From Acidimicrobiaceae bacterium (GTDB lineage: Bacteria > Actinomycetota > Acidimicrobiia > Acidimicrobiales > Aldehydirespiratoraceae): a stretch of DNA of 64,000 nt. The translations under genes and the position numbers were made by a program. The stretch is from contig VXTM01000047.1 of NCBI GenBank assembly GCA_009837445.1, forward strand, positions 72,437 through 136,436, read 5' to 3'. Shown here one piece after another: positions 1 to 64,000 of this stretch; positions within the stretch are counted from its first letter, which is position 1, and each line of letters begins with the position of its first letter. The notes beneath the pieces were generated by a model, which saw only the letters and a program-made list of their open reading frames with translations, had not been told where the DNA came from and ran no database searches.

Positions 1-35
1 GAGCGGCCCGTGAGCGCAGCGAACAAGAGCGGGAA
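1..35 (+). repeat. 35-nt exact dispersed repeat, copy 1 (may continue left of the window)
   Basis: GAGCGGCCCGTGAGCGCAGCGAACAAGAGCGGGAA at 1..35 is identical to 43157..43191, in the same orientation. It lies 11 nt beyond the TAG (47..49, minus strand) of the helicase gene. Confidence 0.9.
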
Positions 36-46
36 ACGGCGCTGAG

Positions 47-2149
47 CTAGACGGCTCGCAGCCTCTCCCATTCGTCGAGCAGGCTGGAGTCCACCTCCCG
101 CACCAGCGCGCCCAGCCACTCGATCACCTCGGCCAGGCGGTCGTTGACGGCCGCGGCCGGCACGGTCTGGGCCAGCGCCTTGTAGCAGTCGGTCAGGTAG
201 CGCAGCACCAGGCCCTCGGAGCGTTTGAGCCCGTAGCGGCTCACGTACTGGTTGAAGGTGTCGGCATGCTCGACCATGTCGCGCACCACCGACTTGGGGC
301 TGGGACGCAGATGCCCGACCCACGGGTGATGGCGGGCGAACACCTCGAATGCCGGCTCGATGAACTCGGCCTCCGGCTTGGGCCACGTCACCTCGGCCAG
401 CCGGGCAATTCGCTCCTCGTACTCGACGCCCTCGTCCTTCATCCTGGTCATGAGCTCGTCGCGGGCTTGGTCCCGCTGGGCCAGCAGCACCGCCATCGGA
501 TCCTCCAGCACCGACTCGGCGACGCTTAGGGCCTGCAGGTGGTAGTCGGCCGCGGTCGGGTCGAGGACCGAGACGGCCTCCACCGCGAACAGCCCGAGCG
601 GCTGGTTCAACCGGAACTCGTCCTGCAGGTCGAGGTTCACCCGCACCGGGCGGCCCCGGTCGTCGGGCTCGTCGAGCACCTCCACGATCTCCGCGTCGAT
701 CAGGGACCGGAACACACCGACCGCTTTGCGGATGTGGCGGCGCTGGCGGGGGCGGGGCTCGTGGTTGTCGACCAGCAGGCGCTTCATGGCCGTGCAGCCG
801 TCGCCGGGCCGGTCCAGGACGTTGAGAATCATGGCGTGGGTCACGTCGAAGCTCGACTCGAGCGTCTCGGGGGTGCCCTCCCAGAGCCGGGCGAGGGTCT
901 TGTCGTCGTAGTGGGCGTAGCCCCGTTCCGGAGGCTTCTTCTTCACCAGCTTGCGCAGCTTCTTCGGGTCGCCCGCGGCTCGCATCTCGGCCCGCTTGTT
1001 CTCCACCGCGTGCTCGGGGGCCTGGACCCACACGCTGCCGACGGTGTCGAATCCCCGCCGCCCGGCCCGGCCCGCGATCTGCTGGAAGTCCCGCACCGAC
1101 AGCACCCGGGTGCGCCGGCCGTCGTACTTGTAGAGCTGGGTGAACAGCACCGTGCGTATGGGAACGTTGACGCCCACGCCGAGGGTGTCGGTGCCGCAGA
1201 TCAGCTTGAGATGACCCTGCTGGGCCAGCTTCTCCACCAGCAGCCGGTACTTGGGCAGCATCCCGGCGTGATGCACCCCGATGCCGGCCAGCACGAAGCG
1301 GCGCAGGTCCTTGCCGATCGGGGTGTCGAACCGGAAACCGCCCACGGCCTCCTTCACCGCCTCCTTCTCGGCGGGTCCGAGAACCTTGAGGCTGGTGAGG
1401 CTCTGGGCCCGGGCGGTGGCCTCGCGCTGGGTGAAGTGAACGATGTAGACGGGGGCGCGGCCGGCTTCCAGCAGCTGCTCGATGGACACGTGCAGCGGGG
1501 TCTCCCGGTACTCGACATCGAGCGGGACCGGACGCTCGGCCGACGCGACCAGGGCTGTGTCGCGCCCGGTGCGGGCGGTCAGGTCGCGGCGCAGGGCGCT
1601 GGTGTCGCCGAGGGTGGCCGACATCAGCAGGAACCGGGGCCTGGGAAGCTGGAGCAGCGGCACCTGCCAGGCCCAGCCGCGGTCGCGGTCGCCGTAGTAG
1701 TGGAACTCGTCCATCACCACCAGGTCCGCGGGCACCTCCGCGCCGGATCGCAGGGCTCGCTGGGCCAGGATCTCGGCCGTGCAGGCGATGACGGGGGCGT
1801 CGCCGTTGACCGACGCGTCGCCGGTGACCATGCCCACCTCGGAAGGACCGAACGCCGCGGTCAGCTCGAAGAACTTCTCACTCACCAGCGCCTTGATCGG
1901 GGCGGTGTAGACGGCCCGACGGCCCTGCGCGAGCATGGCGAAGGCACCGGCCAGGGCCACCAGCGACTTGCCCGAGCCGGTGGGCGTGGACAGCACCACG
2001 TTCTCTCCGGCCAGCAGGCGCAGCACCGCCTCCTCCTGGTGCGGGTAGAGCTCGAGGTCGGCCGCGGCCGACCACTCGATGAAGGCGTCCAGCAACTCGT
2101 CGGCGCCACCGGTGTCGGGCAGGAAGTTGCCTAGAGGGGGCAGAGACAT
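47..2149 (-). CDS. Superfamily-2 DEAD/DEAH-box (Ski2-like) helicase
   Basis: 700-aa ORF with ATG start. Helicase motifs: TPTGSGKS (Walker A), VVMDEFHYYGD (DEFH box), MSATLG, QIAGRAGRRG (motif VI). The long helical C-terminal half resembles the DUF3516-type extension of actinobacterial helicases (from memory, unsearched). Confidence 0.85.
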   Translation of the reverse strand: MSLPPLGNFLPDTGGADELLDAFIEWSAAADLELYPHQEEAVLRLLAGENVVLSTPTGSGKSLVALAGAFAMLAQGRRAVYTAPIKALVSEKFFELTAAFGPSEVGMVTGDASVNGDAPVIACTAEILAQRALRSGAEVPADLVVMDEFHYYGDRDRGWAWQVPLLQLPRPRFLLMSATLGDTSALRRDLTARTGRDTALVASAERPVPLDVEYRETPLHVSIEQLLEAGRAPVYIVHFTQREATARAQSLTSLKVLGPAEKEAVKEAVGGFRFDTPIGKDLRRFVLAGIGVHHAGMLPKYRLLVEKLAQQGHLKLICGTDTLGVGVNVPIRTVLFTQLYKYDGRRTRVLSVRDFQQIAGRAGRRGFDTVGSVWVQAPEHAVENKRAEMRAAGDPKKLRKLVKKKPPERGYAHYDDKTLARLWEGTPETLESSFDVTHAMILNVLDRPGDGCTAMKRLLVDNHEPRPRQRRHIRKAVGVFRSLIDAEIVEVLDEPDDRGRPVRVNLDLQDEFRLNQPLGLFAVEAVSVLDPTAADYHLQALSVAESVLEDPMAVLLAQRDQARDELMTRMKDEGVEYEERIARLAEVTWPKPEAEFIEPAFEVFARHHPWVGHLRPSPKSVVRDMVEHADTFNQYVSRYGLKRSEGLVLRYLTDCYKALAQTVPAAAVNDRLAEVIEWLGALVREVDSSLLDEWERLRAV

Positions 2150-2200
2150 GGGATTCGCAGGCTAGGGCTCGGCCTCCGGGGGCGCATTAGCGTTGGGTGG

Positions 2201-3487
2201 ATGCCGAACGGCGATTCACCGGCGGCGGGCGCCGGGTCGTCGGCGGTGGAGGCGGCCCGGATCGGCCCGAGGCTCTGGGCCCTGTTCGGGGTGACCTTCT
2301 TCTCGATGGCTATGACCATGGGGCAGCTCACGATCCTGGGCAAGCAGGTGTTCGACATGACCGGCCAGCCGCTGTACCTGGGGCTGCTGGGATTGGCGGA
2401 GTTCGTGCCCGCCTTCCTGCTCGCACCGATAACCGGCATGGTCGCGGACCGTTTCGAGCGTCGTTTCGTGTACGCGTGGGGTCTCGGAGGGGAGGCCCTC
2501 GCCTCGGTCGGCCTGTTCTTCTACGTGGCCACCGATCCCACGTCGGTGCTTCCGATATACGGCCTGGTCGTGGTGTTCGGCACCGCTCGGGCCTTCCTCA
2601 TGGCGGTGAGCCGGGCCCTGCCGGTGGATCTGGCGCCGGCGACGGCCCGGGAGCGGACGGTGGCGCTGAACGTCGCCGCCTGGCAGGCGGGCTTCATCGT
2701 CGGCCCCGCCTCGTTCGGGTTCGCCTTCGAGGTCGATCCGGCCTTTCCGTACCTCCTGGCCGCCTGGGCCTCGGGAGCCGCGATCGGCCTGCTCATGCTC
2801 CTGCCTACTAGCGAAGTGCAGAAGGCCGCGTCGGCGGCCGGGGCCGGGGTGCGGGCTGCGCTCGCACACGCCCTCGAGGGCCTGCGCTACGTCCGCCGCA
2901 ACCGGGTGGTGCTCGGAGCGATCTCCCTCGACCTGTTCGCCGTCTTCATGGGCGGGGCCCATGCGCTGCTGCCGGCTGTCGCCGAAGAGCGCCTCGGGGT
3001 GGGGGCGGTGGGCCTCGGCTGGCTGGCGGCTGCGTTCGGCATCGGGGCCTCAGTGGTGATGATCGCCCTGTCGGTGCGGCCGCTCCGGCGGCGGGTGGGT
3101 CCGTCGCTGATGGTGGTGGTGGCTGCCTTCGGCCTGGGCGCGGTCGTGCTCGGACTGACCCGTGCCTACGCCGTCGCCTTCGCGGCCCTGCTGGTGATGG
3201 GAGCGGCCGACGCCGTCAGCGTCTTCATCCGCAGCGCTCTTGTCCCGCTGGCCACTCCCGAGGAGATGAGGGGACGGGTCATGGCGGTCGAGTACGTGTT
3301 CATCGGCGGTTCGAGCGAGTTGGGTGCGTTCAAGTCGGGCGTGGCCGGAGCCGTTCTTGGCGTGGCTGGCGCGGTGGTGTTCGGCGGCGTGGGCGCCCTG
3401 GCGGTAGTGGCGATCTGGTGGTTCGCCTTCGGCGAGTTGCGCAGCATCGACCGCTTCGACGAAGCCGCCCCGACGCCTAGCCAGTAG
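2201..3487 (+). CDS. MFS transporter (EntS/MFS_3-like putative exporter), paralog 1
   Basis: 428-aa ORF, ATG at 2201. Hydrophobic throughout, with about 12 predicted segments. MFS loop 2-3 motif GMVADRFERR. Confidence 0.8.
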   Translation: MPNGDSPAAGAGSSAVEAARIGPRLWALFGVTFFSMAMTMGQLTILGKQVFDMTGQPLYLGLLGLAEFVPAFLLAPITGMVADRFERRFVYAWGLGGEALASVGLFFYVATDPTSVLPIYGLVVVFGTARAFLMAVSRALPVDLAPATARERTVALNVAAWQAGFIVGPASFGFAFEVDPAFPYLLAAWASGAAIGLLMLLPTSEVQKAASAAGAGVRAALAHALEGLRYVRRNRVVLGAISLDLFAVFMGGAHALLPAVAEERLGVGAVGLGWLAAAFGIGASVVMIALSVRPLRRRVGPSLMVVVAAFGLGAVVLGLTRAYAVAFAALLVMGAADAVSVFIRSALVPLATPEEMRGRVMAVEYVFIGGSSELGAFKSGVAGAVLGVAGAVVFGGVGALAVVAIWWFAFGELRSIDRFDEAAPTPSQ

Positions 3488-3512
3488 ACGCTCGGCCTTC
3501 TAGCGTTGGTCG

Positions 3513-4793
3513 ATGCCGAACGACGATTCGACGGAGCCAAGCTCCGGGGCGTCGGCAGCGGAGTCCACCCGGATCGGCCCGCGGCTCTGGGCCCTGCCGG
3601 TCATCATCTTCCTGACTGCGGCCATGACGGTGGGCCAGATCACCATCCTGGGCAAGCAGGTCTTCGACATGACCGGCAAGCCGCTCGATCTCGGCTGGCT
3701 CGGTCTGGCCGAGTTCGTCCCCACCCTGCTTCTCGCGCCGCTCAGCGGCGTGCTGTCGGACCGGTTCGACCGGCGCCTGATGTACGCCGTCGGACTCGTT
3801 GGCGAGGGGGCCGCATCTGCGGGGCTGTACTTCTACGTCGCGTCGGACCCGACATCGGTCATGCCGATCTTCGCCCTCGTGTTCGCCTTCGGATGCGCCC
3901 GGTCGGTGCTGAGCGCGGCCAGCCGGGTCATGCCGGTCGACATGGCGCCTCCGGGAGCAGTCGAGCGGATGGTGGCCGTATGCATGTCCGGCTGGCAGGC
4001 CGGCTTCGTCGTCGGGCCGGTCGTGTTCAGCTTCGTCTTCGTGGTCGACATCGCGGCGCCCTACCTGCTGGCCACGGTTGTGTCGCTGGGGGCGGCGGCC
4101 CTCCTCGCGGTCGTGCCCGCCAGTGGGGTGGCCCGCTCCACCTCCGTCGTCGGATCCGGAGTGCGGGCGGTGCTCGTACACGCTCTGCAGGGACTCCGGT
4201 TCATCCGGAGGAACCGGGTGGTGCTGAGCATCATCTCCCTCGACCTGTTCGCGGTCCTGTTCGGTGGGGCGGTGGCGCTCCTTCCTGCCATCGCCGAGGA
4301 ACGGCTCGGAGTCGGTGCGGTCGGCCTCGGATGGTTGCGAGCCGCGGTGGGGATCGGAGCCTTGGTGACGATGGCCGTGCTGGCCGTGCGGCCGTTGAAG
4401 CGCCGGGTCGGTGTGATCCTCATGGTTGCTGTCGGCGCATTCGGCCTGGGCACGATCGTGCTCGGCCTCACCCGCTCATACGCGGTGGCGTTCATCGCAC
4501 TGCTGGCGTTGAGCGGGGCCGACTCGGTGAGCGTCTTCGTGCGCAGCACGCTCGTACCGCTGGCCACCCCCGAGGACATGCGGGGCCGGGTGATGGCCGT
4601 CGAGTACACCTTCGTCGGAGCCTCCAACGAACTCGGCGCGTTCGAGTCCGGCATCGCGGGCGCGCTGCTCGGCGTGGCCGGCGCAGTCGTGTTCGGCGGG
4701 GTCGGCACGCTGGCGGTGGTCGCGGCGTGGTGGATACTGTTCCCGGAGTTGCGTCGCATCGACCGCTTCGCCGAAGTACGCCCCGACACCTGA
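3513..4793 (+). CDS. MFS transporter (EntS/MFS_3-like putative exporter), paralog 2
   Basis: 426-aa ORF starting 25 nt after paralog 1. Alignable end to end with it (ILGKQVFDMTG, LGLAEFVP, PEDMRGRVMAVEY versus PEEMRGRVMAVEY). Loop motif GVLSDRFDRR. Confidence 0.8.
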   Translation: MPNDDSTEPSSGASAAESTRIGPRLWALPVIIFLTAAMTVGQITILGKQVFDMTGKPLDLGWLGLAEFVPTLLLAPLSGVLSDRFDRRLMYAVGLVGEGAASAGLYFYVASDPTSVMPIFALVFAFGCARSVLSAASRVMPVDMAPPGAVERMVAVCMSGWQAGFVVGPVVFSFVFVVDIAAPYLLATVVSLGAAALLAVVPASGVARSTSVVGSGVRAVLVHALQGLRFIRRNRVVLSIISLDLFAVLFGGAVALLPAIAEERLGVGAVGLGWLRAAVGIGALVTMAVLAVRPLKRRVGVILMVAVGAFGLGTIVLGLTRSYAVAFIALLALSGADSVSVFVRSTLVPLATPEDMRGRVMAVEYTFVGASNELGAFESGIAGALLGVAGAVVFGGVGTLAVVAAWWILFPELRRIDRFAEVRPDT

Positions 4794-4871
4794 CGGACTC
4801 GCTGCTTGCCGCGGCACGTGGGCTAGCTATCGTCGGGCTGAGGCGGATACCGATTGCGGAGGAAGTAACAG

Positions 4872-5060
4872 ATGCGGGTCGTGCTCGAGGTGGACAAGTG
4901 CATCGGCAGCGCGAACTGCGAGATGATCGCCCCGGACGTCTTCGAGGTGCGGGACGACATGGTGTGCCACATCCTCGTCGAGGAGCCCGGCCCGGACCTC
5001 GAAGAGGACGCCGAGCTGGCAGTGGAGGCCTGCCCGACCCGGGCTCTAAGGATCGAGTAG
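4872..5060 (+). CDS. Small single-cluster ferredoxin (3Fe-4S type)
   Basis: 62 aa. Pattern CIGSANC ... CP (CxxSxxC...CP) is typical of the small ferredoxins that partner actinobacterial P450s. GGAGGA lies 8 nt upstream of the ATG. Confidence 0.75.
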   Translation: MRVVLEVDKCIGSANCEMIAPDVFEVRDDMVCHILVEEPGPDLEEDAELAVEACPTRALRIE

Positions 5061-5069
5061 CTGGACACT

Positions 5070-5456
5070 ATGGTGCGGGCCGTGGATGTCGTAAGAGTTC
5101 TGGACAGCGGTGAGGCCTGTCCCGAGTTGCCCATCGTCGAGAACGGGGGACGCGCCCTCGCGGTCGTCTGGCCGGGGGTCGGAGCCCTGCACCGGTCGAT
5201 GCACCTGGTCAGGCTGGACGGCGACGGAAGGACCAAGCCCCTCAGCCACCCGTCGGACGCCGTCTACCACCTGTGCGAGGGATCGGCGACCGCCGTCGAC
5301 CCCGGCAGCGGCGAGAGCTTCGAGATTGGCGTGGGCGCCATGCTCCACATCGACGCGGGAACGACATACCGCATCGAGGCCGGCCCGGCCGGTGCCCTGC
5401 TGATCGGCGGGCCCTGCCCTCCCGACCCAGCCCTGTACGACCATCTGGAGAACTGA
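5070..5456 (+). CDS. Cupin-like protein with degenerate metal motif
   Basis: 128 aa, beta-rich. Shares the C-terminal GGPCPPD motif with the next gene. Has SHPSD where the neighbour has HTHDE. Confidence 0.5.
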   Translation: MVRAVDVVRVLDSGEACPELPIVENGGRALAVVWPGVGALHRSMHLVRLDGDGRTKPLSHPSDAVYHLCEGSATAVDPGSGESFEIGVGAMLHIDAGTTYRIEAGPAGALLIGGPCPPDPALYDHLEN

Positions 5457-5458
5457 CC

Positions 5459-5833
5459 ATGGCCATCCGAGTGTTTCACCGGGACACGCCCTCCCTGTTG
5501 GCGCCCATGATCTCCAGCGACGCCCGGTTCGTGGTCTGGCCCGGCGTCGGCGCCGAGGTGGCCAACATGAACTACGTCGTGCTCGAACCGGGAGAGGAGA
5601 ACATCCCCCACACCCACGACGAATCCGAGGACACCATCTTCTGTCTCGAGGGCCGGGGCACGGTCAGCGACCTCACCAACGACGCCCGGCTCGAGTTCGA
5701 GGCCGGCCAGGTCATACATGTGCCCGCGGGGGTGGAGCACGCGGTCATGGCCGACCGGGGCGAGCGGATCGTGAGCATCGGCGGGCCCTGCCCGCCCGAC
5801 CGGAACCTGCTGCGCCTGCTCGGATTCGACTGA
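5459..5833 (+). CDS. Cupin domain protein
   Basis: Internal ATG at 5459 (2 nt after the previous stop) preferred over the 186-aa ORF start at 5273, which overlaps the previous gene. Cupin motifs PHTHDESEDTIFCLEGRG and HVPAGVEHAV. Confidence 0.65.
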   Translation: MAIRVFHRDTPSLLAPMISSDARFVVWPGVGAEVANMNYVVLEPGEENIPHTHDESEDTIFCLEGRGTVSDLTNDARLEFEAGQVIHVPAGVEHAVMADRGERIVSIGGPCPPDRNLLRLLGFD

Positions 5834-5867
5834 GAGTGAGACCGGCCCCGCCGATAACGCTCCGGCC

Positions 5868-6260
5868 TTAGCTCGGGATGCCGGCTATGGCTTCGATCTC
5901 GACCTTCATCCCGGGAACAACCAGCTCGTTGATGCCGATCAGGGTGCTGCACGGCCGCTCGTCGCCGAAGAACTCCTGGCGCACCGGGTTGATGGCGGCC
6001 CGGTCTCCGATGTCGGTGAGGTAGACGATGACCTTGAGCACGTCGGCGAAGGTGGCGCCGGCCGCGTCGAGGATCGCCCCGATGTTCTCCAGCGTGGCCC
6101 GGGCCTGGGCCGCCACGTCGTCGCCGCCGACGAGCTTCCCTTCGGAGTCGAGCGGTCCGCACCCCGAGATGAAGAGCAGGTCGCCGAACCGGGTCGCGTC
6201 GGTGTAGTGGCTGATGGGCGGGTTGAGGTGGTCGACTCGGATCTCCTCTTTGCGGGGCAC
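5868..6260 (-). CDS. RidA/YjgF/UK114-family enamine/imine deaminase-like protein
   Basis: 130 aa. Family-typical blocks: HYTDATRFGDLLFISG, ATLENIGAILDAAG, VKVIVYLTD, PCSTLIG. Confidence 0.85.
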   Translation of the reverse strand: MPRKEEIRVDHLNPPISHYTDATRFGDLLFISGCGPLDSEGKLVGGDDVAAQARATLENIGAILDAAGATFADVLKVIVYLTDIGDRAAINPVRQEFFGDERPCSTLIGINELVVPGMKVEIEAIAGIPS

Positions 6261-6422
6261 GGCGCCTCCTGTCTGGGATCTGTTTCGGTTTGCGGCCTCG
6301 CCCCGGCCCGAGCCGATCTGCGATCACGCTCGATGCGCCCGCGAAGCCGGAGCGAGCATAGGGTTGTCGATCCGTGAGCACCGCATCCTCCTCTCAGATT
6401 CCGGTGCGGGTCCCGTGACGCC

Positions 6423-7283
6423 GTGAAGCCCGCCGCCTTCGAGTACCACGCGCCCCGGACGGTGGAGGAGGCCCTGAGCCTGCTGCACGAGCACCAGGAC
6501 GAGGCCAAGGTCCTCGCCGGCGGTCAGAGCCTCGTGCCCGCCATGAACTTCCGGCTGGCCCGGCCCGCGGTGCTGGTCGACATCGCCCATGTTCCCGATC
6601 TCGACCGCATCGAGGCGACCGACCCCGGCGGCGTCACCATCGGCGCCCGGGTGCGCCACCTGGACCTGGAGCACAACACGATCGCAGGGCCTCTCGGCTC
6701 GCTGATCGCCTCGACGGGACGGTGGGTGGGCCACTACCCGATACGGGTCCGCGGCACCTTCGGCGGGAGCCTGGCCCACGCCGACCCCGCGGCCGAGTGG
6801 TGCGCGCTGGCCTGCGCCCTCGACGCCGAGGTCCACTGCCGCAGCGCGAGCAGTGAACGCACCGTGGGCGCCGGCGACTTCTTCGAGCAGATGGCCTTCA
6901 CAACCTGCCTGGAGCCCGACGAGCTGCTGGTCGGCGTGCGCCTTCCCAGGCTGAGCGATTCCTGCGGCGTCGGCATGGCCGAGTTCGCCCGCCGCTGGGG
7001 CGACTTCGCCATCGTGCTGGCGGTCACGGCCGTGGAGCGCGACGGCGACTCGATCACCGGTGCCCGCATCGCGCTGGGCGGCGTGGCCGGAGGACCGGTG
7101 CGGGCCCTCAACGCGGAGGCCGTCCTCAACGGCGGCCCCGCGACGGCCGAGACGGTCGCAGCGGCCGCCGCCGCAGCCGCCGACGAGGTCGACCCCACCG
7201 GCGACATCCACGGTTCGGCCGACTACCGCAGAGACCTGGTGCGGACCATGGTCACCCGGGCGTTGGACCAGGCTCTGGCGTGA
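6423..7283 (+). CDS. Mo-hydroxylase FAD-binding medium subunit (CoxM/XdhB-type), set 1
   Basis: 286 aa, GTG start. KPAAFEYHAPRTVEEAL N-terminus and AGGQSLVPAMNFR are the FAD_binding_5-type signature. Confidence 0.85.
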   Translation: MKPAAFEYHAPRTVEEALSLLHEHQDEAKVLAGGQSLVPAMNFRLARPAVLVDIAHVPDLDRIEATDPGGVTIGARVRHLDLEHNTIAGPLGSLIASTGRWVGHYPIRVRGTFGGSLAHADPAAEWCALACALDAEVHCRSASSERTVGAGDFFEQMAFTTCLEPDELLVGVRLPRLSDSCGVGMAEFARRWGDFAIVLAVTAVERDGDSITGARIALGGVAGGPVRALNAEAVLNGGPATAETVAAAAAAAADEVDPTGDIHGSADYRRDLVRTMVTRALDQALA

Positions 7284-7296
7284 GGATCCTGAAGGC

Positions 7297-9657
7297 ATGA
7301 CCACCGGCGTGAGGTGGACCGGCCGGTCGCTGCGCCGCTTCGAGGATCCGGCCCTTGTCCGGGGGCTGGGCCGGTTCGTGGCCGATGTCGCTGACCAGCA
7401 TCGCGGCACGCTGCACGCCGCTTTCGTGCGCAGCCCGGTCCCGGCCGGCGAGATCCGCTCGATCGAGGCGCCTCCGGGCGCGCCGGTGCTCACCGCGGCG
7501 AGCTTCGGAGGCATCCGCACCATGTGCGCCCGGCTCGACCGGCCCGACTTCGTGGCACTGGAGACGCCGGTGCTGGCATCGGACGCCGTGCGCCATCCGG
7601 GCGAGCCGGTGGCTCTGGTCGTGGCCGGCTCGAGGGCCGAGGCCGAGGACCTGGCCGAGCAGGTGGTCGTCGACATCGAGGCCACCCGGCCGGTTCTGGA
7701 CGCGGCCGCGGCCACCGATCCGGCCGCTCCGACGGTCCATGCCGGTCTCGACATGCCGATGGGGAACAACGTGGTGCTCGACGCCCGCTTCGCCACCGAA
7801 GGGCTGGACGCCGCTTTCGAGGAGGCCGATGAGATCGTGGCCCTCGACATCCGGGCCCACCGGCAGAACGCGCTGCCCATCGAGGCCCGCGGGGCGGTGG
7901 CGGCCCACGACCCCGCGACTGGCCGCACCACGCTGACGGCCGCCAATCAGATGCCCCACATGCTGCGCACTGCGCTGGCCGACATCCTGGATATCGGTGA
8001 AGCCGAGCTCCGGGTGGTGACCCCCGAGGTGGGCGGTGCGTTCGGTCAGAAGATGTGCGTGCCCCGCGAGTACGTGGCCCTGGTCGCGGCGGCCCGCCTG
8101 CTTGGGGCGACCATCGCCTGGATCGAGGACCGGTCCGAGAACCTGCTGGCCTCCTGGCACAGCCGCGACCACAGCTACCGGTTGAGGGGAGCCTTCGACC
8201 GGCGCGGCATGCTGCTGGGCCTCGACGCCGACATCGTCTGCAACATCGGGGCCTACAGCAACTATCCGGTCACCTTCGGCGTCGAGCCGCTCATGGCGAT
8301 GGCCGAGCTACCGGGGCCGTACCGGCTGTCGCAGTACCGGGTGCGGTCCCGGGCGGTGACCACCAACATGTGCCCTATCGCGCCCTACCGGGGGGTCTCG
8401 CGTCCGGTGCTGACCCTGGCCATGGAAAGGCTGATGGACACCGCCGCCCGCCGGCTCGACCTCGATCCGGTCGAGATCCGCCGGGCCAACCTGGTGAGGG
8501 AGTTCCCGTACGCGATGCCCACCGGGCTCCCGGTCGATCCGGGCTCCTACGTCGAGACGCTCGACGCGGCGGTCGAGGCGCTGGACCTCGAGGGATTCCG
8601 CCGTCGCCAGCAGCAGGCCGCGGCCGAGGGCCGCTACGTGGGGGTCGGGTTCTCGGTGTTTGGCGAGCGCACCGGCTACGGCACCCCCGCGTTCGCGGCC
8701 CGGGCCATGGAGATCACCCCCGGCTACGAGACCGTGCAACTGGAGATGAACCCGTCCGGCGACGTGACCGCCCGCATCGGCGCGTCTCCCCACGGTCAGG
8801 GGCTGGCCACCGCCCTGTCGCAGCTGCTGGCCGACGAGCTGGGCGTCGAGCCCCGGCATGTGTCGGTGGTCCACGGCGACACCGACACCACCCCCTACGG
8901 CTGGGGCACCTTCGCCAGCCGGTCGATGGTCATCGCCGGCGGGGCCGCCAAGCTGGCGGCGGAGCGTCTCGCAGCCCAGCTCCGAGAGATCGCAGCCCAC
9001 CAACTGGAGGCCAGTCCGGAGGACATCCGGCTGGAGGACGGCTCGGCGGTCGTGGCCGGAACCAGTGTCGGCGTCACCCTGCCGGAGATCGCCCGCATCG
9101 CCCATCACAGCAGCCACCTCCTGCCGGCACCGATGGAGCCCGGGCTGAGCGTGTCAGCCACCTACGACCCGGGCGGTACCTTCTCGAACGCCTGCCACGC
9201 CGCTGTCGTCGAGGTGGACCCCGACACCGGCCATGTCCACCTCGAGCGCTTCGTCGTGATCGCCGACGCCGGCCTGGAGGTCAACCCGATGATCGTCGAG
9301 GGCCAGATCCATGGCGGCGTGACCCAGGGGATCGCCAACGCCCTCTACGAGGAGCTGGTGACCGACGACGACGGCAACCTGTTGACGGCCTCGCTAATGG
9401 ATTTCCTGCCCCCGACGGCCTGCGAGGTCCCCCAGATTGAGGTGACACACCTTCAGACCATCACCGACGCTTCGATCACCGGCGCCAAGGGCGTCGGGGA
9501 GGGCGGAGCCATCGGCGCCCCAGCGGCGGTGCTGAATGCCATTTCGGACGCGCTCTCGCCGCTCGGGATCGAAGTCGACGAGATGCCGGCCACGCCGGCG
9601 CGGGTACGCGAGCTGATCCGCCGGGCGCAGCCCACCACGACAGGAGGCCGAACATGA
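7297..9657 (+). CDS. Xanthine-dehydrogenase-family molybdopterin-binding large subunit, set 1 (L1)
   Basis: ATG at 7297 (13 nt after the upstream stop) preferred over the ORF start at 7060. N-terminus RFEDPALVRGLGRFVAD. About 786 aa. No form-I CODH VAYRCSFR loop (has APYRGVSRP). Confidence 0.85.
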   Translation: MTTGVRWTGRSLRRFEDPALVRGLGRFVADVADQHRGTLHAAFVRSPVPAGEIRSIEAPPGAPVLTAASFGGIRTMCARLDRPDFVALETPVLASDAVRHPGEPVALVVAGSRAEAEDLAEQVVVDIEATRPVLDAAAATDPAAPTVHAGLDMPMGNNVVLDARFATEGLDAAFEEADEIVALDIRAHRQNALPIEARGAVAAHDPATGRTTLTAANQMPHMLRTALADILDIGEAELRVVTPEVGGAFGQKMCVPREYVALVAAARLLGATIAWIEDRSENLLASWHSRDHSYRLRGAFDRRGMLLGLDADIVCNIGAYSNYPVTFGVEPLMAMAELPGPYRLSQYRVRSRAVTTNMCPIAPYRGVSRPVLTLAMERLMDTAARRLDLDPVEIRRANLVREFPYAMPTGLPVDPGSYVETLDAAVEALDLEGFRRRQQQAAAEGRYVGVGFSVFGERTGYGTPAFAARAMEITPGYETVQLEMNPSGDVTARIGASPHGQGLATALSQLLADELGVEPRHVSVVHGDTDTTPYGWGTFASRSMVIAGGAAKLAAERLAAQLREIAAHQLEASPEDIRLEDGSAVVAGTSVGVTLPEIARIAHHSSHLLPAPMEPGLSVSATYDPGGTFSNACHAAVVEVDPDTGHVHLERFVVIADAGLEVNPMIVEGQIHGGVTQGIANALYEELVTDDDGNLLTASLMDFLPPTACEVPQIEVTHLQTITDASITGAKGVGEGGAIGAPAAVLNAISDALSPLGIEVDEMPATPARVRELIRRAQPTTTGGRT

Positions 9658-10133
9658 GCCAGGAACGCGTCGAGTTGACCCTCACCGTGAACGGCGAGCG
9701 GCACGATGTGAGGGTGGAGCCGCGCAAGACCCTGGCCGACACCCTGCGAGAGGACTGCGGGCTGACCGGAACCCATCTGGGCTGTGAGCACGGCGTGTGC
9801 GGCGCCTGCACCGTCCTGGTCGACGACGAGCCGGTCCGGTCCTGTCTGATGTTCGCGGTGCAGTGCGGCAGCCAGGCGATACGCACCGTCGAGGGACTGG
9901 CCGACGGCGACCGGCTGCACCCGATCCAGCAGGCCTTCTGGGAGCACCACGGCCTGCAGTGCGGCTTCTGCACCCCCGGGTTCCTGATGCTGGCCACGTC
10001 GGTGCTCGAGTCCCGTCCCGACATCGGTGACGAGGAACTGCGGGAGGTCCTGGCGTCGAACCTCTGCCGCTGCACCGGCTACCAGAACATCATCACCTCG
10101 GTGCACGCCGCCCGCGACCAGATGCGATCGTGA
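9654..10133 (+). CDS. Mo-hydroxylase (2Fe-2S)-binding small subunit (CoxS-type), set 1
   Basis: 159 aa. ATGA overlap with the L1 stop. Motifs CEHGVCGACTV, CGFCTPG and CRCTGY. Confidence 0.9.
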   Translation: MSQERVELTLTVNGERHDVRVEPRKTLADTLREDCGLTGTHLGCEHGVCGACTVLVDDEPVRSCLMFAVQCGSQAIRTVEGLADGDRLHPIQQAFWEHHGLQCGFCTPGFLMLATSVLESRPDIGDEELREVLASNLCRCTGYQNIITSVHAARDQMRS

Positions 10134-10167
10134 TCGGAGCTCCAGCGGCGGTGGCAGCGGGATTGCT

Positions 10168-12459
10168 GTGATCGGCGAGTCGGTTCTCCGCCTCGAGGAC
10201 CAGCCCCTGCTGCGGGGCGAGGGCCGGTTCGTAGCCGACATCAACCTGTTGCACCAGCTCCACATGCGGATCGTCCGATCCCATGCGGCCCACGGCACGA
10301 TCGAGTCGATCGACGCCGCCGAGGCCCTGGACGTGCCCGGCGTGGTCGCGGTCTGGACCGGCGCCGACGTGGCCGACATCCCGCCAATCGACTTCAGGCA
10401 GGTGGGTGCCGACCAGATGGTTCCCTACCGCCAGCCGATCCTGGCCCAGGACCGGGTGCGCTACGTGGGCGAGCCCGTGGCCGCGGTGTTCGCCACCGAC
10501 CCGTACATCGCCGAGGACGGCGCCGAGGCCGTGGTGGTGGAGGTGTCGGAACTGGCGCCGGTGCTCGACGCGGCCGGCGCGCTCGGCGACTTCGACGGGC
10601 GGCTCGACACCGAGGCCTACGTGTTCACGGAGCAGACCGGCGATGTCGACGCGGCCTTCGCCCGGGCCGGGCACGTATTGGAGGCAGAGTTCAGCGTGGG
10701 GCGCCACACCGGCGTACCCCTGGAATGCCGGGGCGCGGTGGCGGTGCACCACCGCAACACCCGGACGCTCGAGTTCCTGGGGGCGGCCAAGGTCCCGTTC
10801 CAGAACCGTGATGCCCTGGCTCGGATGCTCGGCCTGCCGCCGTCGGGGGTCGTGCTGCGTGAAGCCCATGTCGGGGGTGGGTTCGGCGTGCGCGGCGAGC
10901 TGTACCCCGAGGATGTCCTGGTGGCGCTGGCCGCGTTGCGGCTGGGCCGTCCGGTCAAGTGGATCGAGGACCGCCAGGAGCACCTGGTGGCGGCCAACCA
11001 CTCGCGCGATCAGCGCTACCGGCTGCGGGTGGCCACCGACGTCTCGGGCGTGGTCGAAGGCCTCGAAGTGGAGTTCATTAGCGACCAGGGCGCCTACGTC
11101 CGCACCCACGGAGCGACGGTGGCCACTCTGGCCGCGGCCATGCTGCCGGGCCCGTACCGGATCCCGAACTACCGGGTCACCGGCCGGGTGCGGCTGTCGA
11201 ACAAGACCCCGGCCGGCACGTACCGGGCGCCGGGACGCTACGAGAGCACCTTCGTGCGGGAACGGGCAATGGACGCGATAGCCGCCGAGCTGGGAATCGA
11301 CCGGGCCGAGATCCGGCGACGCAACCTGATCGGCTCCGAAGAGATGCCGTTCGAGCGGGGCGTCGACGCGCTCGGGACGCCGGTCGTCTACGACTCCGGG
11401 CAATACGAGATGATGCTCGACCGGGTCATGGGCCACATCGACTACCGGGCCCTGGTGGCATCGCTGGCCGAGCGCCGGGCGAACGGGGAGCTGGTCGGGC
11501 TGGGGCTCGGCTTCTTCGTCGAGAAGTCCGGCCTCGGCCCCTTCGCCGGGAGCCGGATCGAGGTCGACCCCTCCGGCAGCGTCACGGTAACCACCGGCGA
11601 GGCGTCGGTCGGTCAGGGCTTCGAGACGGTCATGGCCCAGATCTGCACGGAGGTCCTCAGCGTGGAGCTCGACACGGTCTCGGTGGTCCACGGCCAGACC
11701 GACCAGATGTCCTACGGGATGGGAGCCTTCGCCAGCCGGGCCACCGTGATGGCAGGAACCGCCACCCACGCAGCTGGCGTAGCCCTGCGCCGGCGCGCCA
11801 TCGAGGTCGCCGCGGAGATGCTCGAGGCCAGCCCGGAGGACCTAGAACTGGTCGATGGCGCCGTGAGAGTAGTCGGCTCGCCCACCCGGGCCGTGTCGCT
11901 GGGCGCCGTCGCGTCGGCTCTCGGTCCGGCGTCGCCGCATGTGCAGGACCGGCCGGGGCTGGTGGCCGAGGAGTGGTACACCACAAGCCACATGAACTAC
12001 CCGTACGGCCTGCATGCCGGAGTGGTGGTGCTCGATCCCGACACCGGGAGCGTGGGGATCGAGCGGTACGTGATCGCCTACGACATCGGGCGGGCCATCA
12101 ACCCGATGCTGGTGGAGGGCCAGATCGTCGGCGGCGCGGCCCAGGGCCTCGGCGGCGCGCTGTTCGAGGACTTCGGCTACGACGAGATCGGCCAGCCCCT
12201 GGTGACCACGTTCATGGACTATCTGATGCCGACCGCGGCGGAGATGCCCGACCTGGAAATCCTGCTGTCCGAGGACGCCCCCAGCCCGCTGAACCCGCTT
12301 GGCGTCAAGGGCGCAGGCGAGGGCGGCACCAACGCCTGCGGCGCGGTGATCGCGGCCGCCGTTGACGACGCACTAGGCCGTCCCGGCGCGGTCACCTCCC
12401 TGCCCCTCACCCCCGAACGCCTACACACCCTCTGCCGGTCCGGCGGAGGGTCGTCCTGA
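10168..12459 (+). CDS. Second full-length xanthine-dehydrogenase-family molybdopterin-binding large subunit (L2)
   Basis: GTG at 10168 (34 nt after the S stop) preferred over the ORF start at 10027, which overlaps S. N-terminus VIGESVLRLEDQPLLRGEGRFVADI. About 763 aa. Loop GTYRAPGRY. Confidence 0.8.
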   Translation: MIGESVLRLEDQPLLRGEGRFVADINLLHQLHMRIVRSHAAHGTIESIDAAEALDVPGVVAVWTGADVADIPPIDFRQVGADQMVPYRQPILAQDRVRYVGEPVAAVFATDPYIAEDGAEAVVVEVSELAPVLDAAGALGDFDGRLDTEAYVFTEQTGDVDAAFARAGHVLEAEFSVGRHTGVPLECRGAVAVHHRNTRTLEFLGAAKVPFQNRDALARMLGLPPSGVVLREAHVGGGFGVRGELYPEDVLVALAALRLGRPVKWIEDRQEHLVAANHSRDQRYRLRVATDVSGVVEGLEVEFISDQGAYVRTHGATVATLAAAMLPGPYRIPNYRVTGRVRLSNKTPAGTYRAPGRYESTFVRERAMDAIAAELGIDRAEIRRRNLIGSEEMPFERGVDALGTPVVYDSGQYEMMLDRVMGHIDYRALVASLAERRANGELVGLGLGFFVEKSGLGPFAGSRIEVDPSGSVTVTTGEASVGQGFETVMAQICTEVLSVELDTVSVVHGQTDQMSYGMGAFASRATVMAGTATHAAGVALRRRAIEVAAEMLEASPEDLELVDGAVRVVGSPTRAVSLGAVASALGPASPHVQDRPGLVAEEWYTTSHMNYPYGLHAGVVVLDPDTGSVGIERYVIAYDIGRAINPMLVEGQIVGGAAQGLGGALFEDFGYDEIGQPLVTTFMDYLMPTAAEMPDLEILLSEDAPSPLNPLGVKGAGEGGTNACGAVIAAAVDDALGRPGAVTSLPLTPERLHTLCRSGGGSS

Positions 12460-12462
12460 GGT

Positions 12463-13371
12463 CTAGGCGGCGGCTCGGAGCTCCTCGGGGCTGCCGGGGA
12501 TGATCCCCAGGCCCGGGTCGCCGGATGCGCCGAAGGCGGGGGGCCGGGGGTTGGAGGTGCCCCACAGATCGGACTGCTCCGGAACGGCCTCCCAGGTGCG
12601 CACAACCCAGTCCGGGGTGTCGACCGCCATCAGCTCGGTGGTGAACTCGCAGACGAAGCCCGCGGGGGAGCGGAAGTAGGCGAAGGCGTTGTCGCCGGGC
12701 CCGTGGCGACCCGGACCCCAGAGGATCTCATGGCCGTGCCGCATGGCCCGACCCGTCGCCCGCATGAAGTCGTCGATGTCGGCGCACTCGTAGGCCACGT
12801 GGTTCAGGCCGGGCACGGGCGTGGCGGCCAGCGCGACCTGATGGTGGTAGCGGCTGGTGGTCATGAACACGAGCCTGTCCTCCAGCCAGTCGGTGACCCG
12901 AAAGCCCAGCGCGGTGCAGTACCAGTCCGCGAGAGCGGCGTTGTCGCTGCTGTTGAACACGACGTGGCTCACGTCGAGCGGCAGGCCCTTCCCGCGTTCA
13001 TGTGGTGGCCGGGTACGGACGGCCGTGCCGGCCGAGATCGACAGCAGGTGGCCCTCAGGATCGAACACCTCGAAGCCGTACCCGCCGTCCACCGTCGGGC
13101 CGGGACGGCCGACCAGATCGGCCTCCAGCCCGACGAGGTGATCGTGCATCTGATCGACCAGCGAGCGGCTGTCGACTCCGAAGGCCACCGCATCGGCCCG
13201 ATCCATCGGGGCTTGTCGAAGCGTGGTGATCGCAGGCTCGATCGATCCGGGCGCCGAGAACCGGACACAACCGTTCTGGCTGTCCTCCGGGACGAGCCCG
13301 AACACGTCACGCAGGAAGCGGGCCTGGCCCTCGATGTCCCGCACTCCGAAACTGACGCTGCGCAACCGCAA
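12463..13371 (-). CDS. Two-module VOC-family extradiol ring-cleavage dioxygenase (BphC/HsaC-like)
   Basis: TTG at 13371 preceded by AAGGAG (6-nt spacer), 23 nt after the beta-subunit stop. The longer ORF to 13653 would overlap the upstream gene. About 302 aa, with HVAYECADIDDF and GPGRHGPGDNAFAYF blocks. Confidence 0.7.
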   Translation of the reverse strand: MRLRSVSFGVRDIEGQARFLRDVFGLVPEDSQNGCVRFSAPGSIEPAITTLRQAPMDRADAVAFGVDSRSLVDQMHDHLVGLEADLVGRPGPTVDGGYGFEVFDPEGHLLSISAGTAVRTRPPHERGKGLPLDVSHVVFNSSDNAALADWYCTALGFRVTDWLEDRLVFMTTSRYHHQVALAATPVPGLNHVAYECADIDDFMRATGRAMRHGHEILWGPGRHGPGDNAFAYFRSPAGFVCEFTTELMAVDTPDWVVRTWEAVPEQSDLWGTSNPRPPAFGASGDPGLGIIPGSPEELRAAA

Positions 13372-13394
13372 GGCAATCTCCTTCGCGTAACCGG

Positions 13395-13946
13395 TCAGAC
13401 GATAGTCCTGATGCGGGGTGCATCCACGACCGCGTCGAGGAGCACGACGAACCGAGACATGATCGAGAACGAGTCGCCCGCCCGGCGGACAATGTCGAAC
13501 CGCTCGCCGGTCATGTCCCCCGACTGGGTGCCGTGACGCACCATCGCGACCCGGACGTTCAGCCTGGCCAGGTAGGTGTCGGAGCGGTCCGTCGAGCGGA
13601 CCCGGAGCGCTGACAGGAACCGGCGCGTCCGGACCGGGGGCCGATCGGCCCACGACACCGCGATGTTGTCGTCGGTCAGCCGTGCCACCCAGTTCTCGTC
13701 GATCGACTCCCGGGTCTCGTCCATGAACAGAGCGCCCGGGTCGTAGCCGAGCTGGGGGTGCTGGTCGGTCACCAGCGGCACGGGGACGAGGTACGTGAAG
13801 TCCTCATCGACGAGGTCGAGCCACTCCTTGAGGCGCCATTCGTCCAGCAGCTCGGCCTCGTAGGCGTAGAAGAGGCCCAGTTCCTGGTGGACCGGCAGCG
13901 GAGCGGGCCCTCCGGTGGTGGTCGGATGGACCCAGCGGGCCTTCAT
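13395..13946 (-). CDS. Ring-hydroxylating dioxygenase beta (small) subunit, set 1
   Basis: ATG at 13946 in an ATGA overlap with the alpha stop. 183 aa. NTF2-like (FYAYEAELLDEWRLKEWLDL). Confidence 0.8.
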   Translation of the reverse strand: MKARWVHPTTTGGPAPLPVHQELGLFYAYEAELLDEWRLKEWLDLVDEDFTYLVPVPLVTDQHPQLGYDPGALFMDETRESIDENWVARLTDDNIAVSWADRPPVRTRRFLSALRVRSTDRSDTYLARLNVRVAMVRHGTQSGDMTGERFDIVRRAGDSFSIMSRFVVLLDAVVDAPRIRTIV

Positions 13947-15280
13947 CGAATGGACGCGGCCGGCTCGGCGACAGCCGTGAGCTCCATGCGGCGGCGCCAC
14001 TCGGTGAGGAAGCCGCGGAGGGTGTGCTCGCTGCGGTCGGCGTCCTGCACGTGGCCGGGCCACTCCAGGCCGTGCGCGTCGGGATGGTGGGTGCCGGCCA
14101 CGTAGTGGTAGGACTGGTCGAGCCCGACCGGCCCGCTGTTGGCCTCGGCCATCCCGAGGAAGTTCTCGTTGTCGTCGAGCTCGAACATCCCGCCGGGGCC
14201 GTTGGTCCTGAGGTAGGCCCGCTGGGAACGCTCCTTCCATGTCTCGGAGGCGTCGGCCGGCACGAGGTGCCACCACCAGATCTCGGTCAAGCCCTCGTCG
14301 ACAGGGACCTTGAGGGTGAGCCGGGTGTAGCGGCACATCGAGCCGGGCCCGTCGGTGGCGGTCTTGAAGTTCTCCAGGAAGGACAGGTTGGGGAACACGC
14401 TGCCGTGGGTGACCGAGGTGCGGGCCATGATGTCGACCTGGCCCGGTTTCAGGTTGCGCTCGATCTCACCCCAGAGCTCCTCCGGGTATCCGAGGAACCC
14501 GGGCGGGTGGGTCTCGATGGGCAGGTGCTGGATCCGGATGGTGTGGCCGTTGCCGCACTGCACGGTGCGTCCGGGGAACTTCGGTCCGATCAGGTCGCCG
14601 TACGGGGCCACGTCCTCGGGGCTGGGGAAGAGCCCGAACCGCAGCGCGGTCTCGTGGGTGATCATGGTGTGGTAGCCGTCGCCGGAGAGGTTCTCGGTCT
14701 CGGCCTTCCAGTTGGCGCGGATGCGGGTCCGCACCGGCGAGCCCATGACCTCGAACCCGTTGTCGAACTTCCCGAACAGCGCGTCGAAGTAGTAGGTCAT
14801 GTGGCCTAGGGCCTCGCTCAGCGACGGACCCTTGAAGTCCCATGTGGCGAAGATCAGCCCATGCAGGACCTCGACCCGGGCTGAGCGGAGGTTGAAGCGC
14901 GACTTGTCGAGGTCGGGGCCGTACACCTCCTTCTCGTAGGTGACGGCCAGGCACTTGCCGTCGAGACCGTAGGCCCAGCCGTGGTAGGAGCATCTGTGGG
15001 CCTTGGTGTTGCCGCGTTCGGGCCGGCAGAGCTTCACGCCCCGGTGCGAGCACGAGTTCAGCATCACGCCGACGGTGCCGTCCCGGCCCCGGTTCACGAT
15101 TACCGGGTCGACGCCGAGGGGCCTGGTCACGTAGTCGCCCGGCTCAGGGATCTCGGAGACGTGCCCTACGAAGAACCATGACGTCTTGAAGATCGAGTCC
15201 AGCTCGCGGCGATGGATCTCGGGGTCGTGGTAGATGCGTCGGCTGACCCGGAACCCGCCATCGGTGTCGATCAGTGCCAT
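13943..15280 (-). CDS. Rieske ring-hydroxylating dioxygenase alpha subunit, set 1
   Basis: 445 aa. Rieske motif CSHRGVKLC...CSYHGW. Catalytic-domain block GDGYHTMITHE. Confidence 0.9.
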   Translation of the reverse strand: MALIDTDGGFRVSRRIYHDPEIHRRELDSIFKTSWFFVGHVSEIPEPGDYVTRPLGVDPVIVNRGRDGTVGVMLNSCSHRGVKLCRPERGNTKAHRCSYHGWAYGLDGKCLAVTYEKEVYGPDLDKSRFNLRSARVEVLHGLIFATWDFKGPSLSEALGHMTYYFDALFGKFDNGFEVMGSPVRTRIRANWKAETENLSGDGYHTMITHETALRFGLFPSPEDVAPYGDLIGPKFPGRTVQCGNGHTIRIQHLPIETHPPGFLGYPEELWGEIERNLKPGQVDIMARTSVTHGSVFPNLSFLENFKTATDGPGSMCRYTRLTLKVPVDEGLTEIWWWHLVPADASETWKERSQRAYLRTNGPGGMFELDDNENFLGMAEANSGPVGLDQSYHYVAGTHHPDAHGLEWPGHVQDADRSEHTLRGFLTEWRRRMELTAVAEPAASIR

Positions 15281-15304
15281 CGCGATGCCCCCTCTCTCAA
15301 GAAG

Positions 15305-16282
15305 CTAGTCCCGCATGATGCGCAGGGTCCCAATCTCGGGCGCGGGAATGCCCATTCCCCGCTCGTGCGCGGCCACCAGCAGCCGGTGGGCCAGGGCGAG
15401 GTCCTGCTCGACGGTGCCGATGGACTTGAAGACCAGCGGGCCCTCGCCGGCCTGCTCGTACGGTGACTCCAGCCAGTCCTTCAACAGCACGGCCCGGTCG
15501 GGGTCGAAGCCGAATCGCTCGGCCGCGTCGATGACATCACCCGGCTCGTGACGGGCGTCGGCACAGTCGAACACCACCTGCGAGGCTTCGGCGAAGACAT
15601 CGCCGACCAGCTCCCGCTGATCGGGCCGGGTCGATCCGATTCCGGCCAGCATCTCTAGATGGGCGACCTGGCAGGCCTCCAGGAACGCCGGGCCGAGAGA
15701 CGATGTGGCGACATACGACTGCTGGGCGCCGGCCAGCGCGGCGTCCACCGAGTCCACCGGGTAGACGGGCACGCCTGCGACGGGGCCGAGAGCCTCGCAG
15801 AACGACTCCCGGTTGGCCCGGGTGGGACTGAACACCGCCACCTCGGCCAGCGTCGACACCGCGGCCACCGCCCGCAGTCCTTCTTTGGCCTCCTCGCCGC
15901 TGCCGATCACTGCCAGCTTCTTGGGCCGGCCGTCGTCGACGTGCTCGAAGGCCAGCGCGGCCGTCGAGGCGGTGCGCAGGCTGGTGATGCGGCGACCGTC
16001 GACGACCCCGATCATGTCGGCGGTGTCCCGGTCGAAGACGCTGACGTGGTAGCGGACCCGCTTGCCGACCCGGTGGAACTCCTTGTAGCCGACGATCCCG
16101 ATCTCACCCAGGATGCCGGCCAGCACCCGCATCCAGGTGTGGCCGTCGCCGATCTGCACCCTTCCGGTCACCGCCTCGGCGCGGGCTGAGACCCGGGCCG
16201 CCTCCAACCCGACCTCCACCGAGGCCAACTCGTCGACGAGGTCGCCGTCGAGGAACAGGGGCGGGTCACCCAGCGCGGTCAC
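15305..16282 (-). CDS. Ornithine cyclodeaminase/mu-crystallin family protein
   Basis: 325 aa. Blocks ITSLRTASTAALA, LAVIGSGEEA (Rossmann) and FKSIGTVEQDLALA. Confidence 0.75.
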   Translation of the reverse strand: MTALGDPPLFLDGDLVDELASVEVGLEAARVSARAEAVTGRVQIGDGHTWMRVLAGILGEIGIVGYKEFHRVGKRVRYHVSVFDRDTADMIGVVDGRRITSLRTASTAALAFEHVDDGRPKKLAVIGSGEEAKEGLRAVAAVSTLAEVAVFSPTRANRESFCEALGPVAGVPVYPVDSVDAALAGAQQSYVATSSLGPAFLEACQVAHLEMLAGIGSTRPDQRELVGDVFAEASQVVFDCADARHEPGDVIDAAERFGFDPDRAVLLKDWLESPYEQAGEGPLVFKSIGTVEQDLALAHRLLVAAHERGMGIPAPEIGTLRIMRD

Positions 16283-17298
16283 TTCGGATTCCTGCCGACC
16301 CAGAACTCCTCGTCGCCGTCGTCGGTGACGTCGAGGCCGGCGTCCACCGCGGCCTTGCGGATCATGCCCATCTGCGCCGCGTTGATGCGGGCCAGCGGCG
16401 CTCGAAGCGGCCCCCCATTGAAGCCGATCAGCCAGCCCTGGTACTTCCAGATGCTCCGGGGCACCATCCCGGTGGAGGCCACGACGGGGCTGGCGGTGGC
16501 GCTGTTGGCCTTGCGGATGGGCGCGTTGCGCCAGTACAGGTCCATGCCGTCGTCCCAGGTGGCGGGATCACTGAGCAGCTTGAGCATCTGTGGAACGCGG
16601 GGTCCGAAGGCCTCGTAGTTCGAGGTGCCCATGTACTTCATGCCGTAGTGCCGGATCCAGATCGGCGCGTTGTACTCCATGGGATCGGTCACGACGACTT
16701 GGTCGCCCAGGAGCCGGAAGACGTCGTCCATGCCTCCCGTGTAGGGCAGGCCGATCTCGTTCTTGATCCCCACCAGCATCGGACAGTCGGCCACCAGCCT
16801 CTCCAGCAGTCCCACCGGAAACGCGGCCGGATGCAGCCGGGCGAAGTTCCACTGGTCGATGGCGAACAGCAGCACGCCAAGCGGCGAGCGGTCGATCATC
16901 GCCTTGCTGGCCTCGTAGAGCTCGTCGAGGGTGCGAGGGTAGAACGTCAGCGGGTAGGACGGCAGCACCAGATCGGCCCCCAGCTCGGCGCCCCATTCGA
17001 TGGTGAGCTGCTGCTGGTCCCAGGTCGGCTGGGATGCTTGGACGACCACGACGAGGTCCCCGGCCGCGTCGATGACGATCTCCAGCAGCCGCCGGTACTC
17101 CTCGAGGGTCGTGCCCCCCTCGCTCACCGCCAGCACCGCGCTCATGCCGAGCTCCCGCTCCATCTCGACGTCGTGGCGGATGGCGGCTTCGTTCAGCGTC
17201 GACAGGTCGCCGGTGAAGGTGGGCAGCACACAGCCGCAGCACCCTCTTAGATTCTCCAGCGCCCACGCCCGCGCCCCGGTAGCGCGGTATTCAGGCAT
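16279..17298 (-). CDS. Dihydrodipicolinate synthase (DapA)-like class I aldolase family protein
   Basis: ATG at 17298 preceded by GGAGGTGG (5-nt spacer). Candidate Schiff-base lysine in LVGIKNE. 4-nt overlap with the downstream gene. Confidence 0.6.
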   Translation of the reverse strand: MPEYRATGARAWALENLRGCCGCVLPTFTGDLSTLNEAAIRHDVEMERELGMSAVLAVSEGGTTLEEYRRLLEIVIDAAGDLVVVVQASQPTWDQQQLTIEWGAELGADLVLPSYPLTFYPRTLDELYEASKAMIDRSPLGVLLFAIDQWNFARLHPAAFPVGLLERLVADCPMLVGIKNEIGLPYTGGMDDVFRLLGDQVVVTDPMEYNAPIWIRHYGMKYMGTSNYEAFGPRVPQMLKLLSDPATWDDGMDLYWRNAPIRKANSATASPVVASTGMVPRSIWKYQGWLIGFNGGPLRAPLARINAAQMGMIRKAAVDAGLDVTDDGDEEFWVGRNPK

Positions 17299-18241
17299 CT
17301 TGACCACCTCCGGTCCGCCCAGCCGCACGAGTCAGGAACAGTCGCTCGGCGTTGCGTCCGAGCATGTCGGCCCGTTGCTCGTCGTTCAAGCCCAGTTCGT
17401 CCACGACGGCCAGGTGGCGCTGCACCGGCCACGGAACCGGCGGGCAGTCGGTGCCGAAGCAGACGTGGTCTGAGCCCACCGTCTCCAAGGCCATCCGCAG
17501 TGGCCGGCTCCCGAAGGTGACCGTGTCGAGGAAGAGCTTCTTGACGTGGCTCGAGGGCGGCTCGGCCAGCTCTACCTCGCCCCACGGTCCCAGGGGGGCG
17601 TAGTTGCGCAGTTCGTGCCCGAAGTCGAGCCGATCGGCGATGGTGGTGATGGCCCCGCCGGCGTGGGCGCAGAGCAGCCGGAGCTGCGGGAACTGCTCGT
17701 AGGTGCCGGTGAGGATGAAGCGGGCCAGCGTGACCGTCATGTCCAGGGGGCGCCCGCACACTTCGCCCATGCGGTAGATGCCCATGAGGTCCTGGCCGAC
17801 GGTTTGACCGCCGGGGTGGACGAACAGGGGCGCGCCGATGCTCGAGACGTAGTCCCAGAACCCGGCCGGGACGCTGTCGAGATAGCGGTTCTGGTCGCTT
17901 GTCGGCAGAGCGAAGCCGGCCAGTCCGAGTTCCTCGGTGGCCCGCCGGGCCTCGGCCAGGTGCTCGGGTCCGCGCCAGGGGACCGCAGTGGCCAGGCCGG
18001 CGAAGGTCCCTGGATGCTGGCGGGCCAGATCTGCGACGAAGTCGTTGTAGGCGCGGACCTGCTCGATGTCGCCGGTGTCGAGGTCGCCGTACCAGATGTG
18101 AGGGTCGGAGACGATCGAGGTGGTGAGCCCGCCCTCCTCCATCCGTTCGAGTTGCCGGGGCACATCGAACAGATCGGGTGGCATGTGACCCCTCGGCTGC
18201 CACTGCGGAGGGAAGAGATGGACGTGACTGTCGACGATCAT
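17291..18241 (-). CDS. Amidohydrolase_2 family protein (ACMSD-like decarboxylase/hydratase)
   Basis: 316 aa. N-terminal MIVDSHVHLFPP metal motif. C-terminal MLGRNAERLFL is typical of the family. Confidence 0.75.
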   Translation of the reverse strand: MIVDSHVHLFPPQWQPRGHMPPDLFDVPRQLERMEEGGLTTSIVSDPHIWYGDLDTGDIEQVRAYNDFVADLARQHPGTFAGLATAVPWRGPEHLAEARRATEELGLAGFALPTSDQNRYLDSVPAGFWDYVSSIGAPLFVHPGGQTVGQDLMGIYRMGEVCGRPLDMTVTLARFILTGTYEQFPQLRLLCAHAGGAITTIADRLDFGHELRNYAPLGPWGEVELAEPPSSHVKKLFLDTVTFGSRPLRMALETVGSDHVCFGTDCPPVPWPVQRHLAVVDELGLNDEQRADMLGRNAERLFLTRAAGRTGGGQDA

Positions 18242-18244
18242 GAG

Positions 18245-20524
18245 CTATTCCTCCCCTGGATCATGCCCGGTCGGGCGGTGCAGGGCGTGCCAGAGGTGGG
18301 CCGAGCTCACGGAGCTGCTGAGCACCTCGGCCCCTGCGCCGACGGCGTCGGCGACGCCGTTGGCGACCGCGCCGAGCGAGCCGACCATCCCGGCCTCGCC
18401 GCCGCCCTTGATGCCGAGCGGGTTGGATCCGCTGCCGTGCTCGATGATGGTGACCTCCACGTCGGGCAGTTCGGCCGCGGTGGGCATCATGTAGTCGGCG
18501 AAGGTCACCGACAGCGGCTGGCCGTGCTCGTCGTACGCGATCTCCTCGAACAGCGCTCCACCGATGCCCTGCGCGGCTGCGCCCGCCAGCTGGCCCCGAA
18601 GGAGTCTCGGGTTGACGGCTCGCCCGACGTCATGGGCCAGCGCGAACCGGTCCACCCGGGCTCTGCCGTCGGCCGGGTTCACCGACACCGAGCACACCGC
18701 CCCGCCGAAGGAGGCGGTCAGCCCCTCCTTTTCGAACCGGCCGCGGGTGGGGCCGATGTCGCCGAGCCCAACCGAACGGTCGCCGGGCGCGGTCGCCGCG
18801 CCGCCGCGGAACTCCACGTCGTCGGGCCCGCATCCGAGGAGCGGCGCGGCCACCGCTCTCATCTCGTCGACAGCCGCCGCGATGGCGTTCCCGGCCAGCA
18901 CTGTGGAGCGGCTGGCGAAGGCCCCGAAGCCCTGCGGCACCTCGGCAGTGTCATGGAACTCGACGGTCACGTCGGTGAGCGGCACGTCGAGAAGTTCGGC
19001 CGCGATCTGAGCCAGCGCAGTCTCGACGCCCTGGCCCAGCGATCCGACACCGGCCCGAACGACGACATTGCCCGCGCCACCGATCACCTCGACCTCTTCG
19101 AATGGTCCGACCGCGGCGAACTCGATATAGGCCGAGATGCCGACGCCGGCATGCTGCCCATCGGCTCGCGCCTGTTGCTGCTCGACCCGCATCCGGTCGT
19201 AGCCAGCCCCGTCGAGCATCTGATCGAAAGCCTGAACGAAGTCGCCGCCCTGGTACATGATCGGCATCACCGCCCCCGAACCGGGCCCCGGCATGAAGCT
19301 GAACGGCATCGACTCGGCCGGGATCAGGTTGCGGCGCCGCAGGTCGGCCGGGTCCATCTGTAGCTCGGCCGCCAGGATGTCGACCATGCGCTCACGGACG
19401 AAAGTGGCCTCGGTCATGCCCGGGCCGCGGTAGGTGCCGACCGGGGTCCGGTTCGTCAGCACCGCGTCGAGATCCATGCTGAACGCCTGCCACTCGTAGG
19501 GACCGGGAAGGTGGACCATGGGGAGCACGACCGGCAGCAGGCCCTGGGTCCTGACGTAGGCGCCGTGGTCGCACCATCCCCGTACCCGGAAACCCAGCAT
19601 CCGGCCGTCGGCGCCGGCCGCCAGCTCGAAGTCGTGCTCCTGTTCCCGGGCATGGTTGGTGGCGACCATGTGCTCCCAGCGGTCCTCGATCCACTGGACG
19701 GGCCTCTCGAGACGCCGGGCCAGCAGCGCGACGAGGATGTCCTCGGGGTAGGGCTCGCCCCGCGTCCCGAACCCGCCCCCCACTTCAACCTCGATGACGC
19801 GGACTTTGGTCAGCTCAAGCCCCAGCACGCGGCTCAGCAGGGCCCGGGTGAAGTGCTTGACCTTGGCGCCGCCCCACACCGTGAGCCCGCCTGATCCGGA
19901 GTCGTAGTCGGCCACCAGCCCGCGGGTCTCCATCGGCGTCGCGGCGAGGCGATGGACACGCAGCCGGCGGCGGACCACCACATCGGCCTGCGCGAACGCC
20001 GCGTCAACGTCTCCGTAACGGTAGGCGAGCCGGCCGATGGTGTTGCTTCCGAAGCTCTCGTGCACCAACGTCCGGGAAGACTCCGCCGACGTGGCTGGAT
20101 CGAGGACCGGCTCCAGCTCCTCGAGATCGACGGAGACGAGTTCGGCGGCGTCCTCGGCCACATAGGGGTCATCGGCCACGACCACCGCGACCGGTTCGCC
20201 GACGTAGCGGACGACATCGGCGGCCAAGGGTGCCTGCAGCACCGCGTTGGCCTCGGGCGACTCCGCGAACGGGAGCCGGATCGGTATCCGGATGTCGTCG
20301 ATGTCGTCGGCGGTGATGGCTGCCACGACGCCGGGGACCCGCAGGGCTTCGGAGGTGTCTACGCCGAGCAGCCGGGCGTGGGCCGACGGGCTCCGCACCA
20401 CCCGGGCGTACACCTGGCCCTCGAGTCGGATGTCGGCCACGTAGGTTCCTTCGCCGGTGAGCAGCTCCCGGTTCTTGCGCCTAGGCGCGGGGCTGCCGAT
20501 GAGCCCGCCGCGGGGCGCGCTCAC
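18245..20524 (-). CDS. Xanthine-dehydrogenase-family molybdopterin-binding large subunit, set 2 (L3)
   Basis: 759 aa. N-terminus RRKNRELLTGEGTYVADI. Loop GTYRGPGMTE. 4-nt overlap with the upstream M gene. Confidence 0.85.
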   Translation of the reverse strand: MSAPRGGLIGSPAPRRKNRELLTGEGTYVADIRLEGQVYARVVRSPSAHARLLGVDTSEALRVPGVVAAITADDIDDIRIPIRLPFAESPEANAVLQAPLAADVVRYVGEPVAVVVADDPYVAEDAAELVSVDLEELEPVLDPATSAESSRTLVHESFGSNTIGRLAYRYGDVDAAFAQADVVVRRRLRVHRLAATPMETRGLVADYDSGSGGLTVWGGAKVKHFTRALLSRVLGLELTKVRVIEVEVGGGFGTRGEPYPEDILVALLARRLERPVQWIEDRWEHMVATNHAREQEHDFELAAGADGRMLGFRVRGWCDHGAYVRTQGLLPVVLPMVHLPGPYEWQAFSMDLDAVLTNRTPVGTYRGPGMTEATFVRERMVDILAAELQMDPADLRRRNLIPAESMPFSFMPGPGSGAVMPIMYQGGDFVQAFDQMLDGAGYDRMRVEQQQARADGQHAGVGISAYIEFAAVGPFEEVEVIGGAGNVVVRAGVGSLGQGVETALAQIAAELLDVPLTDVTVEFHDTAEVPQGFGAFASRSTVLAGNAIAAAVDEMRAVAAPLLGCGPDDVEFRGGAATAPGDRSVGLGDIGPTRGRFEKEGLTASFGGAVCSVSVNPADGRARVDRFALAHDVGRAVNPRLLRGQLAGAAAQGIGGALFEEIAYDEHGQPLSVTFADYMMPTAAELPDVEVTIIEHGSGSNPLGIKGGGEAGMVGSLGAVANGVADAVGAGAEVLSSSVSSAHLWHALHRPTGHDPGEE

Positions 20525-21384
20525 GGGCCGCCCCCCAGTCTTCTCAAGGCCCGCTCGACCAGATGCGATACGAGCGCTCTGCGATAGGTGCCGTCGGCGT
20601 GCCAGTCGCCGGCATCCGGGTCACAGAGCTCCGCGGCCAGCCGGGCGCACTCGACGATCGCGGTGTCGTCGAGGAACGAGCCCGACAGCGCCTGCTCGGC
20701 GTCGAGGGCCCGTACCGGCGTCGGGCCGACGCTCCCGAGCGCGATCCTCACGTCGCGGGCCGATCCGTCGGTGGCCAGCCGGCACCCGGCGGCCACCGAG
20801 GCGTAGGCGAAGTCGCCTATTCGGGGGCTGAACTCCTCGAACACCGACCGGAACCCCGTGCCCGGCGTAGGGAACCGGGCCTCGACCAGGACCTCGTCGG
20901 GGTCGGCCGCCGTGGTCAGCGGGGCCAGGAAGAAGTCGCGGGCAGGCATCGTGCGGACACCCCGGACGCTCCTGAGGACGATCTCCGCGTCGAATGCCGC
21001 GGCCACCACCCCGAGCTCGCTAGCAGGGTCGGCATGGGCCAGGCTCCCGCCGAAGGTGCCTCTGACCCTTATCGGCAGGTGGCCTATGAGCGAGGCCGCC
21101 TCCCGGAGGGCCTGCCATCCGCCGTTGAGATCGGCCCGCTCGAGCGTCGCGTGCCGGACGAGCGCGCCGACGCGCAGGCAGCCGTCCTGCTCTTCGAGGG
21201 TGTCGAGCCCCTCAATCCCGCCGATGTCAATGAGGTGGCTGGGCCGGGCCAGCCTGAAGGCCAGCAGCGGCAGCAGGCTCTGGCCGCCGGCCAGCAGCTT
21301 GGCGTCCTCTCCGGCCTCATCGAGAAGAGCGACCGCTTCGTCGAGCGTGCCCGCCGCCGCGTAGGCGAAGGGAGGAGGCTTCAC
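20521..21384 (-). CDS. Mo-hydroxylase FAD-binding medium subunit, set 2
   Basis: GTG at 21384 in a GTGA overlap with the S stop, preferred over the ORF start at 21561. Blocks KPPPFAYAAAGTLDEAVALL and AGGQSLLPLLAFR. Confidence 0.8.
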   Translation of the reverse strand: MKPPPFAYAAAGTLDEAVALLDEAGEDAKLLAGGQSLLPLLAFRLARPSHLIDIGGIEGLDTLEEQDGCLRVGALVRHATLERADLNGGWQALREAASLIGHLPIRVRGTFGGSLAHADPASELGVVAAAFDAEIVLRSVRGVRTMPARDFFLAPLTTAADPDEVLVEARFPTPGTGFRSVFEEFSPRIGDFAYASVAAGCRLATDGSARDVRIALGSVGPTPVRALDAEQALSGSFLDDTAIVECARLAAELCDPDAGDWHADGTYRRALVSHLVERALRRLGGGP

Positions 21385-21878
21385 GGGTCGTCCCGGTTCG
21401 CGGCCAGAGCGTCCAGAGCAGCTTGAAACACGGGCACCGCACCGGTGCAGCGGCACAGATTCGAGGAGACCACCTCCAGGATCCGGTCCCGTCCTGCCTC
21501 CGGTTCGGAGCGCAGCAGGCTCTCGATCAGCATGAGGAAACCGGGTGTGCAGAACCCGCACTGCAGGGCGTCGTTGTCATCGAAGGCCTGCTGCAGGGCG
21601 CTGAGCCCGTCGCCGTCGGCGAGGCTCTCGACCGTCTCGATGTCGTGGCCCTGTCCCTGGACGGCCAGCATCAGGCACGAGCGGACGGCGGTGCCGTCCA
21701 GCAGGATCGTGCAGGAGCCGCACACGCCGTGCTCGCAGCCGAGGCGCACGCTGGTGAGGCCGGCGTCGCGCAGAGCGTCGGCCAGGGTCCGCCTGGGCGG
21801 GACGCGAACCTCCCGCGACGCGCCGTTCACGGTCAGGGTGACGGCAGCCGACTCATAGGGATCGAGCCATCCAGCCAT
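21381..21878 (-). CDS. Mo-hydroxylase (2Fe-2S)-binding small subunit, set 2
   Basis: 165 aa. Motifs CEHGVCGSCTI, CGFCTPG and CRCTGA (Tyr of the usual CRCTGY replaced by Ala). Confidence 0.9.
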   Translation of the reverse strand: MAGWLDPYESAAVTLTVNGASREVRVPPRRTLADALRDAGLTSVRLGCEHGVCGSCTILLDGTAVRSCLMLAVQGQGHDIETVESLADGDGLSALQQAFDDNDALQCGFCTPGFLMLIESLLRSEPEAGRDRILEVVSSNLCRCTGAVPVFQAALDALAANRDDP

Positions 21879-21885
21879 CAGGCGG

Positions 21886-22893
21886 TTACACGGAGACGGC
21901 AGCGCGGTCCGCGAGGTCTCGCAGGAGCTTCCGGTAGGCGATCGATCCGGAGTCGGCCAGCTTGAGGTGGAGTTCCTCGCGGGGGTCGAGGGGCAGCTCG
22001 GCCGGATCCTGGGCCTCGACCACGATGCGGTCCTGCTCCATCACGTCGTGGAACCCGGCGCCGAAGTCGGCGTCGGAGGTGTCGAAGGAGTGATTGCGCG
22101 ACAGCCACGAGAAGATGCGGGTCTCAGCCCGGTCGGTGGGTGAGGCGATGAAGGTGATGGTGGTGATGTCGCCTGCCTTCGACTCGCCCTGCTCGGACCA
22201 GGTCACACCGCCGCTGACGGCCACCACGGACTTGCGATCGTGCAGGGTGAAGGGGAGGTGCAGCGTGTAGTCGCGCAACAGCACGCTGTCGTCGTAGGCG
22301 TACCTCATGCCGTCGCCGGTGACCTCGACCTCAAAGGGCTTGATGAACGCTCCGTCGGCCAGTTCCGTGAAGCCCTCGTGCACGAAGTTGAAGTGGGCGA
22401 AGTCGATGGCGTTCTCCAGCATCCGCCCGGCGGACGATTGCCAGCGCCAGGTGCCCACCAGGAACACATGCCAGTCGTCGCTGTTCCAGTCGTCGTCGGG
22501 CCACGGGGGAAGATCGGCCACCGGTTCGTCGGGCGCGATCCATACCGCACCGTGGTCCTCGCGCACGTGGTAGCGGTGGACCCTGGCCTGGCTCGGGATG
22601 GCGCCCCCGGCTCCCAGCGCCGGGATGAACGCCACCTTGCCGGTGCGGTCGTACTGCCAGCCGTGGTAGGGGCACATCAGGCGCCCATCGCGGATGCAGC
22701 CCCCCGACAGCGCCACTCCCCGGTGCACGCACTTGTCCCGCAGAGCCACCAGTCCCTCGTCGTCGCGGTAGAGCACGATGGTCTCGCCCAGCAGCCTCAC
22801 CTGCATGGGCTCGGCAGTGACCTCTTCGGAAACCGCGACCGGATGCCAGTAGTGCCTCAGCGCCTGGTCGAACTGCTGTGCCTGGTCGAGCAT
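21886..22893 (-). CDS. Rieske non-heme iron oxygenase, single-subunit (VanA/PaO/OxoO/NdmA-like) type, paralog 1
   Basis: ATG at 22893 (MLDQAQQFDQALRHYWHPV). Rieske motif CVHRGVALS...CPYHGW. Catalytic motif ENAIDFAHFNFVH. About 335 aa. Confidence 0.8.
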   Translation of the reverse strand: MLDQAQQFDQALRHYWHPVAVSEEVTAEPMQVRLLGETIVLYRDDEGLVALRDKCVHRGVALSGGCIRDGRLMCPYHGWQYDRTGKVAFIPALGAGGAIPSQARVHRYHVREDHGAVWIAPDEPVADLPPWPDDDWNSDDWHVFLVGTWRWQSSAGRMLENAIDFAHFNFVHEGFTELADGAFIKPFEVEVTGDGMRYAYDDSVLLRDYTLHLPFTLHDRKSVVAVSGGVTWSEQGESKAGDITTITFIASPTDRAETRIFSWLSRNHSFDTSDADFGAGFHDVMEQDRIVVEAQDPAELPLDPREELHLKLADSGSIAYRKLLRDLADRAAVSV

Positions 22894-22921
22894 CGGCGTT
22901 CCCCCTTGTGCGCCTTCCAGG

Positions 22922-24028
22922 TCAGGGCGCCTTGGACATATCGACGATGGCGGCCACCATGCCACCTCCGGCGGGACCCTGCTGGAGAGCCGCCACCGAG
23001 CAGTACACGGCCGGATCCCCGATGGCGGCGGCCGCTACCGCACCCACGGCGCCCTTGGTGTGGTGGGTGTGGTGGATGTCGGAGTCGTTGATCGAGACGA
23101 GCCGGCGGCCCCGCAGCCGTCCCGAGGGGTCGGTCTCGCACTTGATGAAGCAGTTCACGACGGCATCGCCCAGGTCGCTGGGGTGGGGCCGGTCGGGCAG
23201 GTCGAGGCCGGCCGAGCGGATGGCGTCGTAGATCCCGTCGAAGTCGAGGGCGTCGCGCATGACGGAGTGGCCGATGCGGAAGTCGCCGCCAGCTCCGGCC
23301 TTGTTGCCAACGACGACGATCTGGGCGGGATCCTGCTCGACGCCCGACGAGCACGACGCCACCGACGAGTACAGGTCGAGATCGTTGGCGATCTGCTCGG
23401 GGCGGGGCAGGTCGAACTCGCCTACGGCGTACCCGATGCCGAGCGCGGCGGTGGCGTTGGACACCGCCATCGACTCCATCGTGTCGGTCATGACCACATC
23501 CTTGCCCCGGCTGCGGGCGTCCTCGATGCGCTCCCGGGTCAGCAGCGGGGTCTTGGACTGCACGAAATGGACGTCGGCGGGATCGTCGATGCCCGCGTCG
23601 GCCATGGCGACCCGAACCCCCTCGGCCACCTTCTCCACCATCGGCAGGCGGCCGATTTCCTCGGGCAGGATCGCCTCCGACATGGTCACGCCCACCGCCA
23701 GCCGCTTCTCGTCGCCGGGGGCGCCGTTGCCGCCGACCCGGGCGAAGACGTTCATGTGGGGCGCGATCACGCCGTCGGTGCCGCCGGACCACACGATGGG
23801 CATGCGGTCGATCTCAGACGGCGACCGCGTCCCGTGCACGTTGAGGAAGTCGCGGAAGACACGATCAGCCAGGATCCGGGAGAAGTCGTTGACCCCGCCG
23901 TTGCCCTCCGTCTTGCCGATCACGCCGATGATCTCGTCAGCGGTGAACGAGCCATTCTCGATCTCGGCCAGCAGGCCGCTCATGTCCGACACGAACTCGA
24001 AGGGGATCTTGCGTACAACTATGGGCAT
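22922..24028 (-). CDS. Ring-opening amidohydrolase of the AtzD/TrzD cyanuric acid hydrolase / barbiturase family
   Basis: 368 aa. Collinear with Pseudomonas AtzD as I remember it: GKTEGNGGVNDF, WSGGTDGV..PH.NVFAR, LPEEIGR, VHFVQSKTPLLT, ESMAVSN, ASCSSGVE, NCFIKCE, RGRR, DSDIHHT, QQGPAGGG. Confidence 0.85.
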   Translation of the reverse strand: MPIVVRKIPFEFVSDMSGLLAEIENGSFTADEIIGVIGKTEGNGGVNDFSRILADRVFRDFLNVHGTRSPSEIDRMPIVWSGGTDGVIAPHMNVFARVGGNGAPGDEKRLAVGVTMSEAILPEEIGRLPMVEKVAEGVRVAMADAGIDDPADVHFVQSKTPLLTRERIEDARSRGKDVVMTDTMESMAVSNATAALGIGYAVGEFDLPRPEQIANDLDLYSSVASCSSGVEQDPAQIVVVGNKAGAGGDFRIGHSVMRDALDFDGIYDAIRSAGLDLPDRPHPSDLGDAVVNCFIKCETDPSGRLRGRRLVSINDSDIHHTHHTKGAVGAVAAAAIGDPAVYCSVAALQQGPAGGGMVAAIVDMSKAP

Positions 24029-24766
24029 CTAGCGGTCTCCTGTGTTGTGGTCGACTCCGAAGAAGAGCGCCTGCAGCGCCGTGTCCTCCAGCACCTCCTG
24101 GCTCGACACGGGCTGGCCGAGAACACCGGCCTGCATCACATACACCCGGTCACAGTGGGGCAGGCAGACAAGCGGGCTCTCCTCGATCACCCACATGAGG
24201 GTCGTGCCCGAGTCGCGGATCCGCAGGATGTCGTCGATCCGCTCCCGCACGATGGACGGCGCCAGTCCCGTTGTGGGCTCGTCGAGGGCCAGGAAGCGGG
24301 GTCCGGTGATCATGGCGCTGGCCAGGGCCAGCATCTGGCGCTCGCCTCCCGACAGCGTGCTGGCATTCTGTCCCATGCGATCGCGCAGAGCGGGGTACGA
24401 CTCGGCTACCTCGCCGACGCGCCGGCGGATCTCGACGGGACTGGATCCCCGAAGCGCCACCGACAGGTTGTCGCGCACGCTCAGGTCGGGGAAGGTGTTG
24501 TGCTCCTGGGGCACATAGCCCATGCCGAGCTCGGCCAGGCTGTGCGCGGGGTGGCGCCGCAGGTCCGCGCCCTCGAAACTCACCGTCCCACCCGCCGCCG
24601 GCAACAGGCGGAAGATCGTCTTCAGCAGCGTTGACTTGCCGGCACCGTTGGGCCCGACCACGGCGACGATCTCGCCGGCGGTCACCTCGAGGTCGACGCC
24701 GTGCAGCACCGGGAATCCCCCGTAGCCGGCCTCGAGAGCCTCGACGCGAAGGACGGCCTCGCTCAT
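24029..24766 (-). CDS. ABC transporter ATP-binding protein (LivF-like)
   Basis: 245 aa. Walker A GPNGAGKST, signature LSGGERQM, Walker B FLALDEPT. Its stop abuts the ATG of the amidohydrolase gene. Confidence 0.85.
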   Translation of the reverse strand: MSEAVLRVEALEAGYGGFPVLHGVDLEVTAGEIVAVVGPNGAGKSTLLKTIFRLLPAAGGTVSFEGADLRRHPAHSLAELGMGYVPQEHNTFPDLSVRDNLSVALRGSSPVEIRRRVGEVAESYPALRDRMGQNASTLSGGERQMLALASAMITGPRFLALDEPTTGLAPSIVRERIDDILRIRDSGTTLMWVIEESPLVCLPHCDRVYVMQAGVLGQPVSSQEVLEDTALQALFFGVDHNTGDR

Positions 24767-25542
24767 GCCTCCGAGTCCTTTGCGCCGTCCTCGCCGAGGT
24801 ACACCCGCATGACGTCTGGGTTGGCGGCGATCTCGGCGGGCGGCCCCGAGGCCAGCAGCGCGCCCCGATCGAGCACATGCACCTCGTCGGCGATCTGCAT
24901 GAGGAACGAGAGATTGTGGTCGATTATCAGGCTCCCCAGCCCCCGCTCGTCGCAGAGCCGCCGCACGAGCTGCGACAGCCGTCCGATGTTGGCCGGGGCG
25001 ACTGCGGCGGCCGGCTCGTCGAGCAGCAGCATCTTGGGCTCGGCCATCAGCGAGCGAGCGAACTCGAGCAGCTTGCGATCGCCGGCCGACAGCTCGTCGG
25101 TACGGACATCGAGCAGATCGGCCATGCCCAGCTCGGCCGAGATCTCCTCCGCACGGTCCCCGGACGCCCGCTCATGGTCCCGGGCCTTGCGGCTCAGCCC
25201 GAGAGCCCCCAGCGGGGTCTCGGCGAAGTGGGGCGTAGCCGCGGCGAGCAGGCTCTCACGCACCGTCAGGGTCGTGAACCCGACCGGGGTCTGGAACGTC
25301 CTGATGAGCCCGAGCTCGGCCACCCTCCACGGCGGCAGCCCGTCGATGCGTTGATCGCCGAAGCTGATCGACCCCCGATCCGGGGGATCGAAGCCGGTAA
25401 TGGCGTTGAAGAGGGTGGTCTTGCCGGCGCCGTTGGGCCCGATCAGCGCGGTGACCCTGTCCTGGGGCATCACCGCCGACACGTCGTCGACTGCGACCAC
25501 GCCGCCGAAGGTCTTGCGGACCGTGTCGAGCACGAGTTCCAT
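24763..25542 (-). CDS. ABC transporter ATP-binding protein (LivG-like)
   Basis: ATG at 25542 (MELVLDTVRKTFGG) preferred over the ORF start at 26442, which overlaps the permease. Walker A GPNGAGKTT. Block LLLDEPAA. ATGA overlap with the next gene. Confidence 0.85.
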   Translation of the reverse strand: MELVLDTVRKTFGGVVAVDDVSAVMPQDRVTALIGPNGAGKTTLFNAITGFDPPDRGSISFGDQRIDGLPPWRVAELGLIRTFQTPVGFTTLTVRESLLAAATPHFAETPLGALGLSRKARDHERASGDRAEEISAELGMADLLDVRTDELSAGDRKLLEFARSLMAEPKMLLLDEPAAAVAPANIGRLSQLVRRLCDERGLGSLIIDHNLSFLMQIADEVHVLDRGALLASGPPAEIAANPDVMRVYLGEDGAKDSEA

Positions 25543-25550
25543 GCCTGCCC

Positions 25551-26540
25551 CTATCCGCCCGAGCCTTGAGCGGCTCCGGCCGGGCGCGAGTCTCCTGCGG
25601 ACCGTCCGGCCGGGCGGTTGCCGGCCCCGAAGGCGCTCCGCTCCGAGAACAGCCCGTCCGGGCGGAAGCGCAGCACCAGCACCAGAAGCAGGCCCACCAT
25701 GAACGGCTCGATGGCGACCAGGATGTTGATGTGGGAGGGATCGACCTCGATGAGGCCCACCGCCTCGGTGAACACGATCAGGACGAAGGCGCCGGCGAGG
25801 CCGCCGCGGATGCTTCCCAGGCCCCCGATGACCAGCGCGGTCCACACCGTGAAGGTGATGCCCGGCGCGAACAGCTGCGGTGAGACGGCCCGGATGTAGA
25901 ACAGGTACACCGGGGCGGTGGCTCCGATGAGGACTCCGGCCAGCACGAAGGTCTTGATCCTCATCCGGTTGACCCGCTTGCCCAGCGCGAGGGCGACGGC
26001 CTCGTTGTCGCGGGCGGCCCGGAGCGTCCGGCCGAACGGTGAGATCCCGATCTGGCGGGTGACGAGATACATGACGGCCGCGGCCGCCACTGCGATGCCG
26101 AGCAGTACGTAGTTGTAGTCGCGGCCGGTGACGAAGCTGTCGAAGGGGCGGTTGATGTTGGGCACCCCCAGCGTGCCCCGGGTGAGGTCGGCCTGGATGA
26201 CCACCAACTGGCGGATGATCTCGGCGAAGGCCAGCGTGGTGATCAGGAAGTACTCGCGCCTTAATCGGAGCGCGGGCGCGCCGATGGCGAACGCCACCAG
26301 ACCGGTGAACAGGGCCGACAGCGGCCAGGCCACCCACATAGACAATCCGGGCGCGAACCGCATGCCGAGATCCGGGTCGGCGGTGAGAATCACGTAGCAG
26401 TAGCTGCCGGCGGCCAGTAGTCCGGCGATGCCGAGATCCCACATGCCGCCCCAGCCGGACTCGACGTTGAGCGCCATGGCCAGGCTGGCGTAGATCGCCG
26501 CCAGCGTCAGCACGCCCACCCAGAAGATGGGATTGGTCAT
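25551..26540 (-). CDS. Branched-chain-amino-acid-type ABC permease (LivM-like)
   Basis: 329-aa polytopic membrane ORF. Lies 8 nt upstream of the LivG-like gene. Confidence 0.8.
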   Translation of the reverse strand: MTNPIFWVGVLTLAAIYASLAMALNVESGWGGMWDLGIAGLLAAGSYCYVILTADPDLGMRFAPGLSMWVAWPLSALFTGLVAFAIGAPALRLRREYFLITTLAFAEIIRQLVVIQADLTRGTLGVPNINRPFDSFVTGRDYNYVLLGIAVAAAAVMYLVTRQIGISPFGRTLRAARDNEAVALALGKRVNRMRIKTFVLAGVLIGATAPVYLFYIRAVSPQLFAPGITFTVWTALVIGGLGSIRGGLAGAFVLIVFTEAVGLIEVDPSHINILVAIEPFMVGLLLVLVLRFRPDGLFSERSAFGAGNRPAGRSAGDSRPAGAAQGSGG

Positions 26541-26574
26541 GGCGTCGCCGCCTTCGGGGTGTCGGCGGAGGAAG

Positions 26575-27444
26575 TCATGCCACCACCGCGTCCTTGCGAC
26601 GCTGGACGGAGAGGATCCCCTCGGGCCTCAGTATCAGAACCGCGACCAGCACCCCGAAGGCCACCACCGGCCGGTAGGCGGTGGGGATGAACAGCGCGGA
26701 GACGTCCATCATGATCCCCAGCAGCAGCCCGGCCAGGATCACACCGGTGATGCTGCGCAGGCCGCCCAGCACTGCGGCGGCCAGCACGATCAGGATGTTG
26801 TGCCAGCCGATCTCGGTGTTGACCGCACCGAGCACGCCGAGCATCACGCCGGCCATGGCTCCGAAGGCCGAGCTGATGAACCAGATCGTGTTGGACACGG
26901 TGCGCACCGGCACGCCCCTGACCCGGGCTAGGTCGTCGTTGCTGGCCACGGCCCGGATGGCTCGCCCCAGTCCGGTGGAGTTGAGGAAGATCTGGAGCGC
27001 GGCGATGCTGCCGAACGCCAGCCCGATGATCACCAGCTCGTTGGTGGCGATGCCGATGCCCGCGAAGCGGTGCAGTCCGCCTGACACGTCGGGGTAGAAG
27101 CGGGCCTGGGTTCCGAACAGTGCCAGGATGGCGGCGTACATCATCAGCGCCAGCCCGATCGAGGTGAACAGCAGCACGGTGCCGCCCTGGTGGCGCACCG
27201 GCTGGAAGAAGACGGCGGACAGGACAACCCCCAGGGCGCCGAGCCCGACCACGGTGATGGCGCCGGCCAGGAAGATGTTCATGCCGTAGGTGTCCACCAG
27301 CACCACGCCGACGAAGGCGCCCAGCGCCATCATCTGGGCGTGGGCGATGTTGAGGAAGTTCTCGGTCTGTCGCACCAGCGCGAATCCGAGGGTCGCCACG
27401 GCCAGGATGCTGCCGGTGACGATCCCGAAGACGACGTTCTGCAC
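26575..27444 (-). CDS. Branched-chain-amino-acid-type ABC permease (LivH-like)
   Basis: 289-aa polytopic membrane ORF (MQNVVFGIVTGSILAVATLGFALV). Confidence 0.8.
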   Translation of the reverse strand: MQNVVFGIVTGSILAVATLGFALVRQTENFLNIAHAQMMALGAFVGVVLVDTYGMNIFLAGAITVVGLGALGVVLSAVFFQPVRHQGGTVLLFTSIGLALMMYAAILALFGTQARFYPDVSGGLHRFAGIGIATNELVIIGLAFGSIAALQIFLNSTGLGRAIRAVASNDDLARVRGVPVRTVSNTIWFISSAFGAMAGVMLGVLGAVNTEIGWHNILIVLAAAVLGGLRSITGVILAGLLLGIMMDVSALFIPTAYRPVVAFGVLVAVLILRPEGILSVQRRKDAVVA

Positions 27445-27462
27445 GGCGGACTCCCCGGGTCA

Positions 27463-27507
27463 GACCCCGACGGCCGACCCGGTGTGCCCGGGCCGGCCGT
27501 CGGGGTC
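27463..27507 (-). promoter_or_regulatory. Intercistronic GC-rich stem-loop between binding-protein and permease genes
   Basis: Perfect 14-bp inverted repeat GACCCCGACGGCCG (27463..27476) / CGGCCGTCGGGGTC (27494..27507). It encloses an inner 5-bp stem (CCCGG 27478..27482 / CCGGG 27488..27492). No U-tract follows on the minus strand. Confidence 0.6.
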
Positions 27508-27522
27508 AGGCTCGTGTTCGGA

Positions 27523-28770
27523 TTAGGACGGCTTGACCAGCGTCGGGTCGAGCTCGATGTTCTCCCGGACGGCCCAGTCCCCGTCCTGCACGTGGATCAC
27601 CGCCATCACTGGCGACAGCAGGTTGCCCACGCTGTTCAGGTTCATGTTGGAGGTGGTGCCGTGATAGTCGATGTCGTTGCCGGCCTCGAGCTCGGCCAGA
27701 CCCTGGGCGTAGCTGAATACCTCCACGCCGGGCGGGTTGGCGATCTCCGGGATGGCTGCGGCCACGGCAGCGCCGTCGGTCGTGCCGGCCTTCGCGGTGG
27801 CCAGCCCCAGGATGATGTACTGGTCGTACTGCCAGGCGTCGTAGAACGCGATCTCGGGCGGGTCGCCGATCTTGGCCTCGAACCGGGGCACGTAGGCGTC
27901 CCAGGCCGGGTTGTTCTCGGTGTCGTAGGCGGTGGCGCCGACGATGGCTGAGGCGCCCTCCACGCCGCTGATGATCTCGGCGATCTCGGGGCTGAGGAGG
28001 TCAGTCGTCAGGATCAGGGGAATGTCGGAGTAGCCGCGGCGCTGCCACTCATTGAGGAGCGGTACGCCCGTCTCGAAACCGGCCGCGATGTAGACGGCGT
28101 CAGGGCCCGACTCGAAGGCCTGGGCGACCTGAGCCGCGTAGGTGGTCTCCCCGGCGTTGAAGCGGACATCCGCGGTGACGGAGCCGCCCATCTGCTCGGT
28201 GAAGACGGCCTTGAAGACATTGGCGGGGCTCTCAGTGCCCTCGCTCAACTCGACCAGCATGGCCACGTTGCGGTAGCCCTCGTCGCGGGCCACCTGGGCG
28301 CCGACGATGCCGTTGTCGGTGTCGGAGGGGATGATCCGGAACACCATGTCGCCGCCGGTGTTGTCGAGTTCGGTGGTGCCGCAGGTGCTGCAGATCGTCG
28401 GGATCTGAAGCTCGTGCACCGTGTCGAAGATGGCGATCATCCCGTCGGACTCGATCCCGCCCAACGCGTGGATCCCGTCGACCTCGGTCAGCTCGGCGAA
28501 GCCCGACACCGCGCCCTCAGGCGTCGATCCGTTGTCCTCGACGACCAGCTCGACACTACGGCCGAGCACTCCGCCGCCCGCATTGAGCTCCTCGACGGCC
28601 ACTTCCGCCGCGGCCAAAGCCCAGTGGCCCCAGGGTCCGTAGTCCCCGGACTGCCCGTTGAGGAAGCCGTACTTGACGGGACCCTCCTCCGCAGCATCAC
28701 CGCTATCACCGCTGCAAGCTGCGGCGGCCACGAGGCCAACCGCAAGCAGCGCCACGAGTACGCGCTTCAC
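27523..28770 (-). CDS. ABC transporter substrate-binding lipoprotein (Liv/Peripla_BP_6 type)
   Basis: GTG at 28770 preceded by GGAAGGAG (7-nt spacer). Lipoprotein signal VKRVLVALLAVGLVAAAAC-SGD. About 415 aa. Confidence 0.8.
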   Translation of the reverse strand: MKRVLVALLAVGLVAAAACSGDSGDAAEEGPVKYGFLNGQSGDYGPWGHWALAAAEVAVEELNAGGGVLGRSVELVVEDNGSTPEGAVSGFAELTEVDGIHALGGIESDGMIAIFDTVHELQIPTICSTCGTTELDNTGGDMVFRIIPSDTDNGIVGAQVARDEGYRNVAMLVELSEGTESPANVFKAVFTEQMGGSVTADVRFNAGETTYAAQVAQAFESGPDAVYIAAGFETGVPLLNEWQRRGYSDIPLILTTDLLSPEIAEIISGVEGASAIVGATAYDTENNPAWDAYVPRFEAKIGDPPEIAFYDAWQYDQYIILGLATAKAGTTDGAAVAAAIPEIANPPGVEVFSYAQGLAELEAGNDIDYHGTTSNMNLNSVGNLLSPVMAVIHVQDGDWAVRENIELDPTLVKPS

Positions 28771-28790
28771 TGTTTTTCTCCTTCCGGATA

Positions 28791-28809
28791 CTGGGTCGAG
28801 ACGACCCAG
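28791..28809. promoter_or_regulatory. Perfect 8-bp-arm palindrome in the leader of the 16-gene unit
   Basis: CTGGGTCG-AGA-CGACCCAG, 21 nt upstream of the binding-protein GTG, within the divergent intergenic region. Confidence 0.4.
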
Positions 28810-28864
28810 CCGACATCTGCTAGCCCATAGCGTTGCACTAATTCCGTCGTCTAGCCACACCCGG

Positions 28865-28904
28865 AGACAAATTGTCTGACAGAAGGATGTTTCGAGACCG
28901 GTCT
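28865..28904. promoter_or_regulatory. Cluster of AGAC/GTCT half-site palindromes (candidate operator)
   Basis: AGACAAATTGTCT (28865..28877), overlapping TGTCTGACA (28873..28881), and AGACCGGTCT (28895..28904). All lie within 40 nt spanning the start of the PPOX-like gene. Confidence 0.35.
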
Positions 28905-29402
28905 GAACTGGACTACACGACGGCTACTGCCGCTAATGCCCTTGGCACCGAGGCTCTCGACGGGTTCCTGGCGCACCGTCACGACGGCCGGCTCGGAACG
29001 ATTCGATCCGACGGCTGGCCGCACGTGACACCGATCTGGTTCCTTTGGGAGGAGTCGCTGCTCCGGTTCTCGCTCGGAGCCAGCCGACTGCACCTTTCCA
29101 ACCTCAGGAGCGACGCCCGAGCGACGTTCTGCGTGGGCGAGGATCTTGAGCGCGACGGCTCGGGCCGCGGGACGATCGCGGCGGTGGCCTTCGGACTGGC
29201 AACCATCACGACAATGGAGGAGGACAAGGCCTTCGTGCGTGCCATGACGGAGGCCATTCTCGGGCGCTACCGCCCCACCGACGAGTCGATCGTGTGGGCC
29301 GAGGACCGGGCCGTCGTCACCCTGGCTCCCCACCGGTGGCTGACGTGGGCGAGCCCGCCGACCGCCGGACCGTCGCCTCAGCCGGCAACCGGTTCGCCGT
29401 AG
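28887..29402 (+). CDS. Pyridoxamine 5'-phosphate oxidase-like (PPOX-class, possibly F420-dependent) protein
   Basis: ATG at 28887 preceded by AGAAGG. The ORF track starts at TTG 28872. Family block DGRLGTIRSDGWPHVTPIWFLWEESLLRF. Confidence 0.65.
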   Translation: MFRDRSELDYTTATAANALGTEALDGFLAHRHDGRLGTIRSDGWPHVTPIWFLWEESLLRFSLGASRLHLSNLRSDARATFCVGEDLERDGSGRGTIAAVAFGLATITTMEEDKAFVRAMTEAILGRYRPTDESIVWAEDRAVVTLAPHRWLTWASPPTAGPSPQPATGSP

Positions 29403-30184
29403 ACCTCGACCAGGAAGGCGCGCAGGGCCGCATTGACCTGATCGGGACTCTCGAGGTTCACGGTGTGGCCTGCGCCGGGGATTGGCACCAGGTAGGCGGA
29501 ACCGATGGCCGCCACGGTGGTGCGGGCGTCCTCGATCCCGATGGCTTCGTCCTCGAGTCCGTGGATGGCCACCGCCGGCACGTCGATGGTGTCCAGGTGT
29601 TCGCGGATGTCGTCCTGCATGAGCCAGGAGCACACTTCGTGGTACACGGCGTCGCCGCGGTGGCTGGCCCAGCGCTCCACCCAGTGCCGTACCATCTCGG
29701 GGCGGTTGGCGCGGGTCGAGGCTGAGAAGCAGAGCCGAGCCTCGTCCAGGGCGAACTCGCGGCCAACCTGCGGTACACCGAGCAGCGGGCGGTAGTGCTG
29801 CTCCCAGCTGGACTGGTCGGCCTCCGAGTAGCTCAGCCCGCTGCTCGCGATCAGGGCAAGGCCGTTGATGCGGTCCCGATGGCGAAGCACGACCCGCAGC
29901 GCCATCCAGCCGCCCATCGACATGCCCGCGATCACGCAGCGCTCGATCTGCAGGCTGTCCAGCAGCCGGACACAGTCATCAGCAAGGTCGTAAAGGTTGT
30001 AGGGGCCCTCCCATCGGGCGCCGCGGGCGCGGTGGTCGAAGGCCACCACCCGGTAGTGGTCACTGAGTGCCTCCAACTGGGGCTCGAACATCGTGCGGTC
30101 CATCATGGAGCCGTGGCTGAAGACCACCGCGGGGCCCTGCCCCGCCTCGTCGTAGGCCATCCCGGCGGCCTCTGCGGAGATCAT
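29378..30184 (-). CDS. Alpha/beta-fold hydrolase
   Basis: ATG at 30184 (MISAEAAGMAYDEAGQGPAVVFSHG) preferred over 30268, which would overlap the divergent cupin gene. Nucleophile elbow GMSMGG. An alternative start is 30160. Confidence 0.7.
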   Translation of the reverse strand: MISAEAAGMAYDEAGQGPAVVFSHGSMMDRTMFEPQLEALSDHYRVVAFDHRARGARWEGPYNLYDLADDCVRLLDSLQIERCVIAGMSMGGWMALRVVLRHRDRINGLALIASSGLSYSEADQSSWEQHYRPLLGVPQVGREFALDEARLCFSASTRANRPEMVRHWVERWASHRGDAVYHEVCSWLMQDDIREHLDTIDVPAVAIHGLEDEAIGIEDARTTVAAIGSAYLVPIPGAGHTVNLESPDQVNAALRAFLVEVYGEPVAG

Positions 30185-30261
30185 CGCTCCGGTCACTTGG
30201 GTTCTCCCGACTCCTCGGCGCGGACCCGGCGCCCGCAGCGACAGGGTCATACACTCCCGGC

Positions 30262-30660
30262 GTGACAAAGAACAAGCCCCAAGTCGTGCCCCTGGCGTCG
30301 GTGGAGGTCAGAGCACCCGAGGACGCCCCCACCAAGGTCCGTATCGCCAGGATGATCACCAACGCCCGCTGCGGGTCCAACATGCTGCTGGGCGTGGCGT
30401 GGGTGCAGCCCGGCGAGAAGACCAACCGCTGGTCGACCCAGGCCGACGACGAACTCGAGCCGAACGACCATCACTACGGCTACCTGGAGGAGGTCTACTT
30501 CATCCTCCACGGCAACTTCCGTCTGGAGTGGGACGAGGGGGTTCTCGAGTTCGGGCCCAACGACGCGGTCTACCTTCCGGCCGGTTGGCAGTACCAACTC
30601 GAATGCGTGGGCGACGTGCCGGGCATGCTGGTCTACGGCTTCTCGCCCACGCCCGAGTAG
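30262..30660 (+). CDS. Cupin domain protein
   Basis: 132 aa. Beta-rich, with cupin-like blocks EEVYFILHGNFRLEWDEG and VYLPAGWQYQL. Confidence 0.6.
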   Translation: MTKNKPQVVPLASVEVRAPEDAPTKVRIARMITNARCGSNMLLGVAWVQPGEKTNRWSTQADDELEPNDHHYGYLEEVYFILHGNFRLEWDEGVLEFGPNDAVYLPAGWQYQLECVGDVPGMLVYGFSPTPE

Positions 30661-30717
30661 GCCCGGCGGCAGTCCCGCCGGCAGCGTCGCCGCCACGGAC
30701 AAGACCAGGATCCACCG

Positions 30718-31704
30718 GTGCGCTTCGGGGTGACGCTCCAGGCCGTCGCCGAGCCGGCCGAGTTCGTGGAACTGGTCCGCTGGATCGAGCGGCTCGGCTA
30801 CGACGACCTCTGGGTCGGCGACTCGTCGCTGCACTGCGGCGACGCCTACGTGTACGCCACGCTCGCCCTGCAGGCCACCTCCCGGCTCAGGGTCGGCACG
30901 TCGGTCACCAACCCCCTGACCCGTCATACCGGCATCACCGCCAACGTCTTCCGGTCGCTCGACCAGCTCGGTCCGGGACGGGTGGTCTGCGGGACGGGGG
31001 TCGGCGAACGGCCGCTGATCGAGCTGGGCTTCTCCAGGGCCAAGCTGTCGACCCTCGTGGAGCACATGGACGCCATGCGGCGGCTCTGGCGGGGCGAGAC
31101 CGTGGACGCCCGTATCGGGCGTCAGCGGCTGGTGGGATCTCACCTGCGGTCCGCCGCGGGCTCCATCCCGATCTTCGTGTCGGCCTCGGGTCCCCGCACT
31201 ATCGAGACCGCAGGCCGCCACGCCGACGGCGTCCTCATGCTGGTGGGGCTCGGGCCGGAGCCGCTGCGGCAGGCTCTCGCGCAGCTCCAGCAGGGACGGC
31301 GCGACAGCACCGTGGACCGCTTCGAGACGGCGTGCTGCCTCTACGGGGCGGTCGACGACGACGAGACGGAGGCCATCGAGTCGGCCAGGGCCATCGTGGC
31401 GTGGCTGGCCAAGGCGTCACCGCCGGCGGCGCGGGCTGCGGGCATGCCCGAGGATCTGATCGAGGAGATCGACGCCAACTACAGCGGTCGCGAGTTCCAG
31501 GAGGCTCGCCGGGCCGCCGCGGTGGTGCCCGACGCGGTGGTGCAGCGGGTGGCCTTCGCAGGCGGCCGCAAGTACGCGGAGGACAAGCTGTCCTGGCTCG
31601 ACTCGGCCGGCATCGACACCGTGAATCTCGGGCCGCTGACCGCGGACCCCCGCCCGACAATCGCGGCCGTGGCCGAGATCGCCGGGCTGGAGCCGACCGG
31701 TTGA
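30718..31704 (+). CDS. Luciferase-like monooxygenase (LLM) class, probably F420-dependent oxidoreductase
   Basis: 328 aa, GTG start. Blocks MRFGVTLQ...FVELVRWIERLGYDDLWVGDS and VGTSVTNPLTRH are typical of LLM/methylene-H4MPT-reductase-like enzymes. Confidence 0.8.
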   Translation: MRFGVTLQAVAEPAEFVELVRWIERLGYDDLWVGDSSLHCGDAYVYATLALQATSRLRVGTSVTNPLTRHTGITANVFRSLDQLGPGRVVCGTGVGERPLIELGFSRAKLSTLVEHMDAMRRLWRGETVDARIGRQRLVGSHLRSAAGSIPIFVSASGPRTIETAGRHADGVLMLVGLGPEPLRQALAQLQQGRRDSTVDRFETACCLYGAVDDDETEAIESARAIVAWLAKASPPAARAAGMPEDLIEEIDANYSGREFQEARRAAAVVPDAVVQRVAFAGGRKYAEDKLSWLDSAGIDTVNLGPLTADPRPTIAAVAEIAGLEPTG

Positions 31705-31792
31705 CCGGGGGTCGATCGGCGGGCGGCATGGTCACCGGGGCAAGCGTCTGACATATAGTTGCACCGTCGCAAGCGGAGCCAAGGGGGAGGCC

Positions 31793-32761
31793 ATGAGCAA
31801 CGCACTACGCCAGTACTGGCACCCGGTAGCCGCCGTCGAGGAGCTTGACGGCGGTCCGATCAAGACCACGCTCCTCGACGAGGACCTGGTGGTGTTCCGC
31901 TCGGGCTCCGAGATTCACGCCCTGCAGGATCTGTGCATCCACCGGGGCACACCGCTGTCGCTGGGATCGGTGAACGCCGACGGTTGCCTCGTGTGCCCCT
32001 ATCACGGCTGGACCTACGACACCAGCGGCAAGTGCGTGCACATCCCGTCCCAGCCGCCAGACCGGCAGCGGATCCCGTCGCAGGCGAGGGTGCCCGCCTA
32101 CCGGACTGCCGAGCACTACGGGCTTGTCTACGTGGCGCTGGAGGAGCCGGTCGCCCCGGTGCCGGACTTCCCCGAGTACTACGACGACGGGTTCCACATG
32201 ATCAGGCCGGGCGAGTGGACGTGGAACGCCAGCGCGGCCCGGTTCGTGGAGAACGCCATCGACACCTCGCACCTGCCGATCGTGCATCCGGGCCTGCTGG
32301 CCGACCCGTCGGCCACGGTCATCGCCCCCTTCGACATGGAGGAGACCGACCGGGGCTACGCCTTCTCGGCCAGGCGCCACGACGTGGACGAGGCCATGTT
32401 CGGCGACGCCGACGAACTGGTCACCCAGAAGACGTGGGTGGAGATCCCCTTCAGCTGGCGCCTGCTGATAACCGCCGAGTCCCAGAGCACGGTGGTGTTC
32501 ATCGCCAACCAGCCGATCTCCCTCAAGAAGGTCCGCTTCTGGGAGTACGTCGGCATCAAGGGACGCCAGGACCAGACCGACGAGGAAATCACCGCATTCC
32601 ACCAGAAGGTGATCGAGCAGGACCGCCACATCGTCGAGAACCAGAGGCCCGAGATGCTGCCGCTGGACATCACCGCCGAACTGCACCTCAGAGTGGCCGA
32701 CGAGCCGGCCCTCGAGTACCGGCGCCGCCTGGCCGCGGTGGCCGGCGCCGAGTACGCCTGA
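31793..32761 (+). CDS. Rieske non-heme iron oxygenase, single-subunit type, paralog 2
   Basis: 322 aa. GGGGGAGG lies upstream of the ATG. Rieske motif CIHRGTPLS...CPYHGW. Catalytic motif ENAIDTSHLPIVH. N-terminus (LRQYWHPVA) parallels 21886..22893. Confidence 0.8.
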   Translation: MSNALRQYWHPVAAVEELDGGPIKTTLLDEDLVVFRSGSEIHALQDLCIHRGTPLSLGSVNADGCLVCPYHGWTYDTSGKCVHIPSQPPDRQRIPSQARVPAYRTAEHYGLVYVALEEPVAPVPDFPEYYDDGFHMIRPGEWTWNASAARFVENAIDTSHLPIVHPGLLADPSATVIAPFDMEETDRGYAFSARRHDVDEAMFGDADELVTQKTWVEIPFSWRLLITAESQSTVVFIANQPISLKKVRFWEYVGIKGRQDQTDEEITAFHQKVIEQDRHIVENQRPEMLPLDITAELHLRVADEPALEYRRRLAAVAGAEYA

Positions 32762-32805
32762 GGGTCCAACCTGCCGAGCACATCAAGCAAAAGGAGCGCT
32801 TCCCC

Positions 32806-34065
32806 ATGCCGACCGCAATGAGCCTGGAGTGGCCCACCGACGACTTCAGCCGCATCCCGTTCGCCGCCTACCTCGACGAGGATATCTACGTGGAGGAGCA
32901 GGAGCGGATCTTCCGGGGCCCGGTCTGGTCGTACTTGGCCCTCGAGGCCGAGATCCCCAACACCGGTGACTTCATCACCACCTATGTGGGCGACACGCCG
33001 GTGCTCGTCAACCGCCAGCGGGACGGCCAGGTCTCGGCGTTCGTGAATCGCTGCATGCACCGGGGCTCGATGCTCAAGCGCGAGTGCCGGGGCAACGCCA
33101 CCATGCACACCTGCCTCTACCACCAGTGGGCGTACGACCTCACCGGCCAGCTGCGGGCGGTGCCGTTCGCCAAGGGTCACATGGGACGGGGCGGGCTGCC
33201 GCCCGACTTCGACATCAAGTCGGTGAAGCTCACGTCGATGCGGGTGGAGAGCTACCGGGGCGTGCTGTTCGGGACGTTCTCCGACGAGACCGAGCCGCTG
33301 GTCGACTACCTCGGTGACAACGTGCGGGCCGAGCTCGACCGGGTCTTCAACCGGCCCATCAGCCTGCTCGGCTACCAGCGCCAGCGCATCCTCGGCAACT
33401 GGAAGCTCTACAACGACAACGTGCGGGACCCGAACCACGGGGCGCTGCTGCACATGTTCCACGCCACCTTCGGCCTGTACCGCCCCACCCAGCGCGGCGG
33501 GGTGAAGATGGACGACCGTCACCGCCACAACATCAGCTACTCCATGATGGGCACCAGCGACGACGACGCCGACGCCGAGGCGTTCGCAGGAACGAAGAAG
33601 GTGTTCGACAAGGGATTCCGGCTCGAGGACCCGTCCATGCTGCAGTACGACAAGGAGTACCCCGACGACGTGTCGCTGACCATCCTGTCGATCTTCCCCA
33701 ACATGGTCATGCAGCAGATAACCAACAGCCTCTGCACCCGCCAGATCCAGACCCGCGGGCCGGGTGAGCTGGAGCTGTACTGGACCTACTTCGGCTACAC
33801 CGACGACGACGAGAAGATGACCCAGCATCGCCTCAACCAGGCCAACCTGGTCGGACCGGGCGGGCTGATCTCGATGGAGGACGGCGAGGCGGTCGAGATG
33901 GTCCACCGGGCCGTCAAGCGCGAGCAGAACGAGCACGGCATCGTCGAGATCGGCGGCAAGGGCGAGATCGCCGACCACGACTACCTAGTGACCGAGATCC
34001 CGATCCGGGGGTTCTGGTCGTACTACTACGAGCTGATGGGCATCGAGGCAGAGCAGGCCGCCTGA
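32806..34065 (+). CDS. Rieske ring-hydroxylating dioxygenase alpha subunit, set 2 (benzoate/anthranilate-dioxygenase-like)
   Basis: ATG at 32806 preceded by AAGGAG, preferred over the ORF start at 31933, which overlaps the previous gene. Rieske motif CMHRGSML...CLYHQW. About 419 aa. Confidence 0.85.
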   Translation: MPTAMSLEWPTDDFSRIPFAAYLDEDIYVEEQERIFRGPVWSYLALEAEIPNTGDFITTYVGDTPVLVNRQRDGQVSAFVNRCMHRGSMLKRECRGNATMHTCLYHQWAYDLTGQLRAVPFAKGHMGRGGLPPDFDIKSVKLTSMRVESYRGVLFGTFSDETEPLVDYLGDNVRAELDRVFNRPISLLGYQRQRILGNWKLYNDNVRDPNHGALLHMFHATFGLYRPTQRGGVKMDDRHRHNISYSMMGTSDDDADAEAFAGTKKVFDKGFRLEDPSMLQYDKEYPDDVSLTILSIFPNMVMQQITNSLCTRQIQTRGPGELELYWTYFGYTDDDEKMTQHRLNQANLVGPGGLISMEDGEAVEMVHRAVKREQNEHGIVEIGGKGEIADHDYLVTEIPIRGFWSYYYELMGIEAEQAA

Positions 34066-34538
34066 TGGGTTCTTCCGGCGAGCGCGACGCCGTCGTGGCG
34101 TTGATGATCGACTACGTGCACCTGATCGACGAGGACCGGCTGGAGGAGTGGGTCGAGCTGTTCACCGTCGACTGCACCTACAAGATCCTGTCGCGGGAGA
34201 ATGTCGACGCCGGCTACCCCCTGGAGCTCTTGTCGTGCCACAACAAGGGCATGCTGCGCGACCGGGTGGTGTCGCTGCGGGAGGCCAACCTGTACAACCT
34301 TCACACCGACAAGCACGTGCTCGGCATGGTCCGGACGAACCAGGAGAGCGACGGCGTGTGGACCGCGCAGGCCAACTTCTCGGTGTACCAGTCGACCCTG
34401 GACGGCGAGACCGACCTGTTCGCGGTGGGCACCTATCGTGACCGGGTGGTCTTCGACGACGGCCGGCCCCTGTTCGCGGAGAAGATCGTGGTCAACGACA
34501 CCTTCGCCGTGGCCAGGATGCTCTCCACCCCGATCTGA
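34065..34538 (+). CDS. Ring-hydroxylating dioxygenase beta (small) subunit, set 2
   Basis: 157 aa. TGATG 1-nt overlap with the alpha stop. NTF2-like (IDYVHLIDEDRLEEWVELF). Confidence 0.8.
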   Translation: MGSSGERDAVVALMIDYVHLIDEDRLEEWVELFTVDCTYKILSRENVDAGYPLELLSCHNKGMLRDRVVSLREANLYNLHTDKHVLGMVRTNQESDGVWTAQANFSVYQSTLDGETDLFAVGTYRDRVVFDDGRPLFAEKIVVNDTFAVARMLSTPI

Positions 34539-34573
34539 GCCGGGGTACTGGCGCGACTGGCGTTGAGGCCGGG

Positions 34574-35314
34574 CTACTCCTGCCAGCGCTTGTAGCGGGG
34601 GTCGTCCTCGAAGAAGGCCCTGTACATGCCGTCGAAGGCCAGCCACTGCAGGTCGATGCTGCGCCGGACCGCGTTCCACACCCGGGTTCTCGTGTAGTCG
34701 TCGTTGGCGTAGCGGCGCACGATCGCGGGCCCGATGTCGCCGTGGTCCTCCTCGATCTCGGAGGCGTGGATCTCCCAGTACGTCAGACCCTCGGAGCCCT
34801 TGGTGTAGCCGTAGTCCTTCACGAACGACTCGATGAGCATGTCGTTGCGCTTGGCCGAGGCGCCCTCGATGAAGGCGATACCGGCGATGGCCGCGATCCA
34901 GTCGCCCTTGAACGCGTTGAAGTATCGCCACTGCTCGAACGCGGCCGTCTCCGGGATGGCGTCGGTGGCCATCATCTCCTCCGCCGACAGGCCCAGCGTC
35001 GCGCACCAGTTGAAGTAGATCTGGAGGTGGTGGCCGGTGCCGGAGTGGCTTCCGGTGGCCTCCTCCATCAGCACGTCGCCGAACCAGAGGTGCTCGATGT
35101 CGGGGTCGCCCTCGGGGGCGTAGGCGTACACCGCGCAGTGCGGCCGCGGGTTGGGCTTGGGCCCGACGAAGAAGAACTGCCGGGCGAATCCCCGCAGGGA
35201 CTTGCGGGAGGCGTTCCCTTCGCAGATGGCGCTGACCAGCGGGTGGAACTTGATGTGCTCGGCCTCGACGGTCTCGTCGATGCGTCGCAGCAGGTCGTCG
35301 GTTTGTGCAGACAT
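34574..35314 (-). CDS. Heme-oxygenase-like fold protein (TenA/PqqC/Haem_oxygenase_2-type putative iron-dependent redox enzyme)
   Basis: ATG at 35314 (MSAQTDDLLRRIDE) preferred over the ORF start at 35587. All-helical, 246 aa. Carboxylate/His-rich blocks MEEATGSHSGTGHH, FIEGASAKRND and WEIHASEIEEDHGD. Confidence 0.55.
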   Translation of the reverse strand: MSAQTDDLLRRIDETVEAEHIKFHPLVSAICEGNASRKSLRGFARQFFFVGPKPNPRPHCAVYAYAPEGDPDIEHLWFGDVLMEEATGSHSGTGHHLQIYFNWCATLGLSAEEMMATDAIPETAAFEQWRYFNAFKGDWIAAIAGIAFIEGASAKRNDMLIESFVKDYGYTKGSEGLTYWEIHASEIEEDHGDIGPAIVRRYANDDYTRTRVWNAVRRSIDLQWLAFDGMYRAFFEDDPRYKRWQE

Positions 35315-35382
35315 GGGGCGGCACCATAGCCGGGGCGATCCGGCCGGCTCATGTCGGGCGCCACCCGCCCCGCTGAGGTCCG

Positions 35383-36234
35383 TCAGCCGCGCAGCTCGAC
35401 GCCGTCTAGCGGTTCTTCGCCGAGGCGACCGGCGAAGAACTGGATGACGATGGCGTTGAACGTGTCGGGCCGCTCGAAGTAAGGGGCGTGGGCTGCGTCG
35501 TCCATGATCGCCAGGCGGGAGCCGGCCAACAGCTCGTGGGCAGCCTCGCCCATCGCCAGCGGGAAGCCCAGGTCCTGGCGGCCCCACACCAGCAGGATCG
35601 GCATGCGGCCGCCCATCGCGGCCAGCCGCTCTCCCACGACGTGGTCGTCGATGCGGTTGGCGAAGTAGTCGGAGATGCGCTCGAAGGACTCGGCCGCCCC
35701 CGGCGAGTTGTTGATGCGGACCTCCTCGCGGTGCAGCGCCGCGGTGACGAGGCTGTCATCGTGGAGCACGCTGTGGAGCTTGCGGTCGACCATCTCGGGT
35801 GAGGTGTCACCGATCAGGCCGGCGGTGCGCTCCCGGGCCTCGGGTCCGATCGGGGCCATTCCCAGCGTGCCGACGAGCACCAGGCCGGCCACCCTCTCGG
35901 GAATCTCGCAGGCCACGGTGGCCAGGATGTGCCCGCCCAGCGACGTTCCGACCAGGTAGACGCGGTCCGAGCCGATCTGGTCGAGCACGGCTCGGGCGAA
36001 GGCCGCGTAGTTGGGTACGGAGTGATCGAAGCGGTCGCCCTTCTCGGCGAGGCCGTGACCGGGAAGGTCGATCGCATACGGGTGGTACCCGGCGTCGGCG
36101 AAGCGCTCGAGGTTGAGGCGCCAGCGATCGGCCCGGGCCCCGACCCCGTGCACGAGCAGCATGTTCTTGTCGCCCCGACCAGCCTCGAGGACCCGGGTGA
36201 GGGTGCCAGCCGCGCCGAGCGGGTACTGGATCAT
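35383..36234 (-). CDS. Alpha/beta-fold hydrolase (meta-cleavage-product hydrolase-like)
   Basis: 283 aa. Blocks LLVHGVGARADRW, nucleophile elbow GTSLGG, and a C-terminal H in DDAAHAPYFE. Confidence 0.75.
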   Translation of the reverse strand: MIQYPLGAAGTLTRVLEAGRGDKNMLLVHGVGARADRWRLNLERFADAGYHPYAIDLPGHGLAEKGDRFDHSVPNYAAFARAVLDQIGSDRVYLVGTSLGGHILATVACEIPERVAGLVLVGTLGMAPIGPEARERTAGLIGDTSPEMVDRKLHSVLHDDSLVTAALHREEVRINNSPGAAESFERISDYFANRIDDHVVGERLAAMGGRMPILLVWGRQDLGFPLAMGEAAHELLAGSRLAIMDDAAHAPYFERPDTFNAIVIQFFAGRLGEEPLDGVELRG

Positions 36235-36273
36235 GGCGCGGACCGCCGAAGGGAGGGGTTCACTGCGGGCTCC

Positions 36274-37698
36274 TCAGCTTGCTTCTTGGGCTGCGGTCTC
36301 GGCCAGTTCGTCCAGCTGGGCCAGGAGCTCGCTCTCACCGTTGGAGTCGAAGTCGCGCGGGTCTGGCTGGTCGGCGGCGCCCCCGTTGAAGACCAGGTCG
36401 TACGTGATGTCGGACGGGCAGATGTGCTGGGCCCGGTCAAAGGGCCGGCGCTGGGCCAGCACCTCGTCGTCGAAGACCTGTACCTCGCCGCGCAGGATCA
36501 CCGTCTCGATGCGCTTCTTGTCGCACAGCACCCGGATGTCGGCCAACGGGTCGCCGTCGACGACGATGATGTCGGCGCCCTTGCCGGCCACCAGCGAGCC
36601 GACGTCGTTCTCCTCGCCCAGCACGATCGCGCAGTCGTGGGTGGCCGCCTTGATGGCCTCAAGGGCGGTCATGCCCGCGTAGCGCATCAGCAGCTCGAGC
36701 TCGCGGGCGTGCCAGTCGCCGTAGGGGGTGGCTGCGAACCCGGTGTCGGTGCCGGTGATGATGGGCACCCCCGCCTCGCGGGCCTTGTTGAGGCACCCGG
36801 CGGTGTCGTCGAGGAGGCGGGAATACGCGCTGCGGGTTTCGGCCGGAACGCCGGCAGCCGCTCCGAACTCGCCCAGGTTGCCCAGCAGCAGCAGCGCCGG
36901 CGCCAGCGGGATCTGCGAGTCGGCCAGCCGTTCGATGGTGTCGTCGCGAAGGGTGTTGCCGTGCATGATCCAGTCGAGCTCGGCCGCCACCGCGGAGTCG
37001 ACGTTGTTGGAGCCCCGGGCGTGCATGGTGATGCGCTTGTTGAGCCGGTGGGCGGCATCGGACATCGCCTTGATCTCGTCGCGCGAGAACGCCTCGTAGT
37101 CGCCCAGGGGACTGTCGCCGATCTTGATGAGGTCCACGCCGTTCTTGACCTGATGACGCACCTCGGTGACCATCTCATCGGCGGTGTTGACCACCTTGCC
37201 GATGCTGGAGTCGGGCGCCCCCACCGACGACGGGTAGAAGTCACTGATGCCGTTGCTGGTGGACAGGAACCGGCCCGCAGTGGTCATCCGCGGCCCCTGT
37301 ATCAGTCCTTCGGCGATGCCCTCGCGGATGCCCACCCCGATGAAGTAGCTGCCACCGGGGTCGGAGATGCCGGTGACGCCCGAGCGCAGCACCTTGGTCA
37401 CATTCCACGCGGAGCGCAGGGTGCGCAGCTCGTGGCTGGTGTAGAGGTCCTGCTCCTCCTGCATCCGGGTCTCGCCGAAAGACGTGTGGCAGTGGGCGTC
37501 TATCAGGCCCGGCATGACCGTCTTGCCGGTGGCGTCGATGCGCACCACGTCGTCGCCGCGTGGGATCAGATCCGCGCTGATGTCAGCACCGACAGCCTCG
37601 ATCGTGTCGTCCTTCACCAGCACCGTGCAGCCCTCGGCTGCGGGCGCGCCGGTGCCGTCGATCACGGTTCCGCCGCTGAGCAGGATCCACGAACTCAT
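36274..37698 (-). CDS. Metal-dependent amidohydrolase (COG1228-like)
   Basis: ATG at 37698 preceded by AGGAGG (5-nt spacer), preferred over the ORF start at 38091. Block TVMPGLIDAHCHTSFG. About 474 aa. Confidence 0.75.
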   Translation of the reverse strand: MSSWILLSGGTVIDGTGAPAAEGCTVLVKDDTIEAVGADISADLIPRGDDVVRIDATGKTVMPGLIDAHCHTSFGETRMQEEQDLYTSHELRTLRSAWNVTKVLRSGVTGISDPGGSYFIGVGIREGIAEGLIQGPRMTTAGRFLSTSNGISDFYPSSVGAPDSSIGKVVNTADEMVTEVRHQVKNGVDLIKIGDSPLGDYEAFSRDEIKAMSDAAHRLNKRITMHARGSNNVDSAVAAELDWIMHGNTLRDDTIERLADSQIPLAPALLLLGNLGEFGAAAGVPAETRSAYSRLLDDTAGCLNKAREAGVPIITGTDTGFAATPYGDWHARELELLMRYAGMTALEAIKAATHDCAIVLGEENDVGSLVAGKGADIIVVDGDPLADIRVLCDKKRIETVILRGEVQVFDDEVLAQRRPFDRAQHICPSDITYDLVFNGGAADQPDPRDFDSNGESELLAQLDELAETAAQEAS

Positions 37699-37800
37699 GG
37701 TTGCCTCCTGAGTGCTGGGATGCCGTCTGCGACCATACCCCGACAGGTGTGCGAGGACCGATTCGGGACTGCCCGCGTTGCATGAGGCACCGGGGCGCGG

Positions 37801-37809
37801 TGTGATAAT
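37801..37809 (+). promoter_or_regulatory. Extended -10 element (TGTGATAAT) placed for a leaderless transcript
   Basis: TGn + GATAAT ends 6 nt before the ATG at 37816. There is no SD-like sequence between them. A TTGCAT at 37778..37783 is a possible, over-spaced -35. Confidence 0.45.
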
Positions 37810-37815
37810 GGGTCC

Positions 37816-38361
37816 ATGGCGACCCAGCAACCGATGCCCAGAGTCCCGCTGCTGGCCGAGCGAGAGGGGCTGAGCGAGGCCCAGCAGGCGGTGTTCGACT
37901 GGATCGTCGAGAGCCGGGGCACGATGATCCGCCCTTACGAAGTGATGCTGCACGTGCCCGAGATGGCCCGGCCCGCGGCCGAGCTCGGCCACCAGATCCG
38001 CTACGAGGGTGCGCTGAGCGACCATGACCGCGAGCTGGCGATCATCGCGGCGGCCGTCGCGCATGCCTGCGACTTCGAGTGGGACACGCACGTCGGGCTG
38101 GCCCGGGCGGCCGGTGTGGCCGAGGCGACCATCGACGCCCTGCGTGACGGCGACCGCACCGTCGGGTCGCCCGACGACGTGATCGTCGGCTTCGTGAGTG
38201 AGATGTGCGCCACGGCCACGGTGTCCGACACGGCGTATGCCGCGGCCTCAGAGCGTCTGGGTACCGCCGGCGTGGTGGAGTTGACCACGCTGGTGGGCTA
38301 CTACACCATGCTCGCCTTCGTCATCAACGTCGCCGAGCCCGAGGGTCCTGTCCAGCCATGA
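37816..38361 (+). CDS. Carboxymuconolactone decarboxylase (AhpD-like) family protein
   Basis: 181 aa. Blocks RELAIIAAAVAHACDFEWDTHV and VVELTTLVGYYTMLAF are typical of the CMD family. Confidence 0.75.
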   Translation: MATQQPMPRVPLLAEREGLSEAQQAVFDWIVESRGTMIRPYEVMLHVPEMARPAAELGHQIRYEGALSDHDRELAIIAAAVAHACDFEWDTHVGLARAAGVAEATIDALRDGDRTVGSPDDVIVGFVSEMCATATVSDTAYAAASERLGTAGVVELTTLVGYYTMLAFVINVAEPEGPVQP

Positions 38362-38729
38362 CGGTGCGGGGGCTCGACCACATCGTGTTGAACGTGGCCG
38401 ACGCCGAGCGGTCCATGCGCTGGTACCGCGATCGTCTCGGGTTGGAGCCGGAGCGGTATGAGGAGTGGAAGGCGGGCGACGCGCCCTTCGTGTCGGTCCG
38501 CATCGACGAGGGCACGATCATCGACCTGTTCGAGACCGACCGGAGCGGGGAGAACCTGAACCACTTCGCACTGTGGGTCACCGGCGACGTGGAGTCGATC
38601 GTGGCCCACGACGACGTCGAGCTGGTGCGCCGAGCGCCGCGGGTCTTCGGGGCCCGGGGCTGGGGCTCGGCGGTCTACGTCCGCGACCCCGACGGCAACG
38701 AGGTCGAGCTCCGCCAGTACGACACGTAG
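38358..38729 (+). CDS. VOC/glyoxalase-family protein (single module)
   Basis: ATG at 38358 in an ATGA overlap with the previous stop. Blocks LDHIVLNVADAERSMRWYRDRLGL and AVYVRDPDGNEVEL. Confidence 0.75.
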   Translation: MTVRGLDHIVLNVADAERSMRWYRDRLGLEPERYEEWKAGDAPFVSVRIDEGTIIDLFETDRSGENLNHFALWVTGDVESIVAHDDVELVRRAPRVFGARGWGSAVYVRDPDGNEVELRQYDT

Positions 38730-38752
38730 ACGGCCTGCCGCCACCGCTGAGT

Positions 38753-39580
38753 TCAGGCCAGGCCGGCGAAGTCGACCTGGTTGGTGGTGAACCAGGCCAT
38801 GAAACCGTGGTCGGCGACCATGTTGTGGCCGTTCATGGCCGCGCTGGCGTCTGAGCCGAGCATCACCAGCGTGCGGGCGATGTCGACGGGCGTGAGGATC
38901 CCGGCCGATTGGTCGACCATCCAGTCGATGACCTTCTCGGTCATGTGGCGGCGGAAGTCGTGCAGCAGGGGAGTGTCGATCACCCCGGGGCAGACGCTGT
39001 TGGTGCGCACGCCGTGGTCGAGGTAGCTGCGGCGCGAGCCGTGCATGGTCCAGACCTGAGCGACCTCCTTGGAGAACTCGTAGGGAGCGGGGTCGACCAG
39101 CTCGCCGTGCTCCGCGATCCAGGCCAGGGCCTCGTCCCAGCCATCGACGGCGATCAGCTCGGAGATCTCGGCCAGGTGCTGGGGCCAGCGCTGCCCGGCC
39201 ACCGAAGCGGTGTTGACGATGGCGCCGCCACGGTTCATGGTGGGCAGCAGCCCCTCGCTGAGGCGTCGCAGGCCCAGGTAGTTGACCCGCATCACGAAGT
39301 CCGAGGAGTGCACCCCGGCCACGCCGGCGTTGTTGAACAGCACGTGCACTCCCGGGCCGATGGCCTCGCAGGCCGCGTCGATCGAGTCGGGGTCGCTCAG
39401 GTCGGCGGCCACGTACGCGGTGGCCGGGCCGGTGGGCTCGTTGACGTCGAGCACGGTGAGGTCGGTGCAACCCGCCCCAGCCAGCAGTTCTACCGCGGCC
39501 GCGCCCACGCCGCTGGCGCCCCCGGTGAGTACCACCTTCTTGCCGGCGTAGCTGAACAGGTCCGATGAGGATGCGGGCAC
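38753..39580 (-). CDS. SDR-family oxidoreductase
   Basis: 275 aa. Motifs TGGASGVG, NNAG and YEFSK (YxxxK). Confidence 0.8.
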   Translation of the reverse strand: MPASSSDLFSYAGKKVVLTGGASGVGAAAVELLAGAGCTDLTVLDVNEPTGPATAYVAADLSDPDSIDAACEAIGPGVHVLFNNAGVAGVHSSDFVMRVNYLGLRRLSEGLLPTMNRGGAIVNTASVAGQRWPQHLAEISELIAVDGWDEALAWIAEHGELVDPAPYEFSKEVAQVWTMHGSRRSYLDHGVRTNSVCPGVIDTPLLHDFRRHMTEKVIDWMVDQSAGILTPVDIARTLVMLGSDASAAMNGHNMVADHGFMAWFTTNQVDFAGLA

Positions 39581-39621
39581 GGTGCGACTCCTTGCAGTCT
39601 CGACGAGTGTGAGCAGCCCGG

Positions 39622-40836
39622 TCAGGCCGGGGTGAAGGCTAGGTGGGCCTCGAGCAGGCCGTGGACGAAGGCGTTGGGCATCTCCACCTGAGGGGTTCCC
39701 TCGACGCGCTCGATGCGGGCCACCCGCTGGAGCAGCCGCTCGAAGAAGACTTGGATCTCCAGCCGGGCCAGCGCCGCGCCCAGGCAGAAGTGGGTGCCAA
39801 AGCCGAAGGCGATGTGGTTGTTGGGGCTGCGGGCGACGTCGTACGTCTCAGGATCCGCGAAGTGCTCCGGATCCCGGTTGGCCGACGGGTACATCATGAC
39901 CAACTGCTGGCCCTTGCGGACCGTCTGGCCCGCGATCTCGGTGTCGGCGGTGGCCGTCCGGCACATGTTGTGGATGGGAGTGACCCAGCGGATGAACTCC
40001 TCGACCGCCACCTCCAGGTCGGCTCCGGCCTTGAGAGCGGCCCAGGCGTCGGGCCGGTCGGCCAGGTCCAGAAGGGTGCGGGCGATCACGGTACGGGTGG
40101 TCTCAGCCCCGCCGTCGAGCAGCAGCAGCGAGTCGGAGACGATCTGGTCCAGCCCGAACGGCGAGCCGCCCACCATTCCGCCGCCGTCGGATTCTGCCTC
40201 GATCCAGCGCGACATCAGGTCACCAGCCGGGCATCCCTGCTTGGTGGTGTAAAGCTCGGTGCAGGCCACCGCGAACTCCAGAACGGCTTCGACGCCTTCG
40301 GGGCTGCGGTACCGGGGACCGCCGCCGGTGGCGATGGAGGCCTCGGACCAGTGCTTCAGCTTGGGCCACAGATCGTCGTCGTAGCCGAGCAGCAAGCCGA
40401 TCATCTTGGCCGGCAGGGGAGCGGCCAACTCGTCCACGATCTCGGCGCGGCCTCGCTCGATCACCGGGTCGAGCAGGCCGTCCACGGTGGCGGCGATGTG
40501 GCCCCGCCAGCGCTGCACGGCCCTGGGGGTGAAACGGCGCGACACCAGTGAGCGGCGGGCCTGGTGCAGCGGGTCGTCGGTGCCGATGATCGACTGGTCG
40601 GCCGGGAGGTTGGGCCGGTATCCGCCCTTTTCCCTGTCGGAGCTGATGAACAGCTGCTTGTTTGTCTCGACTGCGACGATGTCGTCGTAGCGGGTAAGCA
40701 CCCACAGCTCGTTGATGTCGTCCCAGTGGCACGGCGAGTTCTCCCGCAGCCAGGCGTAGCGAGAGTAGGGGTCGTTGACGTAGAAGTCGCCGTCGAGGAT
40801 GTCGAGAGGCCGGGGGTCGACCGGGGTGATCGTCAT
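39622..40836 (-). CDS. Cytochrome P450
   Basis: 404 aa. I-helix DGGAETT, EEFIRW (ExxR), heme loop FGFGTHFCLGAALARLE. Confidence 0.9.
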   Translation of the reverse strand: MTITPVDPRPLDILDGDFYVNDPYSRYAWLRENSPCHWDDINELWVLTRYDDIVAVETNKQLFISSDREKGGYRPNLPADQSIIGTDDPLHQARRSLVSRRFTPRAVQRWRGHIAATVDGLLDPVIERGRAEIVDELAAPLPAKMIGLLLGYDDDLWPKLKHWSEASIATGGGPRYRSPEGVEAVLEFAVACTELYTTKQGCPAGDLMSRWIEAESDGGGMVGGSPFGLDQIVSDSLLLLDGGAETTRTVIARTLLDLADRPDAWAALKAGADLEVAVEEFIRWVTPIHNMCRTATADTEIAGQTVRKGQQLVMMYPSANRDPEHFADPETYDVARSPNNHIAFGFGTHFCLGAALARLEIQVFFERLLQRVARIERVEGTPQVEMPNAFVHGLLEAHLAFTPA

Positions 40837-40900
40837 CGCCGGGTCATCCTACGGCGGCGGCTGTGGGCGCCAGGAGGCCCCCGGAGGCTGATGCGGGGTG

Positions 40901-41290
40901 TCACGGGAACATGCTGCGCAGGACGGTCCAGAGCAGCAGCAGGCCCGCGATGGCGATCGGGCCGGGGATGGCGATGATCAGGGCCCAGGTCAGGTAGCGC
41001 ACCCAGGCGGGGCGGTCGGCGAAGCGTCGCTGATGGAAGGCGGCGTCGAGGCGCTCGGCCTCGACGTCGGGCCGCTCGAGGCCCAGAAGCTCGGCCGCGG
41101 GATTAGCAACCTCGGTGTGAACCACCAGCACGGCGAGGCGGTTGGTGACATGGTGGGGTGCGACCTCAATGGCGGGATCCACGAGCACCGCGGCTTCGTA
41201 ACCGGCCTCCTTGAGCCGGGCTGCCGCCACGTTGGCCTCCCAGCGGCTGGAGTACTCGGCGATGGGAACCATGCCCGGCAGCGGCCTCAT
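40901..41290 (-). CDS. Hypothetical protein: small soluble domain (DUF2007-like?) plus C-terminal transmembrane helix
   Basis: 129 aa. N-terminal block AEYSSRWEANVAAARLKEAGYEAAVL. C-terminal hydrophobic LTWALIIAIPGPIAIAGLLLLWTVL. Confidence 0.5.
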   Translation of the reverse strand: MRPLPGMVPIAEYSSRWEANVAAARLKEAGYEAAVLVDPAIEVAPHHVTNRLAVLVVHTEVANPAAELLGLERPDVEAERLDAAFHQRRFADRPAWVRYLTWALIIAIPGPIAIAGLLLLWTVLRSMFP

Positions 41291-41326
41291 CCCCCTATGG
41301 TGCCCGCTCCGGAGGCCGAGCGGGCG

Positions 41327-41348
41327 CGACCGCGCCGTGTCGCGGTCG
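41327..41348. promoter_or_regulatory. 8-bp-arm inverted repeat in a divergent intergenic region
   Basis: CGACCGCG-CCGTGT-CGCGGTCG, between the start of 40901..41290 (minus) and the ABC ATPase GTG at 41367. Confidence 0.3.
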
Positions 41349-41366
41349 GCGATAGCGTGCCCACCG

Positions 41367-42317
41367 GTGAGCCCGGCCGTCGCGGTGAGCGATCTCGTGA
41401 AGGACTACGGCGCGGTCCGGGCCGTGGACGGCGTGTCCTTCGAAGTGAAGCGGGGCGAGGTGTTCGCCCTGCTGGGCCCCAACGGGGCGGGCAAGTCGAC
41501 AATCGTCGAGATCCTGGAGGGGCACCGCACCCGCACGTCGGGCACGGCGCTGGTTCTCGACACCGACCCGTCGTCGGCAGGGGCCTCCTTCCGCGACCGG
41601 ATCGGCATCGTGCTGCAGTCCTCGGGCATCGACCCCGAGCTGACGGCCCGCGAGGCGGTCGACTACTACGGCGCTGCCTACTCGCGTCGAGTGCCGACGG
41701 ATGAGCTGATCGAGTTGGTGGAGCTGGGCGAGAAGGCCGACGCCCGCATCTCGACCCTGTCGGGAGGACAGCAGCGGCGCATCGACATGGCGCTCGGACT
41801 GGTGGGCGACCCTGACGTGGTGTTCCTGGACGAGCCGACCACCGGCTTCGACCCGGCGGCCCGCCGGAGGGGCTGGGAGCTGGTCGAGCGGCTCGCCTCG
41901 GAGCAGCGGGCCGTGCTGCTCACCACGCACTACCTCGATGAGGCCGAGCATCTTGCCGACCGGGTGGCGGTGCTGGCCCAGGGCCGGATCGTGGCCGAGG
42001 GCACTCCGGCCGAGTTGAGGGCCCGGGCAGGATCGGCACTGATCCGCTTCGCGGTGCCCGACAGGGCCGAGCCGGTGTCGGATCTGCTCGCACCGGTCTC
42101 CGGCGACATCGTCGGCCGGGGACGGCACGTGGAAATCACCACCGACACTCCCACAGCCGACCTGGCTCAGATCACGGGATGGGCGGCCGAGCGGGGGTTC
42201 GAACTCGAAGGGCTGACCGTCACCACTCCGAGTCTCGAAGACGTCTACTTGAGCCTCGTCGCTGACGACGGCGACGACGATGGCCAGGTGCCCGATGACG
42301 GGGACTCCCGGACATGA
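41367..42317 (+). CDS. ABC-2/DrrA-type transporter ATP-binding protein
   Basis: GTG at 41367 (VSPAVAVSDLVKDYG) preferred over the ORF start at 41211, which overlaps the divergent gene. Walker A GPNGAGKST, signature LSGGQQRR, Walker B VFLDEPTTG. Confidence 0.8.
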   Translation: MSPAVAVSDLVKDYGAVRAVDGVSFEVKRGEVFALLGPNGAGKSTIVEILEGHRTRTSGTALVLDTDPSSAGASFRDRIGIVLQSSGIDPELTAREAVDYYGAAYSRRVPTDELIELVELGEKADARISTLSGGQQRRIDMALGLVGDPDVVFLDEPTTGFDPAARRRGWELVERLASEQRAVLLTTHYLDEAEHLADRVAVLAQGRIVAEGTPAELRARAGSALIRFAVPDRAEPVSDLLAPVSGDIVGRGRHVEITTDTPTADLAQITGWAAERGFELEGLTVTTPSLEDVYLSLVADDGDDDGQVPDDGDSRT

Positions 42318-43129
42318 GGACGCTGTGGCGGTGCATCCGCATGCAGAACCGGATCTTCTGGCGGACACCGGTCGCGGCCTTCTTCACCCTGGTGTTCCCC
42401 ATCCTGATGCTGGTGCTGTTCACCGCCATCTTCGGCAACGACGCCTTCGACACCGTCTACGGACGGGTCAAGAGCAGCCAGTTCTATACGCCCGGCCTAG
42501 CCGTGTTCGCGGCTGCGTCCTCCACCTACACCGGCATCGGCATCAACCTGGCCAGCCGGCGCGAACTGGGCATTCTCAAGCGGGTGCGGGGCACGCCCCT
42601 GCCGCCCTGGGCCTATCTCGGTGGTGTGGTGCTTTCGGCGGTCTGGATCGCGGCGCTGGGAGTGGTCGCGATGGTCGTTCTGGGGGTGGCGGCCTACGGG
42701 GTGAACGTCGAGGCCGCCAAGGTGCCGGCCATGGTCGTCACCTTCGCGGTCGGTTCGGCGTCTTTCGCTGCGCTCGGCCTGGCGCTCGCCTCGGTGGCCC
42801 GGTCGGTGGCCATGGCGGTGCCCACAGCCAACGCCACCCTGTTGCCGCTGGCCTTCATCTCCAACATCTTCGTCCCCTTCGGCACTGAGACCCCCGCCTG
42901 GCTGGATCTCCTTGGGAACATCTTCCCCCTCAAGCACTTCGGCCTGGCCTTCGGCGAGGCCATGAACCCGTTCTCGGACGCCCCGGCATTCGAGTGGCAC
43001 CGGCTCGGTGTGCTGCTGCTGTGGCTGGCCGTGGGGGCCGCTGTGGCCGCGTGGAAGTTCAGCTGGGAGCCGCCCGTGGTCTCCGGCCGGTCGTCCCGTC
43101 GCCGCCGCACGCAGCCTGCGCCTGCCTGA
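42314..43129 (+). CDS. ABC-2-type transporter permease
   Basis: 271 aa. ATGA overlap with the ATPase stop. About six hydrophobic segments. Confidence 0.75.
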   Translation: MRTLWRCIRMQNRIFWRTPVAAFFTLVFPILMLVLFTAIFGNDAFDTVYGRVKSSQFYTPGLAVFAAASSTYTGIGINLASRRELGILKRVRGTPLPPWAYLGGVVLSAVWIAALGVVAMVVLGVAAYGVNVEAAKVPAMVVTFAVGSASFAALGLALASVARSVAMAVPTANATLLPLAFISNIFVPFGTETPAWLDLLGNIFPLKHFGLAFGEAMNPFSDAPAFEWHRLGVLLLWLAVGAAVAAWKFSWEPPVVSGRSSRRRRTQPAPA

Positions 43130-43156
43130 GGCCGAGCGAAGCGGAGGCCGTGGCCC

Positions 43157-43191
43157 GAGCGGCCCGTGAGCGCAGCGAACAAGAGCGGGAA
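43157..43191 (+). repeat. 35-nt exact dispersed repeat, copy 2
   Basis: Identical to 1..35. Embedded in a 122-nt intergenic segment that also carries related motifs: GAGCGAAGCGGA (43134..43145), GAGCGCAGCGAA (43168..43179) and CGCGAAGCGG (about 43206..43215). Confidence 0.9.
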
Positions 43192-43251
43192 TCGCAACGC
43201 TGCACCGCGAAGCGGGTACTCACCGTGGGCGTGATCGCGTAGCATCGCCGG

Positions 43252-44157
43252 ATGGTCGCCTACGACGAGTTCGGGCTGTTCGCCCAGAACGCCGCCGAGT
43301 ACGGCATCGAGTACTCCGGCCCGCCCACGGTCCGCCGGGAATCAGTGGCGCTGCCGTCTGGGCTGCGACTGTCGGCCCTGGTGTGGGGCGCCGCCGAGCC
43401 CGAGTTGGTGCTCATCCACGGCGGCGCCCAGAACGCCCACACCTGGGACACGGTGGCGCTGGCCCTCGGACGGCCGCTGGTGGCGGTGGACCTGCCAGGC
43501 CACGGCTACTCCGACCACCGGCCGGCCCACGACTACGGCCCGGCGTCGATGGCCGGCGATGTGGCTGTGGTGATGGAGGCGCTGGCGCCGAGGGCCGAGG
43601 CCGTGGTGGGCATGTCGCTCGGCGGTCTCACCGCTATCTGCCTGGCCGCCGACCACCCCGACCTGGTGAGGCGCCTTGGGGTGGTGGACGTGACGCCGGG
43701 CACCGACCACAAGAAGGCCGAGCCCATCATCGCCTTCGTCGACGGCCCCCAGCACTTCGACAGCTTCGAGGCCATCCTGGGACGCACCATCGAGCACAAC
43801 CCCACCCGCAGCGAGCAGTCGCTTCGCCGGGGCGTGCTGCACAACGCCCACGAGATGGACGACGGTCGCTGGACCTGGAACTACGACCCGATGCGGGACT
43901 GGAAGGCCGGCGGCGGCGCCGAGGTCGCCTTCGACGACCTGTGGGAGAAGGTCTCGCGCATCGCGGCGGTGACCGCGCTGTGGCAGGGCGGCGCCTGGAG
44001 TGTGGTAGACGACGCCGACGTGGCCGAGTGGATGCGGCGGCTGCCCGGCACCGTCCATGTGGTGGTCGAGGGCGCCGGCCACTCGATCCAGGGCGACCGT
44101 CCCCTGGAGTTGGTTGCGCTTATCGACGACCTGCTGGCCCGGCCTGCGTCCGGCTAA
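43252..44157 (+). CDS. Alpha/beta-fold hydrolase
   Basis: 301 aa. Block LIHGGAQNAHTWD. Nucleophile elbow GMSLGG. Confidence 0.75.
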   Translation: MVAYDEFGLFAQNAAEYGIEYSGPPTVRRESVALPSGLRLSALVWGAAEPELVLIHGGAQNAHTWDTVALALGRPLVAVDLPGHGYSDHRPAHDYGPASMAGDVAVVMEALAPRAEAVVGMSLGGLTAICLAADHPDLVRRLGVVDVTPGTDHKKAEPIIAFVDGPQHFDSFEAILGRTIEHNPTRSEQSLRRGVLHNAHEMDDGRWTWNYDPMRDWKAGGGAEVAFDDLWEKVSRIAAVTALWQGGAWSVVDDADVAEWMRRLPGTVHVVVEGAGHSIQGDRPLELVALIDDLLARPASG

Positions 44158-44933
44158 GCGGGGTCCGTGTAGCCGGACTCGTCGAAGAGGTAGCCGCCGG
44201 GGGTCATCTCCAGCCGGTGACGGGGCCCGGGCACGGAGGCATCGCCGGTTGCGTAGCCGGCGTCGCCGTGCCACATCGACACCGGTCCGTGCTCCCCGGT
44301 GCCGAGCCGAGGCTCATAGTGGCGGGGGCGGCGACGGCTCAGGCCGTCCAGCGCGTCAGCCACCGTGGGATAGCCGCTGAGGGTGTGCAGCGTCACCCAC
44401 GTCGGGGCGATCAGCTCGATCTCTCCGGCATCGCGGCGTCGGATGGCACCGGCCGGGGTCATCCACTCGTGGTGGGTTATCTCGCCGTCGTCGACGGCCA
44501 CCTCGGCCGCCGGGGCCCGGGTCGCGAAGAACCAGGTGGCGAAGCGCTTGGGGGCGATCGGCGGCGGGATCCAGTACGAGAAGTGCACCAGGCTGGCCGC
44601 GTCGAGTGAGATGGCAGCCTCCTCCCGGGCCTCCCGAGCCGCGGCGTTACGAGCGGCCGTGACCAGGTCGCCGGAGCTGTCGTAGTCGCCGTCGTCGATC
44701 CGGCCCCCGGGGAACACCCACATCCCGCCGAAGGCGATGCGGGAGTTCTTGCGCAGCATCAGTGACTCCATGCCCTCGGGGCCGTCCCGCAGCACGACCA
44801 CGGTGGCCGCCGGGATCGCGGGCGCCTCACCGTCCTGCTCGAACTGCTTGCGCCACTCCTCGAAGAGCAGCATCTCGCGATCGAATGCCGCCCGGGACCC
44901 GGCGCCGCCTTCGTGTGCGGGGGTCTGCGTCAC
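44154..44933 (-). CDS. NUDIX hydrolase
   Basis: GTG at 44933 in a GTGA overlap with the upstream stop (the ORF track starts at 44978). Nudix-box-like FPGGRIDDGD...REAREEAAI. Confidence 0.7.
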   Translation of the reverse strand: MTQTPAHEGGAGSRAAFDREMLLFEEWRKQFEQDGEAPAIPAATVVVLRDGPEGMESLMLRKNSRIAFGGMWVFPGGRIDDGDYDSSGDLVTAARNAAAREAREEAAISLDAASLVHFSYWIPPPIAPKRFATWFFATRAPAAEVAVDDGEITHHEWMTPAGAIRRRDAGEIELIAPTWVTLHTLSGYPTVADALDGLSRRRPRHYEPRLGTGEHGPVSMWHGDAGYATGDASVPGPRHRLEMTPGGYLFDESGYTDPA

Positions 44934-46120
44934 TTGATCACGCCGTCCGCTCTCAGCTCGTCGATCCGGTGGCCCCATCCCAGCTCAGTGAGCACCTCGT
45001 CGGTGTGCTGGCCGTGGGCAGGTGAGGACGGCTCGCGCAGCTCGGCCGGTGTGGCCGAGAACCGGGGCGCGGGCCGGGGCTGGCGGATCCTGCCCATGTG
45101 AGGATGGTCGTGCTCGGCAAAGATCTCGTTGTGGACGGCCTGGGCGTCGGTGGCGATGTCCTCCACGCCGAGCACGACCCCGAACGGGACCTGATGACGG
45201 TCGAGCGCCTCCACCGCCTCGGCCAGGGGCATGGTGGCCGCGGCCGCGTGCACCGCCCGGAACACCTCACTGGTCTGGGGACGGTTCTTCTGGCGGTCGG
45301 TCATGGTGGCCACCCGCGGGTCCGATGAGTCCACCCCCACGGCCCGGGCCATGCCGTGGAACTCGGAGTCGGTCACTGCCGCCACCACCGCGTGTCCGTC
45401 GGCGAAGGCGATGGCCCGCTGATGAGCCGAGAACGACTGGGCCAGGTGGGGCTGGTCGTTGTCCAGGGCCACCTCGTGGGCTGCCGAGTCGGCGAACAGG
45501 AACCCCACCGCGGCGTCCAGCATCGCCAGCTGCACGTGCTGGCCGCCGGCGCCCCGCTCCCGGGCGAACAGGGCCGACGTGACTGCCTGTGCGGCCGTGT
45601 AGGCGGTGATCTTGTCGGCCGCGGCCTGGCGCAGGAAGCGGGGAGACTCGTCGTTGATGCCGGTCTGGTTGCCCACGAGCCCGGACTGGGCCTGGATGAC
45701 CGAGTCGTACACCCGGCGGTGCGCGTAGGGGCCGTCGGGGCCGAATCCCGACAGCGAGAGGTAGACGATGTCGGGGTTGCGGGCCGAGACCGTGTCGTAG
45801 CCGAGACCGAGGCGCTCGATCACGCCCGGCCGCATGTTCTGGACGAACACATCTGCTCCGGCGCATAGATCGAGGACCGTCTCGCGCCCTCGATGATCGG
45901 TGCAGTCCACTGCTATGGAGCGCTTGCCCCGGTTGCACATCTGGAACAGGGCCGATATCCCGCCGGAGGCAACGCCCACATAGCGGCCCTGGTCGCCGTA
46001 ACCGGGCTCCTCGACCTTGACGACGTCCGCTCCCTGGTCGACCAGCAGGGTCACGGCCAGGGGACCCGTCACGGCCACCGACATCTCGACGATGCGCACT
46101 CCGTGCAGCGGGCCGGGCAT
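44930..46120 (-). CDS. Family III CoA-transferase (CaiB/BaiF/Mcr-like)
   Basis: ATG at 46120 (MPGPLHGVRIVEMSVAVTGPLAVTLLVDQGADVVKVE) preferred over the ORF start at 46309. About 396 aa. Confidence 0.85.
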   Translation of the reverse strand: MPGPLHGVRIVEMSVAVTGPLAVTLLVDQGADVVKVEEPGYGDQGRYVGVASGGISALFQMCNRGKRSIAVDCTDHRGRETVLDLCAGADVFVQNMRPGVIERLGLGYDTVSARNPDIVYLSLSGFGPDGPYAHRRVYDSVIQAQSGLVGNQTGINDESPRFLRQAAADKITAYTAAQAVTSALFARERGAGGQHVQLAMLDAAVGFLFADSAAHEVALDNDQPHLAQSFSAHQRAIAFADGHAVVAAVTDSEFHGMARAVGVDSSDPRVATMTDRQKNRPQTSEVFRAVHAAAATMPLAEAVEALDRHQVPFGVVLGVEDIATDAQAVHNEIFAEHDHPHMGRIRQPRPAPRFSATPAELREPSSPAHGQHTDEVLTELGWGHRIDELRADGVIK

Positions 46121-46167
46121 GACTCTGCTTCGATCCTGGCGGGTCCGGAGGCCGGCGTGTGCTGGCC

Positions 46168-46617
46168 CTAGGCGGCCGGATCCCCGCCGTCGGGCTTCGC
46201 GGGCTCGGGGACGCCGTCGAACCAGCCGGCCTCCTCCACCAGCGAGCGGCTGCGCCAGCCGTCGGCGGTGCGCACCAGCTCGTGGTGGTACCAGCCCCCG
46301 GTGGCCCACATGGGGCTGTCGGGCAGCTTCAGCGGGTTGTAGACCATGGCGGTCACCTTGGCCTCGTCGCCGTCGATGGTCATGTCGATGTTGGAGATCA
46401 TGTGCTGCATGGCCTCGAACATCGCCATCACTTCCGAGAGGAAGCCGACGACCGTGTCGAGGTCGCCGGCAATGCCGCCGACCTGGGTGTAGTCGATGTG
46501 CGCGTCAGGAGTGAAAACGGTCCGGAACAGGTCCCAGTCCTGCCGGTCGACGGCCCGGGCGTAGCGGGTCAGGAGGTCGGTGATCTCGGCCCGGTCGATG
46601 AGGGTTTGCAGGTCCAC
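46168..46617 (-). CDS. NTF2/SnoaL-like fold protein
   Basis: 149 aa. Family block ITDLLTRYARAVDRQDWDLFRTVFTPDAHIDY. Confidence 0.7.
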   Translation of the reverse strand: MDLQTLIDRAEITDLLTRYARAVDRQDWDLFRTVFTPDAHIDYTQVGGIAGDLDTVVGFLSEVMAMFEAMQHMISNIDMTIDGDEAKVTAMVYNPLKLPDSPMWATGGWYHHELVRTADGWRSRSLVEEAGWFDGVPEPAKPDGGDPAA

Positions 46618-46781
46618 CGCCCCACGATAGGGCTGACCGCCACCATTAAGGTGGGAGCATCACCACCCCTGAAGAGCAACGGGCAGGTTGCCCCCTCGAT
46701 CACGGGGCACAGCGATGCCCCGCCGCCGGTGTCGACCTGTGGGACCTAGGCCTGTTCCAGCGCCAGGAGTACCACGAGGTC

Positions 46782-48038
46782 ATGGAGCGGCTGCGAGAGG
46801 CCGATCCCGGCATTCACTGGGTGGACGAGGGCGACAGGGGCTCCGGCTACTGGGCCGTCACTCGCCACGCCCACGTCAAGGAGGTCAACCGGCGGGCCGA
46901 CGTGTTCTCATCCGGCCACAGCGGCGCGCAGATGCGCGATCTCGACCCGAACCGCACCGTGTCGGGCTCGGCGCGCCATCCGACGCTGGTCGACATGGAC
47001 CCGCCGCGCCACACCCGCTATCGCAGGCTGGTCAACCGGGGCTTCACCCCCCGCATGATCGGCCTGCTCGAGGACTACCTCCAGAACCGCACCGACATCA
47101 TCCTGGACAATGTCGTGGAGCGGGGCCACTGCGACTTCGTCCGCGACATCTCGGCGGAGCTGCCGCTCCAGGCCGTCGCCGACGTGATGGGCATTCCCGT
47201 CGAGGACCGGGCCAAGGTCTGCGACTGGAGCAACGCTCTGATCGGCCGGGCCGATCCCGAGTTCATCAAGACCCGCGAGGACATCCTGCGGGCCGCGGCC
47301 GAGCTGTTCGGCTACTCCCACGAACTCCAGACGGAGCGTCGCAGCACGCCGGCCGACGACATCATCACCACGCTGCTGGCAGCCGACGTCGACGGCGAGG
47401 CCCTGACCGAGGCCGAGTTCGACATGCTCTTCCTGCTGCTGTGCGTGGCCGGCATCGAGACCACCCGCAACGCGATCACATGGGGGATGATGGCCTTCTT
47501 CGACTTCGGTGACCAGTGGGAGAAGTTCGTAGCCGACCCTGATCGGCACATGGAGACCGCGGTGGAGGAGATCGTGCGCTGGTCCACCCCGGTGTTGCAC
47601 TTCCGCCGCCAAGCGCTTTCCGACTACGAGCTCGGCGGGGTAAGGATCGCCGTGGGCAACAAGGTGGTCTTCTGGCACGCGGCCGCCAACCGCGACCCGC
47701 GGGCCTTCGAGGACCCGTGGCGCTTCGACATCGAGCGCACCCCCAACGACCATGTCGGCTTCGGCGGGGGCGGGCCCCACTACTGCCTGGGCGCCAGCCT
47801 GGCCCGCATGGAGATCCGCCTGATGTTCCGCGAGATCGCCCAGCGCATGCCCGACATCCGCCTCGACGGCGAGCCCGACTACCTGCGCTCCAACTTCATC
47901 GCCGGTGTCAAGCACCTGCCGGTGGCCTACTCCCCGTCGCCGCCGTACGGCACTGCGTCGCTGCCGCGTCTCGGCTCAGCGGCCGGCGTCTCCGGCACGG
48001 TCGGATACGGCGGCCATGTGGAGCGCGGCGCCTCCTGA
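46782..48038 (+). CDS. Cytochrome P450 (CYP124/125/142-like); N-terminus uncertain
   Basis: Motifs GIETTRNA, EEIVRW, heme loop FGGGGPHYCLGASLARME. Homology-looking sequence (GVDLWDLGLFQRQEYHEV) continues upstream of the first canonical in-frame start; see the finding at 46650..46784. Confidence 0.8.
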   Translation: MERLREADPGIHWVDEGDRGSGYWAVTRHAHVKEVNRRADVFSSGHSGAQMRDLDPNRTVSGSARHPTLVDMDPPRHTRYRRLVNRGFTPRMIGLLEDYLQNRTDIILDNVVERGHCDFVRDISAELPLQAVADVMGIPVEDRAKVCDWSNALIGRADPEFIKTREDILRAAAELFGYSHELQTERRSTPADDIITTLLAADVDGEALTEAEFDMLFLLLCVAGIETTRNAITWGMMAFFDFGDQWEKFVADPDRHMETAVEEIVRWSTPVLHFRRQALSDYELGGVRIAVGNKVVFWHAAANRDPRAFEDPWRFDIERTPNDHVGFGGGGPHYCLGASLARMEIRLMFREIAQRMPDIRLDGEPDYLRSNFIAGVKHLPVAYSPSPPYGTASLPRLGSAAGVSGTVGYGGHVERGAS

Positions 48039-48117
48039 CGCCGAGCGCCAAGGACTTGACAGAACCATGCGGGGTAGTAGAACTCCCTAGGCATAGGACG
48101 GGCCGCGGAAGGAGAGC

Positions 48118-48411
48118 ATGGTGGCCGTGTACTTCGTGATTGTGGACTCTGAGATCAACGACCCGGAAGGGCTTGAGAGCGTCTCGGACTCACTCGCCGA
48201 GATGGTCAGGGCTCACGGAGGGAAATACCTGATTCGAGGCGGGCCGATCGAGCCGAAGGGCGGGGATCTGGCGGTGAACCGCATGGCAGTGGTCGAGTTC
48301 GAGAGCATGGATCAAGTGACAGCTCTGTTCGAAGTGGACGCGTTCGTCGAGCTGCGTGAACAGCGCAGCAGGCTCGCAGACACCAGCGCGTTCGTTGTGG
48401 AGGGTGTGTGA
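48118..48411 (+). CDS. DUF1330-family protein
   Basis: 97 aa. GGAAGGAG lies upstream of the ATG. Blocks YFVIVDSEINDPEG and MAVVEFESMDQV. Many A/T-ending codons compared with neighbours. Confidence 0.7.
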   Translation: MVAVYFVIVDSEINDPEGLESVSDSLAEMVRAHGGKYLIRGGPIEPKGGDLAVNRMAVVEFESMDQVTALFEVDAFVELREQRSRLADTSAFVVEGV

Positions 48412-48447
48412 CGGGCGAGAGGCTCGAATCCGCCTGATCTCCCCGGG

Positions 48448-50175
48448 TTGGGGGCCGTGGGTCTAGTCGAGGGCATAACCCACGAACCCGACGACAAATG
48501 CCCCCTCGGTGTGTCGGTCAGCGTGGGGCTGCAGGGGGTCCTGCTGGCCATCGCACCGACGGTGCTGACCATGTCGCTGTTCGCTCGGGCCTCGGGCCTC
48601 GGTGAGCGCTACCTGGCCTGGTCCGTCCTCGCGGCCATCCTGATCAGCGGCATCGCGACCGCTCTTCAGGCGGCCCGCCTCGGGCGGCTCGGGGGCGGCC
48701 ACAACCTGGTTAGCGGCACTGCCTCCGGCTTCGTGGCCGTCGGACTCCTCGCGGTGAACGAGGCCGGGCTGGAGACGCTGACCACTCTGGTCGTCGTGTC
48801 CTCAGTCCTCCAGCTGGCCCTAGGGGGGTGTCTGCGGAGGCTGCGCCGGATCATCACCCCGGTTGTATCCGGTGTGGTGCTCATGCTGATCTCGGTTGGC
48901 ATCATGCAGGTCGTCGTGGGGAGGCTGGGGGCCTCTGAAGGCGCTCCCGCCCTGGCGGAGCCGGTCGTAGTCGCGGTGACGGTGGCCGGGGCTGCACTCC
49001 TGGGGCTGCGAGCCAAGGGCATTCTCCGGCTGTGGTCGCCCATGGTCGGAGTGCTCGCCGGGTGTGTCGCGGCCGGCGTGTTCGGGCTCTACAGCGCTCA
49101 GCGCGTGGTGGACGCACCGTGGATCGGTGTGCCCGAGCCCTGGTTTCCGGGATTCGACTTGACGCCGGGCCGCCAGTTCTGGGCGCTCCTGCCGATGTTC
49201 CTGATCGTGTCGACGGCGACCGCGATCAAGTCGGTCGGCGGCAGCGTGGCCGTGCAGCGGGTCTCCTGGCGCGAGCCGAGGGTCACCGACTACCGGCTCG
49301 TTCAGGGCGCCGTCAGCGCCAACGGGGTGTGCGGAGTGCTGTCGGGCATCGCGGGGACGCTGCCCACCTGGGGCTTCGAGGCTTCGAGTGTCTCACTCAC
49401 CAACTTCACCGGCGTCGCGGCGCGCCGGGTGGGGTACGCCATCGGCATCATGCTGGTGGCCTTGACGTTCCTGCCGAAGGTTACGGCGCTGCTGCTAACG
49501 ATTCCCGACCCCGTCATCAGTGCCTACCTGCTGGTGATCATGGGGATGCTCTTCGTGGAGGGTTTCCGTACGGTCCTCCAGGACGGCCTCGAGCCCCGCA
49601 AGGCCCTGATCGTCGGTGTGTCGCTCGCGGTCGGGATCGGGCTGCAGGGCGAGAACGCGGTCGCTGAGCTCATCGGCGGCACCTGGGGGACGCTGCTCGG
49701 CGACGGGCTGACCATGGGCACGATCACCGCGGTCCTCCTGACGGCGTTCATCGAGGTGAGCGGCGCCCGGCGCAGACGACTCGAACTCGAGTTGCACATG
49801 AATGCGCTGCCCGAGATCGACGAGTTCCTCGAGACGCTTGCGACGAGCATCGGTTGGGACGAGGCCTCGACGGGCCGTCTGCGCTTCGTCGGAGAGGAGG
49901 CGCTGTCGAGCCTGCTGGAGATGAACACCGATGAGGAGCCGCGCCGCCTCGTGGTGGTGGCGCGACCGGGAGCCGGCCTCGTCGAACTGGAGTTCCTCGC
50001 CGGGTTGGCGGACGAGAACATCCAGGACCAACTCGCCTATCTGAGCAACCAGACCGACGCGACAGAGCAGCGAGAGGTCTCTCTTCGCCTGCTGAGGCAT
50101 TTCGCATCGGCAGTGCGTCACCGCAAGTACAGCGGTATCGACATCGTGACCGTGGAGGTGGAGGGCTCCCGCTAG
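48448..50175 (+). CDS. NCS2 (xanthine/uracil permease)-family transporter with ~136-aa cytoplasmic C-terminal extension
   Basis: 575 aa, TTG start (GTG at 48457 is an alternative). N-terminus PLGVSVSVGLQGVLLAIAPTVL and a polytopic body as in nucleobase:cation symporters. The soluble tail begins at ARRRRLELEL (49765). Confidence 0.7.
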   Translation: MGAVGLVEGITHEPDDKCPLGVSVSVGLQGVLLAIAPTVLTMSLFARASGLGERYLAWSVLAAILISGIATALQAARLGRLGGGHNLVSGTASGFVAVGLLAVNEAGLETLTTLVVVSSVLQLALGGCLRRLRRIITPVVSGVVLMLISVGIMQVVVGRLGASEGAPALAEPVVVAVTVAGAALLGLRAKGILRLWSPMVGVLAGCVAAGVFGLYSAQRVVDAPWIGVPEPWFPGFDLTPGRQFWALLPMFLIVSTATAIKSVGGSVAVQRVSWREPRVTDYRLVQGAVSANGVCGVLSGIAGTLPTWGFEASSVSLTNFTGVAARRVGYAIGIMLVALTFLPKVTALLLTIPDPVISAYLLVIMGMLFVEGFRTVLQDGLEPRKALIVGVSLAVGIGLQGENAVAELIGGTWGTLLGDGLTMGTITAVLLTAFIEVSGARRRRLELELHMNALPEIDEFLETLATSIGWDEASTGRLRFVGEEALSSLLEMNTDEEPRRLVVVARPGAGLVELEFLAGLADENIQDQLAYLSNQTDATEQREVSLRLLRHFASAVRHRKYSGIDIVTVEVEGSR

Positions 50176-51419
50176 TGCTCCGGCCACGCACTCGGCCTCC
50201 TAGGGTTCCGCACGTGGGATCAGAGGGCGGCTCGAGCCGGGAAGGAGACCTTGACATCGAAAGGGCCCGTTGTGAGCGGTGGTTCGTCCGGCGGGGCCTT
50301 CCACACCTCATACACGACTACTCGGCCAGTACCGATGTGCTCACGCGGGCCGCGCCGTTCCTGGCCTTTGTGGTCGTCCTGGAGTTCTTCCTGGTGTTCA
50401 GCGACCGGTGGCGCGGCTGGGCTCAGGCGGGCGTGTTCGCGCTGGGGCTTGCGGTGACGGCTGCGGTGATGGCTCTAGTCAACCGGTTGCGGGGCCGGCG
50501 GCTTTGGCAGTTGCCCGACAGGGTCGGCCTCTGGGAGATCCTGGCGTATCTGGGGTTGCCGGCCGTCTTCGCCGGGCTGGGCGCGACCGGATCCGTCGTC
50601 GAGGACGCCGGGTTCTTTGTGGTCGTGAACATCCTGGTCCTCGGTGTGGCCTATCTGGTTACCAGCTGGGGGCTGGTGCCGATGGTGCGGTGGTCGCTGG
50701 GTCAGCTGGGCCGCCAGGTCGGCCGGATGATGACGCTGCTGGCCAAGTCGCTGCCGATCCTGCTGGTGTTCTCGGCCTTCATCTTCCTCAACGCCGAGAT
50801 GTGGCAGGTGGCCCACGACTTCACGCTTCCCTACTTCGGGATGGTGGCCGCGCTGCTCGTGGCGGTGGGGACGCTGTTCGTGACGATCTCGGTGCGCCGG
50901 TTGGCGGTGGACCTGGCCCGGTTCTCGGCCTGGTCTGATGTGCGGTCCCGGTGCGTGGCCACGCCGGTTGAGCCGCTGGTGCCCGACGATGCGGCCGTGC
51001 CGCCCGACTCGCCGCCGTTGAGCCGCGGTGCCCGGTTCAACGTGAGCCTGCTGCTGTTCGTGGCCCAGAGCATCCAGATCATGCTGGTGGCTCTGATCGT
51101 GACGGCCTTCTACGTGCTGTTCGGGGTGTTCACGGTGCGGGAGGAGACGCTGCTGGACTGGACCACGTTGTCGCAGCTCACCTGGGAGGAGTCGTGGGCG
51201 GTGCGGATCCCGCTGTGGGGCGAGGACCTGCTGTTCACCCGCCCGCTGGTGCTGGTGGCTACCTTCATCGGCCTGTTCTCGGGGCTGCAGTTCGCGGTCT
51301 CGGTCGTACTCGATGCCGGGTACCGGTCGGAGTTCGCCGAGGAAATGACCGCGGAGCTGCGCGAGGCTCTGGCCGTCCGGGCCGTCTATCACCGCGTGCT
51401 GGTGGACGCTGCGGCCTGA
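50175..51419 (+). CDS. Polytopic membrane protein of unknown function
   Basis: 414 aa. GTG start overlaps the permease TAG by 1 nt (an alternative GTG lies at 50214). Multiple hydrophobic segments. No motif I recognise. Confidence 0.55.
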   Translation: MLRPRTRPPRVPHVGSEGGSSREGDLDIERARCERWFVRRGLPHLIHDYSASTDVLTRAAPFLAFVVVLEFFLVFSDRWRGWAQAGVFALGLAVTAAVMALVNRLRGRRLWQLPDRVGLWEILAYLGLPAVFAGLGATGSVVEDAGFFVVVNILVLGVAYLVTSWGLVPMVRWSLGQLGRQVGRMMTLLAKSLPILLVFSAFIFLNAEMWQVAHDFTLPYFGMVAALLVAVGTLFVTISVRRLAVDLARFSAWSDVRSRCVATPVEPLVPDDAAVPPDSPPLSRGARFNVSLLLFVAQSIQIMLVALIVTAFYVLFGVFTVREETLLDWTTLSQLTWEESWAVRIPLWGEDLLFTRPLVLVATFIGLFSGLQFAVSVVLDAGYRSEFAEEMTAELREALAVRAVYHRVLVDAAA

Positions 51420-51475
51420 GGCCTGCCGACGTGGTCGCTACCGACCTCGATATCGACGGCTTCCCAGAATGCGAA

Positions 51476-51889
51476 ATGACCGGCATGGGTACCATGGCGG
51501 CCGTGGCCTTCCGGGTTGAATTGACGGGCAGCGCGCTCCGGGTTGAACTCGACAGATGGGATCGCCTGGCCAACTTTCGCCGGGTCGTCGAGATCGACCG
51601 GTCCGCCATCGCGAAGGCGGCTGTCGCCCCGCGTGGCGAGGTTGAGTCATACATCGATCACCGTCAACTCGGAATTGGAACGCACGCCGGAGAGCGCTAT
51701 CCGGGCAGGCGTCGAGTGGGGACCCACCTCGGCCGGGGCGTGCTCGGAAAGCAGTTCTGGGCCACTGCCCGTGGCGCGCCGGAGCTGCCCCTGCTGGTGC
51801 TGGACCTGGTCGATCACGAATTCGCGAGGGCTGTGCTCGCGGTGAGCGACCCCGAAGTGATCGCAGCGCTGGTCGGCCCGGACTCTTAG
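51476..51889 (+). CDS. Hypothetical soluble protein
   Basis: First ATG (MTGMGTMAAVAFRVEL) after the upstream stop, within a longer ORF (51194..51889). No recognisable motif. Confidence 0.4.
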   Translation: MTGMGTMAAVAFRVELTGSALRVELDRWDRLANFRRVVEIDRSAIAKAAVAPRGEVESYIDHRQLGIGTHAGERYPGRRRVGTHLGRGVLGKQFWATARGAPELPLLVLDLVDHEFARAVLAVSDPEVIAALVGPDS

Positions 51890-52028
51890 CCGAACCGGGA
51901 CCCCTGACCGTCACGGCGGTCTAGGAGTAGGTAGCCAACCTGGATTGCTTGGCCTTGTGCGTCCGACCGGCTGCGGTTTGGGGCGTGCCCAGAAACGTTG
52001 CTCCAACCGGTCGGGCAGTTCTTTTAGG

Positions 52029-52037
52029 TAATATTAT
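52029..52037 (+). promoter_or_regulatory. AT-rich -10-like element (TAATATTAT) upstream of the HNH gene
   Basis: The only strongly AT-rich tract in the window (CTTTTAGGTAATATTATGCTTTTT), about 50 nt upstream of ATG 52084. No convincing -35. Confidence 0.3.
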
Positions 52038-52083
52038 GCTTTTTCGAGTTGTGTTGTCGTAGGGATTGGGTAGAGTTGTCGTC

Positions 52084-53580
52084 ATGGAACGAACAGGTGT
52101 TCTCAACGGGTCGGCCGGGCTCGACGGGGGCTCGGGAACTCCAGGTGCAGTTGATACGGCCAACGGCTCTGCGGTTGTTGCGGAACCGCCCGTCTGGGAA
52201 CTGCTGGATGCGGCCGGAGAGGCTCTGCGGTCGGTGTCGTTGGAGGGTCTAAGCGAGGACGAGCTGAGCCGGGTGGTGGCTGAGACAGGTCGAGTGAAGT
52301 CGCTCGCCGATGCCACGACGTTGCGTGCCGTGGGCCGTTTGGAGTCACTGCGTGCCGGCTCCGCGCGTGAGGCGCTGGTCGGTGCGGCGAAGCTGTCCGG
52401 AAGCTCGGCCAAGCGTGTGACTGAGGCGGCGCTCCAGATCGAGGAGATGCCCAACGTGGGTCGGCTGGTGGATTCTGGGGAGCTGACGCTTCCGAGCGTG
52501 TTCGCTCTGGGATCTGCGGCCAAGCAGTGCGGGGCATCCGTCGTGGACGGCTCGGATGAGTTGTTGCATCAGGCTGCTACACGGGATTCGGGGTCGTTCA
52601 GCCGGGTGGCCCGGCGGTTCGGGCAGCGCAACGACCCGACGGCGGGGGGTGACCTGCTCAAGGCGCAGCGGAACAGCCGCAAGGCTGACGTGTTCGTTGG
52701 CGGCGACGGCATGGGGGTGCTCAAGGGCGAGATGGACCCGGTCAGCTTCGGCCTGCTTGAACAGGCAGTGGATGCGCGCAAGGACTACCTGTGGCGCAAG
52801 GACGGAGGGCGTGACGGGACTCCCGATGCCATCCGCAACAACGGGCAGCGCACGATGGACGCCGTCTTCGAACTGTGTACCGGCCGGGATGCGCTGACTC
52901 ATGAACCACTGGCCGACGACGGTCCCCGGGGTTCGCGGAGGCTGCCGCCGGGCAGGATCATTGCAGTGACCGCTGGCGTGGTGGACGGGACCGACCCCGC
53001 CGGATCGTGCGAAATCATCGGAGTTGGGCCGGTCCCGCCGTCGGTTCTGGACCGGATCTCGCCCGATGACCGCCTAGTGGGCGCGATCTTCGGAGGTAAC
53101 GGTCAGCCACTGTGGTTGGGTCGTATGGAGCGGCTCGCCAACCTCGCTCAGTACGTGGCGGTGGCACTCCGAGATCGGGGCTGCGTGCTGTGCCGGGCCC
53201 CGATGCACCGTTGCAGGCTCCATCATGTGGACGAGTGGGACTTGGACCAGGGTCCGACCGACATCGAGAACCTGGTTGCGCTGTGCGGCAACTGCCACCA
53301 GTGGTTGCACCGCAACCGGCGGCGTGTCGTGCGTAAGGTCGACGCCTACGGAGCGATCACGTGGTCCACGGTCCTGAGACGGCCCAAGTCTGGCACTGGC
53401 GGCGACGGGCCTTGCGGCTCGCCTACCCAGGGCGGATCGCTCACCGGAGAGCCGGGGGTTGCCGGCGCGTCTGTCGAGCACTCTGGGATGACTCAAGGCC
53501 GCCGCGACGCAGGATGTAGGTCCGCCGACGGTGCCCGAGGGAGCTCGGGCTCAGAACGCAGTCCGCCGGTTGGCCGATAG
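52084..53580 (+). CDS. DUF222 / HNH endonuclease (REP13E12-like) protein
   Basis: ATG at 52084 (the ORF track starts at TTG 52066). HNH region CVLCRAPMHRCRLHHVDEWDLDQGPTDIENLVALCGNCHQWLH. Long helical N-terminal DUF222-like region. Confidence 0.8.
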   Translation: MERTGVLNGSAGLDGGSGTPGAVDTANGSAVVAEPPVWELLDAAGEALRSVSLEGLSEDELSRVVAETGRVKSLADATTLRAVGRLESLRAGSAREALVGAAKLSGSSAKRVTEAALQIEEMPNVGRLVDSGELTLPSVFALGSAAKQCGASVVDGSDELLHQAATRDSGSFSRVARRFGQRNDPTAGGDLLKAQRNSRKADVFVGGDGMGVLKGEMDPVSFGLLEQAVDARKDYLWRKDGGRDGTPDAIRNNGQRTMDAVFELCTGRDALTHEPLADDGPRGSRRLPPGRIIAVTAGVVDGTDPAGSCEIIGVGPVPPSVLDRISPDDRLVGAIFGGNGQPLWLGRMERLANLAQYVAVALRDRGCVLCRAPMHRCRLHHVDEWDLDQGPTDIENLVALCGNCHQWLHRNRRRVVRKVDAYGAITWSTVLRRPKSGTGGDGPCGSPTQGGSLTGEPGVAGASVEHSGMTQGRRDAGCRSADGARGSSGSERSPPVGR

Positions 53581-53585
53581 TGCGA

Positions 53586-53622
53586 CCGGGGCGGGCACCC
53601 CGACCAGTGTGCGCCCGCCCGG
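53586..53622 (+). terminator. GC-rich imperfect hairpin followed by TTGTTG
   Basis: CCGGG(G)CGGGC ... GCCCG CCCGG: two 5-bp GC stems separated by a 1-nt bulge. It begins 6 nt after the HNH stop. The T-tract is weak. Confidence 0.3.
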
Positions 53623-53836
53623 TTGTTGCTGGCTGGTCTGGCCGCCTCACTGGATCGGGGCGGCGCGGAACCGTTCGGGCCGGTGAGTGGCCGACAACTC
53701 GGGAGGCATCGCCGGCCTCGGGGTGAACCTCTAGGCCGGGGTCCCGAGAATCACTAACCGGCAGGTCACCAGCCGCTACCGTCAATCCTGTAAGTGAGCC
53801 GCACTTCACTCCCCGTCGGGCAAGGCCCGCGGTGGT

Positions 53837-56418
53837 ATGCGGAGCACCCGAAGCCTCGAGAAGAAGAGCCCGGAGACGACTGTGTCACCACAACAGCAAC
53901 TGATGACCGCGACCCTCGATCCGGTCCCGGCCCGCCACGTCGAAGACGTTCCGGTAGCCGAGGAGATGAGCGACTCGTTCCTCGCCTACGCCCTGTCGGT
54001 CATTACGGCCCGGGCCATCCCCGACGTGCGGGACGGCCTCAAGCCGGTGCAGCGCCGGGTCCTCTACTCGATGCTGCAGATGGGACTGCGGCCCGGCACG
54101 CCGTACCGCAAGTCGGCTCGCGTCGTGGGCGACACCATGGGCCGCTACCACCCCCATGGCGACGCCGCCATCTACGACACTCTCGTACGCATGGGCCAGG
54201 ACTTCAGCCGCATGGTGACCCTGGTCGACCCTCAGGGCAACTTCGGCAGCCTCGACGACCCGCCCGCGGCGGCCCGCTACACCGAATGCCGCCTGAGCGA
54301 AGCGGCTATGGACATGATCGGCGAACTCGACGAGGAGACCGTCGACTTCCGGCCCACCTACGACGGCGAGGACACTGAGCCGGTCGTGCTGCCGGCGGCG
54401 CTGCCCAACCTGCTGGTCAACGGCACGGCGGGCATCGCGGTCGGTATGGCCACAACCATGCTGCCCCACAACCTGGCCGAGGTCGGCGCAGCTATCGAGT
54501 TGGTCATGAGCAAGCAGCCCAGCGACCCGGCAACCGGCGCCGGGTCGCCAGCAGGCAACAAACCGGCCCGGAGGCGCAAGGCGAGGCCGGCAACCGAGGA
54601 GCTCATGGAAGTCCTGCCCGGACCCGACTTCCCCGGTGGCGGCATCGTCATCTCCGACGAGGGCCTGAAGGCAGCTTACGACACCGGCAGGGGATCGGTC
54701 AGGGTGCGGGCCCGGGCCACTATCGAGGCTGTGACCCGGCGCCGCCAGGCGGTGATCGTCACCGAACTGCCCCATCTCGTGGGTCCCGAACGGGTGGTCT
54801 CACGGATCACCGAGTTGGTCGGGGCCGGCCGGCTGCAGAGCGTCGCCGGCATCGCCGACCTGAGCGACATGGACGGCCTGCGCCTGCAGATCGATCTGAA
54901 GCCGGGAGTCGACCCCGATGCCGCGTTCTCCGAGCTCTACCGGCTCACGCCGCTCGAGGAGGCCGTGAGCGTCAACAATGTGGTGCTGGTCGATGGCGTG
55001 CCCACCACCGTCGGGCTCCGGGAGCTGTGCGAGCACTACGTCGCCCACCGCCTCCAGGTCGTGGTTCGTCGCACCCGCTTCCGGCTGCAGCGGGCTGACG
55101 AGCGGCTCCACATAGTGGAGGGCCTGCTGACTGCCCTCGACAACATCGACGACGTGGTGGCGCTGATCCGAGGCTCACAGGACGCGGCCGAGGCCCGCGA
55201 CGGGCTCATCGAACGCTTCGAGCTCACTGACGTGCAGGCGAACCACATACTCGACATGGCGCTTCGGCGGCTCACGGCGCTGGAGCGCCAGAAGCTCGAC
55301 GATGAAGCCTCCCGGCTACGAGCCGATATTGAAGACTTGAAGCAGATCCTCTCCAGCCGGCGCCGCCAGCGCTCCATCGTTAGGAGCGAGGTTCGACGGA
55401 TAGTCGAGGATCACGGACGGCCCAGGCGCAGCCGGATCGTCGCGGCTGAAGTCCTGGAGCGGGAGTCGGCCAGCGGCTCAGACGCTGGCGGTGCCTCTGC
55501 GGCCTCGTTCGATCCGGTCGAGGCGGGTCCCGACATTCCCTGCGTGTTGACGGTGTCGACGAGTGGCAATATCGGACGGGCCTCCATGAAGGGGCAGCGG
55601 CGAGCATCGCCGGGGCGTCACGATCTGATCGCCGCCAGGGTCGTGGCCTCGACCGGGTCGTCAGTGGCCGCGGTCACTTCGGCCGGGCGGGTGTTCGAGG
55701 TACTCGGAGGCGAGATCGAGGAGACGTCCAACCGGGTGCGGGGCGCCGATGCCGCCGCCGTCTTCGGTTTGGATTCCAAAGAGACCGTCCTGGCCCTCGT
55801 CGCAGCCGGGGACGACAGGCTGGTAATGGTCACTGCCGGTGGCACCATGAAGCGGCTCGACGCCGAGGAGGTACTGGGCGCGCCCGCTGGGTCGTCATTG
55901 ATCGCGTTGGGAGCAAACGACCGTGTGGTCTGCGCCTTCACCGCCCCCGAGGACGCTGATGTCGTGATCGCGGCCAGCGACGGCCGGGCACTGCGCCTTG
56001 AGGCGTCGTCGGTGCGGCTGCAGCGCCGGGCCGCGGCGGGAATGGCTGGCATCAAGCTGCGTGAGGGCTCCGTCCCGGTGGGTGCCGGCGCCGTCCTCGA
56101 TGATGCCGCGCTGGTCGTCGCAACCAGCGCGGGCCCTGTCGCTGGCAATGGCAAGAGCGGGATCAAGGTCACGCCCTGCTCCGAGTTGCCGACGCAGGGC
56201 AGGGGCACCCAGGGCGTCCTGGTGGTCAAGCTGCCGCCCGTCGAGTCTGTGGTGGCCGCGGCGGTGGGCCCAGCCGAGGGCATGCTGGCTCTGATGGGAC
56301 AGGACGACAATCCCCGCAAGATCGATCCCCACCCTGTGTCCGTGCGAGTGGCCCCCACGGCGCGCTACCGCTCACCGCAGCGCAGCGACCGGCGCGTCCA
56401 TGTGCTGGGGCCCGGGAG

Positions 56419-56425
<7 letters not shown>
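53837..56425 (+). CDS. Type IIA DNA topoisomerase subunit A (GyrA/ParC-like, non-canonical)
   Basis: 862 aa (an alternative ATG lies at 53903). Motifs [33 protein letters not shown] (catalytic Tyr), [12 protein letters not shown]. GyrA-box position reads QRRASPG rather than QRRGGKG. Confidence 0.85.
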
Positions 56426-58710
<2,285 letters not shown>

Positions 58711-58729
58711 GCATGTGGCATCGTCGGGG

Positions 58730-58760
58730 CGCCGGCCACGTCCGGGCATCCGGGCCGGCG
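58730..58760 (+). terminator. 8-bp GC hairpin downstream of the topoisomerase B gene
   Basis: CGCCGGCC (58730..58737) pairs with GGCCGGCG (58753..58760). Begins 20 nt after the stop. No T-tract. Confidence 0.25.
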
Positions 58761-58786
58761 TCACACCGGTGAGCTAGAACTGCGGC

Positions 58787-59677
58787 ATGCAGCTCGAGTT
58801 CGACCCGGGCGACATCCTCGACCCGGGCGCCACCGGTGCATTGGATGACGACGGCGCCCCAGCTCCGCCGCAGCGACTGTCGCCATCCGGGGCATCCACG
58901 TTCGAGCAGTGCCCCCGCCGGTGGAGGTTCCGCTACGTCGAGCGGCTTCCGGAGCCACCCGGACTGGAGGCGCTGGTGGGAACGTTCGCGCACCGGGTGC
59001 TGGAACTGCTGATGCAGCGGGAGCCGTCTCGGCGCAGCCAGGACGAGGCCAAGCGCGTCGCCCGGGCGGTGTGGCCCGAGCTGGCCGAAGGCGACGACTA
59101 CCGGGACCTGGAGTTGAGCGACGACGAGGCTCGGGAGTTCCGATGGCGGGCCTGGCGCGCCATCGAGGGCCTGTGGCACCTGGAGGACCCGGCCGCCATC
59201 GAGGTGGAAGCGACAGAGGAGCAGGTGTCGGTGACACTGGGCGATGTGCCCTTCAGGGGTGTCGTGGACCGTCTCGAGAGGGAGGACGACGGCCTCGTCG
59301 TCAGCGACTACAAGTCGGGGCGGGCCCCCACAGCTCGTCACGCACCCGAACGCCTGCAGCAGGTGTTGCTCTACGCGGCGGCCGTCGCCGAGGGGACGGG
59401 CGAGCAGCCGGTCAGAGCTCAGTTGCTGTACCTGGGCCAGCGGATCGTGGCCACCGCGGTGACGCCGGTCGAGATCGGCGACGCGGTCGGCCGGTTGCAG
59501 TCGACTTGGAGCGCGATCGCGGACGCCTGTGACATCGACGACTTCCCACCCCAGCCAGGTCCGCTCTGCGGCTACTGCGCGTACGCCGAGCACTGCCCGG
59601 AGGGTCAGGCCGAGAACCTTCGGCGGGCGCAGCAGCGAGCCGCCGAGGAGGAGTACCTGGAGAGACTCGCGGGCTGA
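58787..59677 (+). CDS. PD-(D/E)XK nuclease (RecB/AddB/Cas4-like) with four-Cys cluster
   Basis: 296 aa. Nuclease core VVDRLE...VVSDYKSG. Cysteines at FEQCPRRW and CGYCAYAEHC (C...CxxCx5C). Confidence 0.75.
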   Translation: MQLEFDPGDILDPGATGALDDDGAPAPPQRLSPSGASTFEQCPRRWRFRYVERLPEPPGLEALVGTFAHRVLELLMQREPSRRSQDEAKRVARAVWPELAEGDDYRDLELSDDEAREFRWRAWRAIEGLWHLEDPAAIEVEATEEQVSVTLGDVPFRGVVDRLEREDDGLVVSDYKSGRAPTARHAPERLQQVLLYAAAVAEGTGEQPVRAQLLYLGQRIVATAVTPVEIGDAVGRLQSTWSAIADACDIDDFPPQPGPLCGYCAYAEHCPEGQAENLRRAQQRAAEEEYLERLAG

Positions 59678-59703
59678 GATCCCGGTGGCCTAGCCGCGGG
59701 CCC

Positions 59704-59967
59704 TTACCGTCTCAAGCGCCTCCACAGCCACCAGAGAGTTACCAGAGCGGCTCCCGCGCCCAGCAGGGTTGAGATTCCTGCGGAGTACAGCAACCGGTCG
59801 CTCCAGGAGCCCGTCGGCACCGGTGCCGCGTCCGAGGCCGCGACGGCATCGGGTGCCGGTCGGGGCCGCGGCGGGGCCACCTCGGTGTCGAGGATCGAAT
59901 CGACGGCCGACGCCTCCCGGGGACCGGGCCGGTGCCGGGGCCGGTCGCGCTGTGGGTCATAGGCCAT
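59704..59967 (-). CDS. Small Pro/Arg-rich protein with C-terminal transmembrane helix (hypothetical)
   Basis: 87 aa. Its start overlaps the ParA-like stop by 11 nt. C-terminal LLYSAGISTLLGAGAALVTLWWLWRRLRR. Without it, 59678..59956 would be a long non-coding gap. Confidence 0.4.
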   Translation of the reverse strand: MAYDPQRDRPRHRPGPREASAVDSILDTEVAPPRPRPAPDAVAASDAAPVPTGSWSDRLLYSAGISTLLGAGAALVTLWWLWRRLRR

Positions 59968-60784
59968 CGGGGTCCTCCGGACGTTGCTCGCGTTCCTCTC
60001 CGACTACACGATCGTAGATCTCGTCGAACTCGGTGCACGCCTCTGCCGCGCCCCGCCGGGGCGGAAGGGCGTGTATCGGCAGCGAGCGAGCCGCCGCTTC
60101 GGCCACGGCTGCCCGCAGGCGCACAGGCGGCAGGACCAGCCGACCGTGGTCGGTGACCAACTGCTCGTGCCAGTAGTGCGAGTCCCGGGTACGGGCCAGG
60201 CGGTTGACGGCTACGCCCGCCACGGCGAGACCGGCCGGCTTCCTCGTGTCGACGCGATCGATGGTTCGCAGGATCTCGCTGACCCCGTCGGAGGCCCACG
60301 CGCTTGGTTCGGTCACCACCAGGGCGGCGTCGGCTGCGAACAGCGCGTTGATCGTCAACAGACCGAGCGATGGGGGACAGTCGATAAGCACCAGACTCTG
60401 ATGTCCTGACAAGGCGACGCGGAGCCTGTCCTGTGCGCCCACGGGATCTGAGAGCATCTGGCGCTCCCGCCCGGCCAACGCCGGCGCAGACGCAACGACT
60501 CGTGGTGGGAGCCCCTTGCCGTCGGGCCACCCCGACGGCTCCGCCAGGTTCTCCAGGATCCCCGGTCGGTCAGACTCCAGGGCCTCGTCCACGGTTGCGG
60601 CCGGCTCCCACACACCCAGGCCGGTCGTGGCGTTGCCCTGAGGATCCAGATCGACCACGACGCTTGGGATCCGTCGCGCCCATGCAGCCGATGCCAGGCC
60701 AAGAGCGGTGGTCGTCTTTCCGACGCCGCCCTTCTGGTTGACCAGAGCGATTACTGCCACATCTTGAACGGTAGCCACCCGCAC
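59957..60784 (-). CDS. ParA/Soj-family ATPase (orphan, no parB nearby)
   Basis: 275 aa, GTG start. Deviant Walker A NQKGGVGKTT. Block VDLDPQGNAT. Confidence 0.85.
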   Translation of the reverse strand: MRVATVQDVAVIALVNQKGGVGKTTTALGLASAAWARRIPSVVVDLDPQGNATTGLGVWEPAATVDEALESDRPGILENLAEPSGWPDGKGLPPRVVASAPALAGRERQMLSDPVGAQDRLRVALSGHQSLVLIDCPPSLGLLTINALFAADAALVVTEPSAWASDGVSEILRTIDRVDTRKPAGLAVAGVAVNRLARTRDSHYWHEQLVTDHGRLVLPPVRLRAAVAEAAARSLPIHALPPRRGAAEACTEFDEIYDRVVGEEREQRPEDPDGL

Positions 60785-60849
60785 ACGCTCTAGGCGAGGC
60801 CGTGCGCAAGTTCGCGCCGAAGTTCTCGCCGAGGGAGCACACTTGCTTC

Positions 60850-62088
60850 ATGGCTGCACGCAGTCGCGCACCGATAACGCTGAGGCGAGCGGCAGCACGC
60901 TGGGCGCGGGACCTGCTCGCGGTCCGCAGCGCCTTCGGCGCCCTGGTGATGGCAGCTGTCGCGAGCCTGGTGGCTGGACTGATCCTCGCGGCCATCACCG
61001 GCACCCTCGAGAGGCTGCCGGGACTGCTGCTTCTGGTGCCGGCTGCCATCGCGGTGAAGGGCAACATCTTCGGCGCGCTGGGCAGCCGGCTCGGCACGGC
61101 CATCCATGCCGGCACCTTCCGCTCCGGAGGCCGGGACTCACCGATGATGCAGAACGCCATCGCGTCGGTGGGCCTCAGCCTGGTCCTCGGCGTTGTGCTG
61201 GCGGTGATGGCCAAGGGAACAGCCCTGGCCTTCAACGTCTCGCCCACGATGAGCCTGGCCGATTTCGTGGTTATCTCGGCGCTGGGGTGCCTGCTGGCCG
61301 CGTTCGTGGTCCTGGCCATCACCCTGGCCACCACGGCCGGCGCGGTTCGCTTCGGCTGGGACCTCGACAACGTGGTGGCTCCGATGGTGACCGTTGCTGG
61401 CGACGTGGTCACCCTGCCCTCGCTGGTGGTTGCGGCCGAGCTGGCTGGCGTGGACGTCCTCACGCCGTCGATAGCGTGGACGCTCACCGCGATGGCAGCC
61501 GTCACGGTGCTCTGGGGTCTGCGGAGCAGGTTGGGAGAGCTTCGCACCATCATGCGGGAGTCGCTTCCAGTTCTGACCGTCGCTGGGCTGCTCGACTTGG
61601 TTGCCGGGATCACAGTGGAGAAGCGGATCGACGACTTCCTCGAGTTCCCCGTCCTGCTCGTACTGCTGCCGGGATACCTGGCCACCGCGGGCGCGCTCGG
61701 CGGCGTGCTGTCGAGCAGGCTGTCCACCAAGCTGCACCTCGGGCTGGCCCGACCGTCAGCCTTACCGTCGGGGGCCGCCCGAGTCGACCTCGCCACCACC
61801 TTCGCGCTGGCCATTCCGGTGTTCGCGCTGCTCGGCCTGGTGGCCTCGATCGCGGGCGGCCTCAGCGGTCACGCCGGGCCGTCGCTCGGCGGGCTGGTGG
61901 GCGTGGCCCTGCTCGGGGGTCTGCTGGCCACGGTGCTGGTAGTGATCGTGGCCTACTACGGGACGCTCGCGGCGGTGCGGTTCGGGGTGGACCCCGACAC
62001 GTACGGGATTCCCATGGTCACGTCATCGCTGGACCTGGTCGGCGCCTTCACCATGATCGTGGCCGTCGTCGTGGTCGGCGTGGCATGA
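60850..62088 (+). CDS. Membrane protein made of two tandem MgtE-type divalent-cation transporter modules (no N-terminal CBS/MgtE_N domains)
   Basis: ATG at 60850 preferred over GTG 60802. Internal duplication: VPAAIAVKGNIFGALGSRLGT...GWDLDNVVAPMVTVAGDVV versus LPGYLATAGALGGVLSSRLST...GVDPDTYGIPMVTSSLDLVG. Confidence 0.65.
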   Translation: MAARSRAPITLRRAAARWARDLLAVRSAFGALVMAAVASLVAGLILAAITGTLERLPGLLLLVPAAIAVKGNIFGALGSRLGTAIHAGTFRSGGRDSPMMQNAIASVGLSLVLGVVLAVMAKGTALAFNVSPTMSLADFVVISALGCLLAAFVVLAITLATTAGAVRFGWDLDNVVAPMVTVAGDVVTLPSLVVAAELAGVDVLTPSIAWTLTAMAAVTVLWGLRSRLGELRTIMRESLPVLTVAGLLDLVAGITVEKRIDDFLEFPVLLVLLPGYLATAGALGGVLSSRLSTKLHLGLARPSALPSGAARVDLATTFALAIPVFALLGLVASIAGGLSGHAGPSLGGLVGVALLGGLLATVLVVIVAYYGTLAAVRFGVDPDTYGIPMVTSSLDLVGAFTMIVAVVVVGVA

Positions 62089-62125
62089 CGGCCGTTGCGA
62101 TACCTATGATTTCGGGAGAGACCTG

Positions 62126-63364
62126 ATGGAAGACAGACCTCGCAATCTGCGGGAGATGCTGGCGGAGGCCAAGGACACCTCCGAGTTGATGGTGGACCTC
62201 GCCTACGCGGCGCTGTACTTCGGTGATCCCGACATGGCCGACGAGGTGAGCGAGCTCGAGGAGCGCATGAGCGACCTCGTGCAGGACATGAGGGCGGTGT
62301 GCATTCTGGCTGTCCGCCATCCTCGCGACGCCGACGGCATGTCGTCGGTGCTGCAAGTGATCTCAGCCATCGAGCGCATCGCCAACGACGCGGTCGACAT
62401 CGCCCGCATCGTGACCCACCGGGTCGGCATACCGCCGGAGCTGGTGGCCGAGTTGAGCGCGGCCGAGGAGGTGTCGCACCGGGTGCTGGTGTCCGACGGC
62501 TCGCTGCTCGCGCACCGGCACCTGGCCGATCACGAGATGCCGGCCAAGATGGGTATGCGCGTGATGGCTGTACGCCGCGAGAGGGAGTGGATCACGGATG
62601 TGGGCGGTGACACCGTGCTCGTGCCCGACGACGTGCTGTTCCTGCGGGGGTCGCCCGACGGGATCGTCGAACTGCGCACGCTGGCAGGGTCGCCCGAGTG
62701 GTCCCCGCCGGAGGAGCCGGCCGGGCCCCGAGTCTCAGACCTGCGGCGGGCCACCAACGTGCTTGTCGAGATGAAGGATCTCTCGGAGGTGGCCGTGGGT
62801 CTGGCCTACTCAGCGCTGGTGCTGCGAGACGAGAGCCTGGCCGCTGAGGTGCGCCACCTCGAGGACCGTCTCGACGAGATGAAGGACCGTCTGGAGGAGT
62901 GGGTGCTGGGGGCGGCCAGGGAGCACGTCGACCAGCCGGGTTTGCGCGGCCTGCTGCACTTGTCGCAGGCCGCGGAGGACCTTGGCGATCAGGCTCAGCA
63001 GATGGTGTGGATCATTGAGCGCCAGGAGCAGATCCACCCGATACTGGCGGTGGCGCTCGGCGACAGCGACGAGGTCGTCGTGCACGTACCGGTGGCTGAG
63101 GGTTCCGAGGCCGACGGCCGGACGCTGGGTGATCTCAGGCTGAACATCGAGCCCGGATTCACGGTTCTGGCCATCCGGCGCGGCGGCCAGTACCGGTACC
63201 GGCCCCGCGGGATTGTCAGGCTCGAACCGGGTGACGCTCTGATCGCCAGCGGCCCGGACGAGGGGCGTGAGCGCCTGGCCGAGATCTGCGGATGGCTGCT
63301 CACCGACCGGGACGACGACACGGCCATGGTCCTGGAGCCGCTGGGATCTGCGCCGGCCCAGTGA
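62126..63364 (+). CDS. Cytoplasmic regulator-like protein: two PhoU-like helical + TrkA-C (RCK_C) repeats
   Basis: 412 aa. Repeated architecture: ELMVDLAYAALYFGD...VLVPDDVLFLRGSPDG and EVAVGLAYSALVLRD...LEPGDALIASGPDEG. Confidence 0.65.
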   Translation: MEDRPRNLREMLAEAKDTSELMVDLAYAALYFGDPDMADEVSELEERMSDLVQDMRAVCILAVRHPRDADGMSSVLQVISAIERIANDAVDIARIVTHRVGIPPELVAELSAAEEVSHRVLVSDGSLLAHRHLADHEMPAKMGMRVMAVRREREWITDVGGDTVLVPDDVLFLRGSPDGIVELRTLAGSPEWSPPEEPAGPRVSDLRRATNVLVEMKDLSEVAVGLAYSALVLRDESLAAEVRHLEDRLDEMKDRLEEWVLGAAREHVDQPGLRGLLHLSQAAEDLGDQAQQMVWIIERQEQIHPILAVALGDSDEVVVHVPVAEGSEADGRTLGDLRLNIEPGFTVLAIRRGGQYRYRPRGIVRLEPGDALIASGPDEGRERLAEICGWLLTDRDDDTAMVLEPLGSAPAQ

Positions 63365-63430
63365 GTTGCGTTTAGGCAACCGGTCGGCCGTGGAGCGCTC
63401 GCGCCCGCTACACCGGTAGCTTCACCGGCG

Positions 63431-64000
63431 ATGGCAACTCCAGCGGACCGGCTCTGTCTCCTCACCGTCCACGCTCATCCCGACGACGAGGCGTCCAAGG
63501 GCGCGCCTACGGTGGCCCGCTACCACGCCGAGGGAATCCGGACCGTGCTCGTGTGCTGCACCGGGGGAGAGGAGGGCGAGATCCTCAACCCGGCGCTGGA
63601 CGATCCCTCCATGGCCGACAAGCTGGCCGAGATACGGGCGGCGGAGCTGGCCCGGGCTGCGGAGGTGATCGGCTACGAAGAGGTCGAGATGCTCGGCTAT
63701 CGCGACTCGGGCATGGAGGGATCGGAGGCCAACAACCATCCCGACTGCTTTGCCAGGGCCGATCTGGAGGAGGCGGTGGCCCGGCTGGTGGCGGTGATAC
63801 GCCGTCACCGGCCCCACGTCATCGTCACCTATCCCGAGGATCAGGGCGGCTACATGCATCCGGACCACATACGGGTCCACGATGTCTCCATTCCCGCCTA
63901 CGAACGCGCCGGCGACCCGGCGTACCGCCCCGACCTGGGTGAGCCCTGGGCACCGGCCAAGCTGTACTACACCCTGTGGTCGCGCAAGCGCATCGAGGAG
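63431..64000 (+). CDS. mca: Mycothiol S-conjugate amidase (LmbE/PIG-L family), 5' part; runs off the window
   Basis: ATG at 63431, open for 190 codons to the window end (not in the ORF track because it has no stop). LLTVHAHPDDEASKGAPTVARYHAEG, GGEEGEILNP and GGYMHPDHIRVHD match M. tuberculosis Mca closely as I remember it. The MshB paralog cannot be fully excluded. Confidence 0.8.
   Translation, partial: MATPADRLCLLTVHAHPDDEASKGAPTVARYHAEGIRTVLVCCTGGEEGEILNPALDDPSMADKLAEIRAAELARAAEVIGYEEVEMLGYRDSGMEGSEANNHPDCFARADLEEAVARLVAVIRRHRPHVIVTYPEDQGGYMHPDHIRVHDVSIPAYERAGDPAYRPDLGEPWAPAKLYYTLWSRKRIEE

Follow-up and report, generated by a model that had tools for sequence, protein, structure and literature searches.

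Organization of the locus

The window analyzed here, a 64,000-nucleotide stretch of DNA from an uncultured Acidimicrobiaceae bacterium (Acidimicrobiales), contains 16 consecutive minus-strand genes between positions 12463 and 28770 (Table 1). All coordinates, overlaps and abutments given or implied by a preliminary description of this run are reproduced, and independent gene calls on contigs with identical proteins return the same 16 genes with equal lengths. In order of transcription, the intergenic distances are 78, 34, 8, -4, 0, 28, 7, -4, -4, 3, -8, -4, 24, -4 and 23 nt. Seven of the 15 junctions overlap or abut, comprising five 4-nt overlaps (24763–24766, 21381–21384, 20521–20524, 16279–16282 and 13943–13946), an 8-nt overlap between genes 11 and 12 (17291–17298), and a TAG/ATG abutment between genes 5 and 6 (24028/24029); the largest gap, 78 nt, separates the binding-protein gene from the first permease gene. 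Sixteen genes on one strand have a probability of ~3e-5 under random orientation, and runs of that kind are normal for operons.

Table 1. Features of the locus, with positions numbered from the first nucleotide of the window
Feature	Coordinates	Strand	Basis
Putative promoter/operator region, 5' of gene 1	28771..28882	-	Conserved motifs and AAGGAG ribosome-binding site; predicted function
Gene 1, substrate-binding lipoprotein of HAAT (Liv/Urt-type) ABC importer	27523..28770	-	Peripla_BP_6 1.5e-43
Intercistronic G+C hairpin, gene 1/2 (binding-protein/permease) gap	27459..27512	-	Perfect 20-bp stem
Gene 2, ABC permease (LivH/UrtB-like)	26575..27444	-	BPD_transp_2 2.2e-28
Gene 3, ABC permease (LivM/UrtC-like)	25551..26540	-	BPD_transp_2 1.9e-38
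Gene 4, ABC ATPase (LivG/UrtD-like)	24763..25542	-	ABC_tran + BCA_ABC_TP_C
Gene 5, ABC ATPase (LivF/UrtE-like)	24029..24766	-	ABC_tran 1.9e-33
Gene 6, barbiturase-type ring-opening amidohydrolase (Toblerone fold)	22922..24028	-	Amido_AtzD_TrzD 437 bits
Gene 7, alpha-only Rieske non-haem-iron oxygenase, NdmA/SxtT-like	21886..22893	-	Rieske + VanA_C
Gene 8, Mo-hydroxylase small [2Fe-2S] subunit (S), first of module B	21381..21878	-	Fer2 + Fer2_2
Gene 9, Mo-hydroxylase FAD subunit (M)	20521..21384	-	FAD_binding_5 + CO_deh_flav_C
Gene 10, Mo-hydroxylase large subunit (L), KdhL/QorL-like N-heteroaromatic hydroxylase	18245..20524	-	Ald_Xan_dh_C + MoCoBD_1/2
Gene 11, Amidohydro_2 enzyme, ACMSD/LigW/IDCase group	17291..18241	-	Amidohydro_2 1e-26
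Gene 12, divergent NAL/DHDPS-superfamily Schiff-base enzyme	16279..17298	-	AlphaFold/Foldseek
Gene 13, OCD/mu-crystallin-family NAD(P)-dependent imine reductase or cyclodeaminase	15305..16282	-	OCD_Mu_crystall 6.7e-16
Gene 14, ring-hydroxylating dioxygenase alpha subunit	13943..15280	-	Rieske + Ring_hydroxyl_A
Gene 15, ring-hydroxylating dioxygenase beta subunit	13395..13946	-	Ring_hydroxyl_B 4.8e-23
Gene 16, two-domain extradiol (type I, VOC-fold) ring-cleavage dioxygenase	12463..13371	-	Glyoxalase x2
Convergent Mo/cupin block	4872..12459	+ (RidA gene -)	Pfam
Ferredoxin-like ORF, 62 aa	4872..5060	+	Position and length only, by analogy with L091
Cupin 1	5070..5456	+	Pfam
Cupin 2	~5459..5833	+	Pfam; start estimated
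RidA gene	5868..6260	-	Pfam
Mo-hydroxylase FAD subunit (M), convergent block	6423..7283	+	Pfam
Mo-hydroxylase large subunit Lc1	~7297..9657	+	Pfam; start estimated
Mo-hydroxylase small subunit (S), convergent block	9654..10133	+	Pfam
Mo-hydroxylase large subunit Lc2	~10168..12459	+	Pfam; start estimated

Genes 1–7 (21886–28770) and 8–16 (12463–21878) are referred to here as modules A and B. The two are separated by 7 nt, and no sigma70-like promoter or T-tailed terminator-like site is detected in 11500–30000, although such a scan is weak evidence in 70% G+C DNA. This short junction and the lack of a recognizable internal promoter are compatible with a single operon. Given such compact junctions, transcription in this strain most likely continues through both modules to give a single transcript, in agreement with the single transcription unit originally proposed. 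No regulator gene lies within or adjoining the cluster.

Synteny was compared against 80 GTDB loci, L011 and L012 among them; the related Acidimicrobiales loci number seven (L011, L012, L091, L092, L093, L097 and L098). Two motifs, CTGTCAGACAAT at 28871–28882, which includes the palindrome TGTC-A-GACA, and GTGCAACGCTA at 28828–28838, each occur once in the whole window, upstream of gene 1, and both are kept 5' of the orthologous binding-protein gene in L011, L091 and L097. The hairpin in the gene 1/2 gap (dG -53 kcal/mol, z -4.35) has an equivalent 13–20-bp stem with other stem and loop bases in L012, L091, L092, L097 and L098; it is probably an mRNA stabilizer or attenuator, and could attenuate transcription.

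Beyond the limits of the preliminary description lies a convergent Mo-hydroxylase and cupin block whose last gene, encoding Lc2, has its stop codon 3 nt from that of gene 16. The block belongs to the same system as the 16-gene run. It adjoins the barbiturase module in L091, L092, L093, L098 and L013, and at 14 of 14 loci the Mo large subunit beside a distant barbiturase homologue has Lc2, not gene 10, as its nearest window paralogue. The Mo hydroxylase that tracks barbiturase homologues elsewhere is the convergent one, which weakens the interpretation first given. The association of the convergent block with module A is frequent but not universal, since L011 has no Mo hydroxylase adjoining module A.

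Predicted functions of the encoded proteins

Pfam agrees with the family calls previously made for the 16 genes, except that the DHDPS-like call falls below cut-off and is settled by an AlphaFold model. Within the importer, the gene 1 N-terminus contains a lipobox, ending ...AAAC, and its PDB relatives are weak (≤64 bits); gene 4 matches NCBIfam LivG at 201 bits, under the cut-off. The top PDB match of gene 6 is barbiturase 5hwe (448 bits, versus 307 bits for the best cyanuric acid hydrolase, CAH), and it shares 59.5% of its residues with Rhodococcus barbiturase and 47.5% with Moorella CAH. Published criteria for CAH are R194, R324 and the motif SGGxExQGPxGGGP (PMC9118981, PMC4051656). The corresponding positions of AtzD R194 and R324 in gene 6 are Asn191 and Lys325, both as in barbiturase and both invariant among 16 homologues down to 65% identity, and SVAALQQGPAGGGM occupies the place of the CAH motif without matching it. 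By these residues and by its nearer relationship to barbiturase, gene 6 is of barbiturase type and not a CAH. Identity of 59.5% to one characterized barbiturase does not fix its substrate, and the Amido_AtzD_TrzD family includes members without an assigned substrate, such as 5hy0. Gene 7, which is syntenic with gene 6 in L011, L091, L092, L097 and L098, matches NdmA and SxtT best (each ~135 bits), with NdmB also among its best solved relatives, and is predicted to be either an N-demethylase or a C–H hydroxylase. No reductase partner for either Rieske oxygenase is present in the scanned parts of the window, and nothing in the window is identified as a ureidomalonase, a urease or another enzyme that would act on the product of the barbiturase.

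Module B encodes a different set of enzymes. Gene 10 matches KdhL (7dqx) at 517 bits, QorL at 374 bits and xanthine dehydrogenases at ~125 bits, and is 75–81% identical in relatives, versus 86–94% for neighboring genes. Gene 11, with PDB matches to LigW (70 bits), ACMSD (66 bits) and uracil-5-carboxylate decarboxylase (55 bits), is a probable non-oxidative decarboxylase. The sequence match of gene 12 to DHDPS is weak (18.8 bits), and its AlphaFold model (pLDDT 89.6) aligns in Foldseek with NAL, DHDPS, PhdJ and KDG dehydratase at TM 0.7–0.84. An invariant Lys179 aligns with the catalytic Schiff-base lysine of MosA/DHDPS, and the DHDPS catalytic tyrosine position is alanine. The model thus confirms the predicted placement of gene 12 in the NAL/DHDPS superfamily, where it may act as an aldolase, hydratase-aldolase, dehydratase or deaminase but not as a strict DHDPS. 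Gene 13, whose best NCBIfam match is Pyr2C reductase (95 bits, under the cut-off), starts within the end of gene 12 in a 4-nt overlap, and the pair is kept in L093–L098. Gene 14 matches the Rhodococcus naphthalene dioxygenase 2b1x at 276 bits. Gene 16 has a TTG start preceded by AAGGAG; it matches 3b59, to which no function is assigned, at 191 bits, and homoprotocatechuate and catechol 2,3-dioxygenases at 38–43 bits. No dihydrodiol dehydrogenase is present with the module B genes. The general theme of N-heterocycle catabolism suggested earlier is sustained, as the nearest solved relatives are barbiturase, NdmA, KdhL/QorL and ACMSD/LigW-type decarboxylases.

Modularity among related loci

Comparison of the related loci argues against the 16 genes being one coherent unit. 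First, genes 1–7 occur without genes 8–16 in three of the seven (L011, L091 and L092), and genes 1–6, importer plus barbiturase, are alone syntenic in L012. In L091 and L092 the Rieske gene is followed directly by the convergent Mo block; in L011, the closest relative by transporter genes (transporter proteins 96–100% identical to those of the window), the genes after module A form an unrelated sugar cluster with a glycoside hydrolase, a sugar ABC transporter and a LacI regulator. Second, module B is variable. The A-then-B order recurs in L093, L097 and L098, with 72–97% protein identity for shared genes, but L097 has gaps of up to 369 nt, L098 lacks the S and M genes (8 and 9) and has a split L gene, and L093 also lacks genes 8 and 9, while its genes 11 and 12 are separated by a 6-kb restriction-modification insertion that includes opposite-strand genes. 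Of module A, the L093 locus shows just the Rieske gene, at its edge. Third, homologues of module B genes occur at loci with no AtzD homologue: genes 11–13 in L094 (55–64% identity, with the gene 11 homologue, 63% identical, near those of genes 12 and 13), and genes 12 and 13 in L095 and L096 (55–59%). Neighbors in L094–L096 include kynurenine-formamidase-type cyclase, extradiol dioxygenase, XDH subunit, hydantoinase and isochorismatase genes.

These patterns show that the 16 genes do not form one evolutionarily coherent unit and that each module can function, and be inherited, without the other, module A appearing conserved and self-sufficient and module B an accessory, dispensable insert. A functional link between them is possible, since every module B seen within this Acidimicrobiales clade (the window, L093, L097 and L098) lies downstream of module A or at least of gene 7.

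Candidate pathways

With moderate confidence, we interpret the run as a composite of an importer–barbiturase–Rieske module and an accessory module B, separable in relatives. The best reading of the gene content, from which we infer substrates and reaction order, is that module A serves uptake and ring opening of a pyrimidine-type ureide and module B meta-cleavage of an N-aromatic compound. Module A would be driven from the conserved promoter region 5' of gene 1, and its importer would bring in a pyrimidine-2,4-dione- or barbiturate-type cyclic ureide, with uracil, thymine, or an N-methyl or 5-substituted derivative as candidates. The gene 7 enzyme may remove an N-methyl group or add a hydroxyl, and the convergent Mo hydroxylase (M-Lc1-S-Lc2), present in most genomes, may also hydroxylate beside a ring nitrogen. 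Either route would lead to a 2,4,6-trioxo ring, in which gene 6 would hydrolyze one ring amide to yield a ureido-malonate-type acid, to be converted by enzymes encoded elsewhere to urea or ammonia and a malonate-type acid. Module B, flanked by module A and the convergent Mo block, would break down an N-containing aromatic acid through KdhL-like hydroxylation next to a ring nitrogen (gene 10), ACMSD/LigW-like decarboxylation (gene 11), ring hydroxylation (genes 14/15) and extradiol cleavage (gene 16). The lack of a dihydrodiol dehydrogenase suggests a monooxygenase-type or self-re-aromatizing reaction for genes 14/15. The amino- or imino-acid cleavage product may be handled by genes 13 and 12, probably with release of pyruvate.

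Among the papers searched, none describes this gene set. The mix of enzymes is not as unprecedented as first supposed: in the 25-gene lumichrome (Lum) operon, genes for transport, several amidohydrolases, a cupin hydratase and an aldolase accompany a xanthine-oxidase-type hydroxylase and two kinds of dioxygenase, Rieske alpha/beta and extradiol (PMC12746152). The likeness is one of enzyme type; the 16-gene run has an AtzD-family enzyme and an OCD/DHDPS-like pair, neither of which occurs in the Lum operon, and it has no ThDP decarboxylase and no in-cluster P450.

Alternatively, all 16 genes, probably with the convergent block, could form one pathway mineralizing a single fused or substituted N-heterocycle, such as a pyrimidinedione with a fused carbocyclic or heterocyclic ring (quinazolinedione, lumazine/pteridine or alloxazine/lumichrome type). 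Gene 6 would then open the ureide ring, leaving the remainder to be taken apart by the ring-hydroxylating and extradiol dioxygenases, the decarboxylase, and the OCD and NAL-like enzymes. The tight junctions throughout and the recurrence of the A-then-B order in three further lineages fit such a pathway; L093 and L098, whose module B has no S and M subunits of its own, need to take these from elsewhere, implying cross-talk with the convergent block, and the mixed chemistry of the Lum operon serves one bicyclic or tricyclic substrate with no need for a dihydrodiol dehydrogenase (PMC12746152). However, four related lineages, including L011, have module A, or importer and barbiturase alone, without module B, the module B core is found in distant genomes without an AtzD homologue, and a restriction-modification insertion interrupts module B in L093. 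The barbiturase signature indicates a monocyclic trioxo-pyrimidine, and the Lum-type ThDP decarboxylase and P450 are missing, leaving a single pathway unlikely. Of the one undescribed route for a possibly bicyclic N-heterocycle initially envisaged, the enzyme families and likely co-transcription stand, but its coherence is not supported.

Chance juxtaposition of at least three unrelated operons, transcribed separately from promoters inside coding regions, seems less probable again. It would account for the separability of the modules, the strong conserved hairpin 3' of gene 1, and the 116–369-nt gaps ahead of the dioxygenase alpha gene in L098 and L097. In the window, however, every junction overlaps, abuts or spans at most 78 nt, leaving no untranslated room for promoters, and the scan of 11500–30000, weak as it is at this G+C content, detects no promoter- or terminator-like sites.

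Cyanuric acid (s-triazine) nitrogen scavenging by module A is very improbable: although gene 6 scores 421 bits (cut-off 360) against the NCBIfam equivalog "cyanuric acid amidohydrolase", several of its database homologues are so labeled and small nitrogen-rich amides would be fitting substrates for a Urt-like importer, the window shows neither a biuret hydrolase nor AtzE/F/G/H nor an allophanate hydrolase, and N191, K325, the unmatched C-terminal motif and the closer relationship to barbiturase speak against a CAH assignment. Similarly remote is methylxanthine or purine-alkaloid catabolism, in which caffeine-type compounds would be attacked by an NdmA-like N-demethylase and a Mo hydroxylase of Cdh/XDH type; NdmA and NdmB relatedness and three XDH-family large subunits (gene 10, Lc1 and Lc2) within 17 kb favor it, but no NdmD-type reductase, uricase, HIU hydrolase or allantoinase is found, identity of gene 7 to NdmA is low, with SxtT hydroxylases scoring equally, barbiturase-type enzymes have no part in purine routes, and gene 10 is closer to KdhL, CoxL and QorL than to xanthine dehydrogenases.

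Organization of the sixteen-gene run

All 16 genes lie on the minus strand of a window with a G+C content of ~70%, and their junctions measure, in transcription order, 78, 34, 8, -4, 0, 28, 7, -4, -4, 3, -8, -4, 24, -4, and 23 nt. Starts and stops were verified using ORF listing, ribosome-binding-site context, and independent calls on public contigs with an identical protein. Each overlap and abutment claimed in the preliminary description is present at its coordinates, and the enzyme families named there, and their order, match the Pfam assignments. Genes 1–7 (module A) code for a binding protein, two permeases, two ATPases, an AtzD/TrzD-family amidohydrolase, and a Rieske oxygenase with a VanA_C domain. 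Genes 8–16 (module B) code for the small, FAD, and large subunits of a Mo hydroxylase, an Amidohydro_2 protein, a weak DHDPS match, an OCD/mu-crystallin protein, RHO alpha and beta subunits, and a two-domain VOC extradiol dioxygenase. Gene 6 alone among the 16 proteins reaches an NCBIfam equivalog cut-off.

Features of the locus, with positions in the window
Feature	Position	Strand	Remarks
Genes 1–16	28770-12463	-	Numbered in transcription order
Gene 12	16279-17298	-	NAL-like protein
Intercistronic hairpin	27459-27512	-	Perfect 20-bp G+C stem, dG -53 kcal/mol, z -4.35; in the 78-nt gap between binding protein and permease genes
Upstream motifs	28828-28882		CTGTCAGACAAT contains the palindrome TGTC-A-GACA; GTGCAACGCTA is the second motif
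Ferredoxin-like 62-aa ORF	4872-5060	+	Convergent block
Two cupins, FAD subunit, Lc1, small subunit, Lc2	within ~4872-12459	+	Convergent block; Lc1 and Lc2 are large subunits
RidA gene	5868-6260	-	Inside convergent block
Flank divergent from importer	28872-34538	mostly +	
Continuing catabolic island	34574-51419		
P450 genes	39622-40836 and 46782-48038		In catabolic island
Xanthine/uracil-family permease gene	48448-50175		In catabolic island
Housekeeping topoisomerase genes	from 53837 onward		

By strand and junction spacing the run reads as a single operon, with all genes in the same direction and gaps of -8 to 78 nt, and the compact junctions make read-through from module A into module B likely in this strain. 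A consensus scan of 11500-30000 identified no sigma70-like promoter or T-tailed terminator, a result of little weight at 70% G+C. Base composition gives no clear signal of foreign origin for either module: G+C content (0.67–0.69 in module A vs 0.67–0.72 in module B) does not clearly differ and GC3 is 0.86–0.94 throughout. A protein identical to gene 6 is indexed in 34 blocks of a public assembly collection, and the same gene order is found, as far as the contigs extend, in the 10 places shown, each from a different sample or assembly; these represent one population and cannot be counted as independent evidence. In GTDB, the closest species representatives are Acidimicrobiales MAGs. Sample labels such as ‘ENGE20-1’ raise the suspicion of a marine-sponge habitat, and no conclusion is built on it.

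The 101-nt region 5’ of gene 1 holds two motifs, CTGTCAGACAAT and GTGCAACGCTA, each of which occurs once in the window and is conserved in three related loci (L011, L091, and L097), making this region a candidate promoter or operator. No second copy of the motifs, which would have suggested co-regulation, is present within the cluster or before the convergent block, and nothing pointed to another promoter under similar control. No regulator gene for the cluster was found in or beside it. Searches of the leader and intergenic gaps against Rfam gave no riboswitch or known RNA at E<=1 except two sub-threshold chance hits. The hairpin between genes 1 and 2 has counterparts at the same junction in five loci (L012, L091, L092, L097, and L098), with different stem and loop bases. 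It looks like an mRNA stabiliser or attenuator of the kind usual in ABC operons, likely sets the ratio of binding protein to permease, and transcript level probably falls past gene 1.

Distribution of the two modules among relatives

The 16 proteins were compared by tblastn with 80 GTDB loci centred on gene-6 homologues, and further loci were retrieved via homologues of gene 6 and gene 12. Comparisons of these loci reveal modularity in close relatives. First, in L011 genes 1–7 lead not into module B but into genes for a glycoside hydrolase, a sugar ABC system, and a LacI regulator; its transporter proteins are 96–100% identical to those of the window. Second, in L091 and L092 the Rieske gene runs directly into the convergent block, again with no module B, and the block has the order Mo large subunit, small subunit, second large subunit, FAD subunit, two cupins, and ferredoxin. 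Third, of the run L012 has only the importer and gene 6. Genes 1–15 are all in view in L097, with gaps that reach 369 nt (between the OCD and RHO alpha genes). In L098 genes 8 and 9 are missing and the large-subunit gene is split: at 6751-9038 of this locus the gene-10 orthologue appears as two ORFs of 147 and 628 aa, which would reflect a frameshift or pseudogene, or else an error of long-read assembly. L093, in which only the Rieske gene of module A is in view, is likewise without genes 8 and 9 and carries a ~6-kb insert (3804-9672) between genes 11 and 12, containing an N6/N4 DNA methyltransferase gene, a SmaI-like endonuclease gene, and several small and opposite-strand ORFs. Its module B is otherwise 87–94% identical, and genes 12–16 there cannot be within reach of the upstream promoter.

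Lineages with and without module B interleave by protein identity, indicating repeated gain or loss of module B, or its movement by recombination. In this clade every module B observed follows module A or the last gene of module A, and among the 80 loci genes 11–16 were never found beside gene-6 homologues of <=74% identity. Homologues of genes 11–13 (55–64% identical) lie together in L094, and those of genes 12 and 13 (55–59% identical) in L095 and L096, none of which has an AtzD homologue. The neighbours in these three loci include a kynurenine-formamidase-type cyclase, an extradiol dioxygenase, XDH subunits, a hydantoinase, an isochorismatase, an FAD monooxygenase, and a GntR regulator. The trio of NAL-like, OCD-like, and Amidohydro_2 proteins recurs in N-aromatic catabolic contexts; it is a small uncharacterised family set that may define a new handling of imino-acid ring-cleavage products.

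The preliminary description took the 16 genes for one apparent transcription unit with an unprecedented mix of enzymes, best read as a single undescribed route of mineralisation. The compact co-directional run stands, but the synteny search of relatives does not recover it as a conserved block. The single pathway is weakened by this modularity, and the mix of families has a precedent in the lumichrome (lum) operon. We describe the locus as a mosaic N-heterocycle/ureide catabolic cluster, and it illustrates well that a recent mosaic origin can be concealed by very tight packing of genes.

The barbiturase-type enzyme and associated oxidation genes

Gene 6 scores 421 bits against the NCBIfam model NF052395, ‘cyanuric acid amidohydrolase’ (CAH; cut-off 360). 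Its top solved relative, however, is the Rhodococcus barbiturase 5hwe (448 bits, against 307 for the best CAH), and it is 59.5% identical to barbiturase and 47.5% to the Moorella CAH. The two activities are distinguished by arginines that align with AtzD R194 and R324, and CAHs carry the C-terminal motif SGGxExQGPxGGGP (PMC9118981, citing Seffernick 2012 for the arginines); the barbiturase subgroup is without the R194-equivalent arginine, Arg188 in that paper’s numbering (PMC4051656). At these positions gene 6 has Asn191 and Lys325, the same residues as 5hwe, and neither varies among 16 homologues that reach down to 65% identity. Residues 344-357, SVAALQQGPAGGGM, differ from the CAH motif at 4 of the 11 specified positions. 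The three Ser-Lys dyad positions are kept (K39/S81, K159 with a serine in the SSVASCSSG stretch, and K296/S344). Assignment as a CAH (EC 3.5.2.15) is rejected despite the NCBIfam score, which we judge an over-call because both residue tests fail and barbiturase is closer. On its residues, gene 6 is a predicted barbiturase-type enzyme, with barbiturase (EC 3.5.2.1), which converts barbiturate into 3-oxo-3-ureidopropanoate and does not act on cyanuric acid, as its closest characterised relative. A curated ‘equivalog’ model can thus label a barbiturase-type protein as a cyanuric acid hydrolase; in databases, many homologues of gene 6 are named inconsistently as cyanuric acid amidohydrolase, barbiturase, or ring-opening amidohydrolase. 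Gene 6 belongs with AtzD/TrzD to the Toblerone-fold family, but unlike the atzDGEHF operon the locus has no downstream atz or biuret genes.

XDH-family small, FAD, and large subunit genes, candidates for a uracil/thymine-oxidising dehydrogenase, lie near the barbiturase gene both in the cluster and in the convergent block. The convergent large subunits, Lc1 and Lc2, are 37% identical and the block holds one FAD and one [2Fe-2S] subunit. The stop codons of Lc2 and gene 16 are 3 nt apart (12459-12463), leaving no room for a terminator, such that each side would transcribe antisense into the other. The block abuts module A directly in L091 and L092, and also lies beside a 73%-identical gene-6 homologue in L013, from another Acidimicrobiia genome. 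When the three large subunits of the window were compared with every Mo large subunit found near distant barbiturase homologues, Lc2 was the best match in all 14 loci and gene 10 in none, which argues that the Mo hydroxylase tracking the barbiturase is the convergent one. Gene 10, a 43%-identical paralogue, is part of the accessory module (module B). There is no Mo hydroxylase near the barbiturase module of L011. Relatives without genes 8 and 9 would share one small and one FAD subunit among three large subunits.

The Rieske oxygenase of module A, gene 7, has as its nearest solved relatives the methylxanthine N-demethylase NdmA and the saxitoxin hydroxylases SxtT and SxtDIOX (~135 bits). It has in common with NdmA/NdmB and SxtT/GxtA an alpha-only Rieske plus VanA_C-type architecture; similarity is low, however, and no NdmD-type reductase lies near gene 7, so that its sequence cannot tell a demethylase from a hydroxylase. 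No Rieske reductase is present in the scanned parts of the window. Solved structures gave only weak Liv-type matches for the binding protein (gene 1), and no clue to its ligand.

Module A may be compared with the oxidative pyrimidine pathway of Rhodococcus erythropolis JCM 3132 (uracil/thymine dehydrogenase, barbiturase, and ureidomalonase). Classical uracil dehydrogenase is a Mo-Fe/S-flavoprotein. Gene 6 is a relative of the JCM 3132 barbiturase, and XDH-family Mo hydroxylase genes lie beside gene 6 and many of its homologues. The locus differs in that its barbiturase is joined to a Liv/Urt-type importer and an NdmA-like Rieske oxygenase, and in that the two large subunits of the convergent block share one small and one FAD subunit. 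By analogy, module A would be the oxidise-then-hydrolyse logic of that pathway (PMC3758960) with an importer and a Rieske oxygenase added. Little has been published on barbiturase, and this enzyme and the oxidative pyrimidine route rank with the least-studied nucleobase pathways. In the literature searched, no description was found of clusters combining AtzD-family, Rieske, and XDH genes, nor of genes for the uracil/thymine oxidation step or for uptake. The importer and NdmA-like oxygenase joined to the barbiturase-type gene, and the two-large-subunit Mo hydroxylase that habitually accompanies it, provide concrete candidates for the missing oxidation and uptake genes.

Module B and the proposed composite model

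The best solved relative of gene 10 is KdhL from the nicotine pathway (517 bits), with CoxL and QorL next. Gene 11 groups with the non-oxidative decarboxylases LigW, ACMSD, and uracil-5-carboxylate decarboxylase (55–70 bits). Gene 14 resembles the Rhodococcus naphthalene dioxygenase alpha subunit (276 bits) and its translation shows the Rieske motif CSHRG...CSYHGW; a beta subunit is present too. The sole candidate ferredoxin for this RHO is the 62-aa ORF of the convergent block, ferredoxin-like by position and length. Gene 16 resembles the uncharacterised VOC dioxygenase 3b59 (191 bits). Gene 13 belongs to the OCD family, with Pyr2C, Pip2C, and ketimine reductases as its nearest relatives, far under any cut-off.

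Gene 12 scores 18.8 bits against Pfam DHDPS (cut-off 22.1). Its predicted model (pLDDT 89.6, from a 33-sequence alignment) matches N-acetylneuraminate lyases, DHDPS, the hydratase-aldolase PhdJ, and keto-deoxy-galactarate dehydratase with TM values of 0.7–0.84, and in a profile alignment the invariant Lys179 aligns with the Schiff-base lysine of MosA/DHDPS. The model places gene 12 in the NAL/DHDPS superfamily. A strict DHDPS, with the lysine and the Tyr133/Thr44/Tyr107 triad, is rejected: the Tyr133 position is Ala and the Pfam score is below the cut-off. The NAL-like family is small, with 316 detectable homologues. In its alignment (A2), Cys20 and Cys23 of a GCxGC motif do not vary, and a W150-N151 pair is also present; these sequence features may mark a distinct active-site or metal feature.

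A possible analogy is hydroxyproline catabolism, in which an enzyme of the NAL/DHDPS superfamily (Pyr4H2C deaminase) is paired with an OCD-family reductase (the Pyr2C reductase LhpI). Gene 12 resembles the deaminase, as well as NahE/PhdJ, in its TIM barrel and Schiff-base lysine, and PhdJ is among its top structural matches; the best NCBIfam models for gene 13 are Pyr2C/Pip2C reductases. The scores of both genes are, however, all well under the family cut-offs.

We commit to a composite of two modules, in which the substrates and the order of steps are inferred. Module A would import a monocyclic pyrimidine-type ureide. The substrate would be readied by Rieske N-demethylation or hydroxylation and, in most genomes, also by the convergent Mo hydroxylase, and the barbiturase-type enzyme would then open the trioxo ring to yield a ureidomalonate-type acid. 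Module B would degrade an N-containing aromatic acid: a KdhL-like enzyme would hydroxylate it, an ACMSD/LigW-like enzyme would decarboxylate it, and the Rieske alpha/beta pair would carry out a hydroxylation that involves no dihydrodiol dehydrogenase. Extradiol cleavage would follow, and then imine reduction or deamination by gene 13 and Schiff-base C-C cleavage by gene 12. The 16 genes and scanned flanks contain no amidase-signature protein or dedicated hydrolase that could serve as a ureidomalonase, a weak negative in that the gene family itself is not specified. A scan of the 133 nearest-neighbour ORFs of distant barbiturase homologues (L013–L090, mostly from Streptosporangiales and other Actinomycetota) found two families to be the commonest, the amino-acid (carbamate-type) kinases with 24 and the SseB-domain proteins with 21; FdrA-like CoA-ligases (5) and AllG oxamate-carbamoyltransferases (3) occur as well. 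This hints that the ureido product would be used through an ATP-yielding carbamoyl transfer rather than simple hydrolysis. The locus points to an unrecognised ureide nutrient for uncultured Acidimicrobiales.

A second reading, which we regard as improbable, treats genes 1–16 and the convergent block (Fd-cupin-cupin-M-L-S-L) as a complete route for a fused pyrimidinedione such as lumichrome/alloxazine, lumazine/pteridine, or quinazolinedione, in which the barbiturase-type enzyme would open the ureide ring and the NAL-like/OCD-like pair would process a cyclic imino-acid cleavage product. The 25-gene lum operon of Nocardioides simplex codes for xanthine-oxidase-type, Rieske alpha/beta, and extradiol enzymes, amidohydrolases that open the pyrimidinedione ring, a cupin hydratase, an aldolase, and transport functions, with no dihydrodiol dehydrogenase (PMC12746152). 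Its components include the P450 LumU, the hydrolases LumH/I/M, the ThDP decarboxylase LumK/L, the xanthine oxidase LumJ, the Rieske proteins LumA-D, the extradiol enzyme LumE, and LumW/Y/X (PMC12746152). At the level of families only, the window has the xanthine oxidase, RHO alpha/beta, extradiol, and cupin types, but no ThDP enzyme. The lum pathway differs in that ring C is opened by LumH/I/M and not by an AtzD-family enzyme, in that it has no OCD/NAL-like pair, and in its need for a P450 and a ThDP decarboxylase, both missing from the 16 genes; the P450 genes of the window are 11 kb and 18 kb away. If true, the fused-heterocycle route would be an AtzD-family alternative to the Lum pathway, and possibly Stadtman’s urea- and oxamide-forming ‘path 3’ of riboflavin degradation.

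Genes 8–11, which code for the small, FAD, and large subunits and the Amidohydro_2 protein, also resemble, at family level, the PicA-type Mo dehydrogenase and PicC decarboxylase of the picolinate (pic) cluster, which is summarised in bioRxiv 10.1101/530550. Unlike the pic and nicotine (kdh/ndh) clusters, the 16 genes include no NicX/PicD-type 2,5-dihydroxypyridine dioxygenase, N-formylmaleamate deformylase, maleamate amidase, or maleate isomerase, and the RHO, VOC-type extradiol dioxygenase, and OCD-like and NAL-like enzymes come instead.

Catabolic genes continue on the importer side of the run. The divergent flank codes for PNPOx-like, alpha/beta hydrolase, and luciferase-like monooxygenase proteins and contains a 132-aa ORF that matches no Pfam family. 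It further codes for a Rieske trio, made up of a second VanA_C-type oxygenase (322 aa), a Rieske protein of 419 aa, and a SnoaL/Ring_hydroxyl_B-like protein. This trio also flanks module A in L092 and L097; L091 shows two of its members, and L011 and L012 have similar Rieske genes in that place. The island beyond codes for a haem-oxygenase-like iron enzyme, alpha/beta hydrolases, a 605-aa Amidohydro_1 protein, VOC and SDR proteins, an ABC-2 exporter, a NUDIX protein, a family III CoA-transferase, and a SnoaL protein, together with the P450s and the xanthine/uracil-family permease, and is followed by housekeeping topoisomerase genes.

Follow-up and report, generated by a model that had tools for sequence, protein, structure and literature searches.

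A Ring-Opening Amidohydrolase of the Barbiturase Branch, Predicted To Act in an Undescribed Pathway of N-Heterocycle Breakdown

Introduction

To our knowledge, only two activities are firmly established among ring-opening amidohydrolases of the AtzD/TrzD/Bar family: the hydrolysis of cyanurate and that of barbiturate. Barbiturase converts barbiturate to ureidomalonate; cyanurate inhibits the enzyme and is not turned over. NdmA and NdmB demethylate the pyrimidinedione-ring nitrogens of xanthines, and we know of no Ndm system that is linked to a barbiturase-family enzyme. According to Soong et al. (2001/2002), the oxidative route of pyrimidine catabolism reportedly requires, ahead of the barbiturase step, a uracil/thymine dehydrogenase that is a Mo-Fe/S-flavoprotein. 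Within the searchable literature, the genes of this pathway other than that for barbiturase appear never to have been assigned, and we found there no gene-level account of uracil dehydrogenase, ureidomalonase, or barbiturase operons.

Five specificity positions of the family were defined by Peat et al. 2013 (PMC3758960): cyanuric acid hydrolases carry the signature R195, T321, R325, G345, and G346 and have three substrate-binding Arg residues, and barbiturases (Group VI) carry N195, H321, K325, V345, and S/A346. Here we describe a family member encoded in a 64-kb window, by which we mean the whole stretch of DNA that was analyzed, and compare its residues, phylogenetic placement, and genomic neighborhood with those of the described enzymes.

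Results

The hydrolase gene (22922..24028, minus strand) has an ATG start and encodes 368 aa; it was confirmed as a real gene, with codon-position GC contents (GC1 0.68, GC2 0.46, GC3 0.92) that are usual for genuine genes of this 69% GC window. Its product is a full-length AtzD/TrzD/Bar ring-opening amidohydrolase, as the sequence-only reading of this DNA had proposed: PF09663 covers residues 5 to 363 (437 bits against a cutoff of 25; E = 5.3e-131), and TIGR02714 scores 454 bits against a cutoff of 153. An AlphaFold model with a pTM of 0.79, built from a 17-sequence alignment and of low local confidence in residues 297 to 353, has the Toblerone fold, with Foldseek TM scores of 0.82 to 5HWE and 0.78 to 0.79 to cyanuric acid hydrolases. 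Barbiturase was the top match in a PDB search (448 bits), with cyanuric acid hydrolases scoring at most 307 bits; identity is 59.5% to Rhodococcus erythropolis barbiturase and 43 to 48% to the solved cyanuric acid hydrolases.

The hydrolase scores 421 bits (cutoff 360) with the NCBIfam equivalog NF052395, "cyanuric acid amidohydrolase," but this model does not separate the two activities, because authentic barbiturase also passes, at 478 bits. Automatic annotation of such proteins uses "cyanuric acid amidohydrolase," "barbiturase," and "ring-opening amidohydrolase" interchangeably, and some close relatives of the hydrolase (the NT clade, below) are labeled cyanuric acid hydrolase in JGI records. 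Since the labels interchange and the equivalog accepts barbiturase, name-based surveys will overcount cyanuric acid degradation potential.

In a bootstrapped neighbor-joining tree of about 60 family representatives, from which frameshifted fragments were left out, the hydrolase sits within a separate subclade, NT (100/100), which groups with the canonical clade, NH, including R. erythropolis Bar (100/100). The earlier reading had allowed that the protein might fall inside the cyanuric acid hydrolase clade; it lies outside all clusters with that signature. Judged by sequence, then, the hydrolase belongs to the barbiturase branch and not to the cyanuric acid side. Both Acidimicrobiia and Alphaproteobacteria occur in both NT and NH, so the split is not simply taxonomic. 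Apart from two NH-like genes of actinomycetes, all that a search of plasmids returned were cyanuric acid hydrolases of the TrzD-like kind.

By alignment, all three Ser-Lys dyads are kept: K39/S81, K159/S227, and K296/S344 correspond to AtzD K42/S85, K162/S233, and K296/S344. The sequence-only reading was thus right that the Lys and Ser residues of the three pseudo-repeats are there, but it misplaced the serine of the second repeat, which is S227 in ASCSSGVEQ; the motif that it chose, ESMAVSN, holds N191, in place of the second substrate-binding Arg. Also present are R51 and E231, the invariant Glu beside the second dyad. Mapping onto AtzD located the metal-binding loop (A-x-x-Q-G-P-x-G-G-G) as SVAALQQGPAGGG, with the C-terminal QGPAGGG already recognized from the letters, together with E298 in KCE; a Gln stands where a family-conserved His precedes QGP.

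Among the three substrate-binding Arg residues, R51 alone survives; Asn (N191) and Lys (K325) occupy the remaining two sites. At the five specificity positions, the hydrolase has N191, T321, K325, V345, and A346. It therefore lacks the cyanuric acid hydrolase signature and matches that of barbiturase at four positions (N191, K325, V345, A346), with Thr rather than His at 321; its other ring-facing residues are identical to those of barbiturase. This Thr was invariant in the 121 NT-clade sequences examined (121/121). Fixed throughout NT are T321, H322, and Q349, which stand in place of the His, Arg, and His of canonical barbiturases; outside NT, position 322 is Arg in barbiturases and cyanuric acid hydrolases alike, and 349 is His nearly family-wide. 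In the Moorella cyanuric acid hydrolase (PMC6557486), the equivalents of 321, 322, and 349 are found at substrate site A or behind it and within the mobile segment of the metal loop. Because the changed residues map there, the specificity of NT enzymes may differ from that of barbiturase.

The gene lies in a tight minus-strand operon (stop/ATG abutment, 4- to 8-nt overlaps), within which we found no terminator-like site. The operon's first gene encodes a Liv/amide-type periplasmic substrate-binding protein (Peripla_BP_6 by Pfam; 27523..28770); next come two BPD_transp_2 permeases (26575-27444 and 25551-26540) and two ABC ATPases (24763-25542 and 24029-24766). The TAG stop of the second ATPase gene is followed directly by the hydrolase ATG, as the letters had indicated, with AGGAG 9 nt upstream, and the hydrolase is predicted to be translationally coupled to this five-gene Liv-type importer. 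Beginning 28 nt after the hydrolase gene is that for a VanA-type Rieske mono-oxygenase, here VanA1 (335 aa; 21886..22893; Pfam Rieske and VanA_C), then those for three Mo hydroxylase subunits, set a (Fe-S, 21381-21878; FAD, 20521-21384; large subunit, 18245-20524). Pfam and PDB matches bear out these Rieske and Mo hydroxylase genes, which had been called from the translations, and cotranscription of the hydrolase with them is likewise predicted. The minus-strand operon continues into a codirectional tail (12463..18241) that encodes Amidohydro_2 decarboxylase-like (17291-18241), DHDPS-like (16279-17298), and OCD/mu-crystallin (15305-16282) proteins, a ring-hydroxylating dioxygenase (alpha, 13943-15280; beta, 13395-13946), and an extradiol dioxygenase (12463-13371).

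Facing this operon is a convergent plus-strand operon (5070..12459) for a second Mo hydroxylase, one that has two large subunits. Its pair of cupin genes (5070-5456, without a Pfam family, and 5273-5833) precede the genes for the FAD subunit (6423-7283), large subunit b (about 7285-9657), the Fe-S subunit (9654-10133), and large subunit c (10027-12459), and a RidA gene lies on the minus strand at 5868-6260. On the other side of the ABC genes are plus-strand genes for a second VanA-type Rieske oxygenase, VanA2 (31793-32761), and for an AndAc-like Rieske alpha subunit (32806-34065) with a SnoaL-like beta subunit (34065-34538), and a minus-strand TenA/PqqC-like gene (34574-35587).

The best PDB matches of VanA1 are the methylxanthine N1-demethylase NdmA and SxtT (about 135 bits), and NdmB and SxtDIOX also belong to its best matches; for VanA1 and VanA2 alike, NdmA, level with SxtT, is among the closest proteins of solved structure (E = 4e-38). 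The window encodes no reductase partner for the Rieske enzymes. The large subunit of Mo set a matched best to 6-hydroxypseudooxynicotine dehydrogenase (517 bits); none of ten neighboring proteins scanned with NCBIfam, this subunit included, reached an equivalog cutoff, and the binding protein (27523-28770) had only generic Leu/Ile/Val-type PDB matches, which are uninformative. The three Mo large subunits of the window are only about 30% identical to those beside canonical-signature genes.

Practically every protein predicted in the 64-kb window was scanned with Pfam, and tblastn was run as well; these searches yielded no amidase-signature protein, allophanate hydrolase, isochorismatase-type biuret hydrolase, or urease. 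The context is thus not of the atz/trz type, and the absence of biuret hydrolase, allophanate hydrolase, and amidase-signature ureidomalonase noted from the translations holds. The same scans found no CN_hydrolase, carbamate kinase, or AllF/AllG homologue, so that the kinds of ureidomalonate-processing candidates met elsewhere (CN_hydrolase, AllFGH, carbamate kinase) are absent from the window.

Three other leads were rejected. The luciferase-like, alpha/beta-hydrolase, and PNPOx genes at 28.9 to 31.7 kb were considered as a Rut pathway, but the luciferase-like member proved to be an F420-dependent protein of the Mer/FGD type rather than a RutA, and the block is also missing from two related loci (L088 and L089). 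A link to the riboflavin/lumichrome catabolic cluster (PMC12746152), considered because the window has P450s, a Mo hydroxylase, and Rieske genes, was not borne out: the passages searched name no AtzD-family enzyme. A triazine hydrolase like AtzB/AtzC was sought in the Amidohydro_1 protein at 36274-38091, but this protein is related to Arg-carboxypeptidases, prolidases, and ochratoxinases and is encoded 12 kb away.

The neighborhoods of NT and NH genes are almost mutually exclusive. The neighbors in NT loci are Liv-type ABC importers, RidA or CMD genes, NdmA-like Rieske oxygenases, and the two-large-subunit Mo hydroxylase; those in canonical-signature (NH) loci are carbamate kinase and AllFGH-like carbamoyltransferase genes, a CN_hydrolase, and a Mo hydroxylase of another kind. 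We counted VanA-type Rieske and Liv ABC genes in 9 of 20 NT loci versus none of 69 NH loci, RidA near the gene in 10/20 versus 0/69, and carbamate kinase in 0/20 versus 38/69. Mo hydroxylase genes lay within 10 kb at 10 of the 20 NT loci and 11 of the 69 NH loci; these neighbor counts leave out hits of MoL_c, a Mo large-subunit query. A CMD-family decarboxylase gene overlaps the hydrolase stop codon in 9/20 NT loci. In two NT loci (L014 and L015), AllF/AllG-like carbamoyltransferase genes lie directly downstream, as in many NH loci, and two others (L089 and L093) carry CN_hydrolases; biuret hydrolase, AtzEG, and allophanate hydrolase were not noticed in the neighbor annotations of five NT loci.

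Within NT, the ABC, hydrolase, and VanA genes remain together across 69% to 100% identity. Contig VYFR01000056.1 of GCA_009842315.1 carries an identical copy of the window, and OZ220709.1 and CATQHS010000001.1 are closed relatives. VanA1 adjoins the hydrolase gene in L007, L087, L088, and L089, and the two-large-subunit Mo module does so in L087, L088, L089, and L093; the block of VanA2, AndAc-like, SnoaL-like, and TenA/PqqC-like genes also stands beside the ABC genes in L007, L008, L088, and L089. The syntenic loci L087, L088, L089, and L093 lack the operon tail (12463..18241), which is confined to the window lineage. In this lineage, the Amidohydro_2 gene and Mo set a form an insertion outside the conserved core.

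Discussion

A ring of the barbiturate type is the probable substrate of the hydrolase, within a so far undescribed pathway of N-heterocycle breakdown. The explanation of the whole locus that we favor, with some reserve, is that a barbiturase-branch Ser-Lys hydrolase opens barbiturate, or an N-methyl- or C5-substituted barbiturate, after import and oxidation of a precursor. We observed its family, its place in branch and subclade, the residues of its active site, and the makeup and conservation of its operon; from these we infer its substrate, what the neighboring genes do, and what becomes of the product. The importer would take up an N-heterocycle of the pyrimidine type, which may be N-methylated, and the Rieske enzymes would demethylate or hydroxylate it. 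The Mo hydroxylases would then oxidize the carbons adjoining the ring nitrogens to give a 2,4,6-trioxo (barbiturate-type) ring, of which the hydrolase would cut one amide bond to yield an N-acylurea of the ureidomalonate type. The likeliest substrate would be barbiturate itself or an N-methyl or C5-substituted barbiturate. In favor of this explanation are the closeness to barbiturase in identity, specificity residues, and tree, the Mo hydroxylase and AllF/AllG-like neighbors of related loci, the tightness of the operon, and the likeness of the Rieske neighbor to NdmA and NdmB. Against it count the fixed T321, H322, and Q349, the low identity (about 30%) of the Mo large subunits to those of canonical-signature loci, and the lack in the window of ureidomalonate-processing candidates and of a reductase for the Rieske enzymes.

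This overlaps with a plainer reading that we regard as possible, if rather doubtful, in which the protein is an ordinary barbiturase (EC 3.5.2.1) of uracil/thymine oxidation, the NT changes are neutral drift, and the Rieske and ABC neighbors are unrelated; our favored explanation, too, admits barbiturate as the substrate. The 59.5% identity to barbiturase and the Mo hydroxylase and AllFG neighbors common to some loci are as this reading would have them. Neither the NT/NH split, which is not simply taxonomic, nor the near exclusivity of the two neighborhoods (VanA/Liv ABC, 9/20 versus 0/69; carbamate kinase, 0/20 versus 38/69) fits easily with drift, nor does the ABC-hydrolase-VanA linkage kept down to 69% identity.

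It seems unlikely that NT enzymes have a third specificity for some other pyrimidine, such as a carboxylated or substituted uracil (orotate, isoorotate). Such specificities have already been proposed for the family, given that a Frankia homologue was deposited under the title "orotic acid hydrolase" (PDB 5hy0), and the CMD-family genes that overlap hydrolase stop codons and the enrichment of RidA near NT loci are compatible with one. The hydrolase is, however, only 33 to 35% identical to 5hy0, its pocket signature is barbiturase-like at 4/5 positions, and its sequence has no evident carboxylate-binding change.

We find less probable still that the ring is not a ureide but, for example, 2,4,6-trihydroxypyridine or some other pyridine or pyridone that the neighboring hydroxylases have hydroxylated. 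Picolinate and nicotinate catabolic clusters have Mo hydroxylases, Rieske oxygenases, and an Amidohydro_2 decarboxylase, which the two or three Mo hydroxylases, Rieske genes, and Amidohydro_2 gene here resemble; a nicotine-pathway enzyme is the best PDB relative of large subunit a, and the clade-fixed changes near the active site would allow another ring. Against this, the Amidohydro_2 gene and Mo set a lie outside the conserved core, and the remaining ring-facing residues are those of barbiturase. The AllF/AllG-like genes right after the hydrolase gene in L014 and L015 imply an N-acylurea product, and hence a ureide ring, and together with the CN_hydrolases of L089 and L093 they point to a carbamoyl or ureido product, which disfavors the pyridine substrates suggested from the letters.

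Least of all do we expect a cyanuric acid hydrolase (EC 3.5.2.15) with biuret and allophanate steps encoded elsewhere in the genome: it has on its side the NF052395 score, the JGI labels, and the Liv-type ABC system that also lies near atzD in Pseudomonas sp. ADP, but the model accepts genuine barbiturase, two of the three substrate Arg residues and both Gly residues of the RTRGG signature are replaced, the protein falls outside every cluster that bears this signature, and the 64 kb hold no biuret or allophanate genes. The sequence-only suggestion of a substrate other than cyanurate is in this respect supported, by barbiturase-type residues and a branch supported at 100/100. Its treatment of a Mo hydroxylase neighbor as non-canonical is not, because oxidative pyrimidine catabolism needs such an enzyme, which also occurs at 11/69 canonical-signature loci.

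The idea of a different substrate gains some support from the separate subclade, its fixed T321/H322/Q349, and its own conserved neighborhood. Going beyond our favored explanation, we tentatively suggest that the NT clade represents a third Toblerone-fold specificity, for a substituted (N-methyl or C5) barbiturate or related ureide. It might then supply the ring-opening step of an undescribed pathway of Acidimicrobiales and some Alphaproteobacteria, in which natural products of a methylated pyrimidine or purine type are imported, lose methyl groups to NdmA-like Rieske enzymes, and are oxidized by the two-large-subunit Mo hydroxylase. We found no assayed NT-clade enzyme in the searchable literature. 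Being well populated and strongly supported as a sister clade, and having changes at near-invariant positions and a conserved operon of its own, NT is a concrete candidate for a new specificity and an entry point to an uncharacterized N-heterocycle catabolic route in uncultured Acidimicrobiales.

The closest described enzyme, Bar of R. erythropolis JCM 3132 (EC 3.5.2.1; PDB 5HWE), shares with the hydrolase its fold, length, Ser-Lys dyads, E231, R51, and the specificity residues N, K, V, and A/S, and some relatives adjoin a Mo hydroxylase, which the oxidative pyrimidine pathway would lead one to expect. It differs in having His, Arg, and His where NT enzymes throughout have T321, H322, and Q349, and Bar-type loci have carbamate kinase, AllFGH-like, and CN_hydrolase genes in place of the ABC importer, NdmA-like Rieske, and two-large-subunit Mo genes of NT. 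AtzD, TrzD, and the Moorella enzyme (EC 3.5.2.15) have the family, catalytic dyads, metal-loop motif, and Thr at 321 in common with the hydrolase; identity is only 43 to 48%, however, and the hydrolase has its Arg triad reduced to one, V/A for G345/G346, and no biuret or allophanate hydrolase genes nearby.

Like NdmA/NdmB of Pseudomonas putida CBB5, VanA1 and VanA2 are two paralogous Rieske oxygenases, with NdmA among their closest solved relatives; the similarity is moderate (about 135 bits), and unlike the Ndm system, the window has no NdmD-type reductase. In Escherichia coli, the oxamate carbamoyltransferase AllFGH acts with carbamate kinase (PMC11326118). AllF/AllG/AllH-like and carbamate kinase genes are absent from this window but lie beside barbiturase-family genes at many related loci; by analogy with oxalurate, this suggests that at the AllFGH-bearing loci the N-acylurea product may be phosphorolysed.

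Identity of the hydrolase gene

The ORF at 22922-24028 (− strand) is a genuine gene that starts with ATG and encodes 368 amino acids; its GC content by codon position (GC1 0.68, GC2 0.46, GC3 0.92) is the pattern of real genes, with the window at 69% GC. As the sequence-only reading had described, its ATG comes directly after the stop codon (TAG) of the ABC ATPase gene that precedes it; AGGAG lies 9 nt 5′ of the ATG, and 28 nt separate the hydrolase stop codon from the next gene start. At least 24 public contigs carry an identical (100%) hydrolase; one of them (VYFR01000056.1, assembly GCA_009842315.1) has 20 of 20 matched neighbors 99 to 100% identical to those of the window (the glyoxalase was not recovered). 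Among species representatives, the closest hydrolases come from Acidimicrobiales MAGs and are 92% and 89% identical.

The protein matches PF09663 end to end (Pfam, E = 5e-131) and TIGR02714 with 454 bits. A PDB search placed R. erythropolis barbiturase (Bar; 5HWE) first at 448 bits, with the cyanuric acid hydrolases (CAHs) of Moorella, TrzD, AtzD, and Azorhizobium at 307 to 218 bits; identity is 59.5% to Bar and 43 to 48% to CAHs. The predicted structure (pTM 0.79; weak in the segment of interest) gave the same match order as sequence. The hydrolase also matches the NCBIfam equivalog NF052395, “cyanuric acid amidohydrolase” (421 bits, cutoff 360), but authentic R. erythropolis barbiturase scores higher (478 bits, same cutoff), so this match is uninformative on substrate and automated names in the family are untrustworthy in that respect. 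NCBI calls the protein “ring-opening amidohydrolase [Acidimicrobiaceae bacterium],” and JGI names for its closest relatives, the NT clade defined below, vary among “cyanuric acid amidohydrolase,” “barbiturase,” and “ring-opening amidohydrolase-like.” By sequence, it is a Ser-Lys ring-opening amidohydrolase of the barbiturase branch whose predicted catalytic apparatus is intact.

Active site and subclade signature

We aligned the query with AtzD, TrzD, Moorella CAH, and Bar, using residue lists from Peat et al. 2013 (PMC3758960) and Cho et al. 2014 (PMC4051656). All Ser-Lys dyads are present (K39/S81, K159/S227, K296/S344), as is the invariant Glu, E231. The sequence-only reading correctly had Lys and Ser in all three pseudo-repeats but misplaced the second-repeat serine in ESMAVSN; it is S227, in ASCSSGVEQ. 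That reading also proposed checking the substrate-binding arginines: the single universally conserved one is retained (R51), the second is replaced by N191, which lies in ESMAVSN, and the position of AtzD 325 is Lys. The five proposed specificity positions (AtzD 195, 321, 325, 345, and 346; PMC3758960) read RTRGG in CAHs, NHKVS in Bar, and NTKVA in the query, which is thus barbiturase-like at four of five, with Thr at 321 where Bar has His.

We surveyed hydrolases from 89 separate genomic loci together with 120 proteins from databases. The 121 sequences with ≥65% identity to the query carry NTKVA, apart from three variants (P0045, NTKVG; P0117, NSKDP; P0115, NHKVG), and form the NT clade. The remaining sequences, Bar among them, carry NHKV[A/S/D] (NH clade). 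A neighbor-joining tree that included 60 extra family representatives, drawn from a 50%-identity clustered library, supplied the phylogenetic placement that had been suggested: the query groups with Bar, and bootstrap values are 100/100 for NT, 74/100 for NH, and 100/100 for the two together. Fixed differences are T321, H322, and Q349 in NT versus His, Arg, and His in NH; Arg at 322 is common to barbiturases and CAHs, and His at 349 occurs in almost the whole family. Because Acidimicrobiia and Alphaproteobacteria are present in both clades, the split is not simply taxonomic.

According to Shi et al. 2019 (PMC6557486), the Moorella CAH counterparts of positions 322 and 349 are Arg325, which acts from the second shell through Glu87 to position the site-A Arg, and His352, part of the mobile segment linking domain 2 with the metal loop. 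AtzD residue 321, with 188, 191, and 345, lines one of two cavities to the active site, and changes at 345 and nearby 195 mirror C5 of barbiturate (PMC3758960); given this location, a smaller residue at 321 could give space for a substituent.

Operon and surrounding genes

The hydrolase gene shares a predicted operon (− strand) with genes for an importer, a Rieske mono-oxygenase, and a Mo hydroxylase. Its genes overlap by 4 to 8 nt or are separated by gaps of ≤84 nt, most <30 nt; we found no terminator-like site inside it, the only one detected being upstream at ~30.3 kb. Genes 1 to 5 encode a binding protein, two permeases, and two ATPases, and the hydrolase gene follows. The Rieske and Mo hydroxylase genes noticed earlier on its 3′ side are VanA1 (21886-22893, −), a VanA-type Rieske oxygenase whose top PDB matches are NdmA N1-demethylase and SxtT, and then Fe-S, FAD, and large subunits, the last closest to 6-hydroxypseudooxynicotine dehydrogenase. 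Next come genes for an Amidohydro_2 decarboxylase-like protein (LigW/ACMSD/IDCase type) and, 3′ of it, DHDPS-like and OCD-family proteins; the operon ends with a ring-hydroxylating dioxygenase (alpha and beta) and an extradiol dioxygenase.

To the left, a second Mo hydroxylase operon (5070-12459) converges on the hydrolase operon and encodes two large, one FAD, and one Fe-S subunit, two cupins, and RidA. At 6423-12459 (+), its lone FAD gene precedes two large-subunit genes (products mutually 37% identical) that flank the lone Fe-S gene, a layout kept in L087, L088, L089, L093, and L009, genomic loci carrying hydrolase homologs. We know of no characterized enzyme with this layout. To the right lie VanA2 (31793-32761, +), also a VanA-type Rieske oxygenase, an AndAc-like Rieske alpha/beta pair, and a TenA-like gene. 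Pfam searches of the whole 64-kb window found no amidase-signature, allophanate/biuret hydrolase, urease, CN_hydrolase, carbamate kinase, or AllFGH genes, bearing out the earlier impression for the first two types, and no reductase for the Rieske enzymes.

Much of the ~45 kb between 5 and 50 kb resembles a catabolic island, in which Pfam revealed no transcription regulator. Two cytochrome P450, SnoaL-like, family III CoA-transferase, and several alpha/beta hydrolase genes are also present (39622-40836, −; 46782-48038, +; 44930-46309, −). At ~24 kb from the hydrolase gene and outside its operon, 48448-51419 (+) encodes a 575-aa permease of the xanthine/uracil family, which may import nucleobases, and next to it on the 3′ side a 414-aa protein without a Pfam match. 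At 52066-58710 (+), a DUF222-HNH endonuclease gene lies directly 5′ of a gyrase/topoisomerase-like pair, GyrA/ParC-like before GyrB/ParE-like.

Comparison of loci

L087, L088, L089, and L093 (hydrolases 93%, 87%, 86%, and 69% identical to the query) keep a core in which the hydrolase gene is accompanied by at least one VanA-type Rieske gene, Liv-type ABC importer genes, and, in convergent orientation, genes for the cupins and the two-large-subunit Mo hydroxylase. A CN_hydrolase gene is also present in L089 and L093. Absent from all four is a 9.4-kb co-directional block of nine genes (12463-21878, −), confined to the window lineage, which encodes a third Mo hydroxylase, the Amidohydro_2, DHDPS-like, and OCD proteins, the Rieske dioxygenase alpha/beta, and the extradiol dioxygenase; it looks like a recent insertion of an aromatic or N-heterocycle module. 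Relative to the same loci, four genes are also inserted in the window, separating the binding protein gene from VanA2.

Neighborhoods (≤10 kb from the hydrolase gene; NT, n = 20; NH, n = 69) are nearly exclusive. VanA-type Rieske, Liv-type ABC, and CMD genes each occur in 9/20 NT loci and RidA in 10/20, versus 0/69 NH loci for all four; carbamate kinase occurs in 0/20 NT and 38/69 NH loci. Counts for NT and NH, respectively, are 2/20 and 18/69 for AllG-like, 2/20 and 19/69 for FdrA/AllF-like, 3/20 and 18/69 for CN_hydrolase, and 10/20 and 11/69 for Mo hydroxylase genes. Large subunits of the NH-adjacent enzymes are only ~30% identical to those of the window.

In the three loci with gene calls (L090:11113-11700, L091:11098-11679, L092:11098-11679), the hydrolase stop codon lies within a gene of the CMD family (carboxymuconolactone decarboxylase/AhpD-like), which is found directly 3′ of the hydrolase gene in the other NT loci at 70 to 74% identity; it may encode an enzyme that decarboxylates the ring-opened compound. 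The sole CMD ORF of the window is distant (37816-38361, +; 32% identity; ~14 kb away). Divergent beside the hydrolase gene in L093 (8525-9802, −) is a gene for a protein with three confirmed Ribonuc_L-PSP/RidA domains; similar divergent proteins listed under PF01042 occur in L091 (8507-9814) and L092 (8537-9850), the three spanning 425 to 437 aa. This fusion is curious because an origin from three concatenated RidA/YjgF units has been proposed for the Toblerone fold.

Proposed function

NdmA and NdmB act on pyrimidinedione nitrogens of xanthines. As both are among the best solved relatives of the neighboring Rieske proteins, the imported compound would be an N-heterocycle of the pyrimidine type that may carry N-methyl groups. 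The Mo hydroxylases would introduce oxo groups adjoining ring nitrogens to give a 2,4,6-trioxo ring; the hydrolase would attack a ring carbonyl, using either S227/K159/E231, following Cho et al. 2014, or S81/K39, following Peat et al. 2013, with ring opening yielding a ureidomalonate-type product. The substrate is probably barbiturate or an N- or C5-substituted barbiturate, the parent compound and a substituted analogue being about equally likely.

An overlapping view, that the enzyme is a plain barbiturase with neutral NT substitutions, is weakened by the nearly exclusive NT and NH neighborhoods and by the mixed taxonomy of both clades. Activity on another pyrimidine, such as a carboxylated uracil, seems unlikely, but the CMD genes overlapping the hydrolase gene in nine NT loci favor it, as does a Frankia homolog in the Foldseek match list (PDB 5HY0) deposited as “orotic acid hydrolase.” The same entry is listed elsewhere as “ring-opening amidohydrolase,” and its deposit title hints at a third proposed specificity for the family. 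Opening of a non-ureide ring, such as a trihydroxypyridine, is doubtful still more, given the links to AllFG and CN_hydrolase genes, and cyanuric acid hydrolysis is highly improbable, being excluded by signature residues, tree, and gene context.

Several NH loci with the NHKVA signature (L022, L052, L056, L059, and L073) share a co-directional order in which the hydrolase gene is followed by AllF(FdrA)-like and AllG-like genes and these by the FAD, Fe-S, and large subunit genes of a Mo hydroxylase; an AllH-like gene between hydrolase and AllF-like genes was confirmed only in L022 (L022:10001-18554). In Streptosporangiales loci such as L033 (L033:8985-9947) and L016, a carbamate-kinase-like gene lies directly upstream of the hydrolase gene. 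The co-directional run looks like a complete oxidative pyrimidine operon and suggests that its Mo hydroxylase is a uracil/thymine dehydrogenase. In the alphaproteobacterial NT loci L014 and L015, AllF/AllG-like genes lie directly 3′ of the hydrolase gene, suggesting that the NT product is likewise an N-acylurea.

The AtzD/TrzD/Bar family and its barbiturase branch were already known; the NT subclade, its fixed substitutions, and its conserved operon were absent from the literature that we searched. By analogy with AllFGH acting on oxalurate, the NH loci suggest that the unassigned “ureidomalonase” step is a phosphorolytic carbamoyl transfer.
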